Assembly (NCBI GenBank): GCA_963793265.1 | Contig: CAWBZI010000002.1 | Span: forward strand, 1-64,000 | From: an uncultured cyanobacterium | GTDB lineage: Bacteria > Cyanobacteriota > Cyanobacteriia > Phormidesmidales > Phormidesmidaceae | Direction of reading: 5' to 3' | DNA: 64,000 nucleotides | In this document: positions 1-64,000 of the stretch, piece after piece | Position numbering within the stretch: the first letter of the stretch is position 1 | Layout of the letters: every line of letters starts with the position of its first letter | Notes under the pieces: generated by a model | Database searches by the model: none | What the model was told of the DNA's origin: nothing | What the model saw: only the letters and a program-made list of their open reading frames with translations | Translations under genes and position numbers: made by a program

Positions 1-5
1 AGCAG

Positions 6-368
6 GTGGTGATCGCCTATCTAGACATCATGGGGTGCGATCTCAACAACCATCAGTACGTAGTCATTCGACATCATGATCAGCCTCAAGGCCACGTTCA
101 CATCGTCCTAAATCCTATTGGTGAGGATGGTGGCGTTCATCATCTCCATGGGGACAGGTTGAAAACGATTCAGGCTACCCGAGCACTAGAGGAGAGATTT
201 GACTTCCTATCAGCCAAGCCAGGAGAGAACTTTCAGCAGCAGGTGATGAGGTTAAAGTGCTTAGGCCAGCCAAGGACGAACGCATCCCCGTACCAATTCA
301 AAGCACACCAAACGAGCGCTCAAGCTGTGTCAGGAATACTTACAAGAGGCCGTGAGGAAATACTATGA
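6..368 (+). CDS. Relaxase/mobilisation nuclease domain protein (MobA/VirD2-like), 5'-partial and short at the C-terminus
   Basis: HUH relaxase motif YVVIRHHDQPQGHVHIVLNPI followed by RALEERFD. The frame is open to the window start. Confidence 0.75.
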   Translation: MVIAYLDIMGCDLNNHQYVVIRHHDQPQGHVHIVLNPIGEDGGVHHLHGDRLKTIQATRALEERFDFLSAKPGENFQQQVMRLKCLGQPRTNASPYQFKAHQTSAQAVSGILTRGREEIL

Positions 369-682
369 CGCTCAATAGCATTAGCGACATTGCCAAATCA
401 GCCAGCTACAACCGTAGTGAAAAGGCTCTGGTGATTCGATTTCTGGATGGTTCTATCCTGTCTATTCCCGTCCGCCTGCTTGAAATGGTCAAATACGACG
501 GCTCAGAGTGGGTCAGCGTGGAGCCGACTGATGAACAACTTGATGTTGTTGAGGTGAGCTATCACGGCGACCGCATTATCTGGGATGACCTCGGCCAGCG
601 CTATCGCATCAGCGACCTCAAGCAGGGTATATACGGTCGAAAGGCTTGGATGGATGGCCTACGGGCAGCGATGATTGCTTAG
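365..682 (+). CDS. DUF2442-like small protein (putative antitoxin-like)
   Basis: LVIRFLDGSILSIP...TDEQLDVVEVS..GDRIIWDDL....ISDL..GIYGRKAWM pattern is typical of DUF2442. ATGA overlap with the relaxase ORF. Confidence 0.65.
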   Translation: MTLNSISDIAKSASYNRSEKALVIRFLDGSILSIPVRLLEMVKYDGSEWVSVEPTDEQLDVVEVSYHGDRIIWDDLGQRYRISDLKQGIYGRKAWMDGLRAAMIA

Positions 683-712
683 TATCGCTTAGATGGACTA
701 TTTTTCTAGCGA

Positions 713-1175
713 TTACGGCGAGCTGGTTTCTCCAGCACCTGAAGCCAGTTCTCGTGCCTTCGCGATCGCACCCTCGGCTATTCGTAGATACGTGGCGATC
801 TGGTTCAGTTGGTTGCGCCGCTCTATGCCTTGGCGTCCTTCAATATTGCGCGGATCGTCGGTTTTTACTCAGGTGAATAACTTTCACGGAGCGGGTCTGT
901 TCGGCGGGCGCGAGGATGGCGGTCTGGGACATTAGTTTGTTGTACCAATACACGGCATACTGTTGAACCGTTTTTCCTTCCGGGGTCTGAGTCACGCCTC
1001 TGGGTCGTTTTACTGAGTAAGCAACCGCTTCTACGTCAGCAGGCGCAATGTAGCAATCGTCGTACTGGGCGATCTCGTCGGTTAGCTGAGTTAGCTCAGT
1101 GGTGAGCGCGGTGATTTGCTCGTCTAGGCCAAAGAACCGGGCTGACTGCGGGCAGCCTCGTTCTTCCAGGCTCAC
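713..1175 (-). pseudogene. Frameshifted hypothetical protein
   Basis: ORF 840-1175 continues in another frame after about 860 (DDPRNIEGRQGIERRNQLNQIATYL...) to a TAA at 713-715. Confidence 0.45.
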
Positions 1176-1654
1176 TCAGCTAAATTTGTACGGTTGGCGG
1201 TGGCAGGACGATAATAACCGAAAGGAACACCTGCCTTACGGTCTCGCTTCAATCGGCACTGGTTTCCTCGGAAATTATTGTGCTTACCATCGAGTGATAG
1301 AACGCGATCACTATCGCCTAAACTTTGCAACCCCACAGGGCGATCGCTCATTTGATAATTTCATACGATTAGGCCGCTACCACGACCTTAGGAGTCTCTG
1401 GCGCAATGCCATCCTCAGCATAATCAGCTAAGTAATCCTCAATCACTTCTTGAAAATTGGCAGCTAATTCTGCAATATTAGCGCCTTCAAAGGAGAGTAG
1501 ATCGCGCTCCATGCCAACCACTAGGGCGTGGTCTAATCCAGGGTTACACTTTTCGATGCGAGCAGGTCATTCAGAAAAGCGATGGCACAGCCCGCTGTAG
1601 GCGATCGCGGATAGGCTGAAGGGTGTCGTCATTTCTCGTTAGCGATCACCCCTC

Positions 1655-3130
1655 ATGAGTCCAGCCCTTGCCCTTGCCGCCAGCCTGCCACCTACCGTTC
1701 GTCAGGACATTGGTATCCAGGTGCTGTCGCGCTCGCAGCCCATCAGCCACATAGCTGCAACGCATCAGGTGAGCCGGAAATTTGTCTATCAGCAAGGCAA
1801 CAAAGCCCAGCAAGCGCTGGATGAATCATTTGCACCGTCTCAAGACGATGACGATGTTCTATTTCATCTACCTGTGACTAAGAACTGGCTCTACCAGCTA
1901 ATTCTGGGGCTAGTGCTGATTTGCCACAGCTCATATCGTGGCGTGGTGGAACTATTGCGTGATCTATTCGATACGCCGCTCAGCATTGGCACCGTCCACA
2001 ATCGGCTAGGAACCATGGCTGACAAAGCCGCAAAGCTCAACCAAGCTCAAGATTTGTCAGAGATTGAAGTGGGTTTGCACGATGAGATATTCCAGGGAAA
2101 ACAACCCGTGCTAGCGGGTGTCGATGCGGACTCAACCTACTGCTACTTGTTGCAGGGAGTGGAACACCGAGACGAAGATACTTGGGGCTGGTATCTCCTA
2201 GAGGCGATGGCTCAGGGGTTTGCTCCAGGCTATACAATTGCCGATGGCGGTAGTGGTCTTAGAGCAGGTCAGAGCGCGGTGATGCCAGAGATTCCCTGTC
2301 ATGGCGATGTGTTTCATATCCAGCAACAGTTTTCGCAGGTGGCCAGTGGTCTAGCTCGCCAAGCCCAAGGGGCCACCACCCGACGCCTCAAAATAGAACA
2401 ACAGATTGCCAAGGCCCGCATCACCAACAGTGTGACGCAGAAAATGATCATCCAACAGGTACAAGCAAATCGCCGGGAAGCCGGACTGATTGCCCGTGCC
2501 AGAGATGTGAAAACGCTATCGCAGTGGCTCTCCCATGATGTATTGGCGCTGGCTGGCCTATCTCTGGCAGGGCGACAGGAACTGTTTGACTTTATTGCCA
2601 CCGAACTTCAACACCGTGAGGGCAAGTACTATCCTACGATTCGCAAGCTCAGAAAGGCCTTGCAGAATCAGCGCAAACAGCTACTGGCCTTTGCCGGTGT
2701 CCTCGACCAAAAACTAGAGGCTATCGCTGAACAATTTGAGCTGCCGCTACAGACGGTAAGGGATGTCTGTCTGCTGCACCGCAAACAAAAGACATCAAAT
2801 CCTTACTGGGAACGGTGGAACCAGTTACATAGCCAGCTATCTGGCAGGTTTCATGGGTTGATGGAGGCGGTGGGTAACGCGCTCAAAGAAACACCCAGAG
2901 CTAGCTCTATGGTAGAGAATTTGAACTCTCGCTTGCGCAATTACTTTTTCCTACGACGGAGCCTCGGCAACGACTATCTAAACGTATTGCAGTTCTTTCT
3001 CAATCATCGGCGGTTCTGCCGTTCTCGGGTGCCTGAGCGGGTAGGTAAAAGCCCTAAAGAACTGCTGACTGGCCAGCCTCATGCTCATTGGCTAGAGCTA
3101 CTAGGTTTTGAACGCTTCCAGAGAGCTTAA
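1655..3130 (+). CDS. DDE transposase (Mutator-like)
   Basis: N-terminal HTH-like segment. Candidate catalytic residues LHDEIF, TIADGG and SSMVENLN, plus a DVFH (C/DxxH) motif. Lies within the TIRs and TSD. Confidence 0.85.
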   Translation: MSPALALAASLPPTVRQDIGIQVLSRSQPISHIAATHQVSRKFVYQQGNKAQQALDESFAPSQDDDDVLFHLPVTKNWLYQLILGLVLICHSSYRGVVELLRDLFDTPLSIGTVHNRLGTMADKAAKLNQAQDLSEIEVGLHDEIFQGKQPVLAGVDADSTYCYLLQGVEHRDEDTWGWYLLEAMAQGFAPGYTIADGGSGLRAGQSAVMPEIPCHGDVFHIQQQFSQVASGLARQAQGATTRRLKIEQQIAKARITNSVTQKMIIQQVQANRREAGLIARARDVKTLSQWLSHDVLALAGLSLAGRQELFDFIATELQHREGKYYPTIRKLRKALQNQRKQLLAFAGVLDQKLEAIAEQFELPLQTVRDVCLLHRKQKTSNPYWERWNQLHSQLSGRFHGLMEAVGNALKETPRASSMVENLNSRLRNYFFLRRSLGNDYLNVLQFFLNHRRFCRSRVPERVGKSPKELLTGQPHAHWLELLGFERFQRA

Positions 3131-3148
3131 AGCATGACGCAAAGCGGA

Positions 3149-3177
3149 TTAGACCATCATCGACGTCGATGGTCTAA
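3149..3177 (+). other. Hairpin downstream of the transposase
   Basis: TTAGACCATC (3149-3158) pairs with GATGGTCTAA (3168-3177). Confidence 0.5.
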
Positions 3178-3327
3178 ATTGTGCTGCCAGTGTTACCTAA
3201 AAGTAGCCATTTGTGAACCACGCCACCACTAGCCCTTGTAATGAATTGTCCCTCAGCATACGCCGGGCGTTAGCGTGGTAGCCCTTATGCTCTAAAACGA
3301 TAGCCGTAGGGGTAGAAATCGCTTTAC

Positions 3328-3822
3328 TCATTTTTGTCCCTGTCTCCAATCTGGGTCATTTTCAGTTATCGAATCGCAGCTTTTTATCAACGCATCCCAG
3401 CTATCAGGTATCTCACCTCTCTCCAAGAGCTTGGCAAACACTACGTATGGATCTCGTTTACTACCCGCTGTCCTGAGTTGCTTTGGCCCATTGATCCAGG
3501 CGTAGGCAACGATTCTACTCTTACGGTCATAGCGGAAAAATAATCGATGGCGACTGGCCGGTTTAGTGCTGAACCAATGTTTGTAAGGTTTTCCCAGCGT
3601 GTTTCCCTGTCGGTATCGGCTATCCGCCGGGTCGTTAGGAATCTCCACCAGGCAACTACGGACGATCGCCTTATACAACGAGACAATATTACTGCGCTCC
3701 CAATTATCAGGATTGCGCTCTTTTATCTTCCTAACGGCGATTGCTAGCTTTCGCATATATTCCTTGAAAGCAGGATGCGCGTAAAGACTCCAGCCGTTGA
3801 TGACAACTGGCTTCCGCCTCAC
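3328..3822 (-). CDS. yhaV: YhaV-family type II toxin (RelE-like ribonuclease)
   Basis: INGWSLYAHPAF...YRQGNTLG...RLFFRY...YAWIN....LRT.GSKRDPY.VF.K.L.RG..P..WD.L closely parallels E. coli YhaV. Confidence 0.88.
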   Translation of the reverse strand: MRRKPVVINGWSLYAHPAFKEYMRKLAIAVRKIKERNPDNWERSNIVSLYKAIVRSCLVEIPNDPADSRYRQGNTLGKPYKHWFSTKPASRHRLFFRYDRKSRIVAYAWINGPKQLRTAGSKRDPYVVFAKLLERGEIPDSWDALIKSCDSITENDPDWRQGQK

Positions 3823-4223
3823 TGCGCGACCTCCTCAGCTTCAATCTCAGCAAAAAGATCTGACAGCTCAGCAGCGTCATCATCTGTAAATTCAAAACTA
3901 CTAGGATCGAAGTTAGCAAGGTTTTCCCAACTCCCAGCAATGGCGATCGCGACCGCTAGAAAATCAGATTCTAATGGCTCTAGCTGCGCAGGATTTTCCT
4001 GAATGGCCTTCTCTCATAACGACAAGAAGGGGCGTAATGCAGGATCAATATCCGCACTAGCCTCACCTTCAGAGTCCAGCTTGGGCCTAATGACAACTTG
4101 GCCTTCTTCATCAATTTCGTACTCTATTTTCCCACCACTCTCTAAGCCAAGGTGCTTTCGGATGCTACTAGGAATGGCCGTTTGGCCGTGATCGCTCAAC
4201 GTTGAAACGTTTCTATCGACCAT
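3819..4223 (-). pseudogene. prlF: PrlF (SohA)/AbrB-type antitoxin, disrupted
   Basis: STLSDHGQTAIPSSIRKHLGL..G.KIEY (AbrB fold) and DPALRPFLSL*EKAIQENPAQLEP. In-frame TGA at 4014-4016, apparent frameshift in a T-run near 3851-3856, and an N-terminus abutting an IS4 remnant. Confidence 0.8.
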
Positions 4224-4910
4224 CTCAGGGCGTAATCTGCAATCGCTGTCTCTGGCGCTCGGTCAGTGGCAACAACGAGCAGTTTGTTGTTATTCATACG
4301 TGTGGCGCTAACGTATACCCATCGGCCCCACAGCCGTCGTCGCTTCGGTAGCACTTGCCTCTGGCCTATCTGTAGATGAGCAAAGACAGTGCGCACTTTC
4401 AGCCGTCGATGTCCGTCAAAGAGCTGCTCATAGAACTGCTCCATCAGGTCGATGCCTTCGTCTGTGTTCGAGTTCCCTTTCTTGTCGAGCATCACCCATA
4501 CCAGCCGAAAGGCGATGCCTTCGTGAACGACGCCGAGCCTCAAGATGTTGACGGGGGTTGTGCCAACATCCCACTGCATACGGTCTACCGCGAGCACCCA
4601 GGGTTCAGGAATCGCCATCCAAGCGACGACTAACTCAGCGATGACGGCATAGTCCATCTCGAAGGCACGGAAGAAGCGTTGTTGTCGTTTGTATTGCGAC
4701 TCCGGCTTAGCTAGACCAGGAAAGACGGCAGCTAGTTCGCTGAGGTTGACCGTCTTAGCCCTGAGCGCGATCAGGAAAGCTGCGACAAACAGGACTCTAA
4801 CGCCGTGCCAGCCAAGGTGGGGCTGTAATTTTGTCCGCAAAGTATTAAGCTCGAACAGGGGAGTTTCGGAAGTTGTGGTTAACTTATGACACTCCCTCCT
4901 TGTCTCCTGC
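4196..4910 (-). mobile_element. IS4-family transposase remnant
   Basis: LNTLRTKLQPHLGWHG...KTVNLSELA...PESQYKRQQRFFR...WVLAVDRMQWDVG...KKGNSNTDE...DYALRWSIETF. Internally deleted and 3'-truncated. Confidence 0.8.
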
Positions 4911-5348
4911 AACGACTTCAACCAGCTCCCAATGGAATCCATCAGGAAAAGCCGTGTGAAAAAGATTGTAGGAAGACTCAAAGTTCTCATCAGAAGCGCG
5001 GTAATGCTCCGAGTCTTTAAGAAATATGTTATGAGTTCCTTCATTAATGATGTCTTGAGCGGTATGATCTTCGCCGCCATTAGTGCTCATGCGGAACTTA
5101 TCTACAACCACAGATATCCACTGCTGAGGATCTGTTTTGAAGGTGGCTTCCATCTCGAACGTTCTGACTAGATTGTGAGCAATCAGGTCTAAAGAGCCTG
5201 CCTCATGGACGCGCCGCTCTTTGGCTGAAATCGCGTTGTTGCGCGAATAGTTAGGGCGATCGCCATAGCGTCACGCAACGCCCGCATCTTCCTTAATCAC
5301 CTCGTCTCTATCTTGCACCCAAAGCGGCAATGTTTCGGCTGTAGCCAT
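4905..5348 (-). pseudogene. Pathogenesis-related/SnoaL-like (ester cyclase) protein, nonsense-mutated and truncated
   Basis: MATAETLPLWVQDRD...A*RYG...NLVRTFEMEATFK.DPQQW.SVV.DKFRMSTNGG...AFPDGFHWELVEVVAG. TGA at 5271-5273. Cut by the IS4 remnant. Confidence 0.65.
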
Positions 5349-5576
5349 TGCGTTAGCTCCTTTTGAATGTGTCTAGTAACGTCACAAACGAACCTCGACA
5401 AGATCTCATCGAAGTTTAACCAGCTTTACAGCTAGCTACATAAGTGTCTCTTTGCCAAGCAGCTATGATTATGCGGTTTTTTTCTGAAGACAATGTTAAG
5501 GATAAAGCCACGACTATTGTGAAGACGAGCGCCACGGTCGCCAAAAAACAATAGGGTTTGATCGCGATAATTATCT

Positions 5577-6311
5577 TTAGAAGGCGCTGGCAGTGGGTCG
5601 GACGATCATTTCGCTCACGTCAACATCGTCGGGCTGCGTGACGGCGTAGAGCACAGCTCTGGCGATCGCATCTGGAGTAAGCGAAATCTTGCGAAATTCC
5701 TGCAAGGCTTCTTTCGCCGACGCTTCGGTGATGTCAGACCCGAGTTCTGTCTTTACTACACCAGGAGATATGGTCGTAACCCGAATGTTCTGCAACTCCT
5801 GGCGCAGTCCTTCTGAGATAGCCCAGACAGCATACTTCGTGGCGCAATAGACTGCGCCTGTCGGGACGACGACATGTGCGCCGATAGATGCTGTGTTAAT
5901 AAAGTGGCCGCTGCCTTGTGCCTCCATAATGGGCAAACCGGCTGCAACTCCGTTCAAGACGCCGTGGATGTTGACGTTAATCATATTGTCCCACTCCTCG
6001 ACTTTTAGAGCGCTCATTGGAGAAAGTGGCATGACACCAGCATTATTAAAGATGACGTCAACGCGACCGAACTTGTCTTTAGCGAAGTTAATAAATGCTT
6101 TTACATTCTCGCGGTTGGTGACGTCTAGCGCTCTGTATTCTACCGTGCCACCTTGGGCGCGAATTGACTTGGCGATCGCTTCCAACCGCTCAGTTCGTCT
6201 CGCCCCTAACACAACGCTTGCGCCGCGCTGGGCTAGCAGCTTAGCACTGGCTTCACCAATCCCACTGCTAGCTCCCGTAATAGCAATGACCTTACCTTTT
6301 GCATCCGACAT
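5577..6311 (-). CDS. SDR family oxidoreductase
   Basis: TGASSGIG, NNAG and YCATK motifs. Confidence 0.95.
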   Translation of the reverse strand: MSDAKGKVIAITGASSGIGEASAKLLAQRGASVVLGARRTERLEAIAKSIRAQGGTVEYRALDVTNRENVKAFINFAKDKFGRVDVIFNNAGVMPLSPMSALKVEEWDNMINVNIHGVLNGVAAGLPIMEAQGSGHFINTASIGAHVVVPTGAVYCATKYAVWAISEGLRQELQNIRVTTISPGVVKTELGSDITEASAKEALQEFRKISLTPDAIARAVLYAVTQPDDVDVSEMIVRPTASAF

Positions 6312-6451
6312 AGCGAGTTTCCTTTGCCTTATTCTTTCATGGCGTTATTGAATGAACTCATCGTAGACCGACATGTCTAGACTATAAATACACAAACCTC
6401 GCAAACTATTGCCTAATCCTCTCAGCTAAGGTTGTAATCGGTAATAGTACA

Positions 6452-7417
6452 ATGCAAGAACATTGCCCTTTTACAGGTAAGCAAGGTATGAGCACAGTCG
6501 CGCAATCTGAAAGAGAGCCTAGTCAGGTGGTGATCGCATGTCAGGAACTAGCAGCGTTGGTGGCTCAGTCAATTGATGGGAAAGGAAACGGTATCCATCA
6601 AACAGCCATACCGCAGCTAGCGTTCATGCAAGAGTCCACGGCTATGACTGAGATTTGCGATGTGACTGAACCAACGCTCGCGATTGTTATTCAAGGAGAG
6701 AAGGAAGTATTGCTAGGCGAGGAAACCTATCAGTACAGCGAAGCGCAATACTTAGTGGTTTCGGTAGATCTGCCGCTTAAAGCCTTTGTTCTCAAAGCAA
6801 CGTCAGACAGACCTTATTTGGGCTTAAAGCTAGATTTGAACCCTACTCAGCTCTGCGACATAATTGACCAGAGCCAGCTACACACAGGTAAACTCGAAAC
6901 CTCGACGAGAGGCTTGTTTGTAAGCGATGCAAATACGTCACTCATTGAATGTGCTACCCGACTCACAAAACTCTTACATACGCCAGGGGACATTCCATTT
7001 TTGGCACCTCTAATAGTTCGCGAGATGTATTATCGCCTTCTCCTCGGAGAACAAAGCGAAGCGGTTCGCCAAGTGGCAACATCTGGGAGCAGTATGCAGC
7101 GCATCGCTGCGGCAATCGGTCAGATCAAGGCCAACTTCACAACATCTCTGCGGGTAGAGAAGTTGGCAAAGAAAGCCAGCATGTCTTCAGCCTCTTTTTA
7201 TCGTCACTTTAAAAGGGTCACGTCTATGAGTCCGCTGCAATATCAGAAGCAGCTACGGCTACTAGAGGCACGTCGGCTGATGCTGTCCGAGAGAACTAGT
7301 GCAGCTAATGCAGCTTATAGAGTGGGTTACGAGAGTCCTTCGCAGTTTAGCCGCGAGTATTCTCGCATGTTTGGCAAGTCGCCAATAAGAGATATAGAGA
7401 GGTTGCGAATAGTTTGA
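6452..7417 (+). CDS. AraC family regulator (YqhC-like, AraC_N domain)
   Basis: YLVVSVDLP N-terminal domain. C-terminal MSPLQYQKQLRL...VGYESPSQFSREYSRMFG. Divergent from the SDR gene. Confidence 0.93.
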   Translation: MQEHCPFTGKQGMSTVAQSEREPSQVVIACQELAALVAQSIDGKGNGIHQTAIPQLAFMQESTAMTEICDVTEPTLAIVIQGEKEVLLGEETYQYSEAQYLVVSVDLPLKAFVLKATSDRPYLGLKLDLNPTQLCDIIDQSQLHTGKLETSTRGLFVSDANTSLIECATRLTKLLHTPGDIPFLAPLIVREMYYRLLLGEQSEAVRQVATSGSSMQRIAAAIGQIKANFTTSLRVEKLAKKASMSSASFYRHFKRVTSMSPLQYQKQLRLLEARRLMLSERTSAANAAYRVGYESPSQFSREYSRMFGKSPIRDIERLRIV

Positions 7418-7508
7418 GCATTGATATTTAAAAACATCAGAAGGCTACATTGAATTGAGAGAAGGCAACCTATAGCAGCGCTTAGTTGTATATCAAGATG
7501 AGCTGCTG

Positions 7509-7958
7509 TTATCTTAAAATGCCTTTTTGTTTCAGTTTCTGGCTGTAAAGGAAAGGTATAAGTCCGACAATCAATATAAAGACAGCAGCGAAAATAAGAG
7601 CAGCATCAAAATTGAAATTAAAAATAGCATTAAAATCAATACCCCGAGCAGTCGTCAGCGCTCTGATGATAAAAACGATTGAGAGTCCTAAATTAACCGT
7701 ATATAGGTAGAAAGCTGCTTTTTTTAGGAAGAAGAGGGCGAGCGCAGCGGCTAAAGCGATGCCGATACCGATAATCGTAAAGAAGTGATCGAGCGCTGTA
7801 ATCTCTATTATGATGTCCGGCTGTCCGGCTGGAGTCGGAATAACGCTTGAGTCGGCCAAATCAAAAGTGAGTAATGACTGCGCGGCGTATATAATATAGA
7901 AGCTGGAAATAATCCAAACTCCAAGGGGTCTCTTTCTCGTAGCGGTTGATTCATTCAT
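7509..7958 (-). CDS. Hypothetical membrane protein (about 4 TM)
   Basis: KRPLGVWII start followed by several hydrophobic segments. Confidence 0.7.
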   Translation of the reverse strand: MNESTATRKRPLGVWIISSFYIIYAAQSLLTFDLADSSVIPTPAGQPDIIIEITALDHFFTIIGIGIALAAALALFFLKKAAFYLYTVNLGLSIVFIIRALTTARGIDFNAIFNFNFDAALIFAAVFILIVGLIPFLYSQKLKQKGILR

Positions 7959-8015
7959 TTGTCTTTCCTTTCTATCGGCGTTTTCTATAGGCTTCTCACG
8001 TCTTCAACACAGAAA

Positions 8016-9677
8016 TTATGCAGGCGGCTGTGCCTTCTCTAGAACCTTTGCTTCGATTGCTTTACCCTGCGCTAATAGACTTTGATAGAGGCCATGTAGA
8101 GACGATCTGTTTTGCGGATACTTTTCTAAGTCTTCTTTAAAAATAACTTCAGCTTGTTCGGGTTCTTCAGCGCTGAGGAGAACATTTCCTAATATCTGTC
8201 GAACGGGTCTGTACCAAGCAGAAGGCTCTGCGTAAGCGAGGCTATCTTCAATCGCAACCCCCTTACTCAAGGAAGCGATGGCTTCTGAGTAGTTTTCTTG
8301 CCTCTCAGCGATTTTTCCAGCCAGCACGGTGGCCGCAATGCTCAGTAAGTCCGCTGCGTCTGCCCTCCCGCAGACCTTTACGCCCTCTAAAGTACTATCG
8401 CCAGCATAAGCTTTCAGAGTTTCTAGTTCCTGCTCAGCTTTTGTAAGGCGGTTTTCACTTTCAGCAAATGCCATACCTCTAGCAAAATGCCAGACGCCCA
8501 CAGGATAGGTCAAATCAGCATCTGGAGATTTTGTTGATAGAATTTCGTTCCATCTACCGAACCTGACTGCGGCGTACAGCGGAAGTACAGAGTAATGCTG
8601 TAGGGTGCCAGCGAAACCAGGTTCTCTTATCAAGGAAGTCTCTATCTGACTTGCTGCCGTTGTTGCCGCTCTTAGTGCGATCTTCTCTTGTCCTGCGATC
8701 GCAGCAGAATACCACAGAAAATTATTGTTGTGAGACATATAGCCGAGTGGATATACCCCTTCAGGATGATAAGCTTCTGCATATTCAAGATCGGCTTCCA
8801 CAGCTTTTTCGTTTGCTGCGATCGCATCTTGATAGCGGCCCACGCGAATATATATATGGCTCGGCATGTGAATCAGATGACCTGCATTGATATTGAGATC
8901 TCTCAAGCGGTCAGCCGCCTCAACCGCTAGCTCAGGCTGCTGTGCTTCTACAGCATGGATGAGCAAATGCAGTGCACCCGGATTATCAGGATCTCTCGCG
9001 ATCGCAGTATTCAAAGTATCTATAAGCTCTACAGTTTTTAGCTTAGGCGACCCATCTTTATTCCAGTAGTCCCACGGCATAGTATCCATCAAAGCCTCTG
9101 CAAAAAGAGTTTTTGCATTCAAATCATCAGGATAGTCTTGTACTAAACTGCGCATTGCTGCTGCGTATGCTTCATCTAGCTGAGTGCGATCGCCCTTATA
9201 CGTAGGTTCGTAACGCCTCGATAGCGCTTGAATGTATCTACGTTCTTTGTCGCTAACTTCACCGCTAAGCACAACCGCCTTTTGCAACGCTTCCCAAGCG
9301 GGTTCATTGGCAGATTCTGACATTGGCAGATTGATATTAGGCCCTAAAACATAGGACATTCCCCAATGGCACATTGCACAACCAGGATCTAGCTGTGCTG
9401 CGGTTTGAAAAGACTTGAAAGCTTCTGCATGGTTGAATGCGTAAGTCAGAACTATTCCTCGATCAAAATACTCCTGTGCTTGTTCGCTTTGGGTTGAGAT
9501 TGGAAAACGGTGGCTTCCTAGTCCATCAAACAAAGGATATTCAGTAAGAGATAGCGTCTTCGCGGGCAGCAGTTGAGGCTGAATGCTAAAAACTAGCAAA
9601 AAAGAGAAAGCCAAAACCAAAGAAAACTTGGTAGTAAAAGCGATCGCGCTTCGAAGCATACAAGTACCTTCAAACAA
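8016..9677 (-). CDS. Secreted TPR-repeat protein
   Basis: N-terminal hydrophobic signal, AQEYFDRG..L.YAFNH.EA, helical repeats and a GHLIHMPSHIY motif. Confidence 0.85.
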   Translation of the reverse strand: MFEGTCMLRSAIAFTTKFSLVLAFSFLLVFSIQPQLLPAKTLSLTEYPLFDGLGSHRFPISTQSEQAQEYFDRGIVLTYAFNHAEAFKSFQTAAQLDPGCAMCHWGMSYVLGPNINLPMSESANEPAWEALQKAVVLSGEVSDKERRYIQALSRRYEPTYKGDRTQLDEAYAAAMRSLVQDYPDDLNAKTLFAEALMDTMPWDYWNKDGSPKLKTVELIDTLNTAIARDPDNPGALHLLIHAVEAQQPELAVEAADRLRDLNINAGHLIHMPSHIYIRVGRYQDAIAANEKAVEADLEYAEAYHPEGVYPLGYMSHNNNFLWYSAAIAGQEKIALRAATTAASQIETSLIREPGFAGTLQHYSVLPLYAAVRFGRWNEILSTKSPDADLTYPVGVWHFARGMAFAESENRLTKAEQELETLKAYAGDSTLEGVKVCGRADAADLLSIAATVLAGKIAERQENYSEAIASLSKGVAIEDSLAYAEPSAWYRPVRQILGNVLLSAEEPEQAEVIFKEDLEKYPQNRSSLHGLYQSLLAQGKAIEAKVLEKAQPPA

Positions 9678-9826
9678 ACTAGGTGTTCGGCTAGTGCCTG
9701 GGCGGACTGGAAGGATTGCATCAATTTTTCCTACTAGCGGTAATCAAAGAAGGTCATTCCCTATCCGCTTACGCTTGACGACTAAGAGGCTTGAGTAGTC
9801 ACCATATACTGAAAAAGTTGTTTAAG

Positions 9827-10549
9827 CTATGCCGTTGCTGTCTGCTTACCGCAGTGCTGGTTTGCAGGAACGGCTTCCATCATTTTTTTAGGAGCAGGTA
9901 GATCTAGATTGTTCATAAGCTGAACAAAGTCCGCGCGCTCGCGGAGCTGTGGCGGTTCTGCCTTTAAGTCTATAAACCGAGGATTCCAACGCTTTTCTTC
10001 TCCAATGGTAGAGACTGTTTGACCGCGATAGTCATGAGCGGGGTAAACCTGCGTACTGTTAGCCAGCGCGAATAAGCGTTGCGTAACACAATCGTATAGC
10101 GCCTCAGCACTCCCCCCTTGGAAGTCTGTTCGACCGCAGCCACGGATCAGCAGGGCATCTCCAGTAAGAATGCGATCACCTCCGACAAGATAGGCCAAAT
10201 GGCCATCTGTATGACCGCGAGTTTCAATGGCCTTAATAGCTATGCTACCGACTTCTAAAACGTCTCCGTGCCCAATGAATCCGCTAGCACACTCTATATC
10301 TACGTTTTCAGGGACTAAGCCTTTGCAGCCTGTGCGTTCTCTAATTTCCCCTGTACCCGTGATGTGATCCGCATGAATGTGCGTCTCTAAGCAGAATACG
10401 AGCCTTAGACCTAGTTCTCTAATTAATTTGAGATCCCTATCTACCTGCTCAATGACGGGATCGACGAGGACGGCTTCGCAGGTTTGTATGTCGGCAATCA
10501 GATAGGTGTACGTGCTTGATTCTTTATCAAGCAACTGACGAAACAACAT
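9827..10549 (-). CDS. MBL-fold hydrolase, persulfide dioxygenase (ETHE1/Sdo)-like
   Basis: MLFRQLLD.ESSTYTY, THIHADH, GCGRTDFQ and PAHDY motifs. AAGGAG RBS before the ATG at 10549. Confidence 0.9.
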   Translation of the reverse strand: MLFRQLLDKESSTYTYLIADIQTCEAVLVDPVIEQVDRDLKLIRELGLRLVFCLETHIHADHITGTGEIRERTGCKGLVPENVDIECASGFIGHGDVLEVGSIAIKAIETRGHTDGHLAYLVGGDRILTGDALLIRGCGRTDFQGGSAEALYDCVTQRLFALANSTQVYPAHDYRGQTVSTIGEEKRWNPRFIDLKAEPPQLRERADFVQLMNNLDLPAPKKMMEAVPANQHCGKQTATA

Positions 10550-10654
10550 AGAAACTCTCCTTAGACTGTCATCTGTAAAGAACTTGGCAAAGGGTTTTGA
10601 TATGCACTCAGCCGCAGGTCGCAAAAATTATGCACAGCTTCAAGAAAAGTATAA

Positions 10655-10806
10655 ATATAACGACGGCTGTACAGGCCAACACACTTGAACTTGCTGGCGG
10701 CGGGCGGATTCTCACGGTAACAGGCGGAGCCGGACGCGCAGGCGATATTAGTCTTGATATTGCAGATCGAACAATTCTAACTGGGGAAAACACGTCCAAA
10801 TTTTGA
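10655..10806 (+). pseudogene. Fragment of a filamentous-haemagglutinin-like repeat protein
   Basis: NTLELAGGGRILTVTGGAGRAGDISLDIADRTILTG resembles cyanobacterial FHA/TPS repeats. No complete gene. Confidence 0.35.
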
Positions 10807-10847
10807 TGTTCAAACGACGGTCGCCTGCCGATGAGCTGAGTAGTCTG

Positions 10848-12200
10848 CTAAGAGTCCCAGATAGGCCCAAATGCAGGAATGCCTCGGCTTTCTAGCTCGT
10901 AGACTACGTGCCAAGTAGTCTTTTTGTTTGCAATACAAATAACGGCCTCTGCATCGAAGTCTTGCCATGCTTGGTACGCCAGCTTAGCTAAGTCTGGTTT
11001 ACCGTGCTTATCGGTATCCCAAATAAGGGCGTCGGGTTGCGCTTTGAGAATCTCATCTACTAAGGCATCGCCGTAAGTTTTGCGGGGGTTTCGCGTAGAC
11101 CACACGAGTGAAGATGGAACACTGTTGGCGAGCAAGTGAGGAAGGCAAGGCCCAATGCCGCTGCCAGTTGCCACCCAAACAACGCGTTTGAAGATAGTTT
11201 CTACATTAGCGACACCCGCTGTCGGAATGCCTTTCACCCAAATATGACTAGGCTTGTCCTTGATAAAGGCACCTGTCCAATCGCCAGCACGCGAGATGAC
11301 CAGGCGAAATCCTGATTTTTGTGGAGAGGGTAGATTTGCAAACGAATGCCATTCTAATAGTGGACGATGACTAATGTCTATTGAGGAACCTGCGAAAGGC
11401 GTCATACCGTAGTCAAACTGAGCTAGCGCTACGTGCGAAGAAGGGCTATCAACCTTAACCGGTACTTTCTTGAGCTTTAGCCAGGGTAAGGCGGTACTCA
11501 ACGTGATGAGTACGAGTACCCAGAATTGTGGCGTACTCAGAAGGGGTGCTTGCGCTAAAACAACAGTCTGCACCCAAAAAAGAATAAGAGATAACCACAG
11601 TCCAAATCGACCGACAATTTCAAAGAGGTTATGGTGCTTGGCACGAGTCTTTGGCAATGCTACAACTATCATGAGCGCAAGCAAAGATAAATGCGCACAA
11701 ACCAACGGCAGCAGTGGCGAGCCTTGTTCTGCAAACTCGCGGGCGAGTAGCGCTAGCCAAAGGGTGCCCGAGAGAAAGCTGCCTACGTGGACACCGCCGA
11801 AGTGGTACACCTTGGCCACGGCCCAGCGTAGGCGTAAAGGCAACCACTTAGGTACGCTTGTAGCTGCGGCGAACAGCCCATTAATGACGTACTGCTGGCG
11901 AATGAGAATAGCGATCGCAAAGTTAGCTAGCACAAGGTTGCTAAGCGCCTCTACACTCAGCGGCGCTGCGACTGCGTAGACTAAGACATTGATAGCAACC
12001 GTCAGAACAGCCAAGCGGTTGTACGGCATCAGCAACGGATGGCGAAGAACTGCGTGATAGCGGCTCTTAGCAGGCAATTCTACAGACTGTAACCGTGCGT
12101 GAGGGCGCTCTGTTATTAGACGTTTTCTATGTCGTGAAAGCGTTTTTCGGTCAAATCTAGACTGTCTTGTTTCGTTTTTCCAGGGGTGTGACCTTAGCAT
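10848..12200 (-). CDS. Membrane oxidoreductase with FNR-like C-terminal domain (TmpA-like)
   Basis: About 6 TM helices with KVYHFGGVH, then EWHSFA (FAD), SRAGDWT, VATGSGIGP (NAD(P)) and a GPIWDS end. Confidence 0.7.
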   Translation of the reverse strand: MLRSHPWKNETRQSRFDRKTLSRHRKRLITERPHARLQSVELPAKSRYHAVLRHPLLMPYNRLAVLTVAINVLVYAVAAPLSVEALSNLVLANFAIAILIRQQYVINGLFAAATSVPKWLPLRLRWAVAKVYHFGGVHVGSFLSGTLWLALLAREFAEQGSPLLPLVCAHLSLLALMIVVALPKTRAKHHNLFEIVGRFGLWLSLILFWVQTVVLAQAPLLSTPQFWVLVLITLSTALPWLKLKKVPVKVDSPSSHVALAQFDYGMTPFAGSSIDISHRPLLEWHSFANLPSPQKSGFRLVISRAGDWTGAFIKDKPSHIWVKGIPTAGVANVETIFKRVVWVATGSGIGPCLPHLLANSVPSSLVWSTRNPRKTYGDALVDEILKAQPDALIWDTDKHGKPDLAKLAYQAWQDFDAEAVICIANKKTTWHVVYELESRGIPAFGPIWDS

Positions 12201-12361
12201 AGATATTCTTGCGTACGAGATCCTTTACGACCCTCTCTGTACTGGGCAAGTGATTTTATGCATAAAAAGCTCAAACATACGGACAGGCTAGTCAGCATAA
12301 GTACGCGCAAAAATTATGCAATCTTTACAGCGATAGCTAGGCACCTGAGAATTAGCCAAAA

Positions 12362-13369
12362 TTAGACTTTAGCGAGTAAAAACTGACCGTTGCCGTTGTA
12401 CTCGCCATTGCAGGTTGCAAAGATTGTTCCTAGCATCAGCAAGTAGAGCCGCCACATGCGGCGAAACTTGGAATATTCCATACCGTAGTCTAAGTTTTTA
12501 ATAACGTCTTGGCTATTATCGAAACGATTCAACCAGCCGCTTAGAGTTCTGTGATAGTTGTTACCGTTAATATACCACCTCTTGATAGTCTTAAGGTCGC
12601 TATTGCAACTAGGTATCGCATCGAAGTTCCAGTATCTACCCGCTGGAAAAATGTACTTGTGCGTAAACCCGGACGACATGTTGTTAGGGATACGCACGGT
12701 AATGATGTGAATGAACAGCTTGCCATCATCTACCAACATAGAAGACAGCTTTTGAAGGGCTTGAGTCAAATCACCTACATGCTCAAACACCCCAACGCTG
12801 AGGATTTTGTCAAACTTCTCTGAAAACTCAGCTTCATTAAGATCTCCTTCGTAGAGGGTAAATCGCTCGGAACTCAGGTAGCTTGTTGACTCTTTCATCT
12901 TGCTACGCATAAACTCGCACTGCTCGCGGCTTAAGTTTAAACCAGTAAACCGGACGTTCGGAAACTTAGACATGACATAGTTAGCGATACAGCCCCAACC
13001 ACAGCCAACATCGAGAATGTTATCTCCATCTTGGATGTCGAGCCGTTCTATAAGCTGATCGATCATGTGCTTTTGGCTCTCTTCTAAGTCAACCGCGCCA
13101 CGTTCCCACAAACCCATGCTGTACTTAGGGTAAATAACATCCCAGTTGCCCAACATTTGATTAAACATAGCCTGCGGTAGGTCGTACTGTAGCTTCATTA
13201 GTTCTGTAGAGCTTTCAGCGACCCGATCAGATTCGGTCAAGACCCATTCGTAGGGCGCTAGCAAACCTGGAAAATATTTGAAGAATATCGGCATAGAGGC
13301 ATACATAGCAGTACACATGATGCTATCTGGAACTTCCAGTCCGTTGATATAAGCTTCTGCAAACGTCAT
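12362..13369 (-). CDS. SAM-dependent methyltransferase, CFA-synthase/coclaurine N-methyltransferase-like
   Basis: ILDVGCGWG, SVGVFEHV and KYIFPAG motifs. The upstream frame extends to an ATG at 13492 but is broken by TGA at 13400-13402. Confidence 0.85.
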   Translation of the reverse strand: MTFAEAYINGLEVPDSIMCTAMYASMPIFFKYFPGLLAPYEWVLTESDRVAESSTELMKLQYDLPQAMFNQMLGNWDVIYPKYSMGLWERGAVDLEESQKHMIDQLIERLDIQDGDNILDVGCGWGCIANYVMSKFPNVRFTGLNLSREQCEFMRSKMKESTSYLSSERFTLYEGDLNEAEFSEKFDKILSVGVFEHVGDLTQALQKLSSMLVDDGKLFIHIITVRIPNNMSSGFTHKYIFPAGRYWNFDAIPSCNSDLKTIKRWYINGNNYHRTLSGWLNRFDNSQDVIKNLDYGMEYSKFRRMWRLYLLMLGTIFATCNGEYNGNGQFLLAKV

Positions 13370-13733
13370 TTGCGCAGCATTGCAAAAGCTGCTGAGCGAT
13401 CACGTTATCTTGTAGGACAGGGAGCCCTTTTGAAGGTTTTTATTTTGCAAGGATAGTGCATCGAGAGTTGCAAAACTATCTGTAGAAGTCATAACTTACA
13501 CCACATACAAACTGAACGTAAGAGTAGACACCTAATGCTGCTCTCAATTTGAGCAGACTGCGAAGAAGGTTTAGAAGATGGTATCGAACCATGCTCTAAA
13601 TGCTACAACGTCAGGCTCTACAAAGCTTTCTCAAGCTGGAGGATATAGAATTATGCATCCATATTATATAGATAACTCATCATGCATCGCCGTATCTCTC
13701 GTCTTCTCCAGCAATCTCAAATTACCTGCGGAT

Positions 13734-14087
13734 TTAAGCTATGTTTTTGATACGGAACGTGGCCAGCAGGCCCACCGCAGCTAGCATTCCTACTATATGA
13801 GAAGGTTCGGGAACCTTCTTCGTATTAGACGCAGAGAAAGTTGGAGCAAACTGCGTCTCGCCTGAATTATCACCTGCTAGCGAAGCTACCTGCAAGCACA
13901 TCTCAGGACATACCCCATCCCCTCCAAATTCAACTGGTAAAGCGTTGCCTGCTGTTGTCAAAAGACCGTTATTCTGACTATCTGTATCTCCAAAGATGTC
14001 CGCATTGAACTCTAGGCTGAGGTTACTGCTGTTTGAACGGAAGTCAGTAGCGAAAAAAGAGGCCGTAATCTTAAAAATCATATTCAT
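13734..14087 (-). CDS. Small PEP-CTERM sorting-domain protein
   Basis: C-terminal VPEPSHIVGMLAAVGLLATFRIK (PEP, TM helix, basic tail). Confidence 0.6.
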   Translation of the reverse strand: MNMIFKITASFFATDFRSNSSNLSLEFNADIFGDTDSQNNGLLTTAGNALPVEFGGDGVCPEMCLQVASLAGDNSGETQFAPTFSASNTKKVPEPSHIVGMLAAVGLLATFRIKNIA

Positions 14088-14458
14088 AGTTGTTGTATAG
14101 CTTTAATGAATGATCTAGCAACTCAAATGCGGTTGGTTTAGTTTTCTAAAAGTGAGCGTTGTATCGAATTAATCTCGTATAGTCAAGCCCCTTGATAAAG
14201 GGAGAATATAACTATGAGGAATAAAGATCAAGTTATTATGGACGTGTTCTATTAACTGAACAATCTGATTTTTTCCGCAGAGAAACGACGGGACTTAACG
14301 TGATATGCCGCTGCGTTATCTTCGGCTTGAATTGAGACATAACGATTTAAAGAGTACCGCATAATTTTTGTACTCCAGTGGTGAGATGCTATTGTGAATG
14401 TCTCTTCTTGATACACAAGTACTTCTCTATTATTTCTTTGTAAACACCTAACGCGAAC

Positions 14459-14683
14459 ATGAATATAGCTATTATTGGTACTGGTTTTGCAGAACTTAGT
14501 ACCGCAAAAATCTTGAAGGCTTTCGACCATACTGTCACTCTTTTTGAGAAGGAGTCTGATATAGGTGGGGTCTGGAGTGCCTCTCGTCGCTATCCTAGAC
14601 TGACCACCCAGAATGTACGCTCAACCTATGCGCTATCTGACTTTCCATATCTAAAGGACTATCCAAACATTATTAGCGCATAG
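14459..14683 (+). pseudogene. N-terminal fragment of a flavin-containing monooxygenase
   Basis: IAIIGTG..., LFEKESDIGGVW...YP.LTTQN...Y.LSDFP, then stops after 74 aa. Confidence 0.7.
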
Positions 14684-14826
14684 ATCGCTGCTGGAATTGC
14701 CATCGTAGGATTATTGAGCAGTGTGGGCGCGCTTGCTATGGCGATCGCTAGGGTTCCATTTTGGGTAGTCCTAAACGAGTTGTCATGTAAACTCTAGCCA
14801 CGTAGAGCAAACGATAGGGTATCAAG

Positions 14827-15588
14827 CTACTTGTACGCACTCTTCCGAGACTCTTGTGCTCGCATTTGATTTGTTTGAATCTCGCGTAGCTGTAGTAGCT
14901 CCCAAAAATCGGTTTCATCTTCTTCTGAGTCATCCTCCTGTGGCAGATAGTAATACATTGCTCGACGGATGAGTATCACGATAAGCCCAATTCCAAGATA
15001 CTCAGGAATCGCAAGCGCAATTCGCGTAATTGCATTAACCTGTGCAACTTGTTGATTAAATGCAGCTGTACCAAAATCAGCGACTACCATCCGAAAGTTG
15101 AGGATAAAGTTGGCAGTCCCTGTTGCTAAATTAACTAACAGCACAATTTTTGTTCCATTGACCAGGGATCGGTGAACTCTTGGCTCTGCTAGCAGCGATT
15201 TTAGTGATTTTTCCTGCTGCGGTGACTCTGGGCCCATCCCCTGTATTAGAAAATATTTCACAATTGGCTTTCCAATAACAATCGATACCCAAAACACGCC
15301 GACCGTAAAGATAGCTCCCAACGTATCTTTTAGGGCAAACTGAATACCATCGACGAACCAAAATGCTAATACACCTCTCACAACCGCAAACGCTCCGACA
15401 TAGCTGGTAATGAAATTAAAGCGTTTGGTGATGAGAAATAAATCAATAAAAACCCAGGCCACGGGGACTAATGCCGCAACGATATAAGTCGTGACTGTGC
15501 CAAGCGGCTCATTCAGCGTGTTTAAAATGACGATAGGAATGACGGCTCCTATTAATATATCGAGAACCAATTTGACCGTAGAATTCAT
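14827..15588 (-). CDS. VC0807-family/IspA-like membrane protein
   Basis: LDILIGAVIPIVIL start, FALKD motif, several TM helices. Confidence 0.6.
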   Translation of the reverse strand: MNSTVKLVLDILIGAVIPIVILNTLNEPLGTVTTYIVAALVPVAWVFIDLFLITKRFNFITSYVGAFAVVRGVLAFWFVDGIQFALKDTLGAIFTVGVFWVSIVIGKPIVKYFLIQGMGPESPQQEKSLKSLLAEPRVHRSLVNGTKIVLLVNLATGTANFILNFRMVVADFGTAAFNQQVAQVNAITRIALAIPEYLGIGLIVILIRRAMYYYLPQEDDSEEDETDFWELLQLREIQTNQMRAQESRKSAYK

Positions 15589-15796
15589 GATTTAGAGCTT
15601 GATGAAATTGAAATAAACCGCAGTCTTGCTCCTATTTCAAACGATTATCACAGTTATCTCAATGACTTTTGTCATCTTTTGTTGGAGCATGAGTGTATTT
15701 TCCATAGGTCTTTCCGCAACTATCCCCATAACTGCCCTTGGACATTAGACGAGAATCTGCGGGGGCGCTGCGGGGCTGCAAGATCTATTTCGGCGG

Positions 15797-16171
15797 ATGT
15801 TTAAGTGGCGTGTTTCGATAGTTTGGCAGGTGATCGCCTGGCTAAGTCCCCTGCTATTATTTCTCGCAGCCGTTTTAGTGACAGGATGGAATCATTGGGA
15901 TCTGCAGAGTTTTGGCCAGAGTGACGAGTACCCTGAACTGCCAGCCTTAGTCTACTGGCTCGCTAGCATTCTATTTTACGGGTGGGGTGAGGAAACAGGC
16001 TGGCGTGGCTTCGCACTGCCCTATCTTCAAACCCGTCAGAGTGCGCTGCAAGCGACATACGATTTGGGAGTTGCGATACTGCTGATTGCCAAACCCAAAT
16101 ACCTATCCGCTGTAGGAAAATTAGTGGTGAATCAGACAGAGAATTCTTACTGTGTCTTTGTGAAAGCGTAA
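15797..16171 (+). pseudogene. CPBP (CAAX/Abi) intramembrane protease fragment
   Basis: GWGEETGWRGFALPYLQ motif is present, but the downstream His motifs are missing. Confidence 0.65.
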
Positions 16172-16259
16172 TGACCGATTGGACGATGGTATCCGCCTTT
16201 TTGCTGACGCAAGATAAAGGTGCCTATCTCTAGGCTAGTCGAAATCTAGCGCTTCTATA

Positions 16260-17375
16260 ATGCAACGATGCTCTCGAAGATTTGTTAGAACCCTTGCCTG
16301 TTTAGGCGGTGGCCTACTGTGGGCTTGCACCAACCTTGAGTTGCCTCCGTCGGCTCCGATAGAAAGTGCTGAAGCGCCCGAAGCCTCGGCAGAAAGCGGC
16401 CCAGCCCCTACTCCTGCCTTGCCTGAAGAAACCACGCAAACAGAAATCGTCGGGAGAACCTATGTTTTTAGTCGATTTGACTATGCGCCTCAAGAGATCG
16501 TCCTAGACAACAATACGGTGCGTTTTTTGGCCCGAGAGTATGATTTTGTATACTGCCGGGCAGAGAATAGCTGGACGGTGCAGCCCGGTACGTTGGGTGA
16601 CGAATGGATAGTGGAACAATCGGCCCGCTTTACTGACAGACCTGACTTTTCTACGCTCGACGTGGAGGGTGAACCCTATCAATACCGAGTGGTTCGAGAT
16701 CCGCAGCCAGCGCTAAATGCACAGTACGAATCGGTTGTATTAGAACTGCTGCTTCCAGACCAAGGGACCCCGCAGCGGCATACGCTCTATACCTTAGCTG
16801 ATCTTCAACAAGCAAGCGGCAGCCCGGAAGTTGGGCCGATGGCGCGTTTGGGTATTCCATACGTCACCGTGGCCAAGCACTATGGCGAACGGCTTTGGTG
16901 GACGGTTGCCTTTGAGCAGGGAGAAGGCAATAACGTCAGCCTATGTCAAACGACTTGAGCATGGGCACTGTGAGAGCTTACACGTCCTACAACAGTCCTT
17001 TGGTCGGCGGGATTCCAACTCAGCTTTCTGTAGAGAATGACCGGCTCTGGGTGGGTACTCGCAATCGGGTGTGTCAGGTAGATTGGCAGGCACTGGAAGT
17101 CCCAGAAAGCTGGAACTGTTGGCAGTTTGCAGCTAAGGTGATCGCATCCCCCCAATGCCGAATCTATACCCGTTTATCCTTCTCTGTTGGGTCAAACACC
17201 AGTCACCACTTTGCCAACAGATTCCTCAGATGAGGTTGCAGACGTGCTCTGGTGGATGTTGGATAATACTGAAACTCAGCAGGGCCGCTATGAAGTGAGA
17301 CTCGAAGAAGGGTTAGAAGCAACAGTCGCTCAGGGGGCATCACCCATTTTAGAGCGTGCTGGCAGCCAGAAATGA
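16260..17375 (+). pseudogene. Fragmented putative lipoprotein (three consecutive frames)
   Basis: Lipobox-like LLWAC at the N-terminus. ORFs 16260-16958, 16943-17233 and 17187-17375 overlap end to end. Confidence 0.5.
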
Positions 17376-17417
17376 CCGATTGGTCGAAGTCAGCAGACTT
17401 AGCTCGAACCTAGAACA

Positions 17418-17783
17418 ATGCCTGATCTCGCACACTACTCATCCGATACTTTACCGCCATTTCTCAAATATCAGCTACTGGCCGCTGTGCGGATTGAATG
17501 GTTTCAAGCATTTACTGAACCGGGGCGTCGCTGGGACTATATTTCCAAATCAACACAGCCCGAATACTTTACCCTCTTTGAGCAAGACATCCTGATTAGC
17601 TTTGCCGAAGTAAATCAGCGCTTACTGCATCATGCTAATGATACTTACAAGCTCTATGGAGATCCTGACGAGCCGAGGGTAAATGAGGATGCGGTGATGG
17701 TTCAGTTCGTATCCAGTAAGGGCCGACAGCATCAGAGCACCTTTATGCGCCAGCCTGTATATGTAGGTCAGTATCGGTGGTAG
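17418..17783 (+). pseudogene. Hypothetical, possibly a GNAT-like protein with an internal deletion
   Basis: The N-terminus resembles Eis/GNAT leaders (L.H...TYKLYG), but the acetyl-CoA motif is absent. Confidence 0.35.
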
Positions 17784-18048
17784 CAGATAACTGTCGCGGT
17801 AAGCGTCGAAGATAGACGAACTGGCATAGCAATTTATGCATCCCAAACGGCCTCCACAGCAGCGCGTTCGGTAGCACGTTTGCCCTGCTTGCCATCAGTA
17901 CAAATTTTATGCCTGGTGGCAAGCAAGCATTTTTTAAAGGAAATCGCAGCCATGCGAAGCCCCTATCAGCAAGAGCAGCAGCAGAGAAAACAACAATTCC
18001 TAAAGGCAAAATAGTCGCCAGTATTCGCGACTAACAGTAACAACCGCC

Positions 18049-18945
18049 TTAATTCGATGTCGACAGGCTGGCGTTTTCATCAAGACGAACATCGCTACCG
18101 TCTTCATTTGTTCTATAGGTGTAGCGATCGCCCGTAGCTGAATCCATCATCTCTACTTGCCAGCCTTCTGTCAAAGCGGCCAAACAAGAGTCTGCTGGCC
18201 CCCCTAAACCAAGGCAGCCATCAGACCAAGTTTGTGGGCTATAGCTATCAACTGTTGTTTCCATATCACCAATCTCTGTCGCTAGCGCTGCCTTCACGGC
18301 TGCTTCTACTTCGTCTGGCAAGCTGGCGTCAGGCTCAGTGGGTTCCGGTGTTTCAGCATCAGGTTCAGTAGGGTCTGGCGTGGTAGGTTCTGGTGTTTCA
18401 ACGCCAGGCTCAGCGGGTTCTGGTGTTTCAGCGTCAGGCGTCGTTGGGTCAGGTGTGGTTGGGTCAGGTGTGGTTGGGTCAGGTGTGGTTGGGTCAGGTG
18501 TGGTGGTGGGTGCCCCTCTTTCTAAAATGCTGCCTGTTTCAGCGAGCTGGGCATCAATCTGAATCGTGCAATCGTCGGTCGTTGCATTTGCATTAACCGT
18601 TGCAATTCTCTCCCCTTGCAAATTACGATACTCAGTCCCCTCAGCCAGTGACTGCATCTCAGCTGGCGTGTCTGTCATCCACAGATCATTTTGGGTGCGA
18701 CTGTAAGCTCGCATTACCAATTCTCCTGCTTTTTCATACACCCGCACAGCCGTGCTGTCAGTTTCACACATCATGACCGTGAACTCATCCTCGGTCGCTT
18801 GGGCGATCGCTGATTTGTGGCTAAAGGGTGCAACGCTAAAGGTAACAGCGAGTAGCGTACTGGCTACAGGAAAGAGTGTGGATCGCTTTACCTGAAATGC
18901 AGAATTAGCCAATAACGGGAATCTAATGCCTTTAAGGTTCGTCAT
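18049..18945 (-). CDS. Secreted protein with Pro/Thr/acidic repeat linker
   Basis: Signal peptide (AIAQA), (PTTPD)n linker and C-terminal TWSDGCLGLGGP...C..ALTEGW.V....YTYRT domain. Confidence 0.8.
   Translation of the reverse strand: MTNLKGIRFPLLANSAFQVKRSTLFPVASTLLAVTFSVAPFSHKSAIAQATEDEFTVMMCETDSTAVRVYEKAGELVMRAYSRTQNDLWMTDTPAEMQSLAEGTEYRNLQGERIATVNANATTDDCTIQIDAQLAETGSILERGAPTTTPDPTTPDPTTPDPTTPDPTTPDAETPEPAEPGVETPEPTTPDPTEPDAETPEPTEPDASLPDEVEAAVKAALATEIGDMETTVDSYSPQTWSDGCLGLGGPADSCLAALTEGWQVEMMDSATGDRYTYRTNEDGSDVRLDENASLSTSN
18345..18505. repeat. 15-bp coding tandem repeat (GGTGTGGTTGGGTCA and variants)
   Basis: Three near-exact units plus degenerate units encoding TTPDP/ETPEP. Confidence 0.9.
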
Positions 18946-19374
18946 ATTTCTGTCTTATCAATACTCTCAATACCCATCTTGTATTGTGTAAGTCAAATTC
19001 AATTAGAGGGTAATGTGCCACTTTGTTGGCATGCAATTCGCATAGTTACCTGCCTGGTTCATCACTCCACTGCTCAATCGCGAACCCGACAGCTGTCACA
19101 CGGTTTAGCCATTCACTGAGGGGGTGATGAAAATAATCTCAGAGAGCCATTCAGAAAAGCAGGCGTGTTTACAAAGTCTCGGTAAACGTCATAACCCTGC
19201 CTAGAGAGCGTTGTCCATGCTTCAGCATTGCTGTCCCAAAATTGACCTACCTCAAGATGATCCATGAAAACATCTCTCCTACCGTCCCAAGGCCCACGCT
19301 AAAGCACTGACCCAACTATGACATCAGCCGCCTGGTCATATTTCTCATAGATTTATCTGCGCTGGCAGCCAGAA

Positions 19375-20073
19375 ATGACCGATTGGCCGAAGTCAGCAGT
19401 TTCGGCTCTGTCAGAAAATAAAGGATGCTTTTCCTCAAAACCTTCCATGTTGAAAGCTCGGTATTCAAATCGGTATTCAAATCGGCATTCAAACATTCCT
19501 CGGTTAGCGGGTCTGTTTGCCTTAGCTGTTGCCAACTTAGCGCTCACCCCCAATACTCAGCCTGAACCCGGCTGGCAAGCATGGCAACCGCTAACAGAAT
19601 CTTCCTTAGCGGGCACAGTCTCTGACGTGACCACCGCTGACTTCGGTCTTCAGTTCGATTTTGAACAGGCTTGTGAGCGGGCAGCTGCGCCAGGAGCAGA
19701 TGTTAGCTATTGGTATCGGACGAGTCACCTAATAGAGCAAATCGGTATCGGCGAGACTCAGGTGGGCTGCTGGGCCAACGGCTCGTTTTTGCGGACACGC
19801 GCTCTTGTATCAATTAGCCTCTCGCCCGTGACCTGCCTCCAGGTTTCAACAGACCGGGGCAGGGGGCTAAACATCCGCTCAGGGCCAGGGTTATGGTATT
19901 CCCGCATCGGCTTAGCGGCCAACGGCTCACAGATTCGCCCCTCTGACTCTATTTCTGCGCTTGTGACCGACGATAGCGGACGCCAGTGGCTAGAGATAGA
20001 CACGCCTCAGTCAGGCTATGTCTCGCTCCAGGCTGCGCCCGGAGAACACCTAAACTTATCGCCCTGTAATTGA
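19375..20073 (+). CDS. SH3b-domain secreted protein
   Basis: C-terminal GLNIRSGPG...W.EI..P..GYVS. 12-bp repeat GGTATTCAAATC x3 near 19460. Confidence 0.7.
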   Translation: MTDWPKSAVSALSENKGCFSSKPSMLKARYSNRYSNRHSNIPRLAGLFALAVANLALTPNTQPEPGWQAWQPLTESSLAGTVSDVTTADFGLQFDFEQACERAAAPGADVSYWYRTSHLIEQIGIGETQVGCWANGSFLRTRALVSISLSPVTCLQVSTDRGRGLNIRSGPGLWYSRIGLAANGSQIRPSDSISALVTDDSGRQWLEIDTPQSGYVSLQAAPGEHLNLSPCN

Positions 20074-21336
20074 GTCTATGGCCACTGCGATCGCCCGCTC
20101 CTTCTGTGGATCCGCGCCCTGGGCATACTCAGGAGAAAAGGGCACCAAGATATCCGGCGTTACCCCGACGCCCTCTAGCCGAACCGCTTCATCCACATAC
20201 ACATCCCCTACCGCCACATAGAGCAAACTCTCGTCCGGCATGATAAAAGCGCGTCCGGCGGTTACCGCCCCAGCGGTAGTCGTGCCCACAACTGGCCCAA
20301 TCTCGTAGGCCTGAAAGCCATAGGCTAACATCTCTTTAGCGCTGCGACTGCCTTCATTCACCAGCATGACCACCGGCTTGCTCCACTGGCTTTGGTAAGT
20401 GAAGGGCTCACCACTGCGTCCTACATTGGTTACACTTGGCCCTCTCGCCGTAAAAATATGCAGCGCAGTCGGCGGCGCGCCGCCCCATCCATCTCTTAAA
20501 TCTAGTACCAGCGCATCAGCCTCTTTCAACGGGCCAAACATCAGCGCTTCTTCCAGCTTTTCTTGATACTGATCGCCCGCATAAGACCAAACATGCACAT
20601 AGCCAATCCGCTGCCCCGCCTTGTCAACAACTTCGATACTCTCTTCCATCGCATCCAAAAACATCGTCACCCCGTCGTATAGCTCAGGCGTCAGCGCGAT
20701 TGTCTTTTGGCTAGCGGGATTGGGCGATAGCTGCACCTGTAGGCTAATAGGCTGATTCGCTTTGTTCGCAAAAGACTGAATCGGCTGAAAAGGCTGACCC
20801 TCTACGCTGATGATTTGGTCGCCCACTTGCAGCCCTGCCGCCGCTGCAGGACTGCCGTCAAAAACGGCTTTAACAAACGTTTTATCCCTTTTTTGAAAAG
20901 TAACCGCGCCCATGCCTGTATATTCAATCTTGCCCGTCGAAAAAGTCTCCTGAAGCTGCGTTTGGAGATCGGGCGATCGCGGATAAAAAATGCCAAGCAG
21001 TTGATAGTAGGCAGGGTCATCCGCAGTATAAAGGTGAGTATGAGATGTGTTGAGTTCAGCGAGCATTTCATTAATCAAAGCTGCGCCTTCTGTAGGAGAC
21101 GAAGCGCCAATTACGCGCGGGCGGTACTGATCTCTTTCAGCCGCCCAATCTACGCCATTGAAGTCAGGGTCATAAAAATTATCATTGACAGTCTCCCAAA
21201 CAGCGTCAAACAGCTCTGATTGTGCTAATGAAGCCGATACCCATGGCCTCTGCCCGATTACAAAAAGCAAGCACACAAGCGTGGTGATCAATACACCTAA
21301 ACCGCGTTTGTATCGTCTAAAAACCATATGCATCAC
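20056..21336 (-). CDS. S41 family (tail-specific/tricorn-like) peptidase with PDZ domain
   Basis: FYDPDFNGVDW, GSPAAAAGL (PDZ), LDLRDGWGG, SRSAKE and GVGVTPD motifs. Confidence 0.92.
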   Translation of the reverse strand: MMHMVFRRYKRGLGVLITTLVCLLFVIGQRPWVSASLAQSELFDAVWETVNDNFYDPDFNGVDWAAERDQYRPRVIGASSPTEGAALINEMLAELNTSHTHLYTADDPAYYQLLGIFYPRSPDLQTQLQETFSTGKIEYTGMGAVTFQKRDKTFVKAVFDGSPAAAAGLQVGDQIISVEGQPFQPIQSFANKANQPISLQVQLSPNPASQKTIALTPELYDGVTMFLDAMEESIEVVDKAGQRIGYVHVWSYAGDQYQEKLEEALMFGPLKEADALVLDLRDGWGGAPPTALHIFTARGPSVTNVGRSGEPFTYQSQWSKPVVMLVNEGSRSAKEMLAYGFQAYEIGPVVGTTTAGAVTAGRAFIMPDESLLYVAVGDVYVDEAVRLEGVGVTPDILVPFSPEYAQGADPQKERAIAVAIDSITGR

Positions 21337-21376
21337 TCACCAAACCCTCGATTAAGACATCGGCCTCCAGACTAGC

Positions 21377-22057
21377 CTACTCAATCAACCCACCTCGCAA
21401 AGTAGCCACTGCGGCCTGTACGCGATCATCTACCGACAGCTTGTTCATAATGCTACGCAGATGAGTTTTAACGGTGCTGATACTCAGAAAGAGTTCGGAG
21501 GCAATCTCAGGATTGCTTTTGCCCTCAACGATCAAAGCCAGCACATCTAGCTCCCGCTTCGAGAGATTGACGCTAGGTGGATTGGGGCGCGCATACTGCA
21601 AGTGATTAAACACCCGACGAGCAATCTGCGGATCTAGATAAGCCGCGCCGCTACAGGCACAGTTAATCGCTACCGCTAGCTGGTCTAGGCTAGTGCCCTT
21701 TACGCAGTAGGCATCTGCGCCACTAGCCAAGGCCGCAATCATTTCATCCTCTGCGGTGTGCGAAGTCAGCATCACAACTCGAACGTCAGGCCGTTCTTGC
21801 TTAATCTGCTGAGTGGCTGCGATGCCATCTAGCTGGGGCAGGCCAATATCCATGACGGCTAAATCAGGGCTAAGATCGAGTGCTAAGGCAATTCCCGAAT
21901 AGCCATCTTCAGCCCTACCAACCACCTGAAAACCATCGTAGTCTTCTAAAAACTGCTCTAACCCTAACTGCATTATCGGGTCATCTTCTACAATCACAAT
22001 TTTCAAGGATGCCTGAAATTGTCTGCTAGTGCTAGAAGCAAGGGGTTTACTTAGCAT
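21377..22057 (-). CDS. NarL/FixJ-family response regulator (REC plus LuxR HTH)
   Basis: VEDD, MDIGLP, LSKRELDVL...GKSNPEIA...STVKTH motifs. Confidence 0.95.
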   Translation of the reverse strand: MLSKPLASSTSRQFQASLKIVIVEDDPIMQLGLEQFLEDYDGFQVVGRAEDGYSGIALALDLSPDLAVMDIGLPQLDGIAATQQIKQERPDVRVVMLTSHTAEDEMIAALASGADAYCVKGTSLDQLAVAINCACSGAAYLDPQIARRVFNHLQYARPNPPSVNLSKRELDVLALIVEGKSNPEIASELFLSISTVKTHLRSIMNKLSVDDRVQAAVATLRGGLIE

Positions 22058-22123
22058 AACTCTCTTTTCAATAAGAATTTCATTTCATTCAGACGGTTCA
22101 GAGCACTGATTGCAGCAAATTCT

Positions 22124-22450
22124 AATACCAAATCCGAATAAATCTGCCCCCTAAATATAGAACGCTCATTCACGGCCACCAGTGATAGTTTGTGAGCGCC
22201 TGCACCTCATCAGTCATCGATAATAGTGTGAGGCACCGTTGAGCGAGGACATCTTCAAGGTCATCAATCGTGTCAAAGCATCGATTGACCAACGGTTCGC
22301 CTGCGGTTCGCCGTAGCCGCTCAGCCGATTGTAGCTCAGGCGAGTAGGGCGGCAATAGTTCTAAGTGAATCCCTTCTGGCACCACTACTTTGTCACTTCT
22401 GTGCCACCCGGCCCCATCGATGACCAGTAAAATCTGCGTGTTTGCACCAG
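22124..22450 (-). mobile_element. IS630-family 3' remnant
   Basis: DGAGWH...LPPYSPELQSAERL...LTNYHWWP, followed by a CGGATTTGGTATTA-type end. Confidence 0.8.
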
Positions 22451-22459
22451 TACAGCCGC

Positions 22460-22730
22460 GAGCTACTAAACTAACTGTCCGATTCATTGATGAGTATTGC
22501 GAGCCTTAGCGAGATCTATTCATCGAAGTAAGAAGCTTCAAGGCATTCAAACATCTTCACGCTGGGATGCTTTCTGAAGTCAAACGAAAATCTCTACCCG
22601 CCATCGCTAAAGCCACAGGGCTGCCGAATTCACAATCGCTACAACACTTTTTATGCGAGTCGCCGTGGTCAGTGCCCGCTTTGAAAGAATGCCGCCTCGA
22701 ATTAATTCTTCAAGCCGTCGCTATGACAGG
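22460..22730 (+). mobile_element. IS701-family 5' remnant
   Basis: GMLSEVKRKSLPAIAK..GL.NSQSLQHFL.ESPW motif. Confidence 0.75.
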
Positions 22731-22895
22731 ACAGTGGCTTCTAAGACATCGGACAATACGGTGGTTGCAGCCTTTCTCCAAGCATCGTGATTGGATACCA
22801 ATTGTATTCTTAATGGTAAGGCTGCACTATCCCCAGTGGGGGCATTTATTTATAGAACAACATAGATATAAAGCATTATTAGTTTCCCATCCCCC

Positions 22896-22948
22896 GTTCT
22901 GTTCTTTTGATAGCTGTTCTTTTGATAGCTGTTCTTCTGATAGCTGTT
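22896..22948. repeat. 15-bp tandem repeat CTGTTCTTTTGATAG (about 3 copies) upstream of phoA
   Basis: Directly visible in the sequence. Confidence 0.85.
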
Positions 22949-22981
22949 AGCAAAGACCTTACAGAGACTATTTCATAAGTT

Positions 22982-23022
22982 CTTACAGTTATCTTAATCT
23001 CGAAATTACGTTCTCTTTATAT
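22982..23022 (+). promoter_or_regulatory. Putative Pho box (weak)
   Basis: 8-mers at 11-bp period: CTTACAGT 22982, CTTAATCT 22993, AATTACGT 23004, CTTTATAT 23015, against the cyanobacterial consensus PyTTAAPyPy(T/A). Confidence 0.45.
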
Positions 23023-23077
23023 TCTATAGACATGGTAGGGGTGCTCTGGCGAGACTATTCTTACAAGGCTCACATCT

Positions 23078-26000
23078 ATGTCTAGCAACGTAATTTTTAT
23101 TCATCCTGACGGAGCCGATCCGTCTCATTTCGCTGCGGCGCGATTTGAATCAGTCGGCCCAGACGGTCGTCTTAACTGGGATGAGGCACCTGAATCAGCG
23201 GTATATCTGGGCCACCTCGATGATGCGATTGTGGCTACTTCCAACGCGGGCGCGGTTGTTCATGCGTATGGCGTTAAAGCAGTTGCACCTAGCTATGGCT
23301 TTGATGAAAATGGTGAGGAGTACGTCTCTTTGGCAGGTCTGCAAAATCAGAATGTGGCAGGCTCTCAGAACGACTTCACAATATTAGAAGAGGCAGCGGC
23401 GGCAGGTCGTCCAACGGCAATTATCAACTCTGGGTTTATTGCTGAGCCGGGTACGGGCGTTTTCTTCGCAGATGCAGAAAGTCGGAGCGATCGCGAAGGC
23501 ATCACCGCACAGCTCTTCTTTGATGCAGAAAGTGACGGCACCATCGCTGAAGGGACAACTCCCAGGGCTAAATACAACGTCATTATGGGCGCTGGCGAGC
23601 AAGACTATCTACCGGTCGGCGTTAGCGGTGTCTTTGGTGAAGGTGCCAGAGAAGATGGACTGAACCTGATCGAAATCGCAGAAGACCTTGGCTATACCGT
23701 TGTCTATAACCAAGAGCAGCTAGATGCGCTAGATCCAGCCACTGAAAACATTCTAGGCATCTTCGCCTCCGACGACACCTACAATGACGTTCCCGAAGGT
23801 GAACTGGTCAACCGCGGTCTAACCCAGCCAGATGGCTCCTTGGTTACCTACGGCCAGCCCGTCGCTGATGCGCCAAACCCCAACGGTCTGGTGCTCGATA
23901 CCGATGGCGACGGCTTCACCGATCCACCAACCGTCGGCGACATGCTAGAGGCAACCCTAGCGCTGGATCTTTTTGCGAATGAGGGTGACGAAGAAGGCGA
24001 AGGGTTCTTTATTGTCTTAGAAGAAGAAGGGACTGACAATTTTGGTAACAACAACAATGCTCGCGGCACCATAGATGCCACGCTACGGGCAGATGAGGCC
24101 ATCGGAGCCGCCCGCGACTTTATTGATAACGTTCAGTCCAACACGTTTGTGGTTACCGCAGCTGATAGTGCTGGCGGTAGTCTAGAGGTTGACGATGTTA
24201 CTGGCGAAACGGTCGGTACACTTACGACTCAGCGACAGCTCGACGCAGAAGGCAACAACAGCGGCGTTACCGTTCCTTTTGACGGAACGACCGGTAGCGA
24301 CACGGCTCCTTTTGTAGCTGCGCCTGCCGATAACGGCAACGTGTATGAGTTTGGCGTTAATTGGGCTGGTCTGCCCGACTTTGCTGGCAGCATTGTGACT
24401 AAGGCCTATGGCGAAGGCGCAGAGCGCTTACCCGGCACTATTGACAACACGGCTATCTACCGCTTGATGTACGAAAGTCTGTTCGATGTTAGCTTAGAAT
24501 CCCCTACCGGCGTTCCAGACGATCTAGCCCCTCGTCAGGCTCCTGAACCCACCGCAGATACAGGCAATGTCATCTTTGTGCATCCAGACGGAACTAGCCC
24601 CTCGCACTATGCAGCAGCTCGACTTGCCACCGTGGGTACCGACGGTCGGTTGAACTGGGATCAGATGAGCAATGCCGGGGTGTATCTAGGTCATATTGAC
24701 GACCGATTAGTGGCAACCTCTAATGCAGGTGCGGTGGTGCATGCTTACGGCGTTAAGCCATTTGCAGGCAGCTATGGCTTCGATGCACCGGTTGAAGAAG
24801 GCGGTGAGGAGATTGTTGCGCTCTCTGGCTCTAACAACACCATTATGAAAGAAGCTCAAGCAGCGGGTAAGGCTATTGGTATTATCAACTCGGGCTTTAT
24901 TGCCGAACCGGGTACTGGCGTTTTTCTCGCAGACGTAGACAACCGTGGAGAAACAGAGGAGATTACAGCCGAGATTCTTGACTCTGGCGCTCAGGTTATT
25001 CTCGGCGGTGGCGAGACTGATTATTTGCCTGTAGGCACCGTCGGCGTTTTTGGAGAAGAAGGGACTCGCGAAGATGGCCGCAATTTAATTGAGGAAGCTG
25101 AAGCAGCTGGTTATACCGTTGTCTTCACTCGCGAAGAACTGCTAGCTGTTGACACTAACACCACCGATAAGTTGCTGGGTATCTTCGCTGCTGAAGATAC
25201 TTACAACGATCTTTTTGAGGACGAGTTGCGACGCGATGGTTTCGTCGATGAGAATGGCGAGTTGATTCTCTATGGCCAGCCACCGCTCAACCCCAATCCG
25301 CCTACCGTCGCGGAGATGACATCGGTTGCACTGCCCATCTTGAACGCCGACCCAGACGGCTTCTTTCTTGTTTTAGAAGAAGAGGGTACCGACAACTTTG
25401 GAAACGACAACAATGCGGCTGGAACGATTGAAGCTGCCATCCGCGCGGACGAAGCGCTTGGCGTGGCATTGGACTTTGTGGATAACATTGATCCTAATAC
25501 GCTGGTGATTACTGCAGCTGATTCTGATGCGGGTGGTTTAGAAGTAGACGATGTACCCATCGGTGAAGGCACTTTCGGGCTCACCGAGCCTGAGTCAAAC
25601 GACACGATTCGGGTACAGGCTGAGACAACGGCCTTTGGCCCTGATGCAGATGGCATTCCGGTGCAGCTTGATGATACGGATGGCAGCAACGATGTTCCTG
25701 GATTTAGTACCGATGTCTACGAGCCGTTTACAACCGGTGCGCCCGATGCGGATGGCGATATCTTTGACTTTGGCGTTGCCTGGGCGACGAACTCTGACGT
25801 GAATGGTGGCATTGTCTCTAAAACCTACGGTCTCAATGCTGACTTACTGCCTGCGACGACCGACAATACTGATATCTACCGCGTTATGTATCAAACCTTG
25901 TTTGGTGCGCCCCCGGAAGAGATTGCATCAAACCGCTCTACGGGCATCAGCTTTGATGAAAAAATCTTCGGTACAGCTGTTGATGATGCCTTCTCAGGCA

Positions 26001-26368
26001 CTGCGAATGACGATATCATCTTTGGCCTTGAGGGTAACGATACGCTCCTTGGAGAAGAGGGCAGCGACGTTATCTTTGGCGATGAGGGTGACGATCTTCT
26101 CTTTGGTGGTAATGATGGCGAAGAGATTCTCTTTGGCGGTAGCGGTGCGGATACATTTAGTCTTGGTGCGGGCGCGGGCGTAGGCATTATTATGGACTTC
26201 GAGAATGCGGATCTGATTGGTCTTGAAGGCGGCATCAGCGCAGGCAGTCTATATAAAGTACAAGATGGCGATAACACGGTTATTGGTACTTTTGAGGGTG
26301 ACCTACTCGCCGTTGCCGTTAATACTACGGTCGATCAGCTTACGAACGATAGGTTTATTGCTGTATAA
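23078..26368 (+). CDS. Tandem two-domain alkaline phosphatase (PhoA superfamily, atypical ligands) with RTX/T1SS-type C-terminus
   Basis: Two repeats of NVIF(I/V)HPDG...VATSNAGA...EEEGTDNFGN...TAADS. GGxGxD repeats and the shared C-terminal module. Confidence 0.85.
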   Translation: MSSNVIFIHPDGADPSHFAAARFESVGPDGRLNWDEAPESAVYLGHLDDAIVATSNAGAVVHAYGVKAVAPSYGFDENGEEYVSLAGLQNQNVAGSQNDFTILEEAAAAGRPTAIINSGFIAEPGTGVFFADAESRSDREGITAQLFFDAESDGTIAEGTTPRAKYNVIMGAGEQDYLPVGVSGVFGEGAREDGLNLIEIAEDLGYTVVYNQEQLDALDPATENILGIFASDDTYNDVPEGELVNRGLTQPDGSLVTYGQPVADAPNPNGLVLDTDGDGFTDPPTVGDMLEATLALDLFANEGDEEGEGFFIVLEEEGTDNFGNNNNARGTIDATLRADEAIGAARDFIDNVQSNTFVVTAADSAGGSLEVDDVTGETVGTLTTQRQLDAEGNNSGVTVPFDGTTGSDTAPFVAAPADNGNVYEFGVNWAGLPDFAGSIVTKAYGEGAERLPGTIDNTAIYRLMYESLFDVSLESPTGVPDDLAPRQAPEPTADTGNVIFVHPDGTSPSHYAAARLATVGTDGRLNWDQMSNAGVYLGHIDDRLVATSNAGAVVHAYGVKPFAGSYGFDAPVEEGGEEIVALSGSNNTIMKEAQAAGKAIGIINSGFIAEPGTGVFLADVDNRGETEEITAEILDSGAQVILGGGETDYLPVGTVGVFGEEGTREDGRNLIEEAEAAGYTVVFTREELLAVDTNTTDKLLGIFAAEDTYNDLFEDELRRDGFVDENGELILYGQPPLNPNPPTVAEMTSVALPILNADPDGFFLVLEEEGTDNFGNDNNAAGTIEAAIRADEALGVALDFVDNIDPNTLVITAADSDAGGLEVDDVPIGEGTFGLTEPESNDTIRVQAETTAFGPDADGIPVQLDDTDGSNDVPGFSTDVYEPFTTGAPDADGDIFDFGVAWATNSDVNGGIVSKTYGLNADLLPATTDNTDIYRVMYQTLFGAPPEEIASNRSTGISFDEKIFGTAVDDAFSGTANDDIIFGLEGNDTLLGEEGSDVIFGDEGDDLLFGGNDGEEILFGGSGADTFSLGAGAGVGIIMDFENADLIGLEGGISAGSLYKVQDGDNTVIGTFEGDLLAVAVNTTVDQLTNDRFIAV

Positions 26369-26385
26369 CCGGCGGTATGTACTTC

Positions 26386-26441
26386 GGGCGATCGCGCCTC
26401 TAAAACAACCGCGCTCGCCAATCAACTATGAACGAACCCCC
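26386..26441 (+). repeat. 3'-UTR element, copy 1
   Basis: GGGCGATCGCGCCTCTAAAACAACCGCGCTCGCCAATCAACTATGAACGAACCCCC, near-identical to 30013-30070. Confidence 0.85.
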
Positions 26442-26455
26442 GTATCCCAAAGGCT

Positions 26456-26983
26456 TCATTTAGCCTCTGGGCTTTTTCTTAGTACTTGTCTGAGCTGGAT
26501 GAGCGATCGCAGCCACTGCTGAGCAGGTTTGTCGAAAAAGGTAAAGATGTCACCGAAGGCGATCGCGCCATTTTCGTGATGAACCCAGTGCTCTTCGGGC
26601 GTAACCACCCACAGCATATTGCATGTCTTCTGAATCCACTCCGGCGTTTGCCAACCCATCTTAGTCGTGTGCCGCCATACAACGTGGAATTCACCAAACA
26701 CTAACCCCAATACTGTTCCAACTGGAGAAAGCGGCCATAGGACAAAAGCAAAAACAATGTAAGGAAGCGCGCCTAATAGTCCATCTAGCATGACTAGCGG
26801 GTGTCTAGAAAGGACTGCATAATGCTGAAACGTCTGCTTAGTCTCATGATGAATTCGACAGTGCAGTTTACCAATGGCATGTTCTGGAACGTGATAGGCA
26901 AACGTGGAAACAAAGTCGCCCATTAAAAGTAAAAGGCATAGCGCAGACGCTGCCTTAAGCGTTTCTATTAAAATCAAAAACAA
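26456..26983 (-). CDS. Fatty acid hydroxylase/sterol desaturase family protein
   Basis: His boxes YHVPEH, HCRIHH, HVVWRH and HWVHH with TM segments. Confidence 0.8.
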   Translation of the reverse strand: MFLILIETLKAASALCLLLLMGDFVSTFAYHVPEHAIGKLHCRIHHETKQTFQHYAVLSRHPLVMLDGLLGALPYIVFAFVLWPLSPVGTVLGLVFGEFHVVWRHTTKMGWQTPEWIQKTCNMLWVVTPEEHWVHHENGAIAFGDIFTFFDKPAQQWLRSLIQLRQVLRKSPEAK

Positions 26984-27180
26984 GCTCGCGAAGCCTCTAG
27001 TAACATATCTTGCCGTACGTATATTAGAGAAATATTGAGAGCGAACTAAATCTACCGTAAGATTGGGTTAAGAGTAAGTGGATGATGTTGAGCGTAGCTG
27101 AATAGAGAAAGAGAACACAGCATTCTCTTGTAATTTTGTCCAGAGTATTGTTTAAACGAAACCAAGGTATTGAAGAATAT

Positions 27181-27232
27181 CTTGAAGATAGCTTATAGAG
27201 GTTTTATTGCCATCTTAATACTGCATTAATCT
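27181..27232 (+). promoter_or_regulatory. Putative Pho box array
   Basis: In-phase 11-bp-period 8-mers: CTTGAAGA 27181, CTTATAGA 27192, TTTATTGC 27203, CTTAATAC 27214, ATTAATCT 27225. Confidence 0.55.
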
Positions 27233-27464
27233 CTCCAAAGGATATTGATTTAGCTACGAAGTAAAGTACTTTCTCTGCATTCTTAAAGTCTTTGAGCACA
27301 AGCTATTTAAGGTTAAGAACGCAATCGGGTGGTGCTGATTTTGCCATGGCAAGAGGTGGAAGAGTAAGTACCGATTGGTGTCATCGGCCCGATGGTTTAC
27401 CCAAGAAAGCGCAATAGCGTTATCAGTGAGTCTCAGTTGTTAAGAAAAATTATAGTGGTGACAA

Positions 27465-29993
27465 ATGCCCAATATTGGAGAAACTACAGCGCTTATCCCT
27501 CAGTCAGGCAGTTCCTATCAGCCTGAGGATTTGCAACCCGGACAAAGCGGCGCGACTGACTTTCCGTATGGAGACTTTAAGGCGATCGCCACCGTCGGCG
27601 AAATCGATTCATCGAACGGCCACGTTTTGACAGGTTATCCAGATGGTCAGGCAGCTTGGCTAAAAGACGAAGACACCGTGCGCGTAGCGTACCAGTCCGA
27701 GTCTTACGGAACCCTGTCAAGCGAAACCTACCCCTGGCAAATGGATAGTGGCGCAACCTTTACAGGTTCTCATATCCACACCATCGACTACGACCGCGCT
27801 GCTTTTGCGGACTTCATGAACAATGACAGCGCCGCCAGCGAAATGTTCCAAAGCGCGGGTCACTTGTTTAGCACCGTCTACAACGTATTTGGCGAGGTTG
27901 TAACTGGGAAAAACACTGATCCTAATGATCTGGGCGCTAAGTGGGGCAACCAGTCATTAGCGGATGGAACAGTGGTTGAGTTTGACGAAGGTCAGCAGCT
28001 TACGCTCGCTGACTGGTATTTCCACTCTTTCTGCGGAGCCTACTATGAGCAAGCAAACAAGTACGGCGACGGCATCGGCTTTGAGGATGACGTATGGCTG
28101 GTAGGAGAGGAATGGAACATCGGCGATCTGTATGACGATGCTGTTGAAGAGATCTCTTCGCAAGAAGGCTTTTTCTCCACGGAAGAAACAACAGGCGATG
28201 ACTTCTTTCTTGGCACGATGGGCCTAGCCTCTATGGTGGTCGATATTGAGAACGAAACAGCTTACACTGCGCCTGCGCTAGGTCAGACCGGCTACGAGAA
28301 GATCATGCCGATTAACTCGGGTAGCGAAGACTACGTTGTTATGGTGATGGCGGGCTATAACCTAGAGGTAGAGCCTGCACCGATGAAGATTTACATCGGT
28401 AAAAAGGGTGTGGATGCCAACGGCGACGCGCTGACTGAAGATGCGAATGAGCGCGATTCATTCTTGGGTCGTAACGGTTTGCTCTACGGCCAGCTCTACG
28501 GTATGGCCGCTACGGACGAAACCTTTGCTTCGCTAGGCATTACAGAGGTAGACGCAGATACTAAGATGATGGATGCGTACGTCACCGACGCCGACGCACC
28601 AGAGAACTTCAGCGTACGGTACTACGCTACTGATTATCGCTGGGATGGCTTTGATACGCCTGAGAACGCCAACGAGACTGAGCTTTTCCGCTGGATGCAA
28701 GATGGTGACACGCTAACCGATGGCACCGTTGAGGCGAATGAGCAGCCCGATGGCTACACCTATTTCAATGGCGACAGTAAGGTAGAACATCCGGCGGTCG
28801 ATCCTGATATTACAAAGAGTCGCTACGTTCAAAACTTGACTGTCCCTAGCGCTCAGCTTGGCGTTGAGTTCACAGATATTGCTAACGAGCTAGAGAACAA
28901 CGATGCTGATGGTGACGGCCTGCCTGACTTCCTTTCGGCGGATGTAACTCGCATTTTGGCGGGCGTTGATGGTGCGCTGACGCTTGAGACGGGCAATGCC
29001 GGTCAAGCTTCGATTGGCCCAAATAATCCCGACGGTACGCTGACTCATGCAGTCCATGTTGAGGATGGCGAGGCTCGATTGGATCAGCCTGACGGCTTGC
29101 AGTGGATTAAAACAGCCGATGGTGACTATCTGATTTTGGATGAGGATTCGGGTAATGACTATGGCGAGCGGAAGTTGATTTTGCCTATCGACTCTGAGAC
29201 TATGCAGCTCAAAGAAGATGGTAAGGGTTACTTCCTAGCGCAGGCAGGCGGTTCTTTGAACCCTCGGGCGATCGCCGAAGTAGCGGCTATTCCCGATACC
29301 TTCTCTAGCGCTACTAGCTCCGAATTTTCCGGTACTTGGAACGTGACTCACCTAGTCGCCAAGAAGGAAAACGGCAGCTTCTATACGGCGGAAGAGTTAG
29401 CCGGAATGGGCGCGCAAGAGGTCATCGAAAGCTACACGCTAGAGGAACAGACACTGCTTGGCGTAGTTCAGCACAGAGGCGAATCTGGCGGCATCGTGGA
29501 AGAACGCTTAGCTGACCAAGGCGGTCAGGTCTTCTTGTTCAGCGTGGATCTCGATCCGAACGATGGCGGCAGCGATGGTCTCGGCAAGTCTCAAATCTTT
29601 GGCACTAACGGCGTTGACGAACTGCTGGGCACCGCAGAGGGCGAGCAAATCTTCGGTCTTGAAGGTGACGACATGCTAACTGCTAGCGGTGACGATGTTC
29701 TATTCGGCGGCGACGGCGACGATATGTTAAAGAGCGGCGGCGGTAACGAAGTCTTCTTTGGCGGTAGCGGAGCAGATATGTTTCACCTAACCGTTGGAGA
29801 TGGCGCGACGACCATCATGGATTTTGAGAGCGGCGATAAGATCGGTCTTTCTGGTGGTATGAGTGCCAACGGTTTGTACAAAGTTCAAGATGGTGATAAC
29901 ACCGTCATCGGCACCTACGGAGGTGACCTGCTTGCAGTTGTGACGAATACTTCTGTAGAGCAGTTCTCGAACGATGTGTTTATGGCTGCGTAA
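27465..29993 (+). CDS. Secreted acidic protein, probable atypical alkaline phosphatase (PhoA-aty/PhoX-like), RTX C-terminus
   Basis: ATVGE...LTGYPDGQAAW...VAYQSESY, HSFCG, DQPDGLQW...ILDEDSGN, SEFSG and Q(H)..QGGQ motifs recall algal atypical APases and PhoX-type folds. Shares the C-terminal module and sits among phosphatase genes. Confidence 0.6.
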   Translation: MPNIGETTALIPQSGSSYQPEDLQPGQSGATDFPYGDFKAIATVGEIDSSNGHVLTGYPDGQAAWLKDEDTVRVAYQSESYGTLSSETYPWQMDSGATFTGSHIHTIDYDRAAFADFMNNDSAASEMFQSAGHLFSTVYNVFGEVVTGKNTDPNDLGAKWGNQSLADGTVVEFDEGQQLTLADWYFHSFCGAYYEQANKYGDGIGFEDDVWLVGEEWNIGDLYDDAVEEISSQEGFFSTEETTGDDFFLGTMGLASMVVDIENETAYTAPALGQTGYEKIMPINSGSEDYVVMVMAGYNLEVEPAPMKIYIGKKGVDANGDALTEDANERDSFLGRNGLLYGQLYGMAATDETFASLGITEVDADTKMMDAYVTDADAPENFSVRYYATDYRWDGFDTPENANETELFRWMQDGDTLTDGTVEANEQPDGYTYFNGDSKVEHPAVDPDITKSRYVQNLTVPSAQLGVEFTDIANELENNDADGDGLPDFLSADVTRILAGVDGALTLETGNAGQASIGPNNPDGTLTHAVHVEDGEARLDQPDGLQWIKTADGDYLILDEDSGNDYGERKLILPIDSETMQLKEDGKGYFLAQAGGSLNPRAIAEVAAIPDTFSSATSSEFSGTWNVTHLVAKKENGSFYTAEELAGMGAQEVIESYTLEEQTLLGVVQHRGESGGIVEERLADQGGQVFLFSVDLDPNDGGSDGLGKSQIFGTNGVDELLGTAEGEQIFGLEGDDMLTASGDDVLFGGDGDDMLKSGGGNEVFFGGSGADMFHLTVGDGATTIMDFESGDKIGLSGGMSANGLYKVQDGDNTVIGTYGGDLLAVVTNTSVEQFSNDVFMAA

Positions 29994-30012
29994 TCGGACA
30001 GTAAAACCGACT

Positions 30013-30070
30013 GGGCGATCGCGCATCTAAAACAACCGCGATCGTCCAATGACCTATGAACGAACGCCCC
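30013..30070 (+). repeat. 3'-UTR element, copy 2
   Basis: GGGCGATCGCGCATCTAAAACAACCGCGATCGTCCAATGACCTATGAACGAACGCCCC. Confidence 0.85.
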
Positions 30071-30072
30071 TT

Positions 30073-30106
30073 AGCCTGGTGGTTCTACTTAGCCACCAGG
30101 CTTTTT
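30073..30106 (+). terminator. Rho-independent terminator
   Basis: Stem AGCCTGGTGG/CCACCAGGCT followed by a T-run. Confidence 0.8.
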
Positions 30107-30114
30107 CCTTATTC

Positions 30115-30155
30115 GTAAACCTTTCTATAACCTGACTATAAACTCTTCTTTACCT
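30115..30155 (+). promoter_or_regulatory. Pho box (SphR/PhoB-type), four repeats
   Basis: GTAAACCT 30115, TATAACCT 30126, TATAAACT 30137, CTTTACCT 30148: exact 11-bp period and close to CTTAACCT. Confidence 0.7.
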
Positions 30156-30308
30156 ACGAGCAAACCATCTTTGATAGTTTGAACGCGGTAGGTAAGTTAT
30201 AGGTTCTTCAAACAGGCTGCAAGCAAAGCTATTACAACGGTGTATCTGTCTCTTTCATAGAGATTTGTTCAATAGACGAAAAAGATTACGCGACAAATAT
30301 TCTCTTTT

Positions 30309-33300
30309 ATGAAAATCTCTCTTTCTCGAATCGGCAGTTTCCAAAGTGAAGCTGGCGCAGAAATTCTGACGTTTGACTCCGCTCGCAATCTTGTTTACAC
30401 CGTCTCGGGAGGCACTACGCTACAGGTCATCGATTTGAGCGATCCGACCGCGCCTTCTGAAGTGGCTACCATCGACATTACAGACTTTGGGCCAGTAGGC
30501 GCAGCTAATAGCGTTGCTTATAAAAATGGACTGCTCGCAGTTGCCTTAGAAGCAGAAACTGTTACCGATCCGGGGGTCGTCGCGCTAGTGAACCTGGAGG
30601 AAATCGCTACTCCAGAAGACATTCCAGCCGCCGTTAAAACCTTCACAGTCGGCGCACTACCAGACTCTCTTACCTTCACGCCAGACGGCAGCAAAATCCT
30701 AGTTGCCAATGAAGGAGAACCCGACGAAGGTATAGATCCCAATGGATCTGTGAGTATTATTGACGTTTCTGGCGAGTTTGATAGTCTGAGCCAAACAAAT
30801 GTCGCCACCGCAGACTTTCTTCGTTTTAACGAGCTGACAGAAAACCTCAGAGCAGATGGCGTCAGAATCTTCCCAGATGCGACTGCCGCTCAAGATTTTG
30901 AGCCAGAATTCATTGCCGTTTCGCCCGATGGGTCGAAGGCATTTGTCACGCTGCAAGAGAATAATGCGATCGCCATCGTAGATATTGAGAGTGCAACGGT
31001 CGAAGGCGTTCAGCCGTTGGGTCTGAAGGACTTCAATAGAGGATTGCCTGAGTTAACTACGTTTGATTTTGTCGATAGAGGAGCGATCGCCAACGATGCA
31101 GATCCACTAACAACTGCCACAGGCGAAACCATCGAACTCGGTGGATTTTCTGGACTCTATTACGAGGGCAAAGCAGAAAACGGAAACCTTAAGTTTTTAG
31201 CTGTTCCAGATCGCGGGCCTAATGGCGATGTAGACGGTAACAATCGCCCTTTTTTACTGCCCGACTATCAAGCGCGAGTCGTCTCCTTCGAGCTAAACGA
31301 GAGCACAGGCGAGATTACTATCAACAACCAGCTACTGCTCTCTCGCGAAGACGGTACGCCCATCACAGGTCTGCCGAATATTCCAAATGTAGACCGTCAG
31401 GCCGTAGATGCCGCAGGCAATCCAGTTGATTCACCAGAGCTAGAAGGCTTTGAAACCTTTGGTGCAGACTACGATCCCTTTGGCGCAGACTTAGAGAGCA
31501 TACTGAGAGCGCCCGACGGTACGCTATGGGCTGTCGATGAGTACCGTCCAGCTATCTATCAGTTTGACCAAAGCGGAACGCTGCTCAATCGTTACATACC
31601 AGAAGGTACAGCAGCGCAAGCAACCGAGGCGAATCTAGGCAGTCAATTTGCGGCGGGCGATTTTGGCACAGAAACGCTACCCGCTGAGTACCTCAACCGT
31701 CGCGCCAATCGTGGCTTTGAAGGCGCAGCGCTAGATACAGAAACGGGCATCTTCTACGCTTTTATCCAAACGCCGCTAAGCAATCCAGATAGGGATGCGG
31801 GCGATGCCTCTGATGTCATTCGTATCCTGGGCATTGATCCAACAACAGGAATCCCAGTCTCAGAATACGTTTACCTTTTGCAAAAGCCGGAAGTCGGTGG
31901 CAACGTCGATAAAATTGGCGATGCGGTCTTTATTGGCGATGGAAAGTTCTACGTCATAGAGCGAGATTCTTCGCTAGCCGACGATGGACAAAAGTTTGTA
32001 TTCGAGATCGATATTAAAGGCGCAACAAACGTACTGGGCCGAGACTTCGGTGACGAGACACTAGAACAACAGACTACCGAACCACTACTTACGCAAGGCA
32101 TTCAGCCAGTAAGTAAGACGAAGATTGCTAATCTGCCTTCGATAGGATATTTACCTTCTGATAAACCAGAGGGTATTGCACTGCTAGATGACGGTCGAAT
32201 TGCTGTCCTCAACGACAACGACTTTGGTTTGGTGGCAGGTGCTGAGGCGGTTCAGCTTGGCATTATTGACTTTGCGCAGAGTAATGGATTGGATGCGAGC
32301 GATCGCGATAACGGCATCAACATAGATAACGAACCTGTCTTCGGCCTGTACATGCCTGACTCTATCGCCTCCTTTGAAGCGGATGGTCAGACCTACTACA
32401 TCATCGCCAACGAAGGCGACGACCGAGGAGACGCCGACGAGGACGAGCGCGGCGATGCCATTCGCCTTAAGGACTTAGCAGAGGTTACCTCTTTTGGCCG
32501 CGCGGGTATAGAACTCGATCCGACCTTCGCCGCTTCGCTACCGGCAGATATTGCAGAAGATGAGAACCTGGGTCGGCTAGTTCTCTCTTCCATCGACGGA
32601 GATACAGATGGCGATGGAGACATAGACCGCTTAGTTTCCTACGGCGGACGCTCCTTTTCCGTACTGGACGCAAACGGCAACATCGTCTTCGACAGCGGCG
32701 ATCAGATTGCTCGCATCACGGCGGAGGCAACACCCGAGCTATTCAACGCAGATGACGGCCTTCCTGAAGAATTTGACAACCGCTCGGACAACAAAGGCGC
32801 TGAGCCTGAAGCGATCGCAACTGGTGTTATCAACGGCAAGCCCTACGGCTTTGTGGGTCTAGAACGCGCAGGCGGCGGCGTTTTGGTTTACGACCTCTCG
32901 AATCCGATGGCTCCTGAGTTTGTTCAATACATCCGCAGCGACGAGGACATTGCGCCAGAAGGATTACAGTTCATCCCCGCTGCTGATAGTCCAAACAGCC
33001 AACCACTGCTCGCAGTCGCCAACGAAGTTTCTCAAACGCTCGCCGTCTACGCCATCGACGTACCACCCGTCAGCGTTAGCGAGATTCAAGGCGCTGGGCA
33101 GATTTCACCCCTAGCAGGAGAGCTGGTAACAACAGAAGGCATTGTAACCGGCGTTGCGTTCAACGGCTTTTACCTGCAAGGAGAGGGGGATGGTGACGAT
33201 GCCACGTCTGACGGGATCTTTGTCTTTACCGACGACCAGCCGACCGTGAGTGAGGGTGATCGCGCTCAAGTCTCTGCCATAGTCAGCGAATTTATCCCCG

Positions 33301-35276
33301 GCGGCGCAGACACCGGCAATCTCTCAATCACGCAGCTCACCGATCCAGACATCACCGTTCTCTCTTCTGACAATCCGCTACCCAAAGCCGTCGTCATCGG
33401 TCTCGGCGGTCGCATTGCACCTACTGAAATTGTCATCTCAGACGACGAACTGCCAACGAATCTACAAGAAACCGCAGGCAACTTCGATCCAGAACAAGAC
33501 GCCATCGACTTTTACGAAAGCTTAGAAGGCATGCGCGTCACGGTAGAAGATGCCGTCGCCGTCTCGCCCACTCGCGTCTTCAATCGTTTCTCGGCAGAAG
33601 CCTTTACCTTGCCAAACCAGGGCGCAACGGCAACACCAGACGGCGTTCTCACGGATAGAGGCGGCATCAACTTACGCTCCGGCCCAGACAACAGAGGCGA
33701 TCAAAATCCCGAGCGCGTACAAATTCAGTTCGATCCAAATCTGTTACCGGAAGGGTTTGAAACCCCTGCGCTAACGGTAGGCGACCAGCTAGGTGATGTC
33801 ACAGGAGTCCTGGGCTACAGCTTTGGTAACTTCGAAGTAAACGTTACCGAGGCTTTTGACATTACGCCGAGCGGACTCACCCAAGAAGTCACAGACCTGA
33901 TGGGAACAGATAGTGACCTGACGGTGGCGAGCTACAATGTACTGAACCTTAGTCCGCTCGAAGAAGACGACGCGCAGCGACAACTTCTAGCGGAGCAGAT
34001 TGTCAACAACTTAAAGGCTCCCGACATTATCGGCCTGCAAGAGATTCAAGATAATGATGGAACAACAGACGGTGCCGATAGCACGGTGACGGATGCCACA
34101 CAGACTTTGCAGGCTTTAGTGGATGCGATCGCCGCAGCAGGCGGCCCCACCTACGCCTTCGCAGACATCGCCCCAGCCGACGACAGCACAGGCGGCGTCC
34201 CCGGCGGCAACATCCGCAACTCATTCCTCTACAATCCAGAGCAAGTTTCACTAGACTCGCTCGAACTCTTAGAAGACCTAGAAGCCTTCGACGGCAGCCG
34301 CGATCCGCTAGTTGGCACATTCACCTTCAACGATGAAACCGTCACCATCGTCAACAACCACTTTTCTTCTCGCTTTGGCTCCACGCCCGTCTTCGGCGGC
34401 CCGCAGCCCTTTGTACAAGCAGGTGAAGAAGCGAGAGAAGCGCAGGCACAAGCCATTAATGATTATGTCGATGGCATCTTAGGGGACGATCCTCATGCCA
34501 ACGTTGTTGTTTTAGGCGACTTAAACACCTTTGAGTTTACCAACGACCTAGCGGAGATTCTACCGGGAACGGGGGACGAGCAAGTGCTGACGAATTTAGT
34601 AGAGCAGGCGATCGCCGACGACGATGCCTACAGCTTTATCTTCGATGGCAACAGTCAGGTACTAGACCATTTATACATTTCCGATTCTCTGCTACCAGGC
34701 GCACAGTTCGACATCGTACATGTCAACAACGACTTCCCTCGCGACGACAATAGGATTCGCTTTGAAGATACCGTTGTCGCTAGTGACCACGAACCGTTAG
34801 TCGCCCAGCTCTCCTTCGCAGACTTTCCTACCAACATTGGCAAAACGCCTGTCTTTGGAAGCCTTGATGACGACCTACTACTTGGCAGTTCCGGCGATGA
34901 GGTTCTGTTTGGAGAAGCCGGTAACGACACGCTTTTGGGCGAAGCGGGCGATGATTTACTGCTAGGTAAAAGCGGTAATGACTATCTGCGCGGTGGCGGC
35001 GGTATGGACGTGTTGATTGGTGGAGAAGGCGCGGATGTGTTTGCGTTGGCACAGCCTCTCCAGGGGAGAATCGCGCCTAACGAAGGCATCAGCATCATCT
35101 CCGACTTTGAAGCCGGTATAGACCTCATCGGCTTGGCAGAAGGTCTAAGCTTGGGCGAGCTATATCGAGTTCAAGAAGGTTCTAACACTGTCATTGGTAC
35201 CTATGCAGGCGAATTGCTAGCTGTCGTTACAAACGCTGAAGCCAGTCAGTTTGAAGCAGCCTTTCTTTCGGTATAA
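30309..35276 (+). CDS. Multidomain secreted hydrolase: choice-of-anchor-I-type alkaline phosphatase, inserted phytase-like domain, OB-fold and ExeM/NucH EEP nuclease, RTX C-terminus
   Basis: ANEGEP, EPEFIAV, TLQENNA, ANEGD and RSDNKGAEPE (phosphatase). PDRGPN, DEYRP, NRGFEG and NDNDFG (phytase-like). SYNVLNL, LQEIQD, GDLN, LDH and SDHEP (EEP). Confidence 0.88.
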   Translation: MKISLSRIGSFQSEAGAEILTFDSARNLVYTVSGGTTLQVIDLSDPTAPSEVATIDITDFGPVGAANSVAYKNGLLAVALEAETVTDPGVVALVNLEEIATPEDIPAAVKTFTVGALPDSLTFTPDGSKILVANEGEPDEGIDPNGSVSIIDVSGEFDSLSQTNVATADFLRFNELTENLRADGVRIFPDATAAQDFEPEFIAVSPDGSKAFVTLQENNAIAIVDIESATVEGVQPLGLKDFNRGLPELTTFDFVDRGAIANDADPLTTATGETIELGGFSGLYYEGKAENGNLKFLAVPDRGPNGDVDGNNRPFLLPDYQARVVSFELNESTGEITINNQLLLSREDGTPITGLPNIPNVDRQAVDAAGNPVDSPELEGFETFGADYDPFGADLESILRAPDGTLWAVDEYRPAIYQFDQSGTLLNRYIPEGTAAQATEANLGSQFAAGDFGTETLPAEYLNRRANRGFEGAALDTETGIFYAFIQTPLSNPDRDAGDASDVIRILGIDPTTGIPVSEYVYLLQKPEVGGNVDKIGDAVFIGDGKFYVIERDSSLADDGQKFVFEIDIKGATNVLGRDFGDETLEQQTTEPLLTQGIQPVSKTKIANLPSIGYLPSDKPEGIALLDDGRIAVLNDNDFGLVAGAEAVQLGIIDFAQSNGLDASDRDNGINIDNEPVFGLYMPDSIASFEADGQTYYIIANEGDDRGDADEDERGDAIRLKDLAEVTSFGRAGIELDPTFAASLPADIAEDENLGRLVLSSIDGDTDGDGDIDRLVSYGGRSFSVLDANGNIVFDSGDQIARITAEATPELFNADDGLPEEFDNRSDNKGAEPEAIATGVINGKPYGFVGLERAGGGVLVYDLSNPMAPEFVQYIRSDEDIAPEGLQFIPAADSPNSQPLLAVANEVSQTLAVYAIDVPPVSVSEIQGAGQISPLAGELVTTEGIVTGVAFNGFYLQGEGDGDDATSDGIFVFTDDQPTVSEGDRAQVSAIVSEFIPGGADTGNLSITQLTDPDITVLSSDNPLPKAVVIGLGGRIAPTEIVISDDELPTNLQETAGNFDPEQDAIDFYESLEGMRVTVEDAVAVSPTRVFNRFSAEAFTLPNQGATATPDGVLTDRGGINLRSGPDNRGDQNPERVQIQFDPNLLPEGFETPALTVGDQLGDVTGVLGYSFGNFEVNVTEAFDITPSGLTQEVTDLMGTDSDLTVASYNVLNLSPLEEDDAQRQLLAEQIVNNLKAPDIIGLQEIQDNDGTTDGADSTVTDATQTLQALVDAIAAAGGPTYAFADIAPADDSTGGVPGGNIRNSFLYNPEQVSLDSLELLEDLEAFDGSRDPLVGTFTFNDETVTIVNNHFSSRFGSTPVFGGPQPFVQAGEEAREAQAQAINDYVDGILGDDPHANVVVLGDLNTFEFTNDLAEILPGTGDEQVLTNLVEQAIADDDAYSFIFDGNSQVLDHLYISDSLLPGAQFDIVHVNNDFPRDDNRIRFEDTVVASDHEPLVAQLSFADFPTNIGKTPVFGSLDDDLLLGSSGDEVLFGEAGNDTLLGEAGDDLLLGKSGNDYLRGGGGMDVLIGGEGADVFALAQPLQGRIAPNEGISIISDFEAGIDLIGLAEGLSLGELYRVQEGSNTVIGTYAGELLAVVTNAEASQFEAAFLSV

Positions 35277-35348
35277 ATTCAGCCATCTAACTTAGTAACA
35301 GTGATTCAACGCATCCAGACGTTTCTATATCTGTTACAGATTTCCAGA

Positions 35349-35378
35349 TTTAACGCAGTGTTCTCTTTCTCTTAACCA
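35349..35378 (+). promoter_or_regulatory. Putative Pho box (two good half-sites 22 bp apart)
   Basis: TTTAACGC 35349 and CTTAACCA 35371, with a degenerate middle unit. Confidence 0.45.
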
Positions 35379-35422
35379 TACGCTCATAGTCTTTAGAATA
35401 TCTCTTACCTCTTCCTTATTTT

Positions 35423-38400
35423 ATGAACGAAAACACTCTAGTAGGGTTTGCCTCTCTACCCGCCGATACGTTTGCAGAAGGCCCTCCATCAGGAACAGAC
35501 AATGGCCGCATTGATGCGGTAGAGCGCATCCAGCCAATCAGCGCAAACGGTAGAACCGGCCCTTTTGAAGGTCAGCCTGTTCAAGGGTTTAGCGCGGTTC
35601 AGTTCGCGCCCGGAGACGACCCGAGCGTTTTCTGGTTCCTTTCGGACAATGGTTTTGGTGGAGAAGCTAACAGCACTGACTATCTACTGCGCTTGTATCA
35701 GGTAGATCCTAACTTTGTGGGCACAGAAGACGGCGATGCCTCCGTTGAAGTACAGGGATTTGTACAGCTCTCCGATCCCAGCAACCTCATTCCTTTCGAT
35801 ATTATTAACGAAGGTAGTGCCGAGCGAAATCTAACCGGCGGCGACTTCGATATCGAATCATTTGTAATAGCCGAGAATGGCGATATCTGGGTAGGTGAAG
35901 AGTTCGGCCCCTATCTGTTGCATTTTGATAGCACGGGTACGCTACTCGAAGCGCCAATTGCAACGCCAAATCCGGTGAACTTAAACACGCTGAATGGTCA
36001 AGACCCCCTGGTGATTGCGCATAGGGGCGCAAGTGGTGATTTTCCTGAGCATACGTTGGAAGCTTATCGCGCGGCGATCGCAGCCGGTGCAGACTTCATC
36101 GAACCCGATTTAGTCACGACCAGCGATGGCGTTCTCATCGCTCGCCACGAACCCATGCTAGACGACACCACCAACGTCGCAGAGGTGTTCGGCCCCGAGC
36201 GTATGTCTACCAAACTGCTAGACGGCGAAGAAGTCACCGCCTACTTTGCAGAAGATTTTACGCTAGAAGAGATCAAGCAGCTTCGTGCTGTTCAATCTCG
36301 CGACTTTCGAGATCCTAACTTCGATGGTTTGTTCGAGATTCCTACTTTCCAAGAAGTGATTGAGCTAGTCCAAGAAGTCGAAGCGCAAACAGGCGTACAA
36401 GTTGGCATCTACCCAGAAACAAAACACCCTACCTTTTTCGACCAGCAAGGACTCTCCTTAGAAGACCCATTAATTGAGACGCTACAGGCAACCGGCTTCA
36501 CCGATCCAAACCGGATTTTTATTCAATCTTTTGAATTCCAAAACCTCATCGAGCTACAAGTGCAGCTAGACGCCGAAGGACTAGGCGACTTGCCATTGGT
36601 ACAGCTCTACGGCAACACGACCGACAGCGCCGCGCCAACCAGCGGGTTTTCTGTACCTTACGATATTCGCTTCAACGTTCAGCAGGGCAACGATCTGGCC
36701 GCTATTTATGGTCAGGACTTTTTAGATGCCGCTGAAACTGCGCTAAACGAAGATACGATTTACAGCGATCTCGACAGCGCTGAGCTACTTCAGGTCATTA
36801 GCGCTAAGTATGCAGAAGGCGCAGGCCCCTGGAAGAACAACTTTGTACTGCGCGAGCCACTAGAAACTCCCGTAGACGGCAATGGCGACGGCGAGGCTGA
36901 GATTACGACTCAGCTTACCGGCGAGATTGGCCCCTTTGTAGAGGATGCACATGCGGCGGGCTTGCAAGTACATCCTTATACGCTGCGCGATGAAGAGAGA
37001 TTTCTAACGCTTAACGCAGACGGGACGCCGCAAACGCCGGAGCAAGAGTTTCAGCAGCTCGTTGAAATTGGCGTGGATGGGTTCTTTACAGACTTTGCTC
37101 GTACGGGCGATCCGGTCGTGGATAAGCTAACAAGTGATAACGTGCGATCGCCCAACAACCCCGACTTCGACTTCAACACGCTCAATGGCCAAACGCCCCT
37201 CGTCATTGGCCATCGAGGAGCCAGCGGCGACTTCCCCGAACACACCCTCGAAGCCTATCGCCTCGCCATCTATCAGGGTGCAGACTTTGTTGAACCCGAC
37301 CTGGTATCCACTAGCGACGGCATCCTCATCGCTCGTCACGAACCCATGCTAGACGACACTACCAATATCGCAGAGGTGTTCGGCCCCGAGCGCATGTCTA
37401 CAAAACTGCTCGATGGTGAGGAAGTCACCGCGTACTTTGCAGAAGACTTTACGCTAGCAGAAATTAAACAGCTCCGCGCCGTTCAATCTCGCCCTTACCG
37501 CAATCAAGAATACAACGGTGAGTTCGAGATTCCGACCTTCCAAGAAGTCATCGAGCTGGTTCAAGAAGTCAGCACCGAAGTAGGCCGCGATGTCGGCATT
37601 TATCCAGAAACGAAGCACCCCACCTTCTTCGACAAGCAAGGACTTTCTCTAGAAGAACCGCTGGTTCAAACGCTAGTGGAAACTGGATTTACCGATCCAA
37701 ACCGGATTTTCATTCAGTCCTTTGAAATCTCCAATCTGCTGGACTTGCGCAACAATCTTCTACCGGAGGCAGACCTGGATAGCTTAAAGCTCGTACAGCT
37801 TTTTGGCGACACCGAAGGCAGCTTCATCAACGAAGGTGGCGGCGGTTTCTCTGTTCCTTACGATGTTGTCGTAAATGCCTCTCTCTCTGATACAGAGAAA
37901 GCTGCTATCTATGGAAACCTACTGCCATTTCTCGACTTTGAGAACCCCGGATATAGCAACTTGGCAAACGCCGAAGCCATCGTAGAAATCAGCAGCTACG
38001 CTGACGGCCTCGGCCCCTGGAAGAACAACATTCTACTACGCGAACCCATTGAGACACCCGTAGACGGCAACGGCGACGGCGAAGCAGAAATTACCACCCG
38101 GCTAACAGGCGAGGTCTTCCCACTCATTGACTTTGCGCACAACGCAGGCTTGCAAGTACATCCTTACACCTTGCGCGACGAAGAGAGATTTCTCACGCTC
38201 AACGCAGATGGGACGCCTCAGACCACGGGCGAAGAATTCCGTCAGTTGATTGAACTTGGCGCAGATGGCTTCTTCACCGACTTTCCAGAGACAGGCCGAA
38301 TAGTCGTCGAACAGTTTGAGACCGCAGAAGAATTCGCTAACCTACGCGGCTCTCGCGGCTACGAAGGCATGGCCTTCAGTCCAGATCGCCAAACGCTCTA

Positions 38401-39469
38401 TCCAATGCTTGAAGGCACCGTCTTTGGCGATCCGGCTGGCTCGCTACGCATCTACAAATTCGACGTAGCCAGCAGCGCCTTTGAAGGGATTGTCGGCCTC
38501 TATCAAGCGGACGATCCGAGTCATGCCATTGGAGACTTCACGCCTATTAACGATACCGAGTTCCTCGTTATTGAGCGCGACGGCAGACAAGGTGCAGAAG
38601 CTGAGTTCAAGAAGATCTTTAAGGTAGATCTTTCTGAAGTTGATGCAGACGGCTTTGTGGAGAAAACGGAAGTTGTAGACTTGCTCGATATCGCAGATCC
38701 AAACGATCTTAATAACGACGGTGAGACAACTTTTGACTTCCCTTTTGTAACGATTGAGGATGTTCTTGTCCTAGATAAGGACACCATCCTGGTTGCGAAT
38801 GACAACAACTACCCGTTCTCAATTGGTCGCGACTTTAGCGGCACAGAAATTGATAACAACGAGATTATTCAAATCGAGCTAGCCGAACCGCTTAATCTCG
38901 ATTCTCGCCTGGGTGCAGCAGGTCTTAGCACGACTGATTTTCTGATTGAACCGCCTGGTAACAGCAGTCTCTTTTTGGGAACTAGCGAAGCTGATTTTAT
39001 CATCGGCGCAGAGGGGGACAGTCAGCTCTTTGGCCTAGCGGGTGACGATACGCTAAAAGGCGATCTGGATTCGGAGAGCGGCAACGATCGTCTCTTCGGA
39101 GGTGAAGGCGAAGATCTGTTACTGGGCGGCAGCGGCGATGATGTCTTGTTCGGTGGTGCAGATGACGATGTTCTACTGGGCGATCGCGGCAACGATTTTC
39201 TGCATGGCGGCGCAGGTAGCGATATCTATACAGGTGGCGAAGGCGCAGATATCTTTGCCCTGATGATAGGCGATGGCGTCAGCGTCATTAACGACTTTGA
39301 AGCAGGCATCGATCGAATCGGGCTACAAGATGGCTTAAGATTCGGTCAGCTTTATCGCGTTCAGGATGGTGCGAACACCGCAATCGGAACGTTCGAAGGC
39401 GAACTACTAGCCGTTGCGGTGAATGCAGATGCGAGCCAGTTTGGAGCGTATGCCTTCGTTTCAGTTTAA
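35423..39469 (+). CDS. Phytase-like esterase containing two glycerophosphodiester phosphodiesterase (GDPD) domains, RTX C-terminus
   Basis: QPVQGFS, SDNGFG, EEFGPY, SRGYEG and NDNNYPF (phytase-like). Two copies of (A/G)HRGASG..PEHTLEAY, EPDLV, YPETKHP, IQSFE, VHPYT and DGFFTDF (GDPD). Confidence 0.9.
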   Translation: MNENTLVGFASLPADTFAEGPPSGTDNGRIDAVERIQPISANGRTGPFEGQPVQGFSAVQFAPGDDPSVFWFLSDNGFGGEANSTDYLLRLYQVDPNFVGTEDGDASVEVQGFVQLSDPSNLIPFDIINEGSAERNLTGGDFDIESFVIAENGDIWVGEEFGPYLLHFDSTGTLLEAPIATPNPVNLNTLNGQDPLVIAHRGASGDFPEHTLEAYRAAIAAGADFIEPDLVTTSDGVLIARHEPMLDDTTNVAEVFGPERMSTKLLDGEEVTAYFAEDFTLEEIKQLRAVQSRDFRDPNFDGLFEIPTFQEVIELVQEVEAQTGVQVGIYPETKHPTFFDQQGLSLEDPLIETLQATGFTDPNRIFIQSFEFQNLIELQVQLDAEGLGDLPLVQLYGNTTDSAAPTSGFSVPYDIRFNVQQGNDLAAIYGQDFLDAAETALNEDTIYSDLDSAELLQVISAKYAEGAGPWKNNFVLREPLETPVDGNGDGEAEITTQLTGEIGPFVEDAHAAGLQVHPYTLRDEERFLTLNADGTPQTPEQEFQQLVEIGVDGFFTDFARTGDPVVDKLTSDNVRSPNNPDFDFNTLNGQTPLVIGHRGASGDFPEHTLEAYRLAIYQGADFVEPDLVSTSDGILIARHEPMLDDTTNIAEVFGPERMSTKLLDGEEVTAYFAEDFTLAEIKQLRAVQSRPYRNQEYNGEFEIPTFQEVIELVQEVSTEVGRDVGIYPETKHPTFFDKQGLSLEEPLVQTLVETGFTDPNRIFIQSFEISNLLDLRNNLLPEADLDSLKLVQLFGDTEGSFINEGGGGFSVPYDVVVNASLSDTEKAAIYGNLLPFLDFENPGYSNLANAEAIVEISSYADGLGPWKNNILLREPIETPVDGNGDGEAEITTRLTGEVFPLIDFAHNAGLQVHPYTLRDEERFLTLNADGTPQTTGEEFRQLIELGADGFFTDFPETGRIVVEQFETAEEFANLRGSRGYEGMAFSPDRQTLYPMLEGTVFGDPAGSLRIYKFDVASSAFEGIVGLYQADDPSHAIGDFTPINDTEFLVIERDGRQGAEAEFKKIFKVDLSEVDADGFVEKTEVVDLLDIADPNDLNNDGETTFDFPFVTIEDVLVLDKDTILVANDNNYPFSIGRDFSGTEIDNNEIIQIELAEPLNLDSRLGAAGLSTTDFLIEPPGNSSLFLGTSEADFIIGAEGDSQLFGLAGDDTLKGDLDSESGNDRLFGGEGEDLLLGGSGDDVLFGGADDDVLLGDRGNDFLHGGAGSDIYTGGEGADIFALMIGDGVSVINDFEAGIDRIGLQDGLRFGQLYRVQDGANTAIGTFEGELLAVAVNADASQFGAYAFVSV

Positions 39470-39514
39470 ACAAGTAAATCGAGCATGGCTGGTTCAAACA
39501 ATAGTTACACTTCC

Positions 39515-39880
39515 CCAGACTATTGCGCAACAGTGAGGTAGGCAAAGTCGTCTGACAGGGTTCTCGTATACCGGCATCTGGTGCATACTAGACGATTAGT
39601 TCAAGACTGGCCAGCAGCTCACAAGCAGGAGATAGAAGTGTTCTACCTACCGGCTTACTCGCTCGAATTGAATCCAGCCAAGTACCTCTATCAGCGGGTT
39701 GATAGCCTCACCTGGAAGGAGATGGAAGAATAGACTGGCAAACTTGTTAAACTCAGAGGCTTTCCTTCTGGCCACAAGGTGAAACTGTTTCGGGTCGTGG
39801 CGTCTACCTGCCGCACGGACTATATCATCACCAATGACAAGACTCAGGCGTCAACTGGGGCAACCGCAGAAGCTTGTAGC
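39515..39880 (+). mobile_element. Adjacent IS630 and IS701 fragments
   Basis: Hand translation gives ...EIEVFYLPAYSLELNP (IS630), then YQRVDSLTW...GKLVKLRGFP..HKVKLFRVV....RTDYIITND (IS701-like), with stops. Confidence 0.7.
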
Positions 39881-39998
39881 CCTTTATGCGATCGCTTTAT
39901 GCGGTTTGAGGTAACGTGACCTTCTCTCTGAGATGCTGCTTCATAGCGTGTGCCGCAGCGGATGAAATCGCGTCCCAATCATCTGCTGAGAGTACGGT

Positions 39999-40378
39999 CT
40001 AAATGGCTTGTCTCAGGCTAGATTGTGCAGCGGGTGATAGCGGTACGTCCTGACCACTGGAGAGATCATCGTCCAGAACCCACATAAGCTGTTGTTGAAT
40101 TTCAACAGTAGGCTGTTGCAACCTTTCATCTAGTAATGGCTTGCCGATAGCATACGCAGCGGGCAACCCTGCCCCTAAATTGCAGTCCATTAGCATCTCG
40201 TGGAGTCCTTGAAACACGATTTTCTCTTCAATCGCTGGTGTTGAGAGAAACCGGTTGGGTCTGTCAGCATCCGTCCTAAACCACTCCCTAGATCAGGGCC
40301 AGCGCTGATATCACAACCGGCTTCTTCTTCTAACTTTGCCGCCGCTTTCACCCACTCTGGGTCGTTGAGCTGAGTCAT
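39999..40378 (-). pseudogene. Frameshifted hypothetical protein
   Basis: Overlapping ORFs 40190-40378 and 39999-40217 read as one broken gene. Confidence 0.4.
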
Positions 40379-40390
40379 GCTGCCGGTTCC

Positions 40391-40644
40391 ATGAGCAAAC
40401 CCCGTCGTCAGTTCCTGCTGACGCTGTTGGCGACTATCTACGTCGCTTGCGGGAAGGTAAACTTCACAAACCTGAGCCGCTATAGCCCTTTGTCAGAGCG
40501 CACCTATCGCCGTCACTTTGCGAAGCCGTACGGGTTCATTAGCCTGAATGCTGAATTGATTGAGGCAGCCGTGGCTAGCGAGCATTTTTAAGTGGCGGTG
40601 ATAGATGCCTCGTTTGTGCCGAAAAGTGGAAAAGCGACCTACGG
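40391..40644 (+). mobile_element. IS4/IS701-like transposase 5' fragment
   Basis: SKPRRQFL..L..TI....GKVNFTNLSRYS.LSERTYRRHF...*VAVIDASFVPKSGKATYG. Cut by the IS630 copy. Confidence 0.7.
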
Positions 40645-41390
40645 GAGTCACGAAATTGTTCGGCAGACGCTGAAAAAAACGGTATGACGAATCGCAAGAT
40701 TGAGTACTGGGTGATCCCCCCTGACTCAGATGCTGAGTTTGTTGCTCAGATGGAAGAAGTGTTAGATACCTACGAGCGGCCATACAACCCGGCGTGCCCA
40801 GTTATCTGTATGGATGAGCAGCCCGTGCAACTGCACAAAGAGACGCGGGTGCCGATTGCAGCCACTGACAAGCATCCCAAGCGCGTGGACTATGAATACG
40901 AAAGAGCCGGTACGGCCAGCATCTTTATGTTCACCGAACCGCTGGCTGGTTGGCGAGAGGCCACCGTGCGTGAACGGCGGACTAAAACCGATTGGGCTAA
41001 TGAAGTGGCTCGCTTGATGGAAGGGCGCTATGCCGAGTGCGAGCAGGTTATCGTGACGTGCGACAATCTCAACACCCATACCAAAGGAGCCTTCTACGAA
41101 GCTTTTGAGCCCGAAAGAGCCCGTCAGCTAGTGCGTCGCATTCAGTTTTGTTATACCCCGAAGCATGGCAGCTGGCTGAATGTTGCCGAGAACGAACTGA
41201 GCGCGATGACTCGGCAGTGTGCCAGCGGCAGGCGTTTTGGCGATATTGAAACGCTGCGTGACGAAATTTCTGCTTGGTCAATTGACATCAACAACACTCA
41301 GAGAGGCGTCGATTGGCAGATGAAAGTTGAGGATGCGAGAAGCAAACTCATTTCCGTTTATCCTAAAATTAAGTGCTGACGCTGCACTAG
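40645..41390 (+). mobile_element. IS630-family element, 5'-truncated (orfB plus right end)
   Basis: orfB 40684-41379 with CMDEQP, CDNLNTH and TPKHGSWLNVAE. Right end ...TGACGCTGCACTAG. Confidence 0.9.
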
Positions 41391-41417
41391 ACCGTTTTTA
41401 CATAGGTAACCAATCAG

Positions 41418-42284
41418 CTAAGCAGGAAATGCTTTTGCTAACTCATTTCCAGGAATGATTGTCGAGGTAAAGACGAACTTTTTATCTCGCAGATAGCGCT
41501 GGTCTTGCTTGATAAGAGACATAAACTGCTTGTGTTCGCGGCTCGATCTGCCAATTAAGCAGCCCGCAGAAGCCTTGCCAACATGGTTTATCGGATTATC
41601 GTAACCGTTGTGTTGGTTAATGCCAAAATAACCGGCGTGCAGCTTGTCTCCGGTGCGGATGCCGTTGCGGTCAAAGTCACGATGTACCGTGACTTCACCG
41701 CCTGTTTGCACCAAGGCTTCATGGCTGCTGCTGTCCCGACCATAAATGCCCACCTGCCAAGCGGCATATTGACCAAATTGGATTCGCGCTGCGCCTCTTG
41801 GGTTCATCGGATTGATGACATAATGCCGACCGGGTTCTGTGCTGCCAAGCCAAGGGCCACCAGCAATTTGGGGTTTCCCTTCAACCACCTCAATCACTAA
41901 GCGGATGTCATTGAAGACATTATCTGTATCAGGGTTGAGGCTACCGTCTATATTCATGCCTTCTACGTACACGATGTTATATTGCCGGTGCCCCTCAAAA
42001 ATTTTGTAACCTTTGCTATCCATGTAGTTGAGGATTCGGCTGGCGAGATCTTTTTGGGGGTATGGCGCGGTAGGTACAGTTGAGACTTTACGGATAGGTT
42101 CAACAGCGGTGGGGGTGTGGGCGATCGCAACCACCATCGGCATGTTGTGTCCTTTCCCTTGGAACCAGTCAAACGGAATATCTAAAGCCTGTTCGCCGTT
42201 ATAATCTCGTAGCTCAACCTTTTTTAGGTATTCTCCACCTTCCATTAAGTAGAGGTTTTTTTCAGTCAGTTTTAACCAAGGCAT
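41418..42284 (-). CDS. Putative peptidoglycan-active enzyme (L,D-transpeptidase-like His/Cys motif)
   Basis: NIVYVEG, TEPG, GINQHNGYD...KASAGCLIGR (H-x-SxGC). GGAG RBS. Confidence 0.55.
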   Translation of the reverse strand: MPWLKLTEKNLYLMEGGEYLKKVELRDYNGEQALDIPFDWFQGKGHNMPMVVAIAHTPTAVEPIRKVSTVPTAPYPQKDLASRILNYMDSKGYKIFEGHRQYNIVYVEGMNIDGSLNPDTDNVFNDIRLVIEVVEGKPQIAGGPWLGSTEPGRHYVINPMNPRGAARIQFGQYAAWQVGIYGRDSSSHEALVQTGGEVTVHRDFDRNGIRTGDKLHAGYFGINQHNGYDNPINHVGKASAGCLIGRSSREHKQFMSLIKQDQRYLRDKKFVFTSTIIPGNELAKAFPA

Positions 42285-42550
42285 AGTAATTATCTCCTGT
42301 TGTTTTCTCGCAGAACATCAAAGCGTGGCAATGGCAATCACCGTTTTTCTTTTGCTCTATTGCTTCTGTCGAGTGAGTTAGGACATTAGCGGCCGCTAGA
42401 AGCCTCTAGTAACAACAGCTCACTCGACTAGAAAAGTAAGAATGCATCCTTACTTTTCTATATGTGTCTATTACAAAGGTTGCAAGGCTACGTTCAGGGG
42501 TAAGGAATGGCTAATTTCGAGCTAACCTATAGCGCTTTTCTGAAAACATT

Positions 42551-42578
42551 AAAAAGCCCTCAGCGGTTGCTGAGGGCT
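42551..42578 (-). terminator. Rho-independent terminator of the 42616-46041 gene
   Basis: Perfect stem AGCCCTCAGC/GCTGAGGGCT, with a T-run on the minus strand. Confidence 0.8.
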
Positions 42579-42615
42579 GGAGATATCGAAACCCAGTTCT
42601 GGACGTGGCCAAGGT

Positions 42616-45600
42616 TTAGAGGCAAGGTGCCTGACCTGCTGTTCCTTCTATAAAGGCGTCATTGTCCTCAATGTCAGCGGGGCTAAAGGTGCCAACATTC
42701 CGCCTAGTAACGTTAGCAAGGTCAATTACCTGGAACTGACCGGCTCCATTGCTGAGCAGATTAAAGCCATCGCCACCAGGTGTCGTCACTGTGTTGTTAT
42801 CGAGAGCCAAGCAAATATTGGCATCCTCTGTGTGCTCAATGCTAACACCGTTACCGCCAGGATTCGTAATTGTGTTATCGGTTACCGTGACAGTCGCGTT
42901 GGCATCGTCTTCAATCAGGTCAAACTTGATGCCGTCAGCGCCTACATCTGTGATGGTATTGCCGCTGACGGTAATGCTAGAAGTGGTTGTGTTTTCAATG
43001 TCACCAAAGGCAATACCCTCTTTTTCTGCATTGGAAATTCGATTGTTGAGTATGCGAATAGTGGCATCGGCATTGTTTTCGATGTTGTCGAACTCAATCC
43101 CTTCTTCGCCAGCACCGAGAATAGTATTCTCTTCAATGAGAATATTGGATACGGTATTGTTTTCTAGATCGTTAACAAAGATACCGCCTCTTTTCTCGGA
43201 AGTCAGCGTATTGCCTGCAATAGTGATGGTCGCGTCGGCACGGTTCTCAATATTACCGAGGTCAACGTTTGTTTCGCCACTGGTAATTTGATTATTGGTG
43301 ATTGAAATCGTTGAAATCGTATCATTCTCAATATCGAAGAAATCAATGCCTTCAAAGATGACATCATTAATCTGGTTGTTGCTGATGGTGATTGTTGCAT
43401 CGGCATTATTTTTGATGTCCCTAAATTCTACGCCGTTCTGCCCGCCGTTAATCACATTATCTGTCACGGTAATGGTGGCGATCGCGCTTCCCTGAATATC
43501 CTCAAAGAAAATATTATCGCCTTGTACGTTGCTGAGCTGGTTGCCTGTCACTACAATATCAGCCGTAGAAGCATCCTCAATGAAACCAAACGCAATACCA
43601 TCACCGCCTGTATCGGCAATGGTATTGCTATCTACTGTGATAGCTGCCGTTGCTGTATCTTGAATGTCACCAAAGAGAATGCTTGAGTCGCTCGCATTTG
43701 AGATTTGGTTGTTATTCACGGTAATAGTGGCAGCGGCATTGTCTTCGATGCCTTCAAATTCGATGCCGGAAAAGTTGACATCGGTAATTTGGTTGCCATT
43801 CACGGTAATAGTGGCAGTGGCATCATTTTGAATGTCCTCAAAGAAAATGCCTCCTTCACCCGTATTGAGAAGGGTGTTGTTTTCGATGGTAATGTTGGAA
43901 ACCGTGTCGTTTTCAATACTACTCAAGAAAATGCCTGAGTTGCCTACATTCGAGATTTGGTTGTTACTCACGGTAATGGTGGCGTTGGCATTGTCTTCAA
44001 TACGGTCAAATTCGATACCCTCATCGGCGTTCCCATTCTCTGCATTGATGATGTTTTCTTCAACCGCAATCGTGGCGACAGCGTTTCCTTGAATTTCATC
44101 AAAGAAAATGCCAGCAACCTGAGTATCTGTGATTTGATTATTTGCAACGGTGATGTTGGCGATCGCATTCCCTTCAATGAAGTCAAACGCAATGCCATTA
44201 TTATCAATTGTCTCTAGCGTATTGTCAGCGATTGTTACTGTCGTGTTATCTTCGTCTGCAATGTCACCAAAGGAAATGCCCTCTTCATTCGTATTTGAGA
44301 TTTGATTGCGAACGATAGATATCGTGCCATCAATGTCAGGTAGGTTAATGCCCGTATCAACGTTGGCGATCGCATTATCTTCAAGGGTAACATTCTCACC
44401 ACGAGCCTCAATGCCATTGACGACTAGAGGTTCCAAGGCCGCTGCTAAACCGAAATCAACTTCTGCACCATTCTCAAAACCGTTCTCAAACTTAGTTGGG
44501 TCAATCTCTAGGCCGGAAACCAATGTGTTGTTGCCGATAGTGACTTGACCAGTCACTATCGGCAAATTGCCGCTACCCGAACCTGGCAAAATCACTTCTC
44601 CAAACTGAGTATTCAGCGCTTGAACTGGCCCCACCGAGCGCACCTGCACGCCATCTGGCAGCGTAAAGCCACCGCCTGCATTCCCTTCCTGCACAAAGAT
44701 AATATTGTCAGCATTGGCATCGGTAACATTCGCAGCCTGAGCAATGGTGCTTAGCGGATCTTCAAACGTACCTTCTCTGCGAAGCGCTGCTTCCAGCTCA
44801 CCGTTCGCAACACCATTGGCAATAACAATGGCGCCGACTGAAGGATCGACATGACGAAAGACAAACTCATTGCCTGTCTCTGGATTGATAGCTGCCACGT
44901 CTTCTTGAACAATCTCAACGTCTGTTCCATGCTCCACAAGAACAGTATTGGTACGGTTAATAGGTTCTGCGGCTCTTGCCCAGAGCTGCGATGGCAAGTT
45001 CTCATCGACTGTTGTATTTTCTTCTGCATCATACGAGCGCCGTGATCGCGACCCCAACAGCGCATTCACAGAAAAAGTCATGTTGGTGTCAAATATTCCA
45101 TCATTTTGTACGCCCACGCCAAAGCGTAAGCTGTTGGTAGGGCGATAGTCCAGCGAAGCCCGGAAGCCTAAGCTATCTTCAGAAGCTTCTCCGCCCAAGT
45201 AATACACGCCGCCTCGGCCCCACAGGCTGCTGTCGCCGCCAAAGTCCAGCAGCTCCAGTCCGCCATCGAGAGAAACAGTAGTTAGCGCGGCCTCTACTTG
45301 GTTAATTTGTTGCTCATCTATCAGCAGTTGATTGCCCGTAAACTTAGGGTTTACAGCCTGAATGTCAGAGGAAATTACCTGACGGGCATTGCCCAAAGGA
45401 AGGTTGGCGTTGAGGATTAAGTCCCAATTTTCGCCTAATAGCTCTGCGCCTGCATTGGCTTGGGTAAAGGTGCTGGTATCTGTGCCGCGAGCATCTATTC
45501 CGGCAAAAGCACCCCATATCGTACTGTCGTTTAAGAGCGCCCGATAGCCAGCTTGCAGTCCACCGCCAAAGTTGCCGTCATTATCTATACTCACGCGGCC

Positions 45601-46041
45601 ATCGAGAAAGGTGACATTTTGCCCTGGCGTTTGAAGTAGCGGCAGAAAACCGCCAATGCTTGTAAAGCCTGTAAAGCCTGAGCCTTCGGTATGGCTGAGG
45701 TTAAAGAAGGGCTGCAGACGGAGCGTAGGTATTTCTGGAACAGTTGGACTCGTTTCTGGTAGTTGAGCAATCTGGGATTGAGTCGTTTGGGATTGAGCGG
45801 CTGTTTTTTTAGCCGTCTGCTTTTGAGTTGCTTGAGTTAAAACAGTGTGATTTTGAACAGTCTGATGTTGGGTAATTTCATCGAGAGAAACCGATGTAGC
45901 GATCGCCTCGGCCGAAATAGCTAATATACTCGCTAAAGATAGGCAATAGCTCAAACCCGATCCCAGTCGTTTTAGAATTCGGGATTTTAGAATTTGGGAC
46001 TGAGTACGACGAGAATTAGTTTTCATGTGAATAATATCCAA
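42616..46041 (-). CDS. Large outer-membrane/adhesin-like protein: inverse-autotransporter-type beta domain plus right-handed beta-helix repeats
   Basis: Signal peptide, beta-barrel segment (FLDGR...G.QAGYR...WG.F.G.D.R), GTFEDPLSTI, and many ~29-aa repeats (GI.F..IE.NA.ATIT...N.I). Confidence 0.75.
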   Translation of the reverse strand: MDIIHMKTNSRRTQSQILKSRILKRLGSGLSYCLSLASILAISAEAIATSVSLDEITQHQTVQNHTVLTQATQKQTAKKTAAQSQTTQSQIAQLPETSPTVPEIPTLRLQPFFNLSHTEGSGFTGFTSIGGFLPLLQTPGQNVTFLDGRVSIDNDGNFGGGLQAGYRALLNDSTIWGAFAGIDARGTDTSTFTQANAGAELLGENWDLILNANLPLGNARQVISSDIQAVNPKFTGNQLLIDEQQINQVEAALTTVSLDGGLELLDFGGDSSLWGRGGVYYLGGEASEDSLGFRASLDYRPTNSLRFGVGVQNDGIFDTNMTFSVNALLGSRSRRSYDAEENTTVDENLPSQLWARAAEPINRTNTVLVEHGTDVEIVQEDVAAINPETGNEFVFRHVDPSVGAIVIANGVANGELEAALRREGTFEDPLSTIAQAANVTDANADNIIFVQEGNAGGGFTLPDGVQVRSVGPVQALNTQFGEVILPGSGSGNLPIVTGQVTIGNNTLVSGLEIDPTKFENGFENGAEVDFGLAAALEPLVVNGIEARGENVTLEDNAIANVDTGINLPDIDGTISIVRNQISNTNEEGISFGDIADEDNTTVTIADNTLETIDNNGIAFDFIEGNAIANITVANNQITDTQVAGIFFDEIQGNAVATIAVEENIINAENGNADEGIEFDRIEDNANATITVSNNQISNVGNSGIFLSSIENDTVSNITIENNTLLNTGEGGIFFEDIQNDATATITVNGNQITDVNFSGIEFEGIEDNAAATITVNNNQISNASDSSILFGDIQDTATAAITVDSNTIADTGGDGIAFGFIEDASTADIVVTGNQLSNVQGDNIFFEDIQGSAIATITVTDNVINGGQNGVEFRDIKNNADATITISNNQINDVIFEGIDFFDIENDTISTISITNNQITSGETNVDLGNIENRADATITIAGNTLTSEKRGGIFVNDLENNTVSNILIEENTILGAGEEGIEFDNIENNADATIRILNNRISNAEKEGIAFGDIENTTTSSITVSGNTITDVGADGIKFDLIEDDANATVTVTDNTITNPGGNGVSIEHTEDANICLALDNNTVTTPGGDGFNLLSNGAGQFQVIDLANVTRRNVGTFSPADIEDNDAFIEGTAGQAPCL

Positions 46042-46265
46042 CAGTAATTAACAACAAGGAACGTCTGTGTGTCCTCTATGTCTCCATTAGACGCGGCGCA
46101 AAGCTACGTTCAAGGCTAAAGAAAAGCTGACTTATAGCTAACTTATGGCTGAATAGAAGAACAGAAACCATCAGCGCAAAGAGAAACTGCCTAGTCAACA
46201 CTTGTGCAAGCGCTGACATGGTTTTCTAAAATAAGCTACAGAATAAGCTGAACGGAGGTTGCGCT

Positions 46266-46421
46266 ATGAGAATGCAGTACGTCGCTTTGAAAAACAAGCC
46301 CCGTAGGCTGCGTAGCCTAACTGGCTTAAATACAAATGAGTTTGAAACGCTGTTAACCAGCTTCGGTGCCGCCTGGGACAACTTTGTGACAGAAACGTTC
46401 GAGCACGCCAGGAAAATATAG
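46266..46421 (+). mobile_element. IS5-family (HTH_Tnp_4-like) 5' fragment
   Basis: Hand translation gives MRMQYVALKNKPRRLRSLTGLNTNEFETLLTSF. Confidence 0.5.
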
Positions 46422-46619
46422 GAAAGACTAACGCAACGCGAATCTCAAGAACAGACAAAAGCATCTAAAGTTTGTGTAATACAGTAGTGGGCAGCGATTG
46501 CATAATAGAGTCATCTGCAAGAGATGGCAATTAGGAGGAATTAGGAGGAATTATGACAACTTCAGAAACAGCTACTATTTTCATGCAGCCTTGGACGGCT
46601 CGCTATGCAAAGCTCGTCA

Positions 46620-47353
46620 CATAGTCCACGCGCTTGGGATGCTTGTCAGTGGCTGCAATCGGCACCCGCGTCTCTTTGTGCAGTTGCACGGGCTGCTCAT
46701 CCATACAGATAACTGGGCACGCCGGGTTGTATGGCCGCTCGTAGGTATCTAACACTTCTTCCATCTGAGCAACAAACTCAGCATCTGAGTCAGGGGGGAT
46801 CACCCAGTACTCAATCTTGCGATTCGTCATACCGTTTTTTTCAGCGTCTGCCGAACAGTTTCGTGACTCACGCGCTCTACGATCTCAAGCTCAACGACCT
46901 TGCGCGCTAGTAGCCGCAGTGACCAGTTCGCATAGCCAGTAGGCGGCGTTCCTAACCGCATCGCTATTATCTGAGCCTCTTGCTCGCCATTCAAAAGCTT
47001 CGCAGTCGGGGGCGTCGCACGTTTCGCGCCGTTCAGCGTCTTTTCAAAGCCTTGCGTAACGAAACGTTTGCGGATGTTCTCGATTGTTTTTGTCCGGCAA
47101 TCAAAGGCTTCTGCTATCTGTCCATCTGTCCAGCTTGGCCCCTCGCTATCTGCCTTCAGCAGAATCTGAGCACGTCGCACTTTCTGACTGCTGCCAGAGA
47201 GCCGCTTGACCACTGCACGTAGCTGGCTTTTTTCAGCGGCACTGAGGGTAACGAGATATCTTTTCTGCATAAAGCTCCGGCTTGCTTTATCCTTACTCTC
47301 GACTATTTCAACACTCTTGCCAACCCTAAGTTTTAGGCATGACGATGCACTAG
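46620..47353 (-). mobile_element. IS630-family element, 3'-truncated (left end, orfA and start of orfB)
   Basis: orfA 46827-47270 (HTH). A7 slippery run before orfB. Left end CTAGTGCATCGTCA... matches the right end at 41390. About 250 bp near-identical to 40645-40893. Confidence 0.9.
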
Positions 47354-47688
47354 TAGCGATCGCACTCCTCTACGGCGCAACCGTTCACATAGGTAACATC
47401 GCCGGACTTACAGGAACACCGTGGCTGTCCACTCCGCTACTGTGGCGGTGCATGGATATCGCACTTTTGATTTTTGATGTCGTAGCAGCAGTCAGCCTGT
47501 GGAAAGGACTCTCCTGGTCTGTGTGGTTTGTATTCGGCGGTATCATTCTGTTGCAGTTTGTGCCCTATACTTTGTTGCGATCGCACTTTATCCTCAAGCC
47601 CGAAGATGCTCAAACCCTCAACGGCTTGCTAGGGACTGAAGCTATTCTTTTAGCTATTCTCCTAATTTTGCTATGGATGAAGAAATGA
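47354..47688 (+). pseudogene. Membrane protein, 5'-truncated by IS630
   Basis: The hydrophobic frame VAIALLYGATVHIGNI... begins exactly at the IS end. Confidence 0.6.
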
Positions 47689-47706
47689 TTGCTCGTGTAA
47701 CACGCA

Positions 47707-48291
47707 TTACGTCAAAACCTGCTTAATGTAGTGGCGGATGACCTGCTGCTGCTGCTCAACGCTAAGCCTATTAGCCTGAATAAGAGAATCAAGACTCACG
47801 CCGTTTCCTAGCGCCAAAAGGGCATTAGATTCTATGTCTGGATCGATATCCACACGGATCAATTGGTCGCGCTGCAAGCGCTTTATCTCCTGAATAATGA
47901 CCTCACGCAACTCGGCGGCGCTTTGCCGATGCTCGGCCATGAGTGCGTCTCGCCCTACCGCGTACCCGAGGAAGGCAACCCACACTTTGAGAATTTCTTG
48001 CCGCTGAAGATCGATAGGCAAGAAAGCAGAGAGCATAGCAACCAACCGTTCTGTGCCAGAAACATCTACAAGGGCCTCTTTCATCAACACTTTCAGACGT
48101 TCTGTAACCTGGCCGAGTGCGAACAGAATCAGGGCTTCTTTGTTGCGAAAGTAGTGCGTAACGACGCCCGTGGTGCAGTTCATTTCCTGCGCGATCGCCC
48201 GCATACTCGTACGATCTAACCCCTCACGCACAATCACTCGCCACGCCGCTTCAGAAACCTCTAACCGCCGGTCTTTCTGAGTTCCAGCCAC
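47707..48291 (-). CDS. TetR family regulator (BetI-like C-terminus)
   Basis: AAWRVI.REG....SMRAIA.E...TTGVVTHYF.NKE HTH. Confidence 0.93.
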   Translation of the reverse strand: MAGTQKDRRLEVSEAAWRVIVREGLDRTSMRAIAQEMNCTTGVVTHYFRNKEALILFALGQVTERLKVLMKEALVDVSGTERLVAMLSAFLPIDLQRQEILKVWVAFLGYAVGRDALMAEHRQSAAELREVIIQEIKRLQRDQLIRVDIDPDIESNALLALGNGVSLDSLIQANRLSVEQQQQVIRHYIKQVLT

Positions 48292-48365
48292 TACCTACTA
48301 CGCTCCTGCTCAAGGCCTTATCAATATTTGCCAGAGCTTTTTGACAAATACTATTGACAATTTAT

Positions 48366-48402
48366 CATAACAGTTGCTATAAAACACATAACAACTGTTA
48401 TG
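48366..48402. promoter_or_regulatory. Two tandem palindromic operators (putative TetR sites)
   Basis: CATAACAGTTGCTATA (48366-48381) and CATAACAACTGTTATG (48387-48402) between divergent genes, with TTGACA boxes just upstream. Confidence 0.7.
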
Positions 48403-49032
48403 AGGTTAGTTGAAATGACTTCAGCAAAAGCTTCAGCGAAGATAGTCAGTAGCGTGCCGACTTTTTTGCCTGTGCCGCGTGCAGGTGTTTTAGGCGTGCT
48501 AGATCGGTTTATTGGGCCGGGAGCAACTTCAGCCGAGATAGTTCTACAGTTAGTGCCTTCTGTCTTGGCTGCGATCGCAGCACCTACCTACGCCCTCAGC
48601 CTTCCTATTACCTGGACACCTTGGCAGCTTGGGCTACTCGCACTATTCGGGTTTGATCTATCAGGCGGTGTGCTTACCAATGCCACAAACGCTGCTAAAC
48701 GCTGGTATCACCGACCGGGGCAAAGCTGGCGGCAGCACCTATTGTTTGTTGCCAGCCATCTTTTCCACATTGGGGCAGTTGCTTTGTTCTTTCGCGGCGG
48801 CGACTGGGCGTTCTTCGGCAGCGTATCTGCTTACTTGCTATTGGCGGCAGGCTTGATTTTGTCTGTGCCGCTGTATTTGCAACGCCCCATTGCCTTTGGT
48901 CTGTACGGGCTGTCGTTAATTGGCAGTTTTTATCTGCTGACACCAATGCCAGGGCTAGAGTGGTTTCTGCCTCTGTTCTTCCTGAAACTTCTGGTAAGTC
49001 ACTTGTTGAACGAAACGGCTTATCGTCCATAG
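48400..49032 (+). CDS. Hypothetical membrane protein
   Basis: DRFIGPGAT, D..GG..TNAT.AAKRWYHR motifs and several TM helices. Confidence 0.8.
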   Translation: MRLVEMTSAKASAKIVSSVPTFLPVPRAGVLGVLDRFIGPGATSAEIVLQLVPSVLAAIAAPTYALSLPITWTPWQLGLLALFGFDLSGGVLTNATNAAKRWYHRPGQSWRQHLLFVASHLFHIGAVALFFRGGDWAFFGSVSAYLLLAAGLILSVPLYLQRPIAFGLYGLSLIGSFYLLTPMPGLEWFLPLFFLKLLVSHLLNETAYRP

Positions 49033-49104
49033 TGCTGTCGATAAGACAGCATTATTTTCTTCAGTTTTGCTTTTCTGTCGTTTTCTATTTTTGAGGTAGA
49101 TATT

Positions 49105-49326
49105 GTGAAAAACGCTGTCAGATATTCAGTATTCTCGCTACTCCTTTTGTCGGCAATCATGCTCACCTCATTGGTTCCGGGTGGCCCGATTGAAACCCGA
49201 GACTTCTCCCATATTAGCCCGCTCGTGTTGGGTAGCTTTAATGTCTTTCTAACAACCCTCAGCATTACGAGTTTTCTAGGGATAGGCATCGTTATTTTTG
49301 CCACTCGTTCTGCGATGGGCTTATAA
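49105..49326 (+). pseudogene. Short membrane-protein fragment
   Basis: LVPGGPIETRDFSHI followed by an early end. Confidence 0.4.
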
Positions 49327-49411
49327 ATCGACAGCACAAGAAGATCAAGCTATTTGGCGTATGTTTAATCGCTCTGATGGCTCGGCCTGTTTATGCAGGC
49401 CGAGCTTCGGG

Positions 49412-50395
49412 CTACACACTGATAGCCACCTTTCCTTTCACCTGCCTGTCTTCTAAGGTACGAATGGCTGTAGGCACGTCTGCCAGTGAATAAGTTTTCT
49501 CAATAAATGGCTTGAGTTTACCGGATTCAACCCAGTCTTTTAGCACGGTCAAATCAGCTTGGTTAGGGGTTGACTGCAAGCACTTTATGCGGCGACGACT
49601 GGCTTTATCCTGACGCCTGTCAACAAAAGAACCCAGAAACATTGCTCGAAAAAATTCAGCAGTATCACCCCCAACCATGACATACATTCCACCGGGTACG
49701 AGTGCCTCTAAAAAGTCAGAAAAGGGACGATAGGCCGCCGCATCCAAAATCAAATCATAGGGCTGCTTTGATTGTGTTGGATTGCTTTGAGTGTAATCAA
49801 CAATATAGTCCGCGCCCAGTGACTTCACCATCTCTATTTTGCTTGTGCTACAAACCGCACTCACCTCAGCGCCAAACGCTTTTGCTATCTGCACTGCAAA
49901 AGAGCCAACGCCACCAGAGGCCCCATTAATCAGCACTTTCTGGCCTGCCTGAATCTCTCCGAAGTCTCTAAGCCCATGCAGCGCAGCCAACCCAGAGACA
50001 GGAACGGTTGCAGCTTCCTCAAATGTCAAATTAGTGGGCTTTTGCACCAGCGCCGATTCAGGCACAGACACATATTCAGCAAACGCACCAAACCCGCATT
50101 CTGACAAATCGCCAAAGACCTCATCTCCAGGCTGAAACTGTTTCACATCTTTGCCTACAGCTTCTACACGTCCGGCGATATCTGTGCCAATCGTTTGAAG
50201 CTTAGGCGTTAGGATTCCGCCAAGCATGAGACGAATCACAAAAGGCGTGCCGCGCATCAGGTGCCAGTCACCCGCATGCACGCCCGCACCATGAACTCGG
50301 ACTAACACTTCATTATCAGCAGGCATCGGCTTGTCAATCTCTTCTAGCCTTAAAACATCTGCTGAGCCGTACTCAGACTGAACAATCGCTTTCAT
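49412..50395 (-). CDS. NAD(P)-dependent MDR/quinone oxidoreductase-like protein
   Basis: MKAIV...YG, G.DIAG.VEAVG, INGASGGVG and GKVAI motifs. Confidence 0.93.
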   Translation of the reverse strand: MKAIVQSEYGSADVLRLEEIDKPMPADNEVLVRVHGAGVHAGDWHLMRGTPFVIRLMLGGILTPKLQTIGTDIAGRVEAVGKDVKQFQPGDEVFGDLSECGFGAFAEYVSVPESALVQKPTNLTFEEAATVPVSGLAALHGLRDFGEIQAGQKVLINGASGGVGSFAVQIAKAFGAEVSAVCSTSKIEMVKSLGADYIVDYTQSNPTQSKQPYDLILDAAAYRPFSDFLEALVPGGMYVMVGGDTAEFFRAMFLGSFVDRRQDKASRRRIKCLQSTPNQADLTVLKDWVESGKLKPFIEKTYSLADVPTAIRTLEDRQVKGKVAISV

Positions 50396-50444
50396 CTGGT
50401 GACCTCTTTGGTATAGTTTTTGTCTCTCTTGCTTAATAGATAGA

Positions 50445-50708
50445 GTGAGTTTTATAGCGGGTCAACCCAGTGCCATCTTTACTTACGCTGTAAGTTTAAC
50501 ATTCGAGGCAGAGGAGTATTCAGCAGCAGCAGAAAACTATCTTCCGCTTATTCCTGCCGATAAGTACCCTTATATCAACGGCATGACACAACGGATCATC
50601 AGCAGGAAATATGACGGCATTCACGATTTTGAGTTTGGCCTCGAACTCATTCTTAACGGGCTCGGTCAGTACGCCTGTTCCGCTGAGCTGGGAATACAAA
50701 CAAACTAG
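50445..50708 (+). pseudogene. C-terminal fragment of a TetR (TetR_C) regulator
   Basis: YPYI......DFEFGLELILNGL motif, with no HTH. Confidence 0.55.
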
Positions 50709-50762
50709 AAGAAAAGTAATCTAGAAGATGAGGACTATGTTGAACATAGATCTATCAAACTC

Positions 50763-51230
50763 TTATTTGAGGCGCGGTGTAGATCGTTCTTTGCGAATAG
50801 TCATGAACCAAACCCATCCTAGTAAGAAGATTTGTAGCGGTATGCGAAAGAATAGGTAGCGTGGGCCATGTACATTACCTCCAAACGCTATCGAGTTTAG
50901 GGCAGCGTAAATATTTGCTGGAAAAACGCACAATAGAAATAGACATGCGAGTATCCCGGTCAGTCGTCTTGCCCGTGGCCACAAAAATCCGACGCCAAAC
51001 ATCAGCTCTATCACGCCAGTGACATAGACGATAAGATGGCGGAGCGGAACCCATGCTGGCAGCATTAGCACCATGCTGTTAGCCAGCGTAAAGTGACTCA
51101 CGCCAGTAAAAAAGAACATAGCTGCGATCGCAATACTGCCCGCCACGCGAACATTGATGATGTGTCTGCTGATTGATTGAACAACCAGTACTAGACTAAA
51201 AACAATCAGTAAAACAATTAATACTACCAT
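50763..51230 (-). CDS. DoxX-like membrane protein
   Basis: FTGVSHF, TGVIEL, FPANIY and RIPLQ motifs. Confidence 0.8.
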   Translation of the reverse strand: MVVLIVLLIVFSLVLVVQSISRHIINVRVAGSIAIAAMFFFTGVSHFTLANSMVLMLPAWVPLRHLIVYVTGVIELMFGVGFLWPRARRLTGILACLFLLCVFPANIYAALNSIAFGGNVHGPRYLFFRIPLQIFLLGWVWFMTIRKERSTPRLK

Positions 51231-51394
51231 TTGTCTACATAGAAGCGACAGGATTGATTCTTCTATTTCTGTAATGCTCCATACCTAAAAGAGACGGGAC
51301 TGATGCATTTGTCTGTGCGACACACCAGTCCATGTCCCTGATAGATCGTACGATCTTTATATCAGAGGTTTTGAAAATATTCTACTGCAATTGA

Positions 51395-51877
51395 CTATGG
51401 CAAAGAAAACGTAAACATTGCGGCTGCTAAGAAGGCAGCGGTGGTACGAACGTGGTTCCAGAGCGTCCAGTCTGTGAGGTACTTGCGCCATAGCTGGGCA
51501 CTTTCTGTGCTGGTAGGGCGCACAATCGCTAAGGCATCGTTGAGCGGCACATTACCTAACCCCGTGACGCCGATGGTTCCAATCAAGTACAGCAGACTAC
51601 CGACGAGTAAATAGATGGCTCCTGGTTGCCCCCAGTTACGCAGCGCAATAATTGTCAGCATCACACAGGCCACTGCCGGACCAAAAAACGCCGAGTAAAA
51701 CCAAGGATTAAACACTGTAACGTTGATGGACTGCATGGTGGCAATGCCTGAAGCAGCGGGCTGCAGTGCAAGTGCTCGCATGACAAAGGTAGAGAACGCA
51801 AAGAAAATGCCTGCGCTGAGCGCACTGCTGATAACTGCGAAGTAAATGAGAGAGATGCGGAAATTTTGAATAATCAT
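51395..51877 (-). CDS. DUF1772/anthrone oxygenase family membrane protein
   Basis: AGIFFAFS.FVM.AL, MQSIN, NVPLN and W..WNHVRT motifs. Confidence 0.85.
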   Translation of the reverse strand: MIIQNFRISLIYFAVISSALSAGIFFAFSTFVMRALALQPAASGIATMQSINVTVFNPWFYSAFFGPAVACVMLTIIALRNWGQPGAIYLLVGSLLYLIGTIGVTGLGNVPLNDALAIVRPTSTESAQLWRKYLTDWTLWNHVRTTAAFLAAAMFTFSLP

Positions 51878-51922
51878 AGCCGTATTTCCTTAAGAGTTGT
51901 TGAAGCGCTAGAACGAAAACGA

Positions 51923-52567
51923 CTAATAAGACAAACTCGGCGTCTTACCTAAATATGTATCCGTGGTTAGCTGCTTTAACAGAAAATCAGCAACATCAGC
52001 CCGTGCAATTTTAAGCGTTGAAGTTTTGTCATCGCCTGGAAAGCCATGTCGATACGATCCCGTTCGAGGGCCATCAACAAAGGCGCTAGGGCGCACAATT
52101 GTCCAATCTAAGTTGCTTTGCTTAACGTAGCGCTCTTGCCGCTGATGGTCGGCAAAGACCTTACGCAAGATGAAGCCAAACATCACGTATTTCCAGTAAA
52201 AGTCGAGATTGCCCCAGCTATCGCCTGCGCCGAGTGTAGATTGGCAGATGAACCGTCGAACGCCGGTTTGCTCCATCGCTTTGATAATTTGCTGGGTTCC
52301 TTCTGAACGGACGGTGCTATTGAGGCTTTTTCCAGACCCGAGAACGCATACAACAGCGTCTTGCCCTTGAATCGCTTGTTCTACGAATGAGAGATTCATA
52401 ACATCTCCTTGAAATAGCATCAGGTTAGGATGTTGGATGTCGAGTTTGGCAGGCGTACGGGCAAAGGCAGTGACGAGATGCCCCTGTTCTAGTGCTTGCT
52501 CTACAACTTTTTTCCCAACGGTTCCAGTTGCACCAAAGATAACGAGTTTCATTGCGGTTGTCTCCAA
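51923..52567 (-). CDS. NAD(P)H-binding flavin reductase (BVR-B-like atypical SDR)
   Basis: GATGTVG, LDWTIVRP and IARADVA motifs. Confidence 0.9.
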   Translation of the reverse strand: METTAMKLVIFGATGTVGKKVVEQALEQGHLVTAFARTPAKLDIQHPNLMLFQGDVMNLSFVEQAIQGQDAVVCVLGSGKSLNSTVRSEGTQQIIKAMEQTGVRRFICQSTLGAGDSWGNLDFYWKYVMFGFILRKVFADHQRQERYVKQSNLDWTIVRPSAFVDGPRTGSYRHGFPGDDKTSTLKIARADVADFLLKQLTTDTYLGKTPSLSY

Positions 52568-52735
52568 CGTTTTGACGCTTTCAGCTTATGAAGAGAGCAA
52601 CGCTTTAGCTGTCAACTTCTTGCGGAACTATCACGATCTTGCGCTGGCTTAGCAATTTTTGCTTAGAAGTGCCTCTAAATGCTGTCGTAGCGGTAAACAT
52701 CGAATATATTTAGATAGACAGCGTTGGGCTAGCCC

Positions 52736-53572
52736 ATGGAAAATACGGCTACACAGACAGTTCAAGACCAGGCACCCGTTCAAATTGACCTACTGCAAAG
52801 TCCGGCAGGCGAGGGAAGCTGCCACTTTGAAGGCGAGCATACGCTGTTTATGTCGCTAGCCGTCCGCCCAGTACACTACTGGCATACTCAGGACGGAAAA
52901 ACCCATACGGGCCTGTACCGACGAGGGGAGATATTAATTACCCCGGCAAACACGCCGTTATTCGCGCGGTGGGAGGGAGAGGAAAATTGTTTGCAAATTC
53001 GACTGTCATCTGAATTCATGCGAAATGTTGCGAGGGAAACGGTGGTTGGAGATTGTGATCGCATCACCCTAAAGCCCGAATTCCAAACCCACAATCCCCA
53101 ACTCGAATCTATCAGCACAATGCTGCTAAACGAACTGCAACAAGGCTCACTATCCAACCGCCTTTACGTTGATTCTCTCTCTAATATTCTGGCGGTGAAC
53201 TTGCTCAGGCAGCACGCGACAACAAGACCTCGTTTGCCCGTTTATGAAGGGGGTTTGCCCCCTCGTCAACTACGACAGATCTTAGATTACATTGATGCCC
53301 ATATCGATCGCGAGATCAGACTAGCAAGCCTAGCACAGTTGTCGGGCATGAGTCAATTCCACTTCAGCCGTTTATTCAAACAGTCTTTGGGCGTGTCGCC
53401 CTATCAGTACCTGCTTCAGCAGAGAGTAGAGCGTGCCAAGCAATTGCTAAAAAACACAGATCGACTCATCACCGACATTGCCCTATCCTGCGGCTTTAAT
53501 AGTCACAGTCACTTAAGTAAACAGTTCAAACAGCTAACTGGGATAACACCCAAAGCTTACAGATCTAGCTAG
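52736..53572 (+). CDS. AraC family regulator
   Basis: MSQFHFSRLFKQSLG.SPYQY...IALSCGF.SHSHL...FK..TG.TP motif. Confidence 0.93.
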   Translation: MENTATQTVQDQAPVQIDLLQSPAGEGSCHFEGEHTLFMSLAVRPVHYWHTQDGKTHTGLYRRGEILITPANTPLFARWEGEENCLQIRLSSEFMRNVARETVVGDCDRITLKPEFQTHNPQLESISTMLLNELQQGSLSNRLYVDSLSNILAVNLLRQHATTRPRLPVYEGGLPPRQLRQILDYIDAHIDREIRLASLAQLSGMSQFHFSRLFKQSLGVSPYQYLLQQRVERAKQLLKNTDRLITDIALSCGFNSHSHLSKQFKQLTGITPKAYRSS

Positions 53573-53630
53573 TCCTGGCTGATACCTATCCGAATGCTCT
53601 CTATCGTTCCTTTTAGAACTCGTAAATCTC

Positions 53631-54314
53631 TCAAGATTTAATCCCGAGCACAGCTAGGCACATCCGTCTCGACCAGCCAGCACCATAGTCAAAGGCGCTG
53701 ACAGCCTCAAGTCCTGCTGCTTGTAGAAAAAAGACTAGCTGGTTAGCGGTATATCCGCGATTGTGCCAACGCAAAGACATGAGAACTTGACCCAAGCCCT
53801 TGCGAGTCACTGACCCAATCAGCGGGGCATCCGGCTTTAACACTCGAACCATCTCACGCAGCGTTTCTATCGGTTCGGCCATGTGCTCTAAGACATGGGC
53901 AAAAATAACCGCATCAAAGGATTCATCGGCAAAGGGTAAACGTCTAATATTCCCGCCTTTCAAATCGAGAGTCGTGCAGCGATTTTTCAAATTCTGTTGC
54001 GCCTGAGTCAACATAGGGTAAGAAATATCGACGCCAGAGACATGGGCAGGCTGCTCGATGCTGTTTAATAGGGCTAGACTGAAAGCACCTGTACCCACCC
54101 CGCAGTCGAGAATCTTCGACGTATGGTTAATATGATTCAAACAACTGCGTACACTTTTGTCTTTGAACAACAGTTGATAACTGTGGATCTGACCTAAGCG
54201 GACTAAATTGTCCTGCCAGTGAGAGGCGGAGGCATCGTAGCGCGATCTCAAGGTATCAATGCTAGGAGCAGTTTTCCAATAGTCCAACGTTGAGCTAGTT
54301 GTGTTTAATAGCAT
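53631..54314 (-). CDS. Class I SAM-dependent methyltransferase
   Basis: ILDCGVGTG, LPFADESFD and RVLKP motifs. Confidence 0.88.
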   Translation of the reverse strand: MLLNTTSSTLDYWKTAPSIDTLRSRYDASASHWQDNLVRLGQIHSYQLLFKDKSVRSCLNHINHTSKILDCGVGTGAFSLALLNSIEQPAHVSGVDISYPMLTQAQQNLKNRCTTLDLKGGNIRRLPFADESFDAVIFAHVLEHMAEPIETLREMVRVLKPDAPLIGSVTRKGLGQVLMSLRWHNRGYTANQLVFFLQAAGLEAVSAFDYGAGWSRRMCLAVLGIKS

Positions 54315-54474
54315 GGCAAAATCGACCCTCCTATTGCAGAGGGCTATACGCTTCGTGAATTCAACTGATAGAAAGCTGTAGCGACCCCAGTACGCAAATT
54401 TGCAAGTTAGCCGCGTAGGGTCAAATGGATCTGATTAAGACTGTTGGGCAGTGAATATCCTGCTGAGAGTGCTG

Positions 54475-55098
54475 CTATGTGGGCTTTTTGGCTACGATGA
54501 ACACTGCCTTGCCCTTACTCGGTTGCCATTGGTAATCCAGTTCAAATCTGGCCTGGGTCAAGCTGTCTGCCAATTCTTGCGCGGTTAAAACTTGAACAAA
54601 CGGAAGCAAGCCGAGGGCTCGCCCGATGTACGCGATGGGTTTAAACCAGCTCATGGTATCTCCCATACAAACGGTGCTAGTGACAAAGAGGCCGCCCGGT
54701 TTAAGCATTCGATACACCTGTGCGATCGCCTCCTCCTTATTGGGCAATAGGTGTAAAATACTAAGTCCCAACACCGCGTCTAGACTCTGACTAGGAACAT
54801 CAAGATCTTCAATGGCGGCCTGTTCAAATGTGACGTTCTGAACGCGATCAGCTTCTGCTTTGGTTTGGGCGATCGCAATCATATTGGCAGAAAAATCGAT
54901 AGCGCGAATGTGCTTTACATAGGGGGCATGGAGGATGGCCGTTGACCCCGTGCCGCAGCCGATTTCCAGCACTTCCATATCAGGGCGAAAGTAGTCGCGG
55001 GTGACCGCTAGTTTTTTCTGATAAGCGGCTTCATCAGCAATCGGCTGCTTAGCGTATTTCTCTGCGATTTTGTCCCAGAATTTGGTCGATGTAGTCAT
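54475..55098 (-). CDS. Class I SAM-dependent methyltransferase
   Basis: VLEIGCGTG and LKPGGLF motifs. Confidence 0.9.
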   Translation of the reverse strand: MTTSTKFWDKIAEKYAKQPIADEAAYQKKLAVTRDYFRPDMEVLEIGCGTGSTAILHAPYVKHIRAIDFSANMIAIAQTKAEADRVQNVTFEQAAIEDLDVPSQSLDAVLGLSILHLLPNKEEAIAQVYRMLKPGGLFVTSTVCMGDTMSWFKPIAYIGRALGLLPFVQVLTAQELADSLTQARFELDYQWQPSKGKAVFIVAKKPT

Positions 55099-55102
55099 GG
55101 GT

Positions 55103-55663
55103 TTACCTCTTTGGTAACGTCATGTTGGTTTGTGTTGCTATGGTTTGGTAGAACTGGGTGATGTCGTGGCGCGATCGCAGGTGAAAAACCCGCTTCATGG
55201 CCTCAGCCGTTTTCACATAGTCTCGATACCTTGGCGTTAGTTTGGTATGGCATAGCCAGATAGTGGAGTAGCTTTTCAGTGTGCCTTTCCACAGTGGACT
55301 GTTGTCTGGCCAACCAGCGGGGTGTACCCAAGCCCCTTGAAGAAAGCGTTTGGTTGCCCACCAGTAATGCTGCAACACGGGCATATCGAGATAGACCAAA
55401 GTATCGGCCACGGCCAAACGGTTCCATAGGGTATCCATTGAGCCAAAGCCATCTACGATCCACTGATCCTGTTGTAGGAGCGCATCGTGAGCAGCCTTGA
55501 ACTCAACATGGGGGACTTCGCCACCACCGGGCTGGTACTGCAATGAATCTAGCGGCACCCAGGGTAAGCCAGTGATTTCAGCTAGATTTTTACTGAGAGT
55601 CGACTTTCCTGCGCCCGCATTGCCAAATACAGCTACTTTCTTTATCGGTTTTGTCTTACTCAT
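55103..55663 (-). CDS. Adenylate-kinase-like/FlaR (topology modulation) P-loop protein
   Basis: GNAGAGKST Walker A, WIVDG and ADTLVYLD motifs. Confidence 0.8.
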   Translation of the reverse strand: MSKTKPIKKVAVFGNAGAGKSTLSKNLAEITGLPWVPLDSLQYQPGGGEVPHVEFKAAHDALLQQDQWIVDGFGSMDTLWNRLAVADTLVYLDMPVLQHYWWATKRFLQGAWVHPAGWPDNSPLWKGTLKSYSTIWLCHTKLTPRYRDYVKTAEAMKRVFHLRSRHDITQFYQTIATQTNMTLPKR

Positions 55664-55691
55664 GGCACTTAGGTGACGCTTACTTCAGCTT

Positions 55692-56126
55692 TTATGATGA
55701 TACTTCCTGACTTATTGAATGCCTTTTTGAAGATGGATTTCGCCACTGCCATGCCGACCAGATGATAAATAACAAAGCTGCCATTTCTATAACCATATGA
55801 AAGGTATCATCCAAGTCGGTTGTACCATTGTTGATCTCAAACGCGAGGGTAGTCATAGCGGCAATGATGTTAGCCCAACGATTAGAACTGTAGGGTAGCA
55901 GCCGAGAAAGGAGCACCATAGAAATTGGTACTTCGGCAACGAAACCACCCAACAGCAACAGATGCTCTGTAATTTGAATTCCGTTGAATGTTCCGGTCAT
56001 GACCTGTTCAATAAATCCAGGTTCAATAAATTCGTGGATATCTCGAAAGATGACGTTGAATAGATAAAATATCCATAGGGTAGACAGCTTGACTTTCATC
56101 TCTAGCGCTTGCTTGTGTAGATTCAT
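55692..56126 (-). CDS. DUF6326-like membrane protein
   Basis: KLSTLWIF..FN.IFRDIHE, PISMVLLSRLL and NRWANI motifs. AAGGAG RBS before the ATG at 56126. Confidence 0.7.
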   Translation of the reverse strand: MNLHKQALEMKVKLSTLWIFYLFNVIFRDIHEFIEPGFIEQVMTGTFNGIQITEHLLLLGGFVAEVPISMVLLSRLLPYSSNRWANIIAAMTTLAFEINNGTTDLDDTFHMVIEMAALLFIIWSAWQWRNPSSKRHSISQEVSS

Positions 56127-56225
56127 CGTTCTCTCCTTCAATTTCGTTAGGATGGCTCCGTCTGACTGATTGCTGGATGCTTGGGTTAACAACTCAAAAG
56201 TACAAATGGAGGTGGGGAGCCGTAG

Positions 56226-56241
56226 TCCCCACATGTGGGGA
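56226..56241. promoter_or_regulatory. Perfect 16-bp palindrome, putative site for the MalT-like regulator
   Basis: TCCCCACATGTGGGGA lies between the regulator stop and the downstream genes. Confidence 0.6.
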
Positions 56242-56274
56242 TTGAACCTGGGGATTTGATGTGAGGATAAGCCC

Positions 56275-59055
56275 TCAAATTAGCCCTAGCTCTGCGGCTC
56301 GTTTCACCGCAGCCCGACGATTAGTAACATCGAGTTTGCTGTAAATGCGCTTGGTGTGGGTACGCACGGTACTCAGAGCGACGACCAGTTCACGGGCAAT
56401 CTCCGGGCCAGAAAGTTCGGTGTTGAGTAATTTCAGAACCTCCAGCTCTCGCTGGCTGAGGGGTTCGATCAGCGGTTGGGGCGTCGGCGCGTCGGGCGCT
56501 TTAGGCTGCTGTCCCCAGCTTTCTAATGCAGTTAACAGTCGCTGGGTGTAGGTGGGGGTGATGCCGCGAGTCATCGCCGCTTGCAGCAGTCGCACCATTG
56601 GATGTCCACATTCTGCAAAGATCCGAACATAGCCCTCCGGTTCGGCTAGGGTTAAGGCCCGTTCTATGGATGCGATGGCCGAAGGCTGGTCTTTGACCAT
56701 CGCATCTGGTAAATCCCCACAAGCTTCATAGGCCAGTGCCAGAACCACCAAAATTCTAATAATGCTGCCCGTGCGTTCCTTAGCTTCTGCGGCGGCTAGC
56801 AATCGAGTCAAAAGACCAATGACCCGATGGAGTCTCTCTTCTGGGCCACTTCTATCTAAATTACTTCTATACTGGGCGATCAAGACTCTGGCCAGGGTCA
56901 GGTGTTCATATTCACGTAAATAATCCGGCTCATCGTCTACCGACAAACCGCACCCTTGCATCCAGCCCAGCGCTTCGGTCAATCTTCCCTGCTGCAGCCA
57001 CCATCGCACCTTTAGCGCTTCAACTGGGCGCACGTTTGGAATCGGCGATCGCTGGCGCTTCAACTGTGCAGCCTTATGTAATTGTTCAAGGGCAATGTCT
57101 AAATTTCCTTGGGCCGCTGTTAACTGAGCCTTGACTAGCCACCAAAGATAATCAATTCCCGATACTGATCCCTGCGCTAGCAGGGCCTCACCTTTTTGAA
57201 GCAGTTGACTGGCAGTCGCTAAATCTCCCTGTTCGTAGCGAATTTCACTTAACCCCAAATACAGATCTGCTAGCCCCCGCAGAATCGGCTCAGGCTGTTC
57301 TGCCGCCATTTGTAGAGCCTGCTCACAGGTTTTAACCGTTGCCCGTAGCAATCCCTGAGCCATGCCAATGTTCACAAGACCTAACGTGGCACTCACGACA
57401 ATCTGAATACTGCCCAGCTTTTGAAAGATTTCCAATGCCTCGGCAAAGGATTGGTATGCCGTTGCGACATCGCCGCTAGTCCAGTAGGCTAAACCAAGAA
57501 ATCCTACGGACGCGCCCCGCTCATTATTATCGCCAGGCGGTAACAGCGCCAAGGCTTGCTCGGCGTAGGCGATCGCTCCGGTGAAATCGCCCCGTGCCTG
57601 AGCACAACAGGCACGGGCGTTAGCGATGGCAGCCGATAAAGATCGATACTGCTCTGTTTCTAGGATCGTAACAGGACTCTCGGCCTGGGCTAACGCTTGT
57701 TCGGCGTTCTGCAAGTGGAATTCAACCGCATCGAACTGACCTGTGTTCAATAGCGATAGTGCATAGACCACACTCAAGATGGGCCGAGCCCGAACTAGCG
57801 GATCGGGTAGCACCTTCAGCCAGCCCAGCACCGTGCGCTCCTGCTGGCGATCGCGCATGACAGGCCATACCTGTTCGATCAGACCGGCTGCCCGTTCAAA
57901 TGCTTTAGCCGCCAAGGCGTGACGAATCGCATCAGAGAACAACCCATTCTGTTCGTACCATTTACTGGCCTGTCCGTGCAGGCTAGGCATCTGGTCAGGC
58001 CATTCTTTTAGAGCATAGGCCTGAAGCACATCGGCAAACAGGTGATGATAACGGTACCACTGGCGCTTGTTGTCTAGTGGAATAATGAACAGATTACCCC
58101 GTTCCAGGGTTTCCAGCATGTCCTGACCGTCGTTTTGCCCAATAGTATCGTCACCACAAATAGCCTCACAGAGAGAAGCGCTCAAGCGATCTAAAATAGC
58201 AGTGCGCAACAAAAAGCGACGGACGCGCTTGGGCTGCCGCTGCAAGACTTCTTCTAGCAGGTAGTCCACAATGTAGCGATCGTCTCCCGAAAACGCCGCC
58301 ACAAAATCAGAGATGCTCTCGCGCCCCTGTAGAGATAATGCCGCTAGCTGTAGCCCTGCAATCCAGCCTTCGGTTCGCTGCTCTAGAGCAAGAACGTCTT
58401 TCGCCCTTATCTCTAATCCCATTCCTCGATTTAGAAAAGCAGCGGCTTCATCCGGCGTGAACCGCAGGTCGCTCGCTCTCAGCTCGGTCAACTCTCCGTG
58501 AGATCTTAAGCGCGCCAGAGCTAAGGGCGGGTCAGCGCGGCTAGATATAATCGGATGCACTTGGGGCGGCAAATGGCTGAGCAAAAAGCCGATGCCGTCA
58601 TGAATGGCCTGGGCTTCAATTACATGGTAGTCATCCAAGACCAAGGCAATATCTGCTTCAACGGCCGTCAGCTCGTGGAGCAACAACATCAAGATTGTCT
58701 CAATGTCAGGGGGCTGTGATGATTGTACTAACGAGAGCGATCGCGCACCAAGGCTGGGTTGACTGTTGTTTTGCAGTGCGGTGATTAGATAAGTCCAGAA
58801 AGTAGCCGGAGTGTTGTCACCCCGGTCTAAAGACACCCAGGCAGCGGCCCGTTTAGGAAAGGCTGCAAGCCATTCTGCTAGCAGCGTCGTTTTGCCAAAC
58901 CCCGCTGGGGCCGAGACGAGGGTTAATTTGCGCTGGGCCTGCATACGTTCGATGAGCCGTGGACGCGAGATTCGATCAGCAGACCATTTGGGGAGATAGA
59001 GCTTGGTCTCCAAGAGAGGAAGTTTTGAAGTAATTGGTTTCGCTGAGACGGTCAT
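56275..59055 (-). CDS. MalT-like STAND ATPase-LuxR regulator
   Basis: LLETKL..P, APAGFGKTT, LVLDDYH, RTEGW.AGL, TPR region and C-terminal LSQRELEVL HTH. Confidence 0.92.
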   Translation of the reverse strand: MTVSAKPITSKLPLLETKLYLPKWSADRISRPRLIERMQAQRKLTLVSAPAGFGKTTLLAEWLAAFPKRAAAWVSLDRGDNTPATFWTYLITALQNNSQPSLGARSLSLVQSSQPPDIETILMLLLHELTAVEADIALVLDDYHVIEAQAIHDGIGFLLSHLPPQVHPIISSRADPPLALARLRSHGELTELRASDLRFTPDEAAAFLNRGMGLEIRAKDVLALEQRTEGWIAGLQLAALSLQGRESISDFVAAFSGDDRYIVDYLLEEVLQRQPKRVRRFLLRTAILDRLSASLCEAICGDDTIGQNDGQDMLETLERGNLFIIPLDNKRQWYRYHHLFADVLQAYALKEWPDQMPSLHGQASKWYEQNGLFSDAIRHALAAKAFERAAGLIEQVWPVMRDRQQERTVLGWLKVLPDPLVRARPILSVVYALSLLNTGQFDAVEFHLQNAEQALAQAESPVTILETEQYRSLSAAIANARACCAQARGDFTGAIAYAEQALALLPPGDNNERGASVGFLGLAYWTSGDVATAYQSFAEALEIFQKLGSIQIVVSATLGLVNIGMAQGLLRATVKTCEQALQMAAEQPEPILRGLADLYLGLSEIRYEQGDLATASQLLQKGEALLAQGSVSGIDYLWWLVKAQLTAAQGNLDIALEQLHKAAQLKRQRSPIPNVRPVEALKVRWWLQQGRLTEALGWMQGCGLSVDDEPDYLREYEHLTLARVLIAQYRSNLDRSGPEERLHRVIGLLTRLLAAAEAKERTGSIIRILVVLALAYEACGDLPDAMVKDQPSAIASIERALTLAEPEGYVRIFAECGHPMVRLLQAAMTRGITPTYTQRLLTALESWGQQPKAPDAPTPQPLIEPLSQRELEVLKLLNTELSGPEIARELVVALSTVRTHTKRIYSKLDVTNRRAAVKRAAELGLI

Positions 59056-59494
59056 AGATACATTTTGAAGCTTTTTATGGCAGTGATGTCTATTTGTGAA
59101 AGCAAAAAGAGTCTAGAGAAGCCTGAGGGATGGTTGATCGACATCTAGTATCGGCTTTCGCCGCGTTGTACTTAAGACTTTGTTTCAATAATATATCTAG
59201 TCTCAAAAATAGTTGATTGGAGCAGAGTTCATGGGTGCATCACTGACGGGATTTCATACAGTTGAACAAGGCAAGCGAGGAGAGTCTCAACGTCGTTCAG
59301 GCGATCGCTACTTGTATGGTACGAGCGCTGCATCAAATCAGAAAAGTCTAGCGCCTGCGTTTGTCGGGTGAGTTCCTGTAGCCAGTCACCAACCATCACC
59401 GGCCCTTCAGCGTTATGAGCATCTTGCCAGCCCAAAGACTGATTACATTGGCACTCTCCGGCACTTCAGCCGCTTCCTCAAAAGCGACTTCTTA

Positions 59495-59737
59495 TATGAA
59501 ATCCGGTTAAATATGACCAGTTAAGCTACCGCATCCGACCACCAGTAGAAATGAGTTAGACCTTGAACAAAGCTAGGTCGGTCAATCAGGATACGGCAAC
59601 GATGAGCTAGCGTGTCTTCTACTTGATCAAGCGACTCAAAGCTCTGGTTGGCAATTGATTCGTTCGCAATTGGCCACAACCGTTCGGCGGGCTGTAGTTC
59701 AGGTGATTTTGGCGGCAAGAACAGGAAGTCGATTGAT
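59495..59737 (-). mobile_element. IS630-family 3' remnant
   Basis: FLPPKSPELQPAERLW...LTHFYWW, then a CCGGATTTCATATA end. Confidence 0.75.
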
Positions 59738-60415
59738 CTAATAGTGACCGCGTTCTACGACCTCTCTCGCGTGTCGGTAGCGATCGCCTAGTTCTTCTGT
59801 AGATAGGTGGTCTTCTGAGTCATCTAATATCAAAATGTTATCGCAGAGCCTTTCTAGCAAGGGCCAGTCGTGACTAATAACAACCAGGCCAACCTGCCGT
59901 TTCTTAACAAAGTCGAGCACGATTTGCCAGATTAGCGCTTGCGTATTGGCATCGAGCATGGCAGTCATTTCATCGGCAATGATGTACTTTGTGGCGGCAT
60001 TGAGAATGCGGGCGATCGCAACTCGCTGTAGTTCGCCGCCGCTTAGCTCGTGAGGGTAGCGATTCATCCAGTCAGAGTGAATGCCAAAAGCCTCTAGCTG
60101 CACTCGGCTCGGCGAGTAGCCCTCTTTCAAAATTTGACGAATGCGCCAGCGCGGATTCACCGCTAGTTCGGGATGCTGAAATAAAAGCTGCACTGGACAA
60201 TACCCCTTTTTAGGCAGCGATCGCCCATCTATGCTGACCGAGCCTTTACTGGCAGGCAAATAGCCCGCCAGCACCTTACCCAAAGTTGTCTTACCATAGC
60301 CAGAAGGTGCCATCAGGCCCAGAACTTCTCCAGGGGCGATCGCCAAACTTCTATTTTGAACAATCCAGGGGAGTTGCTTGCCATAGCGAAACCATAAGTT
60401 ATTACCCTTCAGCAT
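59738..60415 (-). CDS. Peptide/nickel ABC transporter ATP-binding protein
   Basis: APSGYGKTT, LSGGELQR, IIADE and SHD motifs. Confidence 0.9.
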   Translation of the reverse strand: MLKGNNLWFRYGKQLPWIVQNRSLAIAPGEVLGLMAPSGYGKTTLGKVLAGYLPASKGSVSIDGRSLPKKGYCPVQLLFQHPELAVNPRWRIRQILKEGYSPSRVQLEAFGIHSDWMNRYPHELSGGELQRVAIARILNAATKYIIADEMTAMLDANTQALIWQIVLDFVKKRQVGLVVISHDWPLLERLCDNILILDDSEDHLSTEELGDRYRHAREVVERGHY

Positions 60416-61379
60416 GAACGCACCTCACCCAGCCATCTCTTAGTTTTCTCAGTGCAGGTCTTTTTTCTGTACACAAATCGCTTACCCAGGCACAGCGATC
60501 GCTAAACAAGCAGCCCTGCGGTAGCTGTTCTGGACTGGGTTGATTTCCTGGTACAGGCACAAACTCATTTTGAGGCAGCGATCGCCAAAGTGCCTGGGTA
60601 TAAGGATGGCGCAAGTTTCCAGCGGAAAAGTCTTGTACCGCTGCAATTTCTACCGTCGTACCGGCATAAAATACCGCAACCCGATCGGCAACGCTTAAGG
60701 CAGCAGCGATGTCGTGCGTAATCAAGATTACACCGCGCCCTTCATCAGCAAGTTCTCTGAGATGAGCGAGCGTTTCTGCTACAACATCAGGATGGAGTCC
60801 AGGCGTGGGTTCGTCGGCAATGACTAATTGGGCAGGTGTCACGACGGCAGTTGAAACCAGCACTCGTCTGGCCATGCCGCCTGACAGCTGAAAAGGGTAG
60901 AGACCAGATGTTTTAGACGACAATCCATAGCGAGTAAATGTTCTTTCTGTCGTTACGCCTGCCTCTGTTTTTGTTTGACCTGCGAGCTGTGCGACTCTTT
61001 GAACCTGTGTCCCTACACTCATCAGCGGATCTAGATAGCCCACCGACTGCGGAATTAGGACAATGGATTTACCGCGTAGCGCTCTGCATCGGCCTGGCGT
61101 TAGCGGCTCTTTTTGAAAGTGCATAGTGCCGCATAGCGTCGCATTCTCGGGTAAAATGCCGAGCAGCGCATGGGCCAGAAGACTTTTTCCCGATCCGCTC
61201 GCGCCGACCACTGCCACAATTTCGCCAGCGGCCACATCTAAGTTTAAATCGGTGATGACCGCAAGCTGCTTGCGCCGCAGTCCCTGGTCATATTGCGTGA
61301 AGGTCACGCTAAGGTTACCAATAGAGAGCATGTTATCCCTGGCTGGTTTTAGGATTGAGGAGCGATCGCAAATTCTCAC
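60402..61379 (-). CDS. Peptide/nickel ABC transporter ATP-binding protein (OppD-like)
   Basis: GASGSGKS, LSGGM, ADEPT, HPYT and C-terminal Cys motif. The real start is probably MLSIGNL near 61331. Confidence 0.92.
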   Translation of the reverse strand: MRICDRSSILKPARDNMLSIGNLSVTFTQYDQGLRRKQLAVITDLNLDVAAGEIVAVVGASGSGKSLLAHALLGILPENATLCGTMHFQKEPLTPGRCRALRGKSIVLIPQSVGYLDPLMSVGTQVQRVAQLAGQTKTEAGVTTERTFTRYGLSSKTSGLYPFQLSGGMARRVLVSTAVVTPAQLVIADEPTPGLHPDVVAETLAHLRELADEGRGVILITHDIAAALSVADRVAVFYAGTTVEIAAVQDFSAGNLRHPYTQALWRSLPQNEFVPVPGNQPSPEQLPQGCLFSDRCAWVSDLCTEKRPALRKLRDGWVRCVHAEG

Positions 61380-62217
61380 CCACCCAGTCGAACGTCTTGA
61401 CCGATAGCAGCAACAACACCCCAGGCATCACGCCTAGCCACCAATAGCCGGTTGAGAGATGGCGCATCGATTCGGCCAGGATAATGCCAATGGCAGGCAA
61501 ATGAGGCGATAGGCCAATCCCAATAAAAGAGAGCGCCGCTTCGTGCAAAATAGCATGGGGAAACAACAGAATCAGACCCACCATGAGCTGAGGCAAGATA
61601 TGAGGCACCATATGATGGCGAGCAATCCAAATAGAAGACTTGCCCAATCGACGGGAGAGGTGAATGTAATCAGCGCTGTTTACCTGTAAGACTTCTGCGC
61701 GAATGACACGCGCTAAATTTGTCCAGTGGGTGAGCGCAACAGCTACAATCACACCTTTTGTTCCGCCGCCAACTGCAAACGCAATCAAGATCAGCAAAAC
61801 TAAGTGCGGCAGGCTAAAGAAGACATCTACAATCCAGATAATGACGGCATCTACCCAGCCGCCAAACGTGCCAGCTGCTAAGCCTAGACTGGTGCCAATG
61901 AGGGCGCTAATGCTGGCAGCTAGCAAGCCAACTCTGAGGCTGAGCGAGAGGCCGTAGAGCGATCGCACCAGCATATCGCGCCCCAACCAGTCTGTTCCAA
62001 AAGGATGGCTCCAGGTAGGCGGTTGATTGCGCTGCGTCAGCGCCGTACTGAGTCCTGCATCGCCCAAAAGCCAGGGACTTAGGCTGATAGCAAGAAGGAA
62101 AATTGTGCCTAAAACAATCGCCGCTAGCGTTCGCTGTCGCCTGCTGTTGGGTCGCTGATTCTGGTGTTTTTTCAGTTCGTCTAGCGTATTTGCACTCGCT
62201 TGGGTAGATAGCGTCAT
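61333..62217 (-). CDS. ABC transporter permease (OppC/DppC-like)
   Basis: HPFGTDWLGRD, ARVIRAEVL and EAALSF.G.G motifs. Confidence 0.92.
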   Translation of the reverse strand: MTLSTQASANTLDELKKHQNQRPNSRRQRTLAAIVLGTIFLLAISLSPWLLGDAGLSTALTQRNQPPTWSHPFGTDWLGRDMLVRSLYGLSLSLRVGLLAASISALIGTSLGLAAGTFGGWVDAVIIWIVDVFFSLPHLVLLILIAFAVGGGTKGVIVAVALTHWTNLARVIRAEVLQVNSADYIHLSRRLGKSSIWIARHHMVPHILPQLMVGLILLFPHAILHEAALSFIGIGLSPHLPAIGIILAESMRHLSTGYWWLGVMPGVLLLLSVKTFDWVGENLRSLLNPKTSQG

Positions 62218-63272
62218 ACGTTAATTCGACCTCCAAGCTGGTGGCTCAGACGAATACGCGGGTCAATCATCGGATAGGCCAAATCTGCAAGAGTGTTGCC
62301 GGTATAAACAAACAACGCGCTAAAGAAGACAATGCCCACCAGCAAGGGAATATCGCTGCGCAGCGCGGCTTGAACGGTCGCTTCGCCTAGTCCCGGATAG
62401 GCAAACACCTGCTCGACCAGTACCGAACCGCCAAAAAGCTCGCTCAAGGAGGCAAATTGAAGGGTAATTGCGGGCAAAAGAATATTGCGAAAGCCGTGAT
62501 AGCGAACAATGTTCCACAGGTTCTCTCCTTGCGCTAAGGCAAACAGCACGTAGTCGCTCTGGAGTACTTCAATTAGTTTTTGGCGAGTGTGCAGCGCGAT
62601 ATTGGCAATACCAATAATGCTGAGCGTTATTGCAGGTAAAAGCAGATGATGGAGATGCTGCCAGAAGGTGACGTCTTGAGATCGCACCCCCGGCGGCACC
62701 GCGCAGCAAATCGGAGCCACTTTCCAAGTAACTGCAAATACAATCAACAACAGCAGCGCCACCCAGAATGTAGGGGCAGACGCCAGCGTATAAGCATAGA
62801 GTCGAATCAATCGATCTATCCAACTGCCTGCCATAGCGCCTGCTAAAACACCTAGCGCTAAACCTAAAATGCCGGAGAGTAACCAGGCGATCGCCAGCAT
62901 TTGCAAAGATGCCTGAAACCGAGACACAATCACTTCACCTACTGGCCGATTAAACACTAACGACTGGCCTAAATTTCCCTGTAAAAGCTGACCTAGCCAG
63001 TCTACAAAACGACTCCACAGCGGCTGGTCGAGTCCCCAACGCTCAGCAATTAACACCTGCTGGTCGGCGCTAATTTGCATCATATCCGCGCCAATATACG
63101 CCTGCACCGGGTCGATTGGCGAAAAGCTCAGCAGTACGAAGGTGAAAATCGCAACCGCTACCAACAACAGTCCTAATCGCAGCAGTTTTTGCGCTATGAA
63201 TAACAACAGAGTGCTGAAGGATATCCTACTTACGCTTCTTAAGCATTCTCCTATGAGCATGTCCACTTCCAA
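62214..63272 (-). CDS. ABC transporter permease (OppB/DppB-like)
   Basis: GLDQP, GNLGQS, LPAITL, VEQVFAYPGLG and DPRIR motifs. Confidence 0.92.
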   Translation of the reverse strand: MEVDMLIGECLRSVSRISFSTLLLFIAQKLLRLGLLLVAVAIFTFVLLSFSPIDPVQAYIGADMMQISADQQVLIAERWGLDQPLWSRFVDWLGQLLQGNLGQSLVFNRPVGEVIVSRFQASLQMLAIAWLLSGILGLALGVLAGAMAGSWIDRLIRLYAYTLASAPTFWVALLLLIVFAVTWKVAPICCAVPPGVRSQDVTFWQHLHHLLLPAITLSIIGIANIALHTRQKLIEVLQSDYVLFALAQGENLWNIVRYHGFRNILLPAITLQFASLSELFGGSVLVEQVFAYPGLGEATVQAALRSDIPLLVGIVFFSALFVYTGNTLADLAYPMIDPRIRLSHQLGGRINV

Positions 63273-64000
63273 TCAGCAATATTTGCTGTGATGGGCCAAC
63301 CGTGACCGTGAGGTTCCACTTGAGACTGGCCGATATCCAGGCAATCATCTACAAAATAAGTGTGGTCTAAATTCACCAGCCAGGCCCAGGCCGCATCTCC
63401 TTTAGTCGTCACGCCTTGGGTGCCATCCCACTGAGCTGCCTTCCAGTAGGCGATCGCCTCTGCCTCTGAAGGTGCGCCCATCGCTAAGTCTAGCTTGCTG
63501 TCAATGGCTTGGTTTGCATAGTAACCTGCATTGTAATAATCACCTTGTGCCGCTTGAGAATGGTACAAGTTGTACATTTCCGTTTGGTCGTGACTGCCCC
63601 AGCCAAACACCACTACGCTGCTGTGCATCAGCGGCTCAATATCGTCCCAGCTTTTTCCTTCTACATTTGCCTGAATGCCAATAGGTTCTAACATTTCAGC
63701 GGTCGCTAGGGCTAGCGACTGTCGAATGCTATCGTCAGCTTTATAGAGAATCGTAAATTCAGCCTTTCGTCCATCTTTTTCAACAATCCCATCGCCGTTG
63801 CGGTCAGTCCATCCGCCCTCAGCTAAAATCTCTTTAGCTTTCTCAAGCTGAGCATCTTCAATACTGGCCTGAGGCTCTTCCCAAGCTAGGCCACTGACTG
63901 GCCCGTAGGCAGGCGAACCATAGCCTTCTAAAATGCCATCCACCAGTGCCTGACGATCGACCGCGTAGTTAATGGCCTGCCGAATGGCTAAATCGGCTGT
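63251..64000 (-). CDS. ABC transporter substrate-binding protein (family 5), 5'-partial
   Basis: AIRQAINYAVDR at the window edge, AKEILAEGGW.D..GDGI.EKDG. The frame is open to the window end. Confidence 0.9.
   Translation of the reverse strand, partial: TADLAIRQAINYAVDRQALVDGILEGYGSPAYGPVSGLAWEEPQASIEDAQLEKAKEILAEGGWTDRNGDGIVEKDGRKAEFTILYKADDSIRQSLALATAEMLEPIGIQANVEGKSWDDIEPLMHSSVVVFGWGSHDQTEMYNLYHSQAAQGDYYNAGYYANQAIDSKLDLAMGAPSEAEAIAYWKAAQWDGTQGVTTKGDAAWAWLVNLDHTYFVDDCLDIGQSQVEPHGHGWPITANIADWKWTCS

What the first reader, a model, noticed from the sequence alone, without database searches (positions are those of the whole stretch)
23078..39469. Array of four giant secreted phosphoester hydrolases sharing one export tag: an organic-phosphorus scavenging toolkit
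Seen: four co-oriented genes (1096, 842, 1655 and 1348 aa), all very Asp/Glu-rich, without N-terminal signal peptides, and ending in GGxGxD repeats plus a homologous ~70-aa tail (AD.F.L...G...I.DFE...D.IGL..G...G.LY(K/R)VQ(D/E)G.NT.IGT(F/Y).G(D/E)LLAV..N....Q....F..V/A). Together they carry about nine catalytic domains from six different families: 2x PhoA, an atypical APase, a choice-of-anchor-I phosphatase, 2x phytase-like, an EEP nuclease and 2x GDPD. Established: RTX repeats plus a C-terminal signal indicate type I secretion, and these families act on monoesters, nucleic acids and glycerophosphodiesters. Inference: a modular extracellular system that strips phosphate from most dissolved organic P classes, possibly with different metal cofactors. 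Individual fusions are known in cyanobacteria, but I do not know this clustered, commonly tagged set as a described system. No T1SS genes are in the window.
Basis: partly seen in the sequence, partly recalled or inferred. Interest (0 to 1): 0.82.

Follow-up and report, generated by a model that had tools for sequence, protein, structure and literature searches.

The report
Secreted phosphatase array with swappable tails
Four neighbouring genes of a cyanobacterium carry nine enzyme modules predicted to release phosphate from organic compounds, likely exported and switched on by phosphate starvation; similar arrays recur across cyanobacteria, and the shared protein tail is a lineage-specific version of a common predicted export signal, found almost only on these enzymes and likely copied between them.

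Summary
Observation confirmed, with corrections. The four ORFs, nine domains and shared 74-aa tail are real, but an opposite-strand gene interrupts the array and each gene has its own Pho-box-like site. The 'atypical APase' is Psip1. A fifth tail-bearing gene on another contig is also a phosphatase/5'-nucleotidase; 0 of 16 other RTX-type proteins of the genome carry the tail. One HlyB/HlyD pair and one TolC lie elsewhere, without strong Pho boxes. The tail is a variant of the generic cyanobacterial RTX end: 49 of 54 informative carriers are phosphoesterases (generic tail: 2 of 34), yet 8 of 9 close orthologues of gene 4 use the generic tail. Arrays or fusions of the same modules occur at 33 of 48 cyanobacterial Psip1 loci, often with their own lineage tail, sometimes copied recently (34/34 silent sites identical). 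Both PhoA domains lack the zinc-binding histidines. Best reading: a phosphate-starvation exoenzyme kit using the general type I exporter, built by cassette duplication and tail exchange. Secretion, regulation and activity are untested. The scan noted similar giant phosphatase clusters on other genomes before; the tail behaviour is the addition.

The parts
22971..23000 (+). Pho-box-like site (three 8-mers at 11-bp spacing) before gene 1
   Evidence: 19 of 24 consensus matches; rank 64 of 4266 with a matrix trained on other genomes
23078..26368 (+). Gene 1: two tandem PhoA-fold domains (aa ~2-469, ~495-942, 50% identical) lacking the zinc-binding histidines, RTX repeats, tail
26144..26365 (+). 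Shared 74-aa C-terminal tail of gene 1
   Evidence: alignment A2
26386..26478 (+). 3' untranslated double hairpin, 80% identical to the one after gene 2 and not found at full length elsewhere in the genome
26456..26983 (-). Intervening 175-aa ORF with His-rich motifs, no Pfam/NCBIfam match; not part of the tagged set
27203..27232 (+). Pho-box-like site before gene 2
   Evidence: 18 of 24; rank 1 of 4266
27465..29993 (+). Gene 2: Psip1-family alkaline phosphatase (aa 1-~700, PhoX-like propeller), RTX repeats, tail (29769-29990)
30013..30107 (+). 3' double hairpin after gene 2, including a terminator-like stem (30073-30102)
30115..30155 (+). Pho-box-like site (four half-sites) before gene 3; visibly alike to the site before the fifth gene
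   Evidence: 20 of 24; rank 16 of 4266
30309..35276 (+). Gene 3: choice-of-anchor I (atypical PhoA-type) domain split by a phytase-like insert (aa 276-639), ExeM/NucH-like EEP nuclease (aa ~942-1502), RTX repeats, tail (35028-35273)
35349..35378 (+). Pho-box-like site before gene 4, also seen before its orthologue in G070
   Evidence: 19 of 24; rank 50 of 4266
35423..39469 (+). Gene 4: phytase-like domain split by two GlpQ-type GDPD domains (70% identical), RTX repeats, tail (39242-39466)
22170..22950 (.). IS630 and IS701 transposase fragments left of the array
40645..41386 (+). IS630 element right of the array, absent from the matching contigs of three metagenome runs

Best explanation
The four genes, with a fifth on another contig, encode nine-plus phosphoesterase-family domains and likely form a phosphate-starvation exoenzyme kit that is predicted to be switched on gene by gene through Pho boxes and exported by the cell's general type I secretion system. 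Shown: domain content, conserved catalytic motifs, tandem Pho-box-like sites, RTX repeats with a shared tail, one HlyB/HlyD pair and one TolC in the genome. Inferred: under low phosphate SphR/PhoB activates each gene; the unfolded acidic chains pass HlyB-HlyD-TolC tail first and fold in external calcium; outside, the nuclease cuts DNA/RNA, GDPD splits glycerophosphodiesters, and the 5'-nucleotidase, Psip1 (Fe/Ca type), the choice-of-anchor I domain and the histidine-free PhoA domains release phosphate from the monoesters for Pst uptake. The shared tail is most likely an ordinary export signal whose sequence is a lineage signature: promoter-enzyme-RTX-tail-terminator cassettes were duplicated and exchanged tails by recombination in the repeats, so phosphorus genes of one lineage share a tail while their orthologues elsewhere carry another.
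For: Domains and motifs; Psip1. All five tail genes score 18-21 of 24 on the Pho consensus (324 of 4266 upstream regions reach 18) and rank 1, 3, 16, 50, 64 of 4266 with a matrix trained on 19 upstream regions of other genomes, where a pstS-like gene not in the training set ranks 5. Exporter: one HlyB and one HlyD over cut-off, adjacent; one TolC. Tail is generic in kind: matches in 85 of 121 family genomes, 1122 representatives at E<=0.001. Tail is exchangeable: 8 of 9 near-full-length gene-4 orthologues (83-92% identical) end in the generic tail; Psip1 orthologues at 85-86% carry DUF4114. Copying seen: two adjacent G062 genes with different enzymes are 90% identical over 542 nt with 21 of 24 four-fold sites alike; L061 29/29 and L065 34/34; 28 within-array pairs 89% aa and 513/694 silent sites against 69% and 55% for 91 orthologous Psip1 tail pairs. 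Genes 1 and 2 share a 3' hairpin cassette. Precedent: NucH and Sll0654 are the second and third most abundant exoproteins of P-limited Synechocystis (PMC11126600 Supplementary Table 3).
Against: No RNA, proteome or activity data for this organism. The Pho matrix was seeded with the consensus and trained on promoters of homologous genes, so the ranks are partly circular; it ranks phoX 286 and the pstSCAB leader 655, and the plain consensus gives 18 also to the generic-tail phosphatase g6, phoX and pstS. In this genome the five tails are saturated at silent sites (2-5 of 13-18 alike) yet keep the same motif, and carriers are scattered over unlinked loci, which neighbour-to-neighbour copying alone does not explain. 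In only 5 of 14 arrays is a Psip1 tail at least as close to a neighbour's tail as to another genome's Psip1 tail, and PhoD-type genes in 3 arrays have an unrelated tail. Five tail carriers have no phosphoesterase domain.
Confidence: 0.7

Rival explanations
1. The tail is a functional, phosphorus-specific address: beyond export it gives these enzymes priority at the exporter, a dedicated partner, or retention/assembly on the cell surface, so selection keeps phosphorus enzymes of a lineage on a common tail.
For: 5 of 5 carriers in this genome, 49 of 54 informative database carriers and 6 of 6 metagenome matches with a visible passenger are phosphoesterases, against 2 of 34 generic-tail representatives; a different array tail in five picocyanobacterial genomes is again confined to array genes (13 of 14 strong hits) although two of them hold at least 16 other RTX frames each; motif kept despite silent-site saturation; tail and strong Pho box co-occur, g6 has neither by the matrix.
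Against: 8 of 9 gene-4 orthologues lack it; G070 mixes variant and generic tails in one four-gene array; no full-length HlyB beside any of 79 Psip1 loci or 6 metagenome loci, one HlyD-family gene only; hlyB and tolC rank 805 and 356 for Pho boxes. Carriers are mostly close kin, so the counts are not independent.
Confidence: 0.2
2. Part of the kit is not catalytic: the histidine-free PhoA domains (and perhaps the phytase-like propellers) are binding or scaffold modules, so the array covers fewer phosphorus classes than its domain list suggests.
For: Where solved and canonical PhoA have D-x-x-x-H and A-D-H, both domains have D-N-F-G-N and A-D-S, and no His occurs after that point in either domain. 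'Phytase-like' is only a Pfam label.
Against: The nucleophile Ser and the acidic ligands are kept, and the same substitutions recur in all 12 loci inspected from a clade found in 25 of 301 cyanobacterial genomes, which fits a re-tuned (Ca/Mg-type) site better than decay.
Confidence: 0.15
3. The proteins leave by another route or stay cell-bound (vesicles, S-layer association), and the RTX/tail module is mainly a calcium-dependent folding or adhesion unit.
For: Few strict GGxGxD repeats; no exporter genes linked; Synechococcus Psip1 proteins lack both a signal peptide and a tail (PMC11098088 main text and Fig. S7).
Against: C-terminal repeats, acidic and Cys-poor composition and an unprocessed ~60-residue C-terminal signal are the type I hallmarks (PMC3034196 passages); the genome has the full exporter.
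Confidence: 0.08

Closest known systems
Synechocystis PCC 6803 phoA-nucH operon (sll0654-sll0656), SphR regulon (PMC1906773 passages and section 4.4; PMC11126600 passages and Supplementary Table 3)
   Same: Clustered atypical phosphatase and extracellular nuclease behind tandem Pho boxes; both abundant in the P-limited exoproteome.
   Different: Two genes in one operon there; here four clustered genes plus one unlinked, separate boxes, with Psip1, PhoA-fold and GDPD modules and a shared tail. The Synechocystis sequences were not compared here.
Psip1 high-affinity Fe/Ca alkaline phosphatase of Prochlorococcus MED4 / clade III Synechococcus (PMC11098088; main text parts 1-4 of 8, supplement part 5 of 6)
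   Same: Gene 2 matches the Fig. S7 alignment motif by motif (read by eye) and folds like PhoX; proteins of species in the paper's tree (Crocosphaera chwakensis, Halothece, Rubidibacter, Cylindrospermopsis) are 71-79% identical to it.
   Different: No N-terminal signal peptide; carries RTX repeats and a tail; sits in a hydrolase array. The paper notes phytase-like fusions and 'hemolysin-type' annotations; the parts read do not discuss arrays or type I export.
Classical PhoA (E. coli, Halomonas 3wbh, shrimp 1k7h)
   Same: Fold-level sequence match (E 2.5e-20), Ser nucleophile and acidic metal ligands.
   Different: All three zinc-binding histidines are replaced or missing; tandem duplicate domains; RTX tail instead of a Sec signal.
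RTX proteins exported by HlyB/HlyD/TolC (PMC3034196 passages)
   Same: C-terminal Gly/Asp nonapeptides, terminal signal, acidic, Cys-poor.
   Different: Tail variant is shared by one functional class and is exchanged between genes; no Pfam or PDB match for the tail.

Membership tests
RTX / type I secretion substrate | C-terminal Gly/Asp nonapeptide repeats | tested here: met
   PF00353 over cut-off in all four; 4-6 relaxed repeats each
RTX / type I secretion substrate | No N-terminal signal peptide; acidic, Cys-poor | tested here: met
   Crude hydrophobicity scan only; D+E 17.5-18.4%, 0-1 Cys
RTX / type I secretion substrate | HlyB/HlyD/TolC available | tested here: met
   One each, unlinked to the array
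RTX / type I secretion substrate | Export depends on the exporter and the C-terminus | not testable with these tools
   needs mutants
Psip1 (gene 2) | Sequence motifs of the Psip1 alignment, including the Lys equivalent to K432 | tested here: met
   SFCG, EEW, GYEK, SKxEHP (K439), DEDSG, EFSG present and invariant in 110 aligned sequences; comparison with the paper was by eye
Psip1 (gene 2) | PhoX-like propeller without PhoX sequence match | tested here: met
   Model pLDDT 91.6; best Foldseek hits PhoX 3zwu E 3.7e-13, 12% identity; no Pfam hit
Psip1 (gene 2) | Fe- and Ca-dependent high-affinity monoesterase activity | not testable with these tools
   needs assay
Classical PhoA (gene 1) | Ser nucleophile and acidic ligands (E. 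coli D51, S102, E322, D327, D369; numbering recalled) | tested here: met
   HPDG, TSNAG, EEEGTD, TAAD in both domains
Classical PhoA (gene 1) | Three Zn-binding histidines (E. coli H331, H370, H412; numbering recalled) | tested here: not met
   Asn and Ser at the first two positions; no His in the segment holding the third. Works like PhoA in fold; not filed as classical Zn/Mg PhoA
Choice-of-anchor I / atypical PhoA (gene 3) | NF038117 above cut-off | tested here: met
   501.5 bits, cut-off 300
ExeM/NucH nuclease (gene 3) | NF033681 above cut-off and EEP motifs | tested here: inconclusive
   166.9 bits, below cut-off 300, over the whole profile length; PF03372 over cut-off and YNVLN, LQEI, NH, GDLN, LDH, SDHEP motifs present
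GlpQ-type GDPD (gene 4) | Family match and HRG / ExD / H / ExK motifs | tested here: met
   NF008354 370.7 bits for the whole two-domain protein, cut-off 254; motifs in both domains; GlpQ 1t8q E 8e-37
SphR/PhoB regulon | At least three tandem 8-bp boxes (CTTAACCT consensus, PMC1906773) | tested here: inconclusive
   Sites before all five genes, top 1.5% by matrix, but partly circular training and weak ranks for phoX and pstSCAB
SphR/PhoB regulon | Binding and induction by phosphate starvation | not testable with these tools
   needs EMSA and expression data
phoA-nucH-type operon | Single co-transcribed unit | tested here: not met
   Opposite-strand ORF, terminator-like stem and separate boxes between genes; transcription itself untested

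The most novel reading that the evidence does not exclude
Cyanobacteria label their phosphate-scavenging exoenzymes with a lineage-specific C-terminal address that is kept in step by recombination and gives the class its own export priority or surface assembly, and the kit includes a zinc-free PhoA, so that phosphate can be mined under Zn, Fe or mixed metal shortage.
Probability: 0.2. Interest if true: 0.75.

Novelty: new variant of a known kind. Interest (0 to 1): 0.52.

Why it matters
Which phosphatases cyanobacteria export, and which metals they need, sets how dissolved organic phosphorus is recycled and how phosphorus limitation couples to iron and zinc. These arrays are mostly annotated as 'calcium-binding' or 'RTX toxin-like' proteins, so they are missed in phosphatase surveys. 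If true, the work gives a sequence handle for finding unannotated phosphorus enzymes (the lineage tail), a natural experiment on type I signal specificity (same enzyme, different tails; different enzymes, same tail), an export route for Psip1 forms that lack a signal peptide, and a widespread PhoA clade that may work without zinc.

Tried and rejected
Single-sequence fold of gene 2 failed (pLDDT 31.8); the alignment-based model was used. PDB sequence search with gene 2 found only RTX matches. Tail: no Pfam match, no PDB match; no Rfam match in 22000-41500. Sigma-70 and terminator counts are at chance level; only the 30073-30102 stem is used. No RNA holder listed. A complex prediction for tail self-association could not be run, so there is no verdict on binding. 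Recent gene conversion among this genome's five tails was rejected (silent sites saturated). A dedicated exporter beside the arrays was not found. PhoD not found in this genome. The idea that Synechocystis Sll0721, its top P-starvation exoprotein, is a Psip1 relative stayed untested: a published primer matched none of 116 fetched loci. Atlas search of a non-phosphatase tail carrier (P0026) gave only hypothetical proteins. The 70-aa tail tree has few columns and an unsettled bootstrap; pairwise identities were used instead. Paper searches returned nothing; others returned, by listing, nothing on such arrays, shared tails or histidine-free PhoA. The library lacks most subscription journals, and bioRxiv supplements were closed, so absence from print is not established.
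Full report
Observation. The four ORFs exist at the stated coordinates and lengths. They are among the most acidic large proteins of the genome (D+E 17.5-18.4%; 99th percentile 18.3% of 2308 ORFs) and have 0-1 Cys. Pfam and NCBIfam give two PhoA domains (gene 1), nothing but RTX for gene 2, a choice-of-anchor I domain split by a phytase-like insert plus an ExeM/NucH-like EEP domain (gene 3), and a phytase-like domain split by two GDPD domains (gene 4). Catalytic-type motifs are intact in the GDPD, EEP and propeller domains (motif roles recalled). The array is interrupted by a 175-aa opposite-strand ORF, gene 2 is followed by a terminator-like stem, and IS630/IS701 fragments flank it. Contigs of three macroalgal and sediment metagenome runs from at most two studies cover all 30 bins of the region; one spans 25064-31015; the right-hand IS630 is missing from all three. 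Named close hits are Phormidesmis-like cyanobacteria, so the host is probably such a filamentous cyanobacterium (inference).

Gene 2 is Psip1. A search found 611 relatives, mostly annotated as calcium-binding or RTX toxin-like. An alignment-based model (110 sequences, pLDDT 91.6) has PhoX as best structural match (E 3.7e-13, 12% identity). The Psip1 paper (PMC11098088; main text parts 1-4 of 8, supplement passages and part 5 of 6 read) describes this situation, and its Fig. S7 alignment matches gene 2 motif by motif by eye, including the Lys equal to K432.

Gene 1 is an unusual PhoA. Both domains keep the Ser nucleophile and acidic ligands, but where solved PhoA and canonical cyanobacterial relatives have D-x-x-x-H and A-D-H they have D-N-F-G-N and A-D-S, and no His follows in either domain. 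The same motifs occur in all 12 loci inspected (the window's own included) from a clade found in 25 of 301 phylum genomes. A calcium/magnesium-type site is the likelier reading; a pseudoenzyme is not excluded. One search found no paper on this; whether Anabaena All2843 belongs to this clade was not tested.

Regulation. Each gene, and the fifth tail gene, has three or four 8-mers at 11-bp spacing resembling the SphR box (CTTAACCT; PMC1906773 passages): 19, 18, 20, 19 and 21 of 24, while 324 of 4266 upstream regions reach 18 and 78 reach 19. A matrix trained on 19 upstream regions of homologous genes in other genomes ranks them 64, 1, 16, 50 and 3 of 4266, and a pstS-like gene outside the training set 5. 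Against: training was seeded with the consensus and uses homologous promoters; phoX ranks 286, the pstSCAB leader 655; the plain consensus also gives 18 to phoX, pstS and a sixth, generic-tail phosphatase (rank 1427 by matrix). No expression data were available.

Export. The genome (99% complete) has one HlyB and one HlyD over the family cut-offs, adjacent on another contig, and one TolC; hlyB ranks 805 and tolC 356 for Pho boxes. No full-length HlyB lies beside any of 79 Psip1 loci or 6 metagenome tail loci; one HlyD-family gene lies near L070. Type I export follows from general RTX knowledge (PMC3034196 passages) and is not shown. In P-limited Synechocystis the three top exoproteins are the RTX protein Sll0721, NucH and Sll0654, and a PhoB-induced type I gene is reported there (PMC11126600 passages and Supplementary Table 3).

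The tail: specific in use. An HMM of the four tails finds one more protein in the genome, a choice-of-anchor I plus 5'-nucleotidase fusion on contig C1; 21 ORFs pass a relaxed RTX test, so 16 lack it. Among 320 fetched proteins 57 score 90-127 bits and the next scores 76; 48 match a phosphoesterase reference, one is an ExeM fragment by eye, three are tail-only fragments (dropped) and five are not phosphoesterases (two CHRD-only, two unknown, one DUF11). These include three of the genome's own proteins and many close kin. Of 34 generic-tail representatives (C-terminal match, 400 aa or more, from the best 150 of 1122) 2 are phosphoesterases. In JGI metagenomes 6 of 7 matches have a phosphoesterase passenger and one is cut; they are spread over six loci, two of which repeat genes of L034/L035.

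The tail: generic in kind and exchangeable. Weaker matches occur in 85 of 121 family genomes; the strong variant in 4 of 46 genus genomes, G000 included. Gene-4-like passengers occur in 27 of 45 relatives; of nine near-full-length orthologues (83-92% identical) eight end in the generic tail and one in the variant. G070 has a four-gene array with one variant and three generic tails. Psip1 orthologues at 85-86% identity carry DUF4114. Tail copying is visible: two adjacent G062 genes with different enzymes share 90% of 542 nt and 21 of 24 four-fold sites, whereas this genome's five tails are saturated (2-5 of 13-18), and genes 1 and 2 share an 80%-identical 3' double hairpin with three compensatory pairs.

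The pattern is general. Of the best 79 Psip1 loci (168 confirmed) I classed 48 as cyanobacterial by record title: 30 have another phosphoesterase gene within 8 kb, 8 are fusions, 33 either; for 31 others 1, 6 and 7 (many loci are cut by contig ends). Fusions reach 2.7 thousand residues. Tails of different enzymes in one locus are a median 76% identical (57 pairs) against 33% for the same enzyme in different loci (710 pairs), a contrast inflated by phylogeny. Within 14 picocyanobacterial arrays, 28 non-PhoD pairs give 89% and 513 of 694 silent sites, against 69% and 55% for 91 orthologous Psip1 tail pairs; two loci have 29/29 and 34/34. Against continuous homogenisation: the neighbour is the closest match in only 5 of 14 cases and PhoD-type genes in three arrays have an unrelated tail. 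In five of these genomes the array tail has 14 strong hits, 13 on array genes and one on a 135-aa frame whose passenger was not seen, while two of the genomes list at least 16 other RTX frames each, some possibly cut.

Mechanism and verdict. The likeliest account is a phosphate-starvation exoenzyme kit, separately promoted, exported by the general type I system, in which nuclease and diesterases feed monoesterases of differing metal needs; the common tail records cassette duplication and episodic exchange rather than a private export route (confidence 0.7). A class-specific function of the tail remains open (0.2) because the motif persists across unlinked, silent-site-saturated genes. The components are known, the Synechocystis phoA-nucH operon is a precedent, and earlier notes of this scan describe similar giant phosphatase clusters in other genomes. 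Ten paper searches showed no account of multi-gene arrays or shared tails; passages were also read in PMC11665274, PMC9846622, PMC4390845 and two preprints (10.1101/2024.10.09.617355, 10.1101/2025.04.09.648040), whose supplements were closed. New variant of a known kind; interest 0.52.

Noticed in passing
L001:7715-11551 (G000 C1:305714-309550): Fifth tail-bearing gene: choice-of-anchor I + 5'-nucleotidase, strongest Pho-like box by consensus (21 of 24); promoter resembles that of gene 3.
   Followed up: yes
G000 C6:573176-575413: Sixth RTX phosphatase (choice-of-anchor I) with a different tail and a poor Pho-matrix rank: possibly a constitutive or differently regulated paralogue.
   Followed up: partly
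window 26456-26983 (-): 175-aa membrane-looking ORF with several His-rich motifs (desaturase/hydroxylase-like by recall, no library match); its upstream region ranks 26 of 4266 for the Pho matrix.
   Followed up: partly
Synechocystis sll0721 (PMC11126600): The top exoprotein of P-limited cells is labelled an RTX toxin; a 1209-aa phytase-like + Psip1 + RTX protein (L058/P0117) suggests it could instead be a phosphatase fusion. Untested.
   Followed up: partly
P0033, P0036; P0010, P0013, P0014: CHRD domains occur alone with the variant tail and inserted in 5'-nucleotidase fusions, hinting at an accessory role in phosphorus scavenging.
   Followed up: no
P0018: A 200-aa ExeM fragment joined directly to a tail nearly identical to that of gene 4: looks like a recombination product.
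   Followed up: partly
L129:2231-13476: A tail-bearing phosphatase gene lies near a phosphonate-type ABC transporter among transposases, a further phosphorus island.
   Followed up: no
L091, L092, L094, L098, L110, L113: Marine Verrucomicrobia fuse Psip1 with choice-of-anchor I and mostly 5'-nucleotidase domains in proteins of up to 3157 aa, without RTX repeats.
   Followed up: no
window 42616-46041 (-): 1141-aa beta-helix protein with a weak inverse-autotransporter beta-domain match.
   Followed up: no
window 56275-59055 (-): MalT-like AAA/TPR/LuxR regulator.
   Followed up: no
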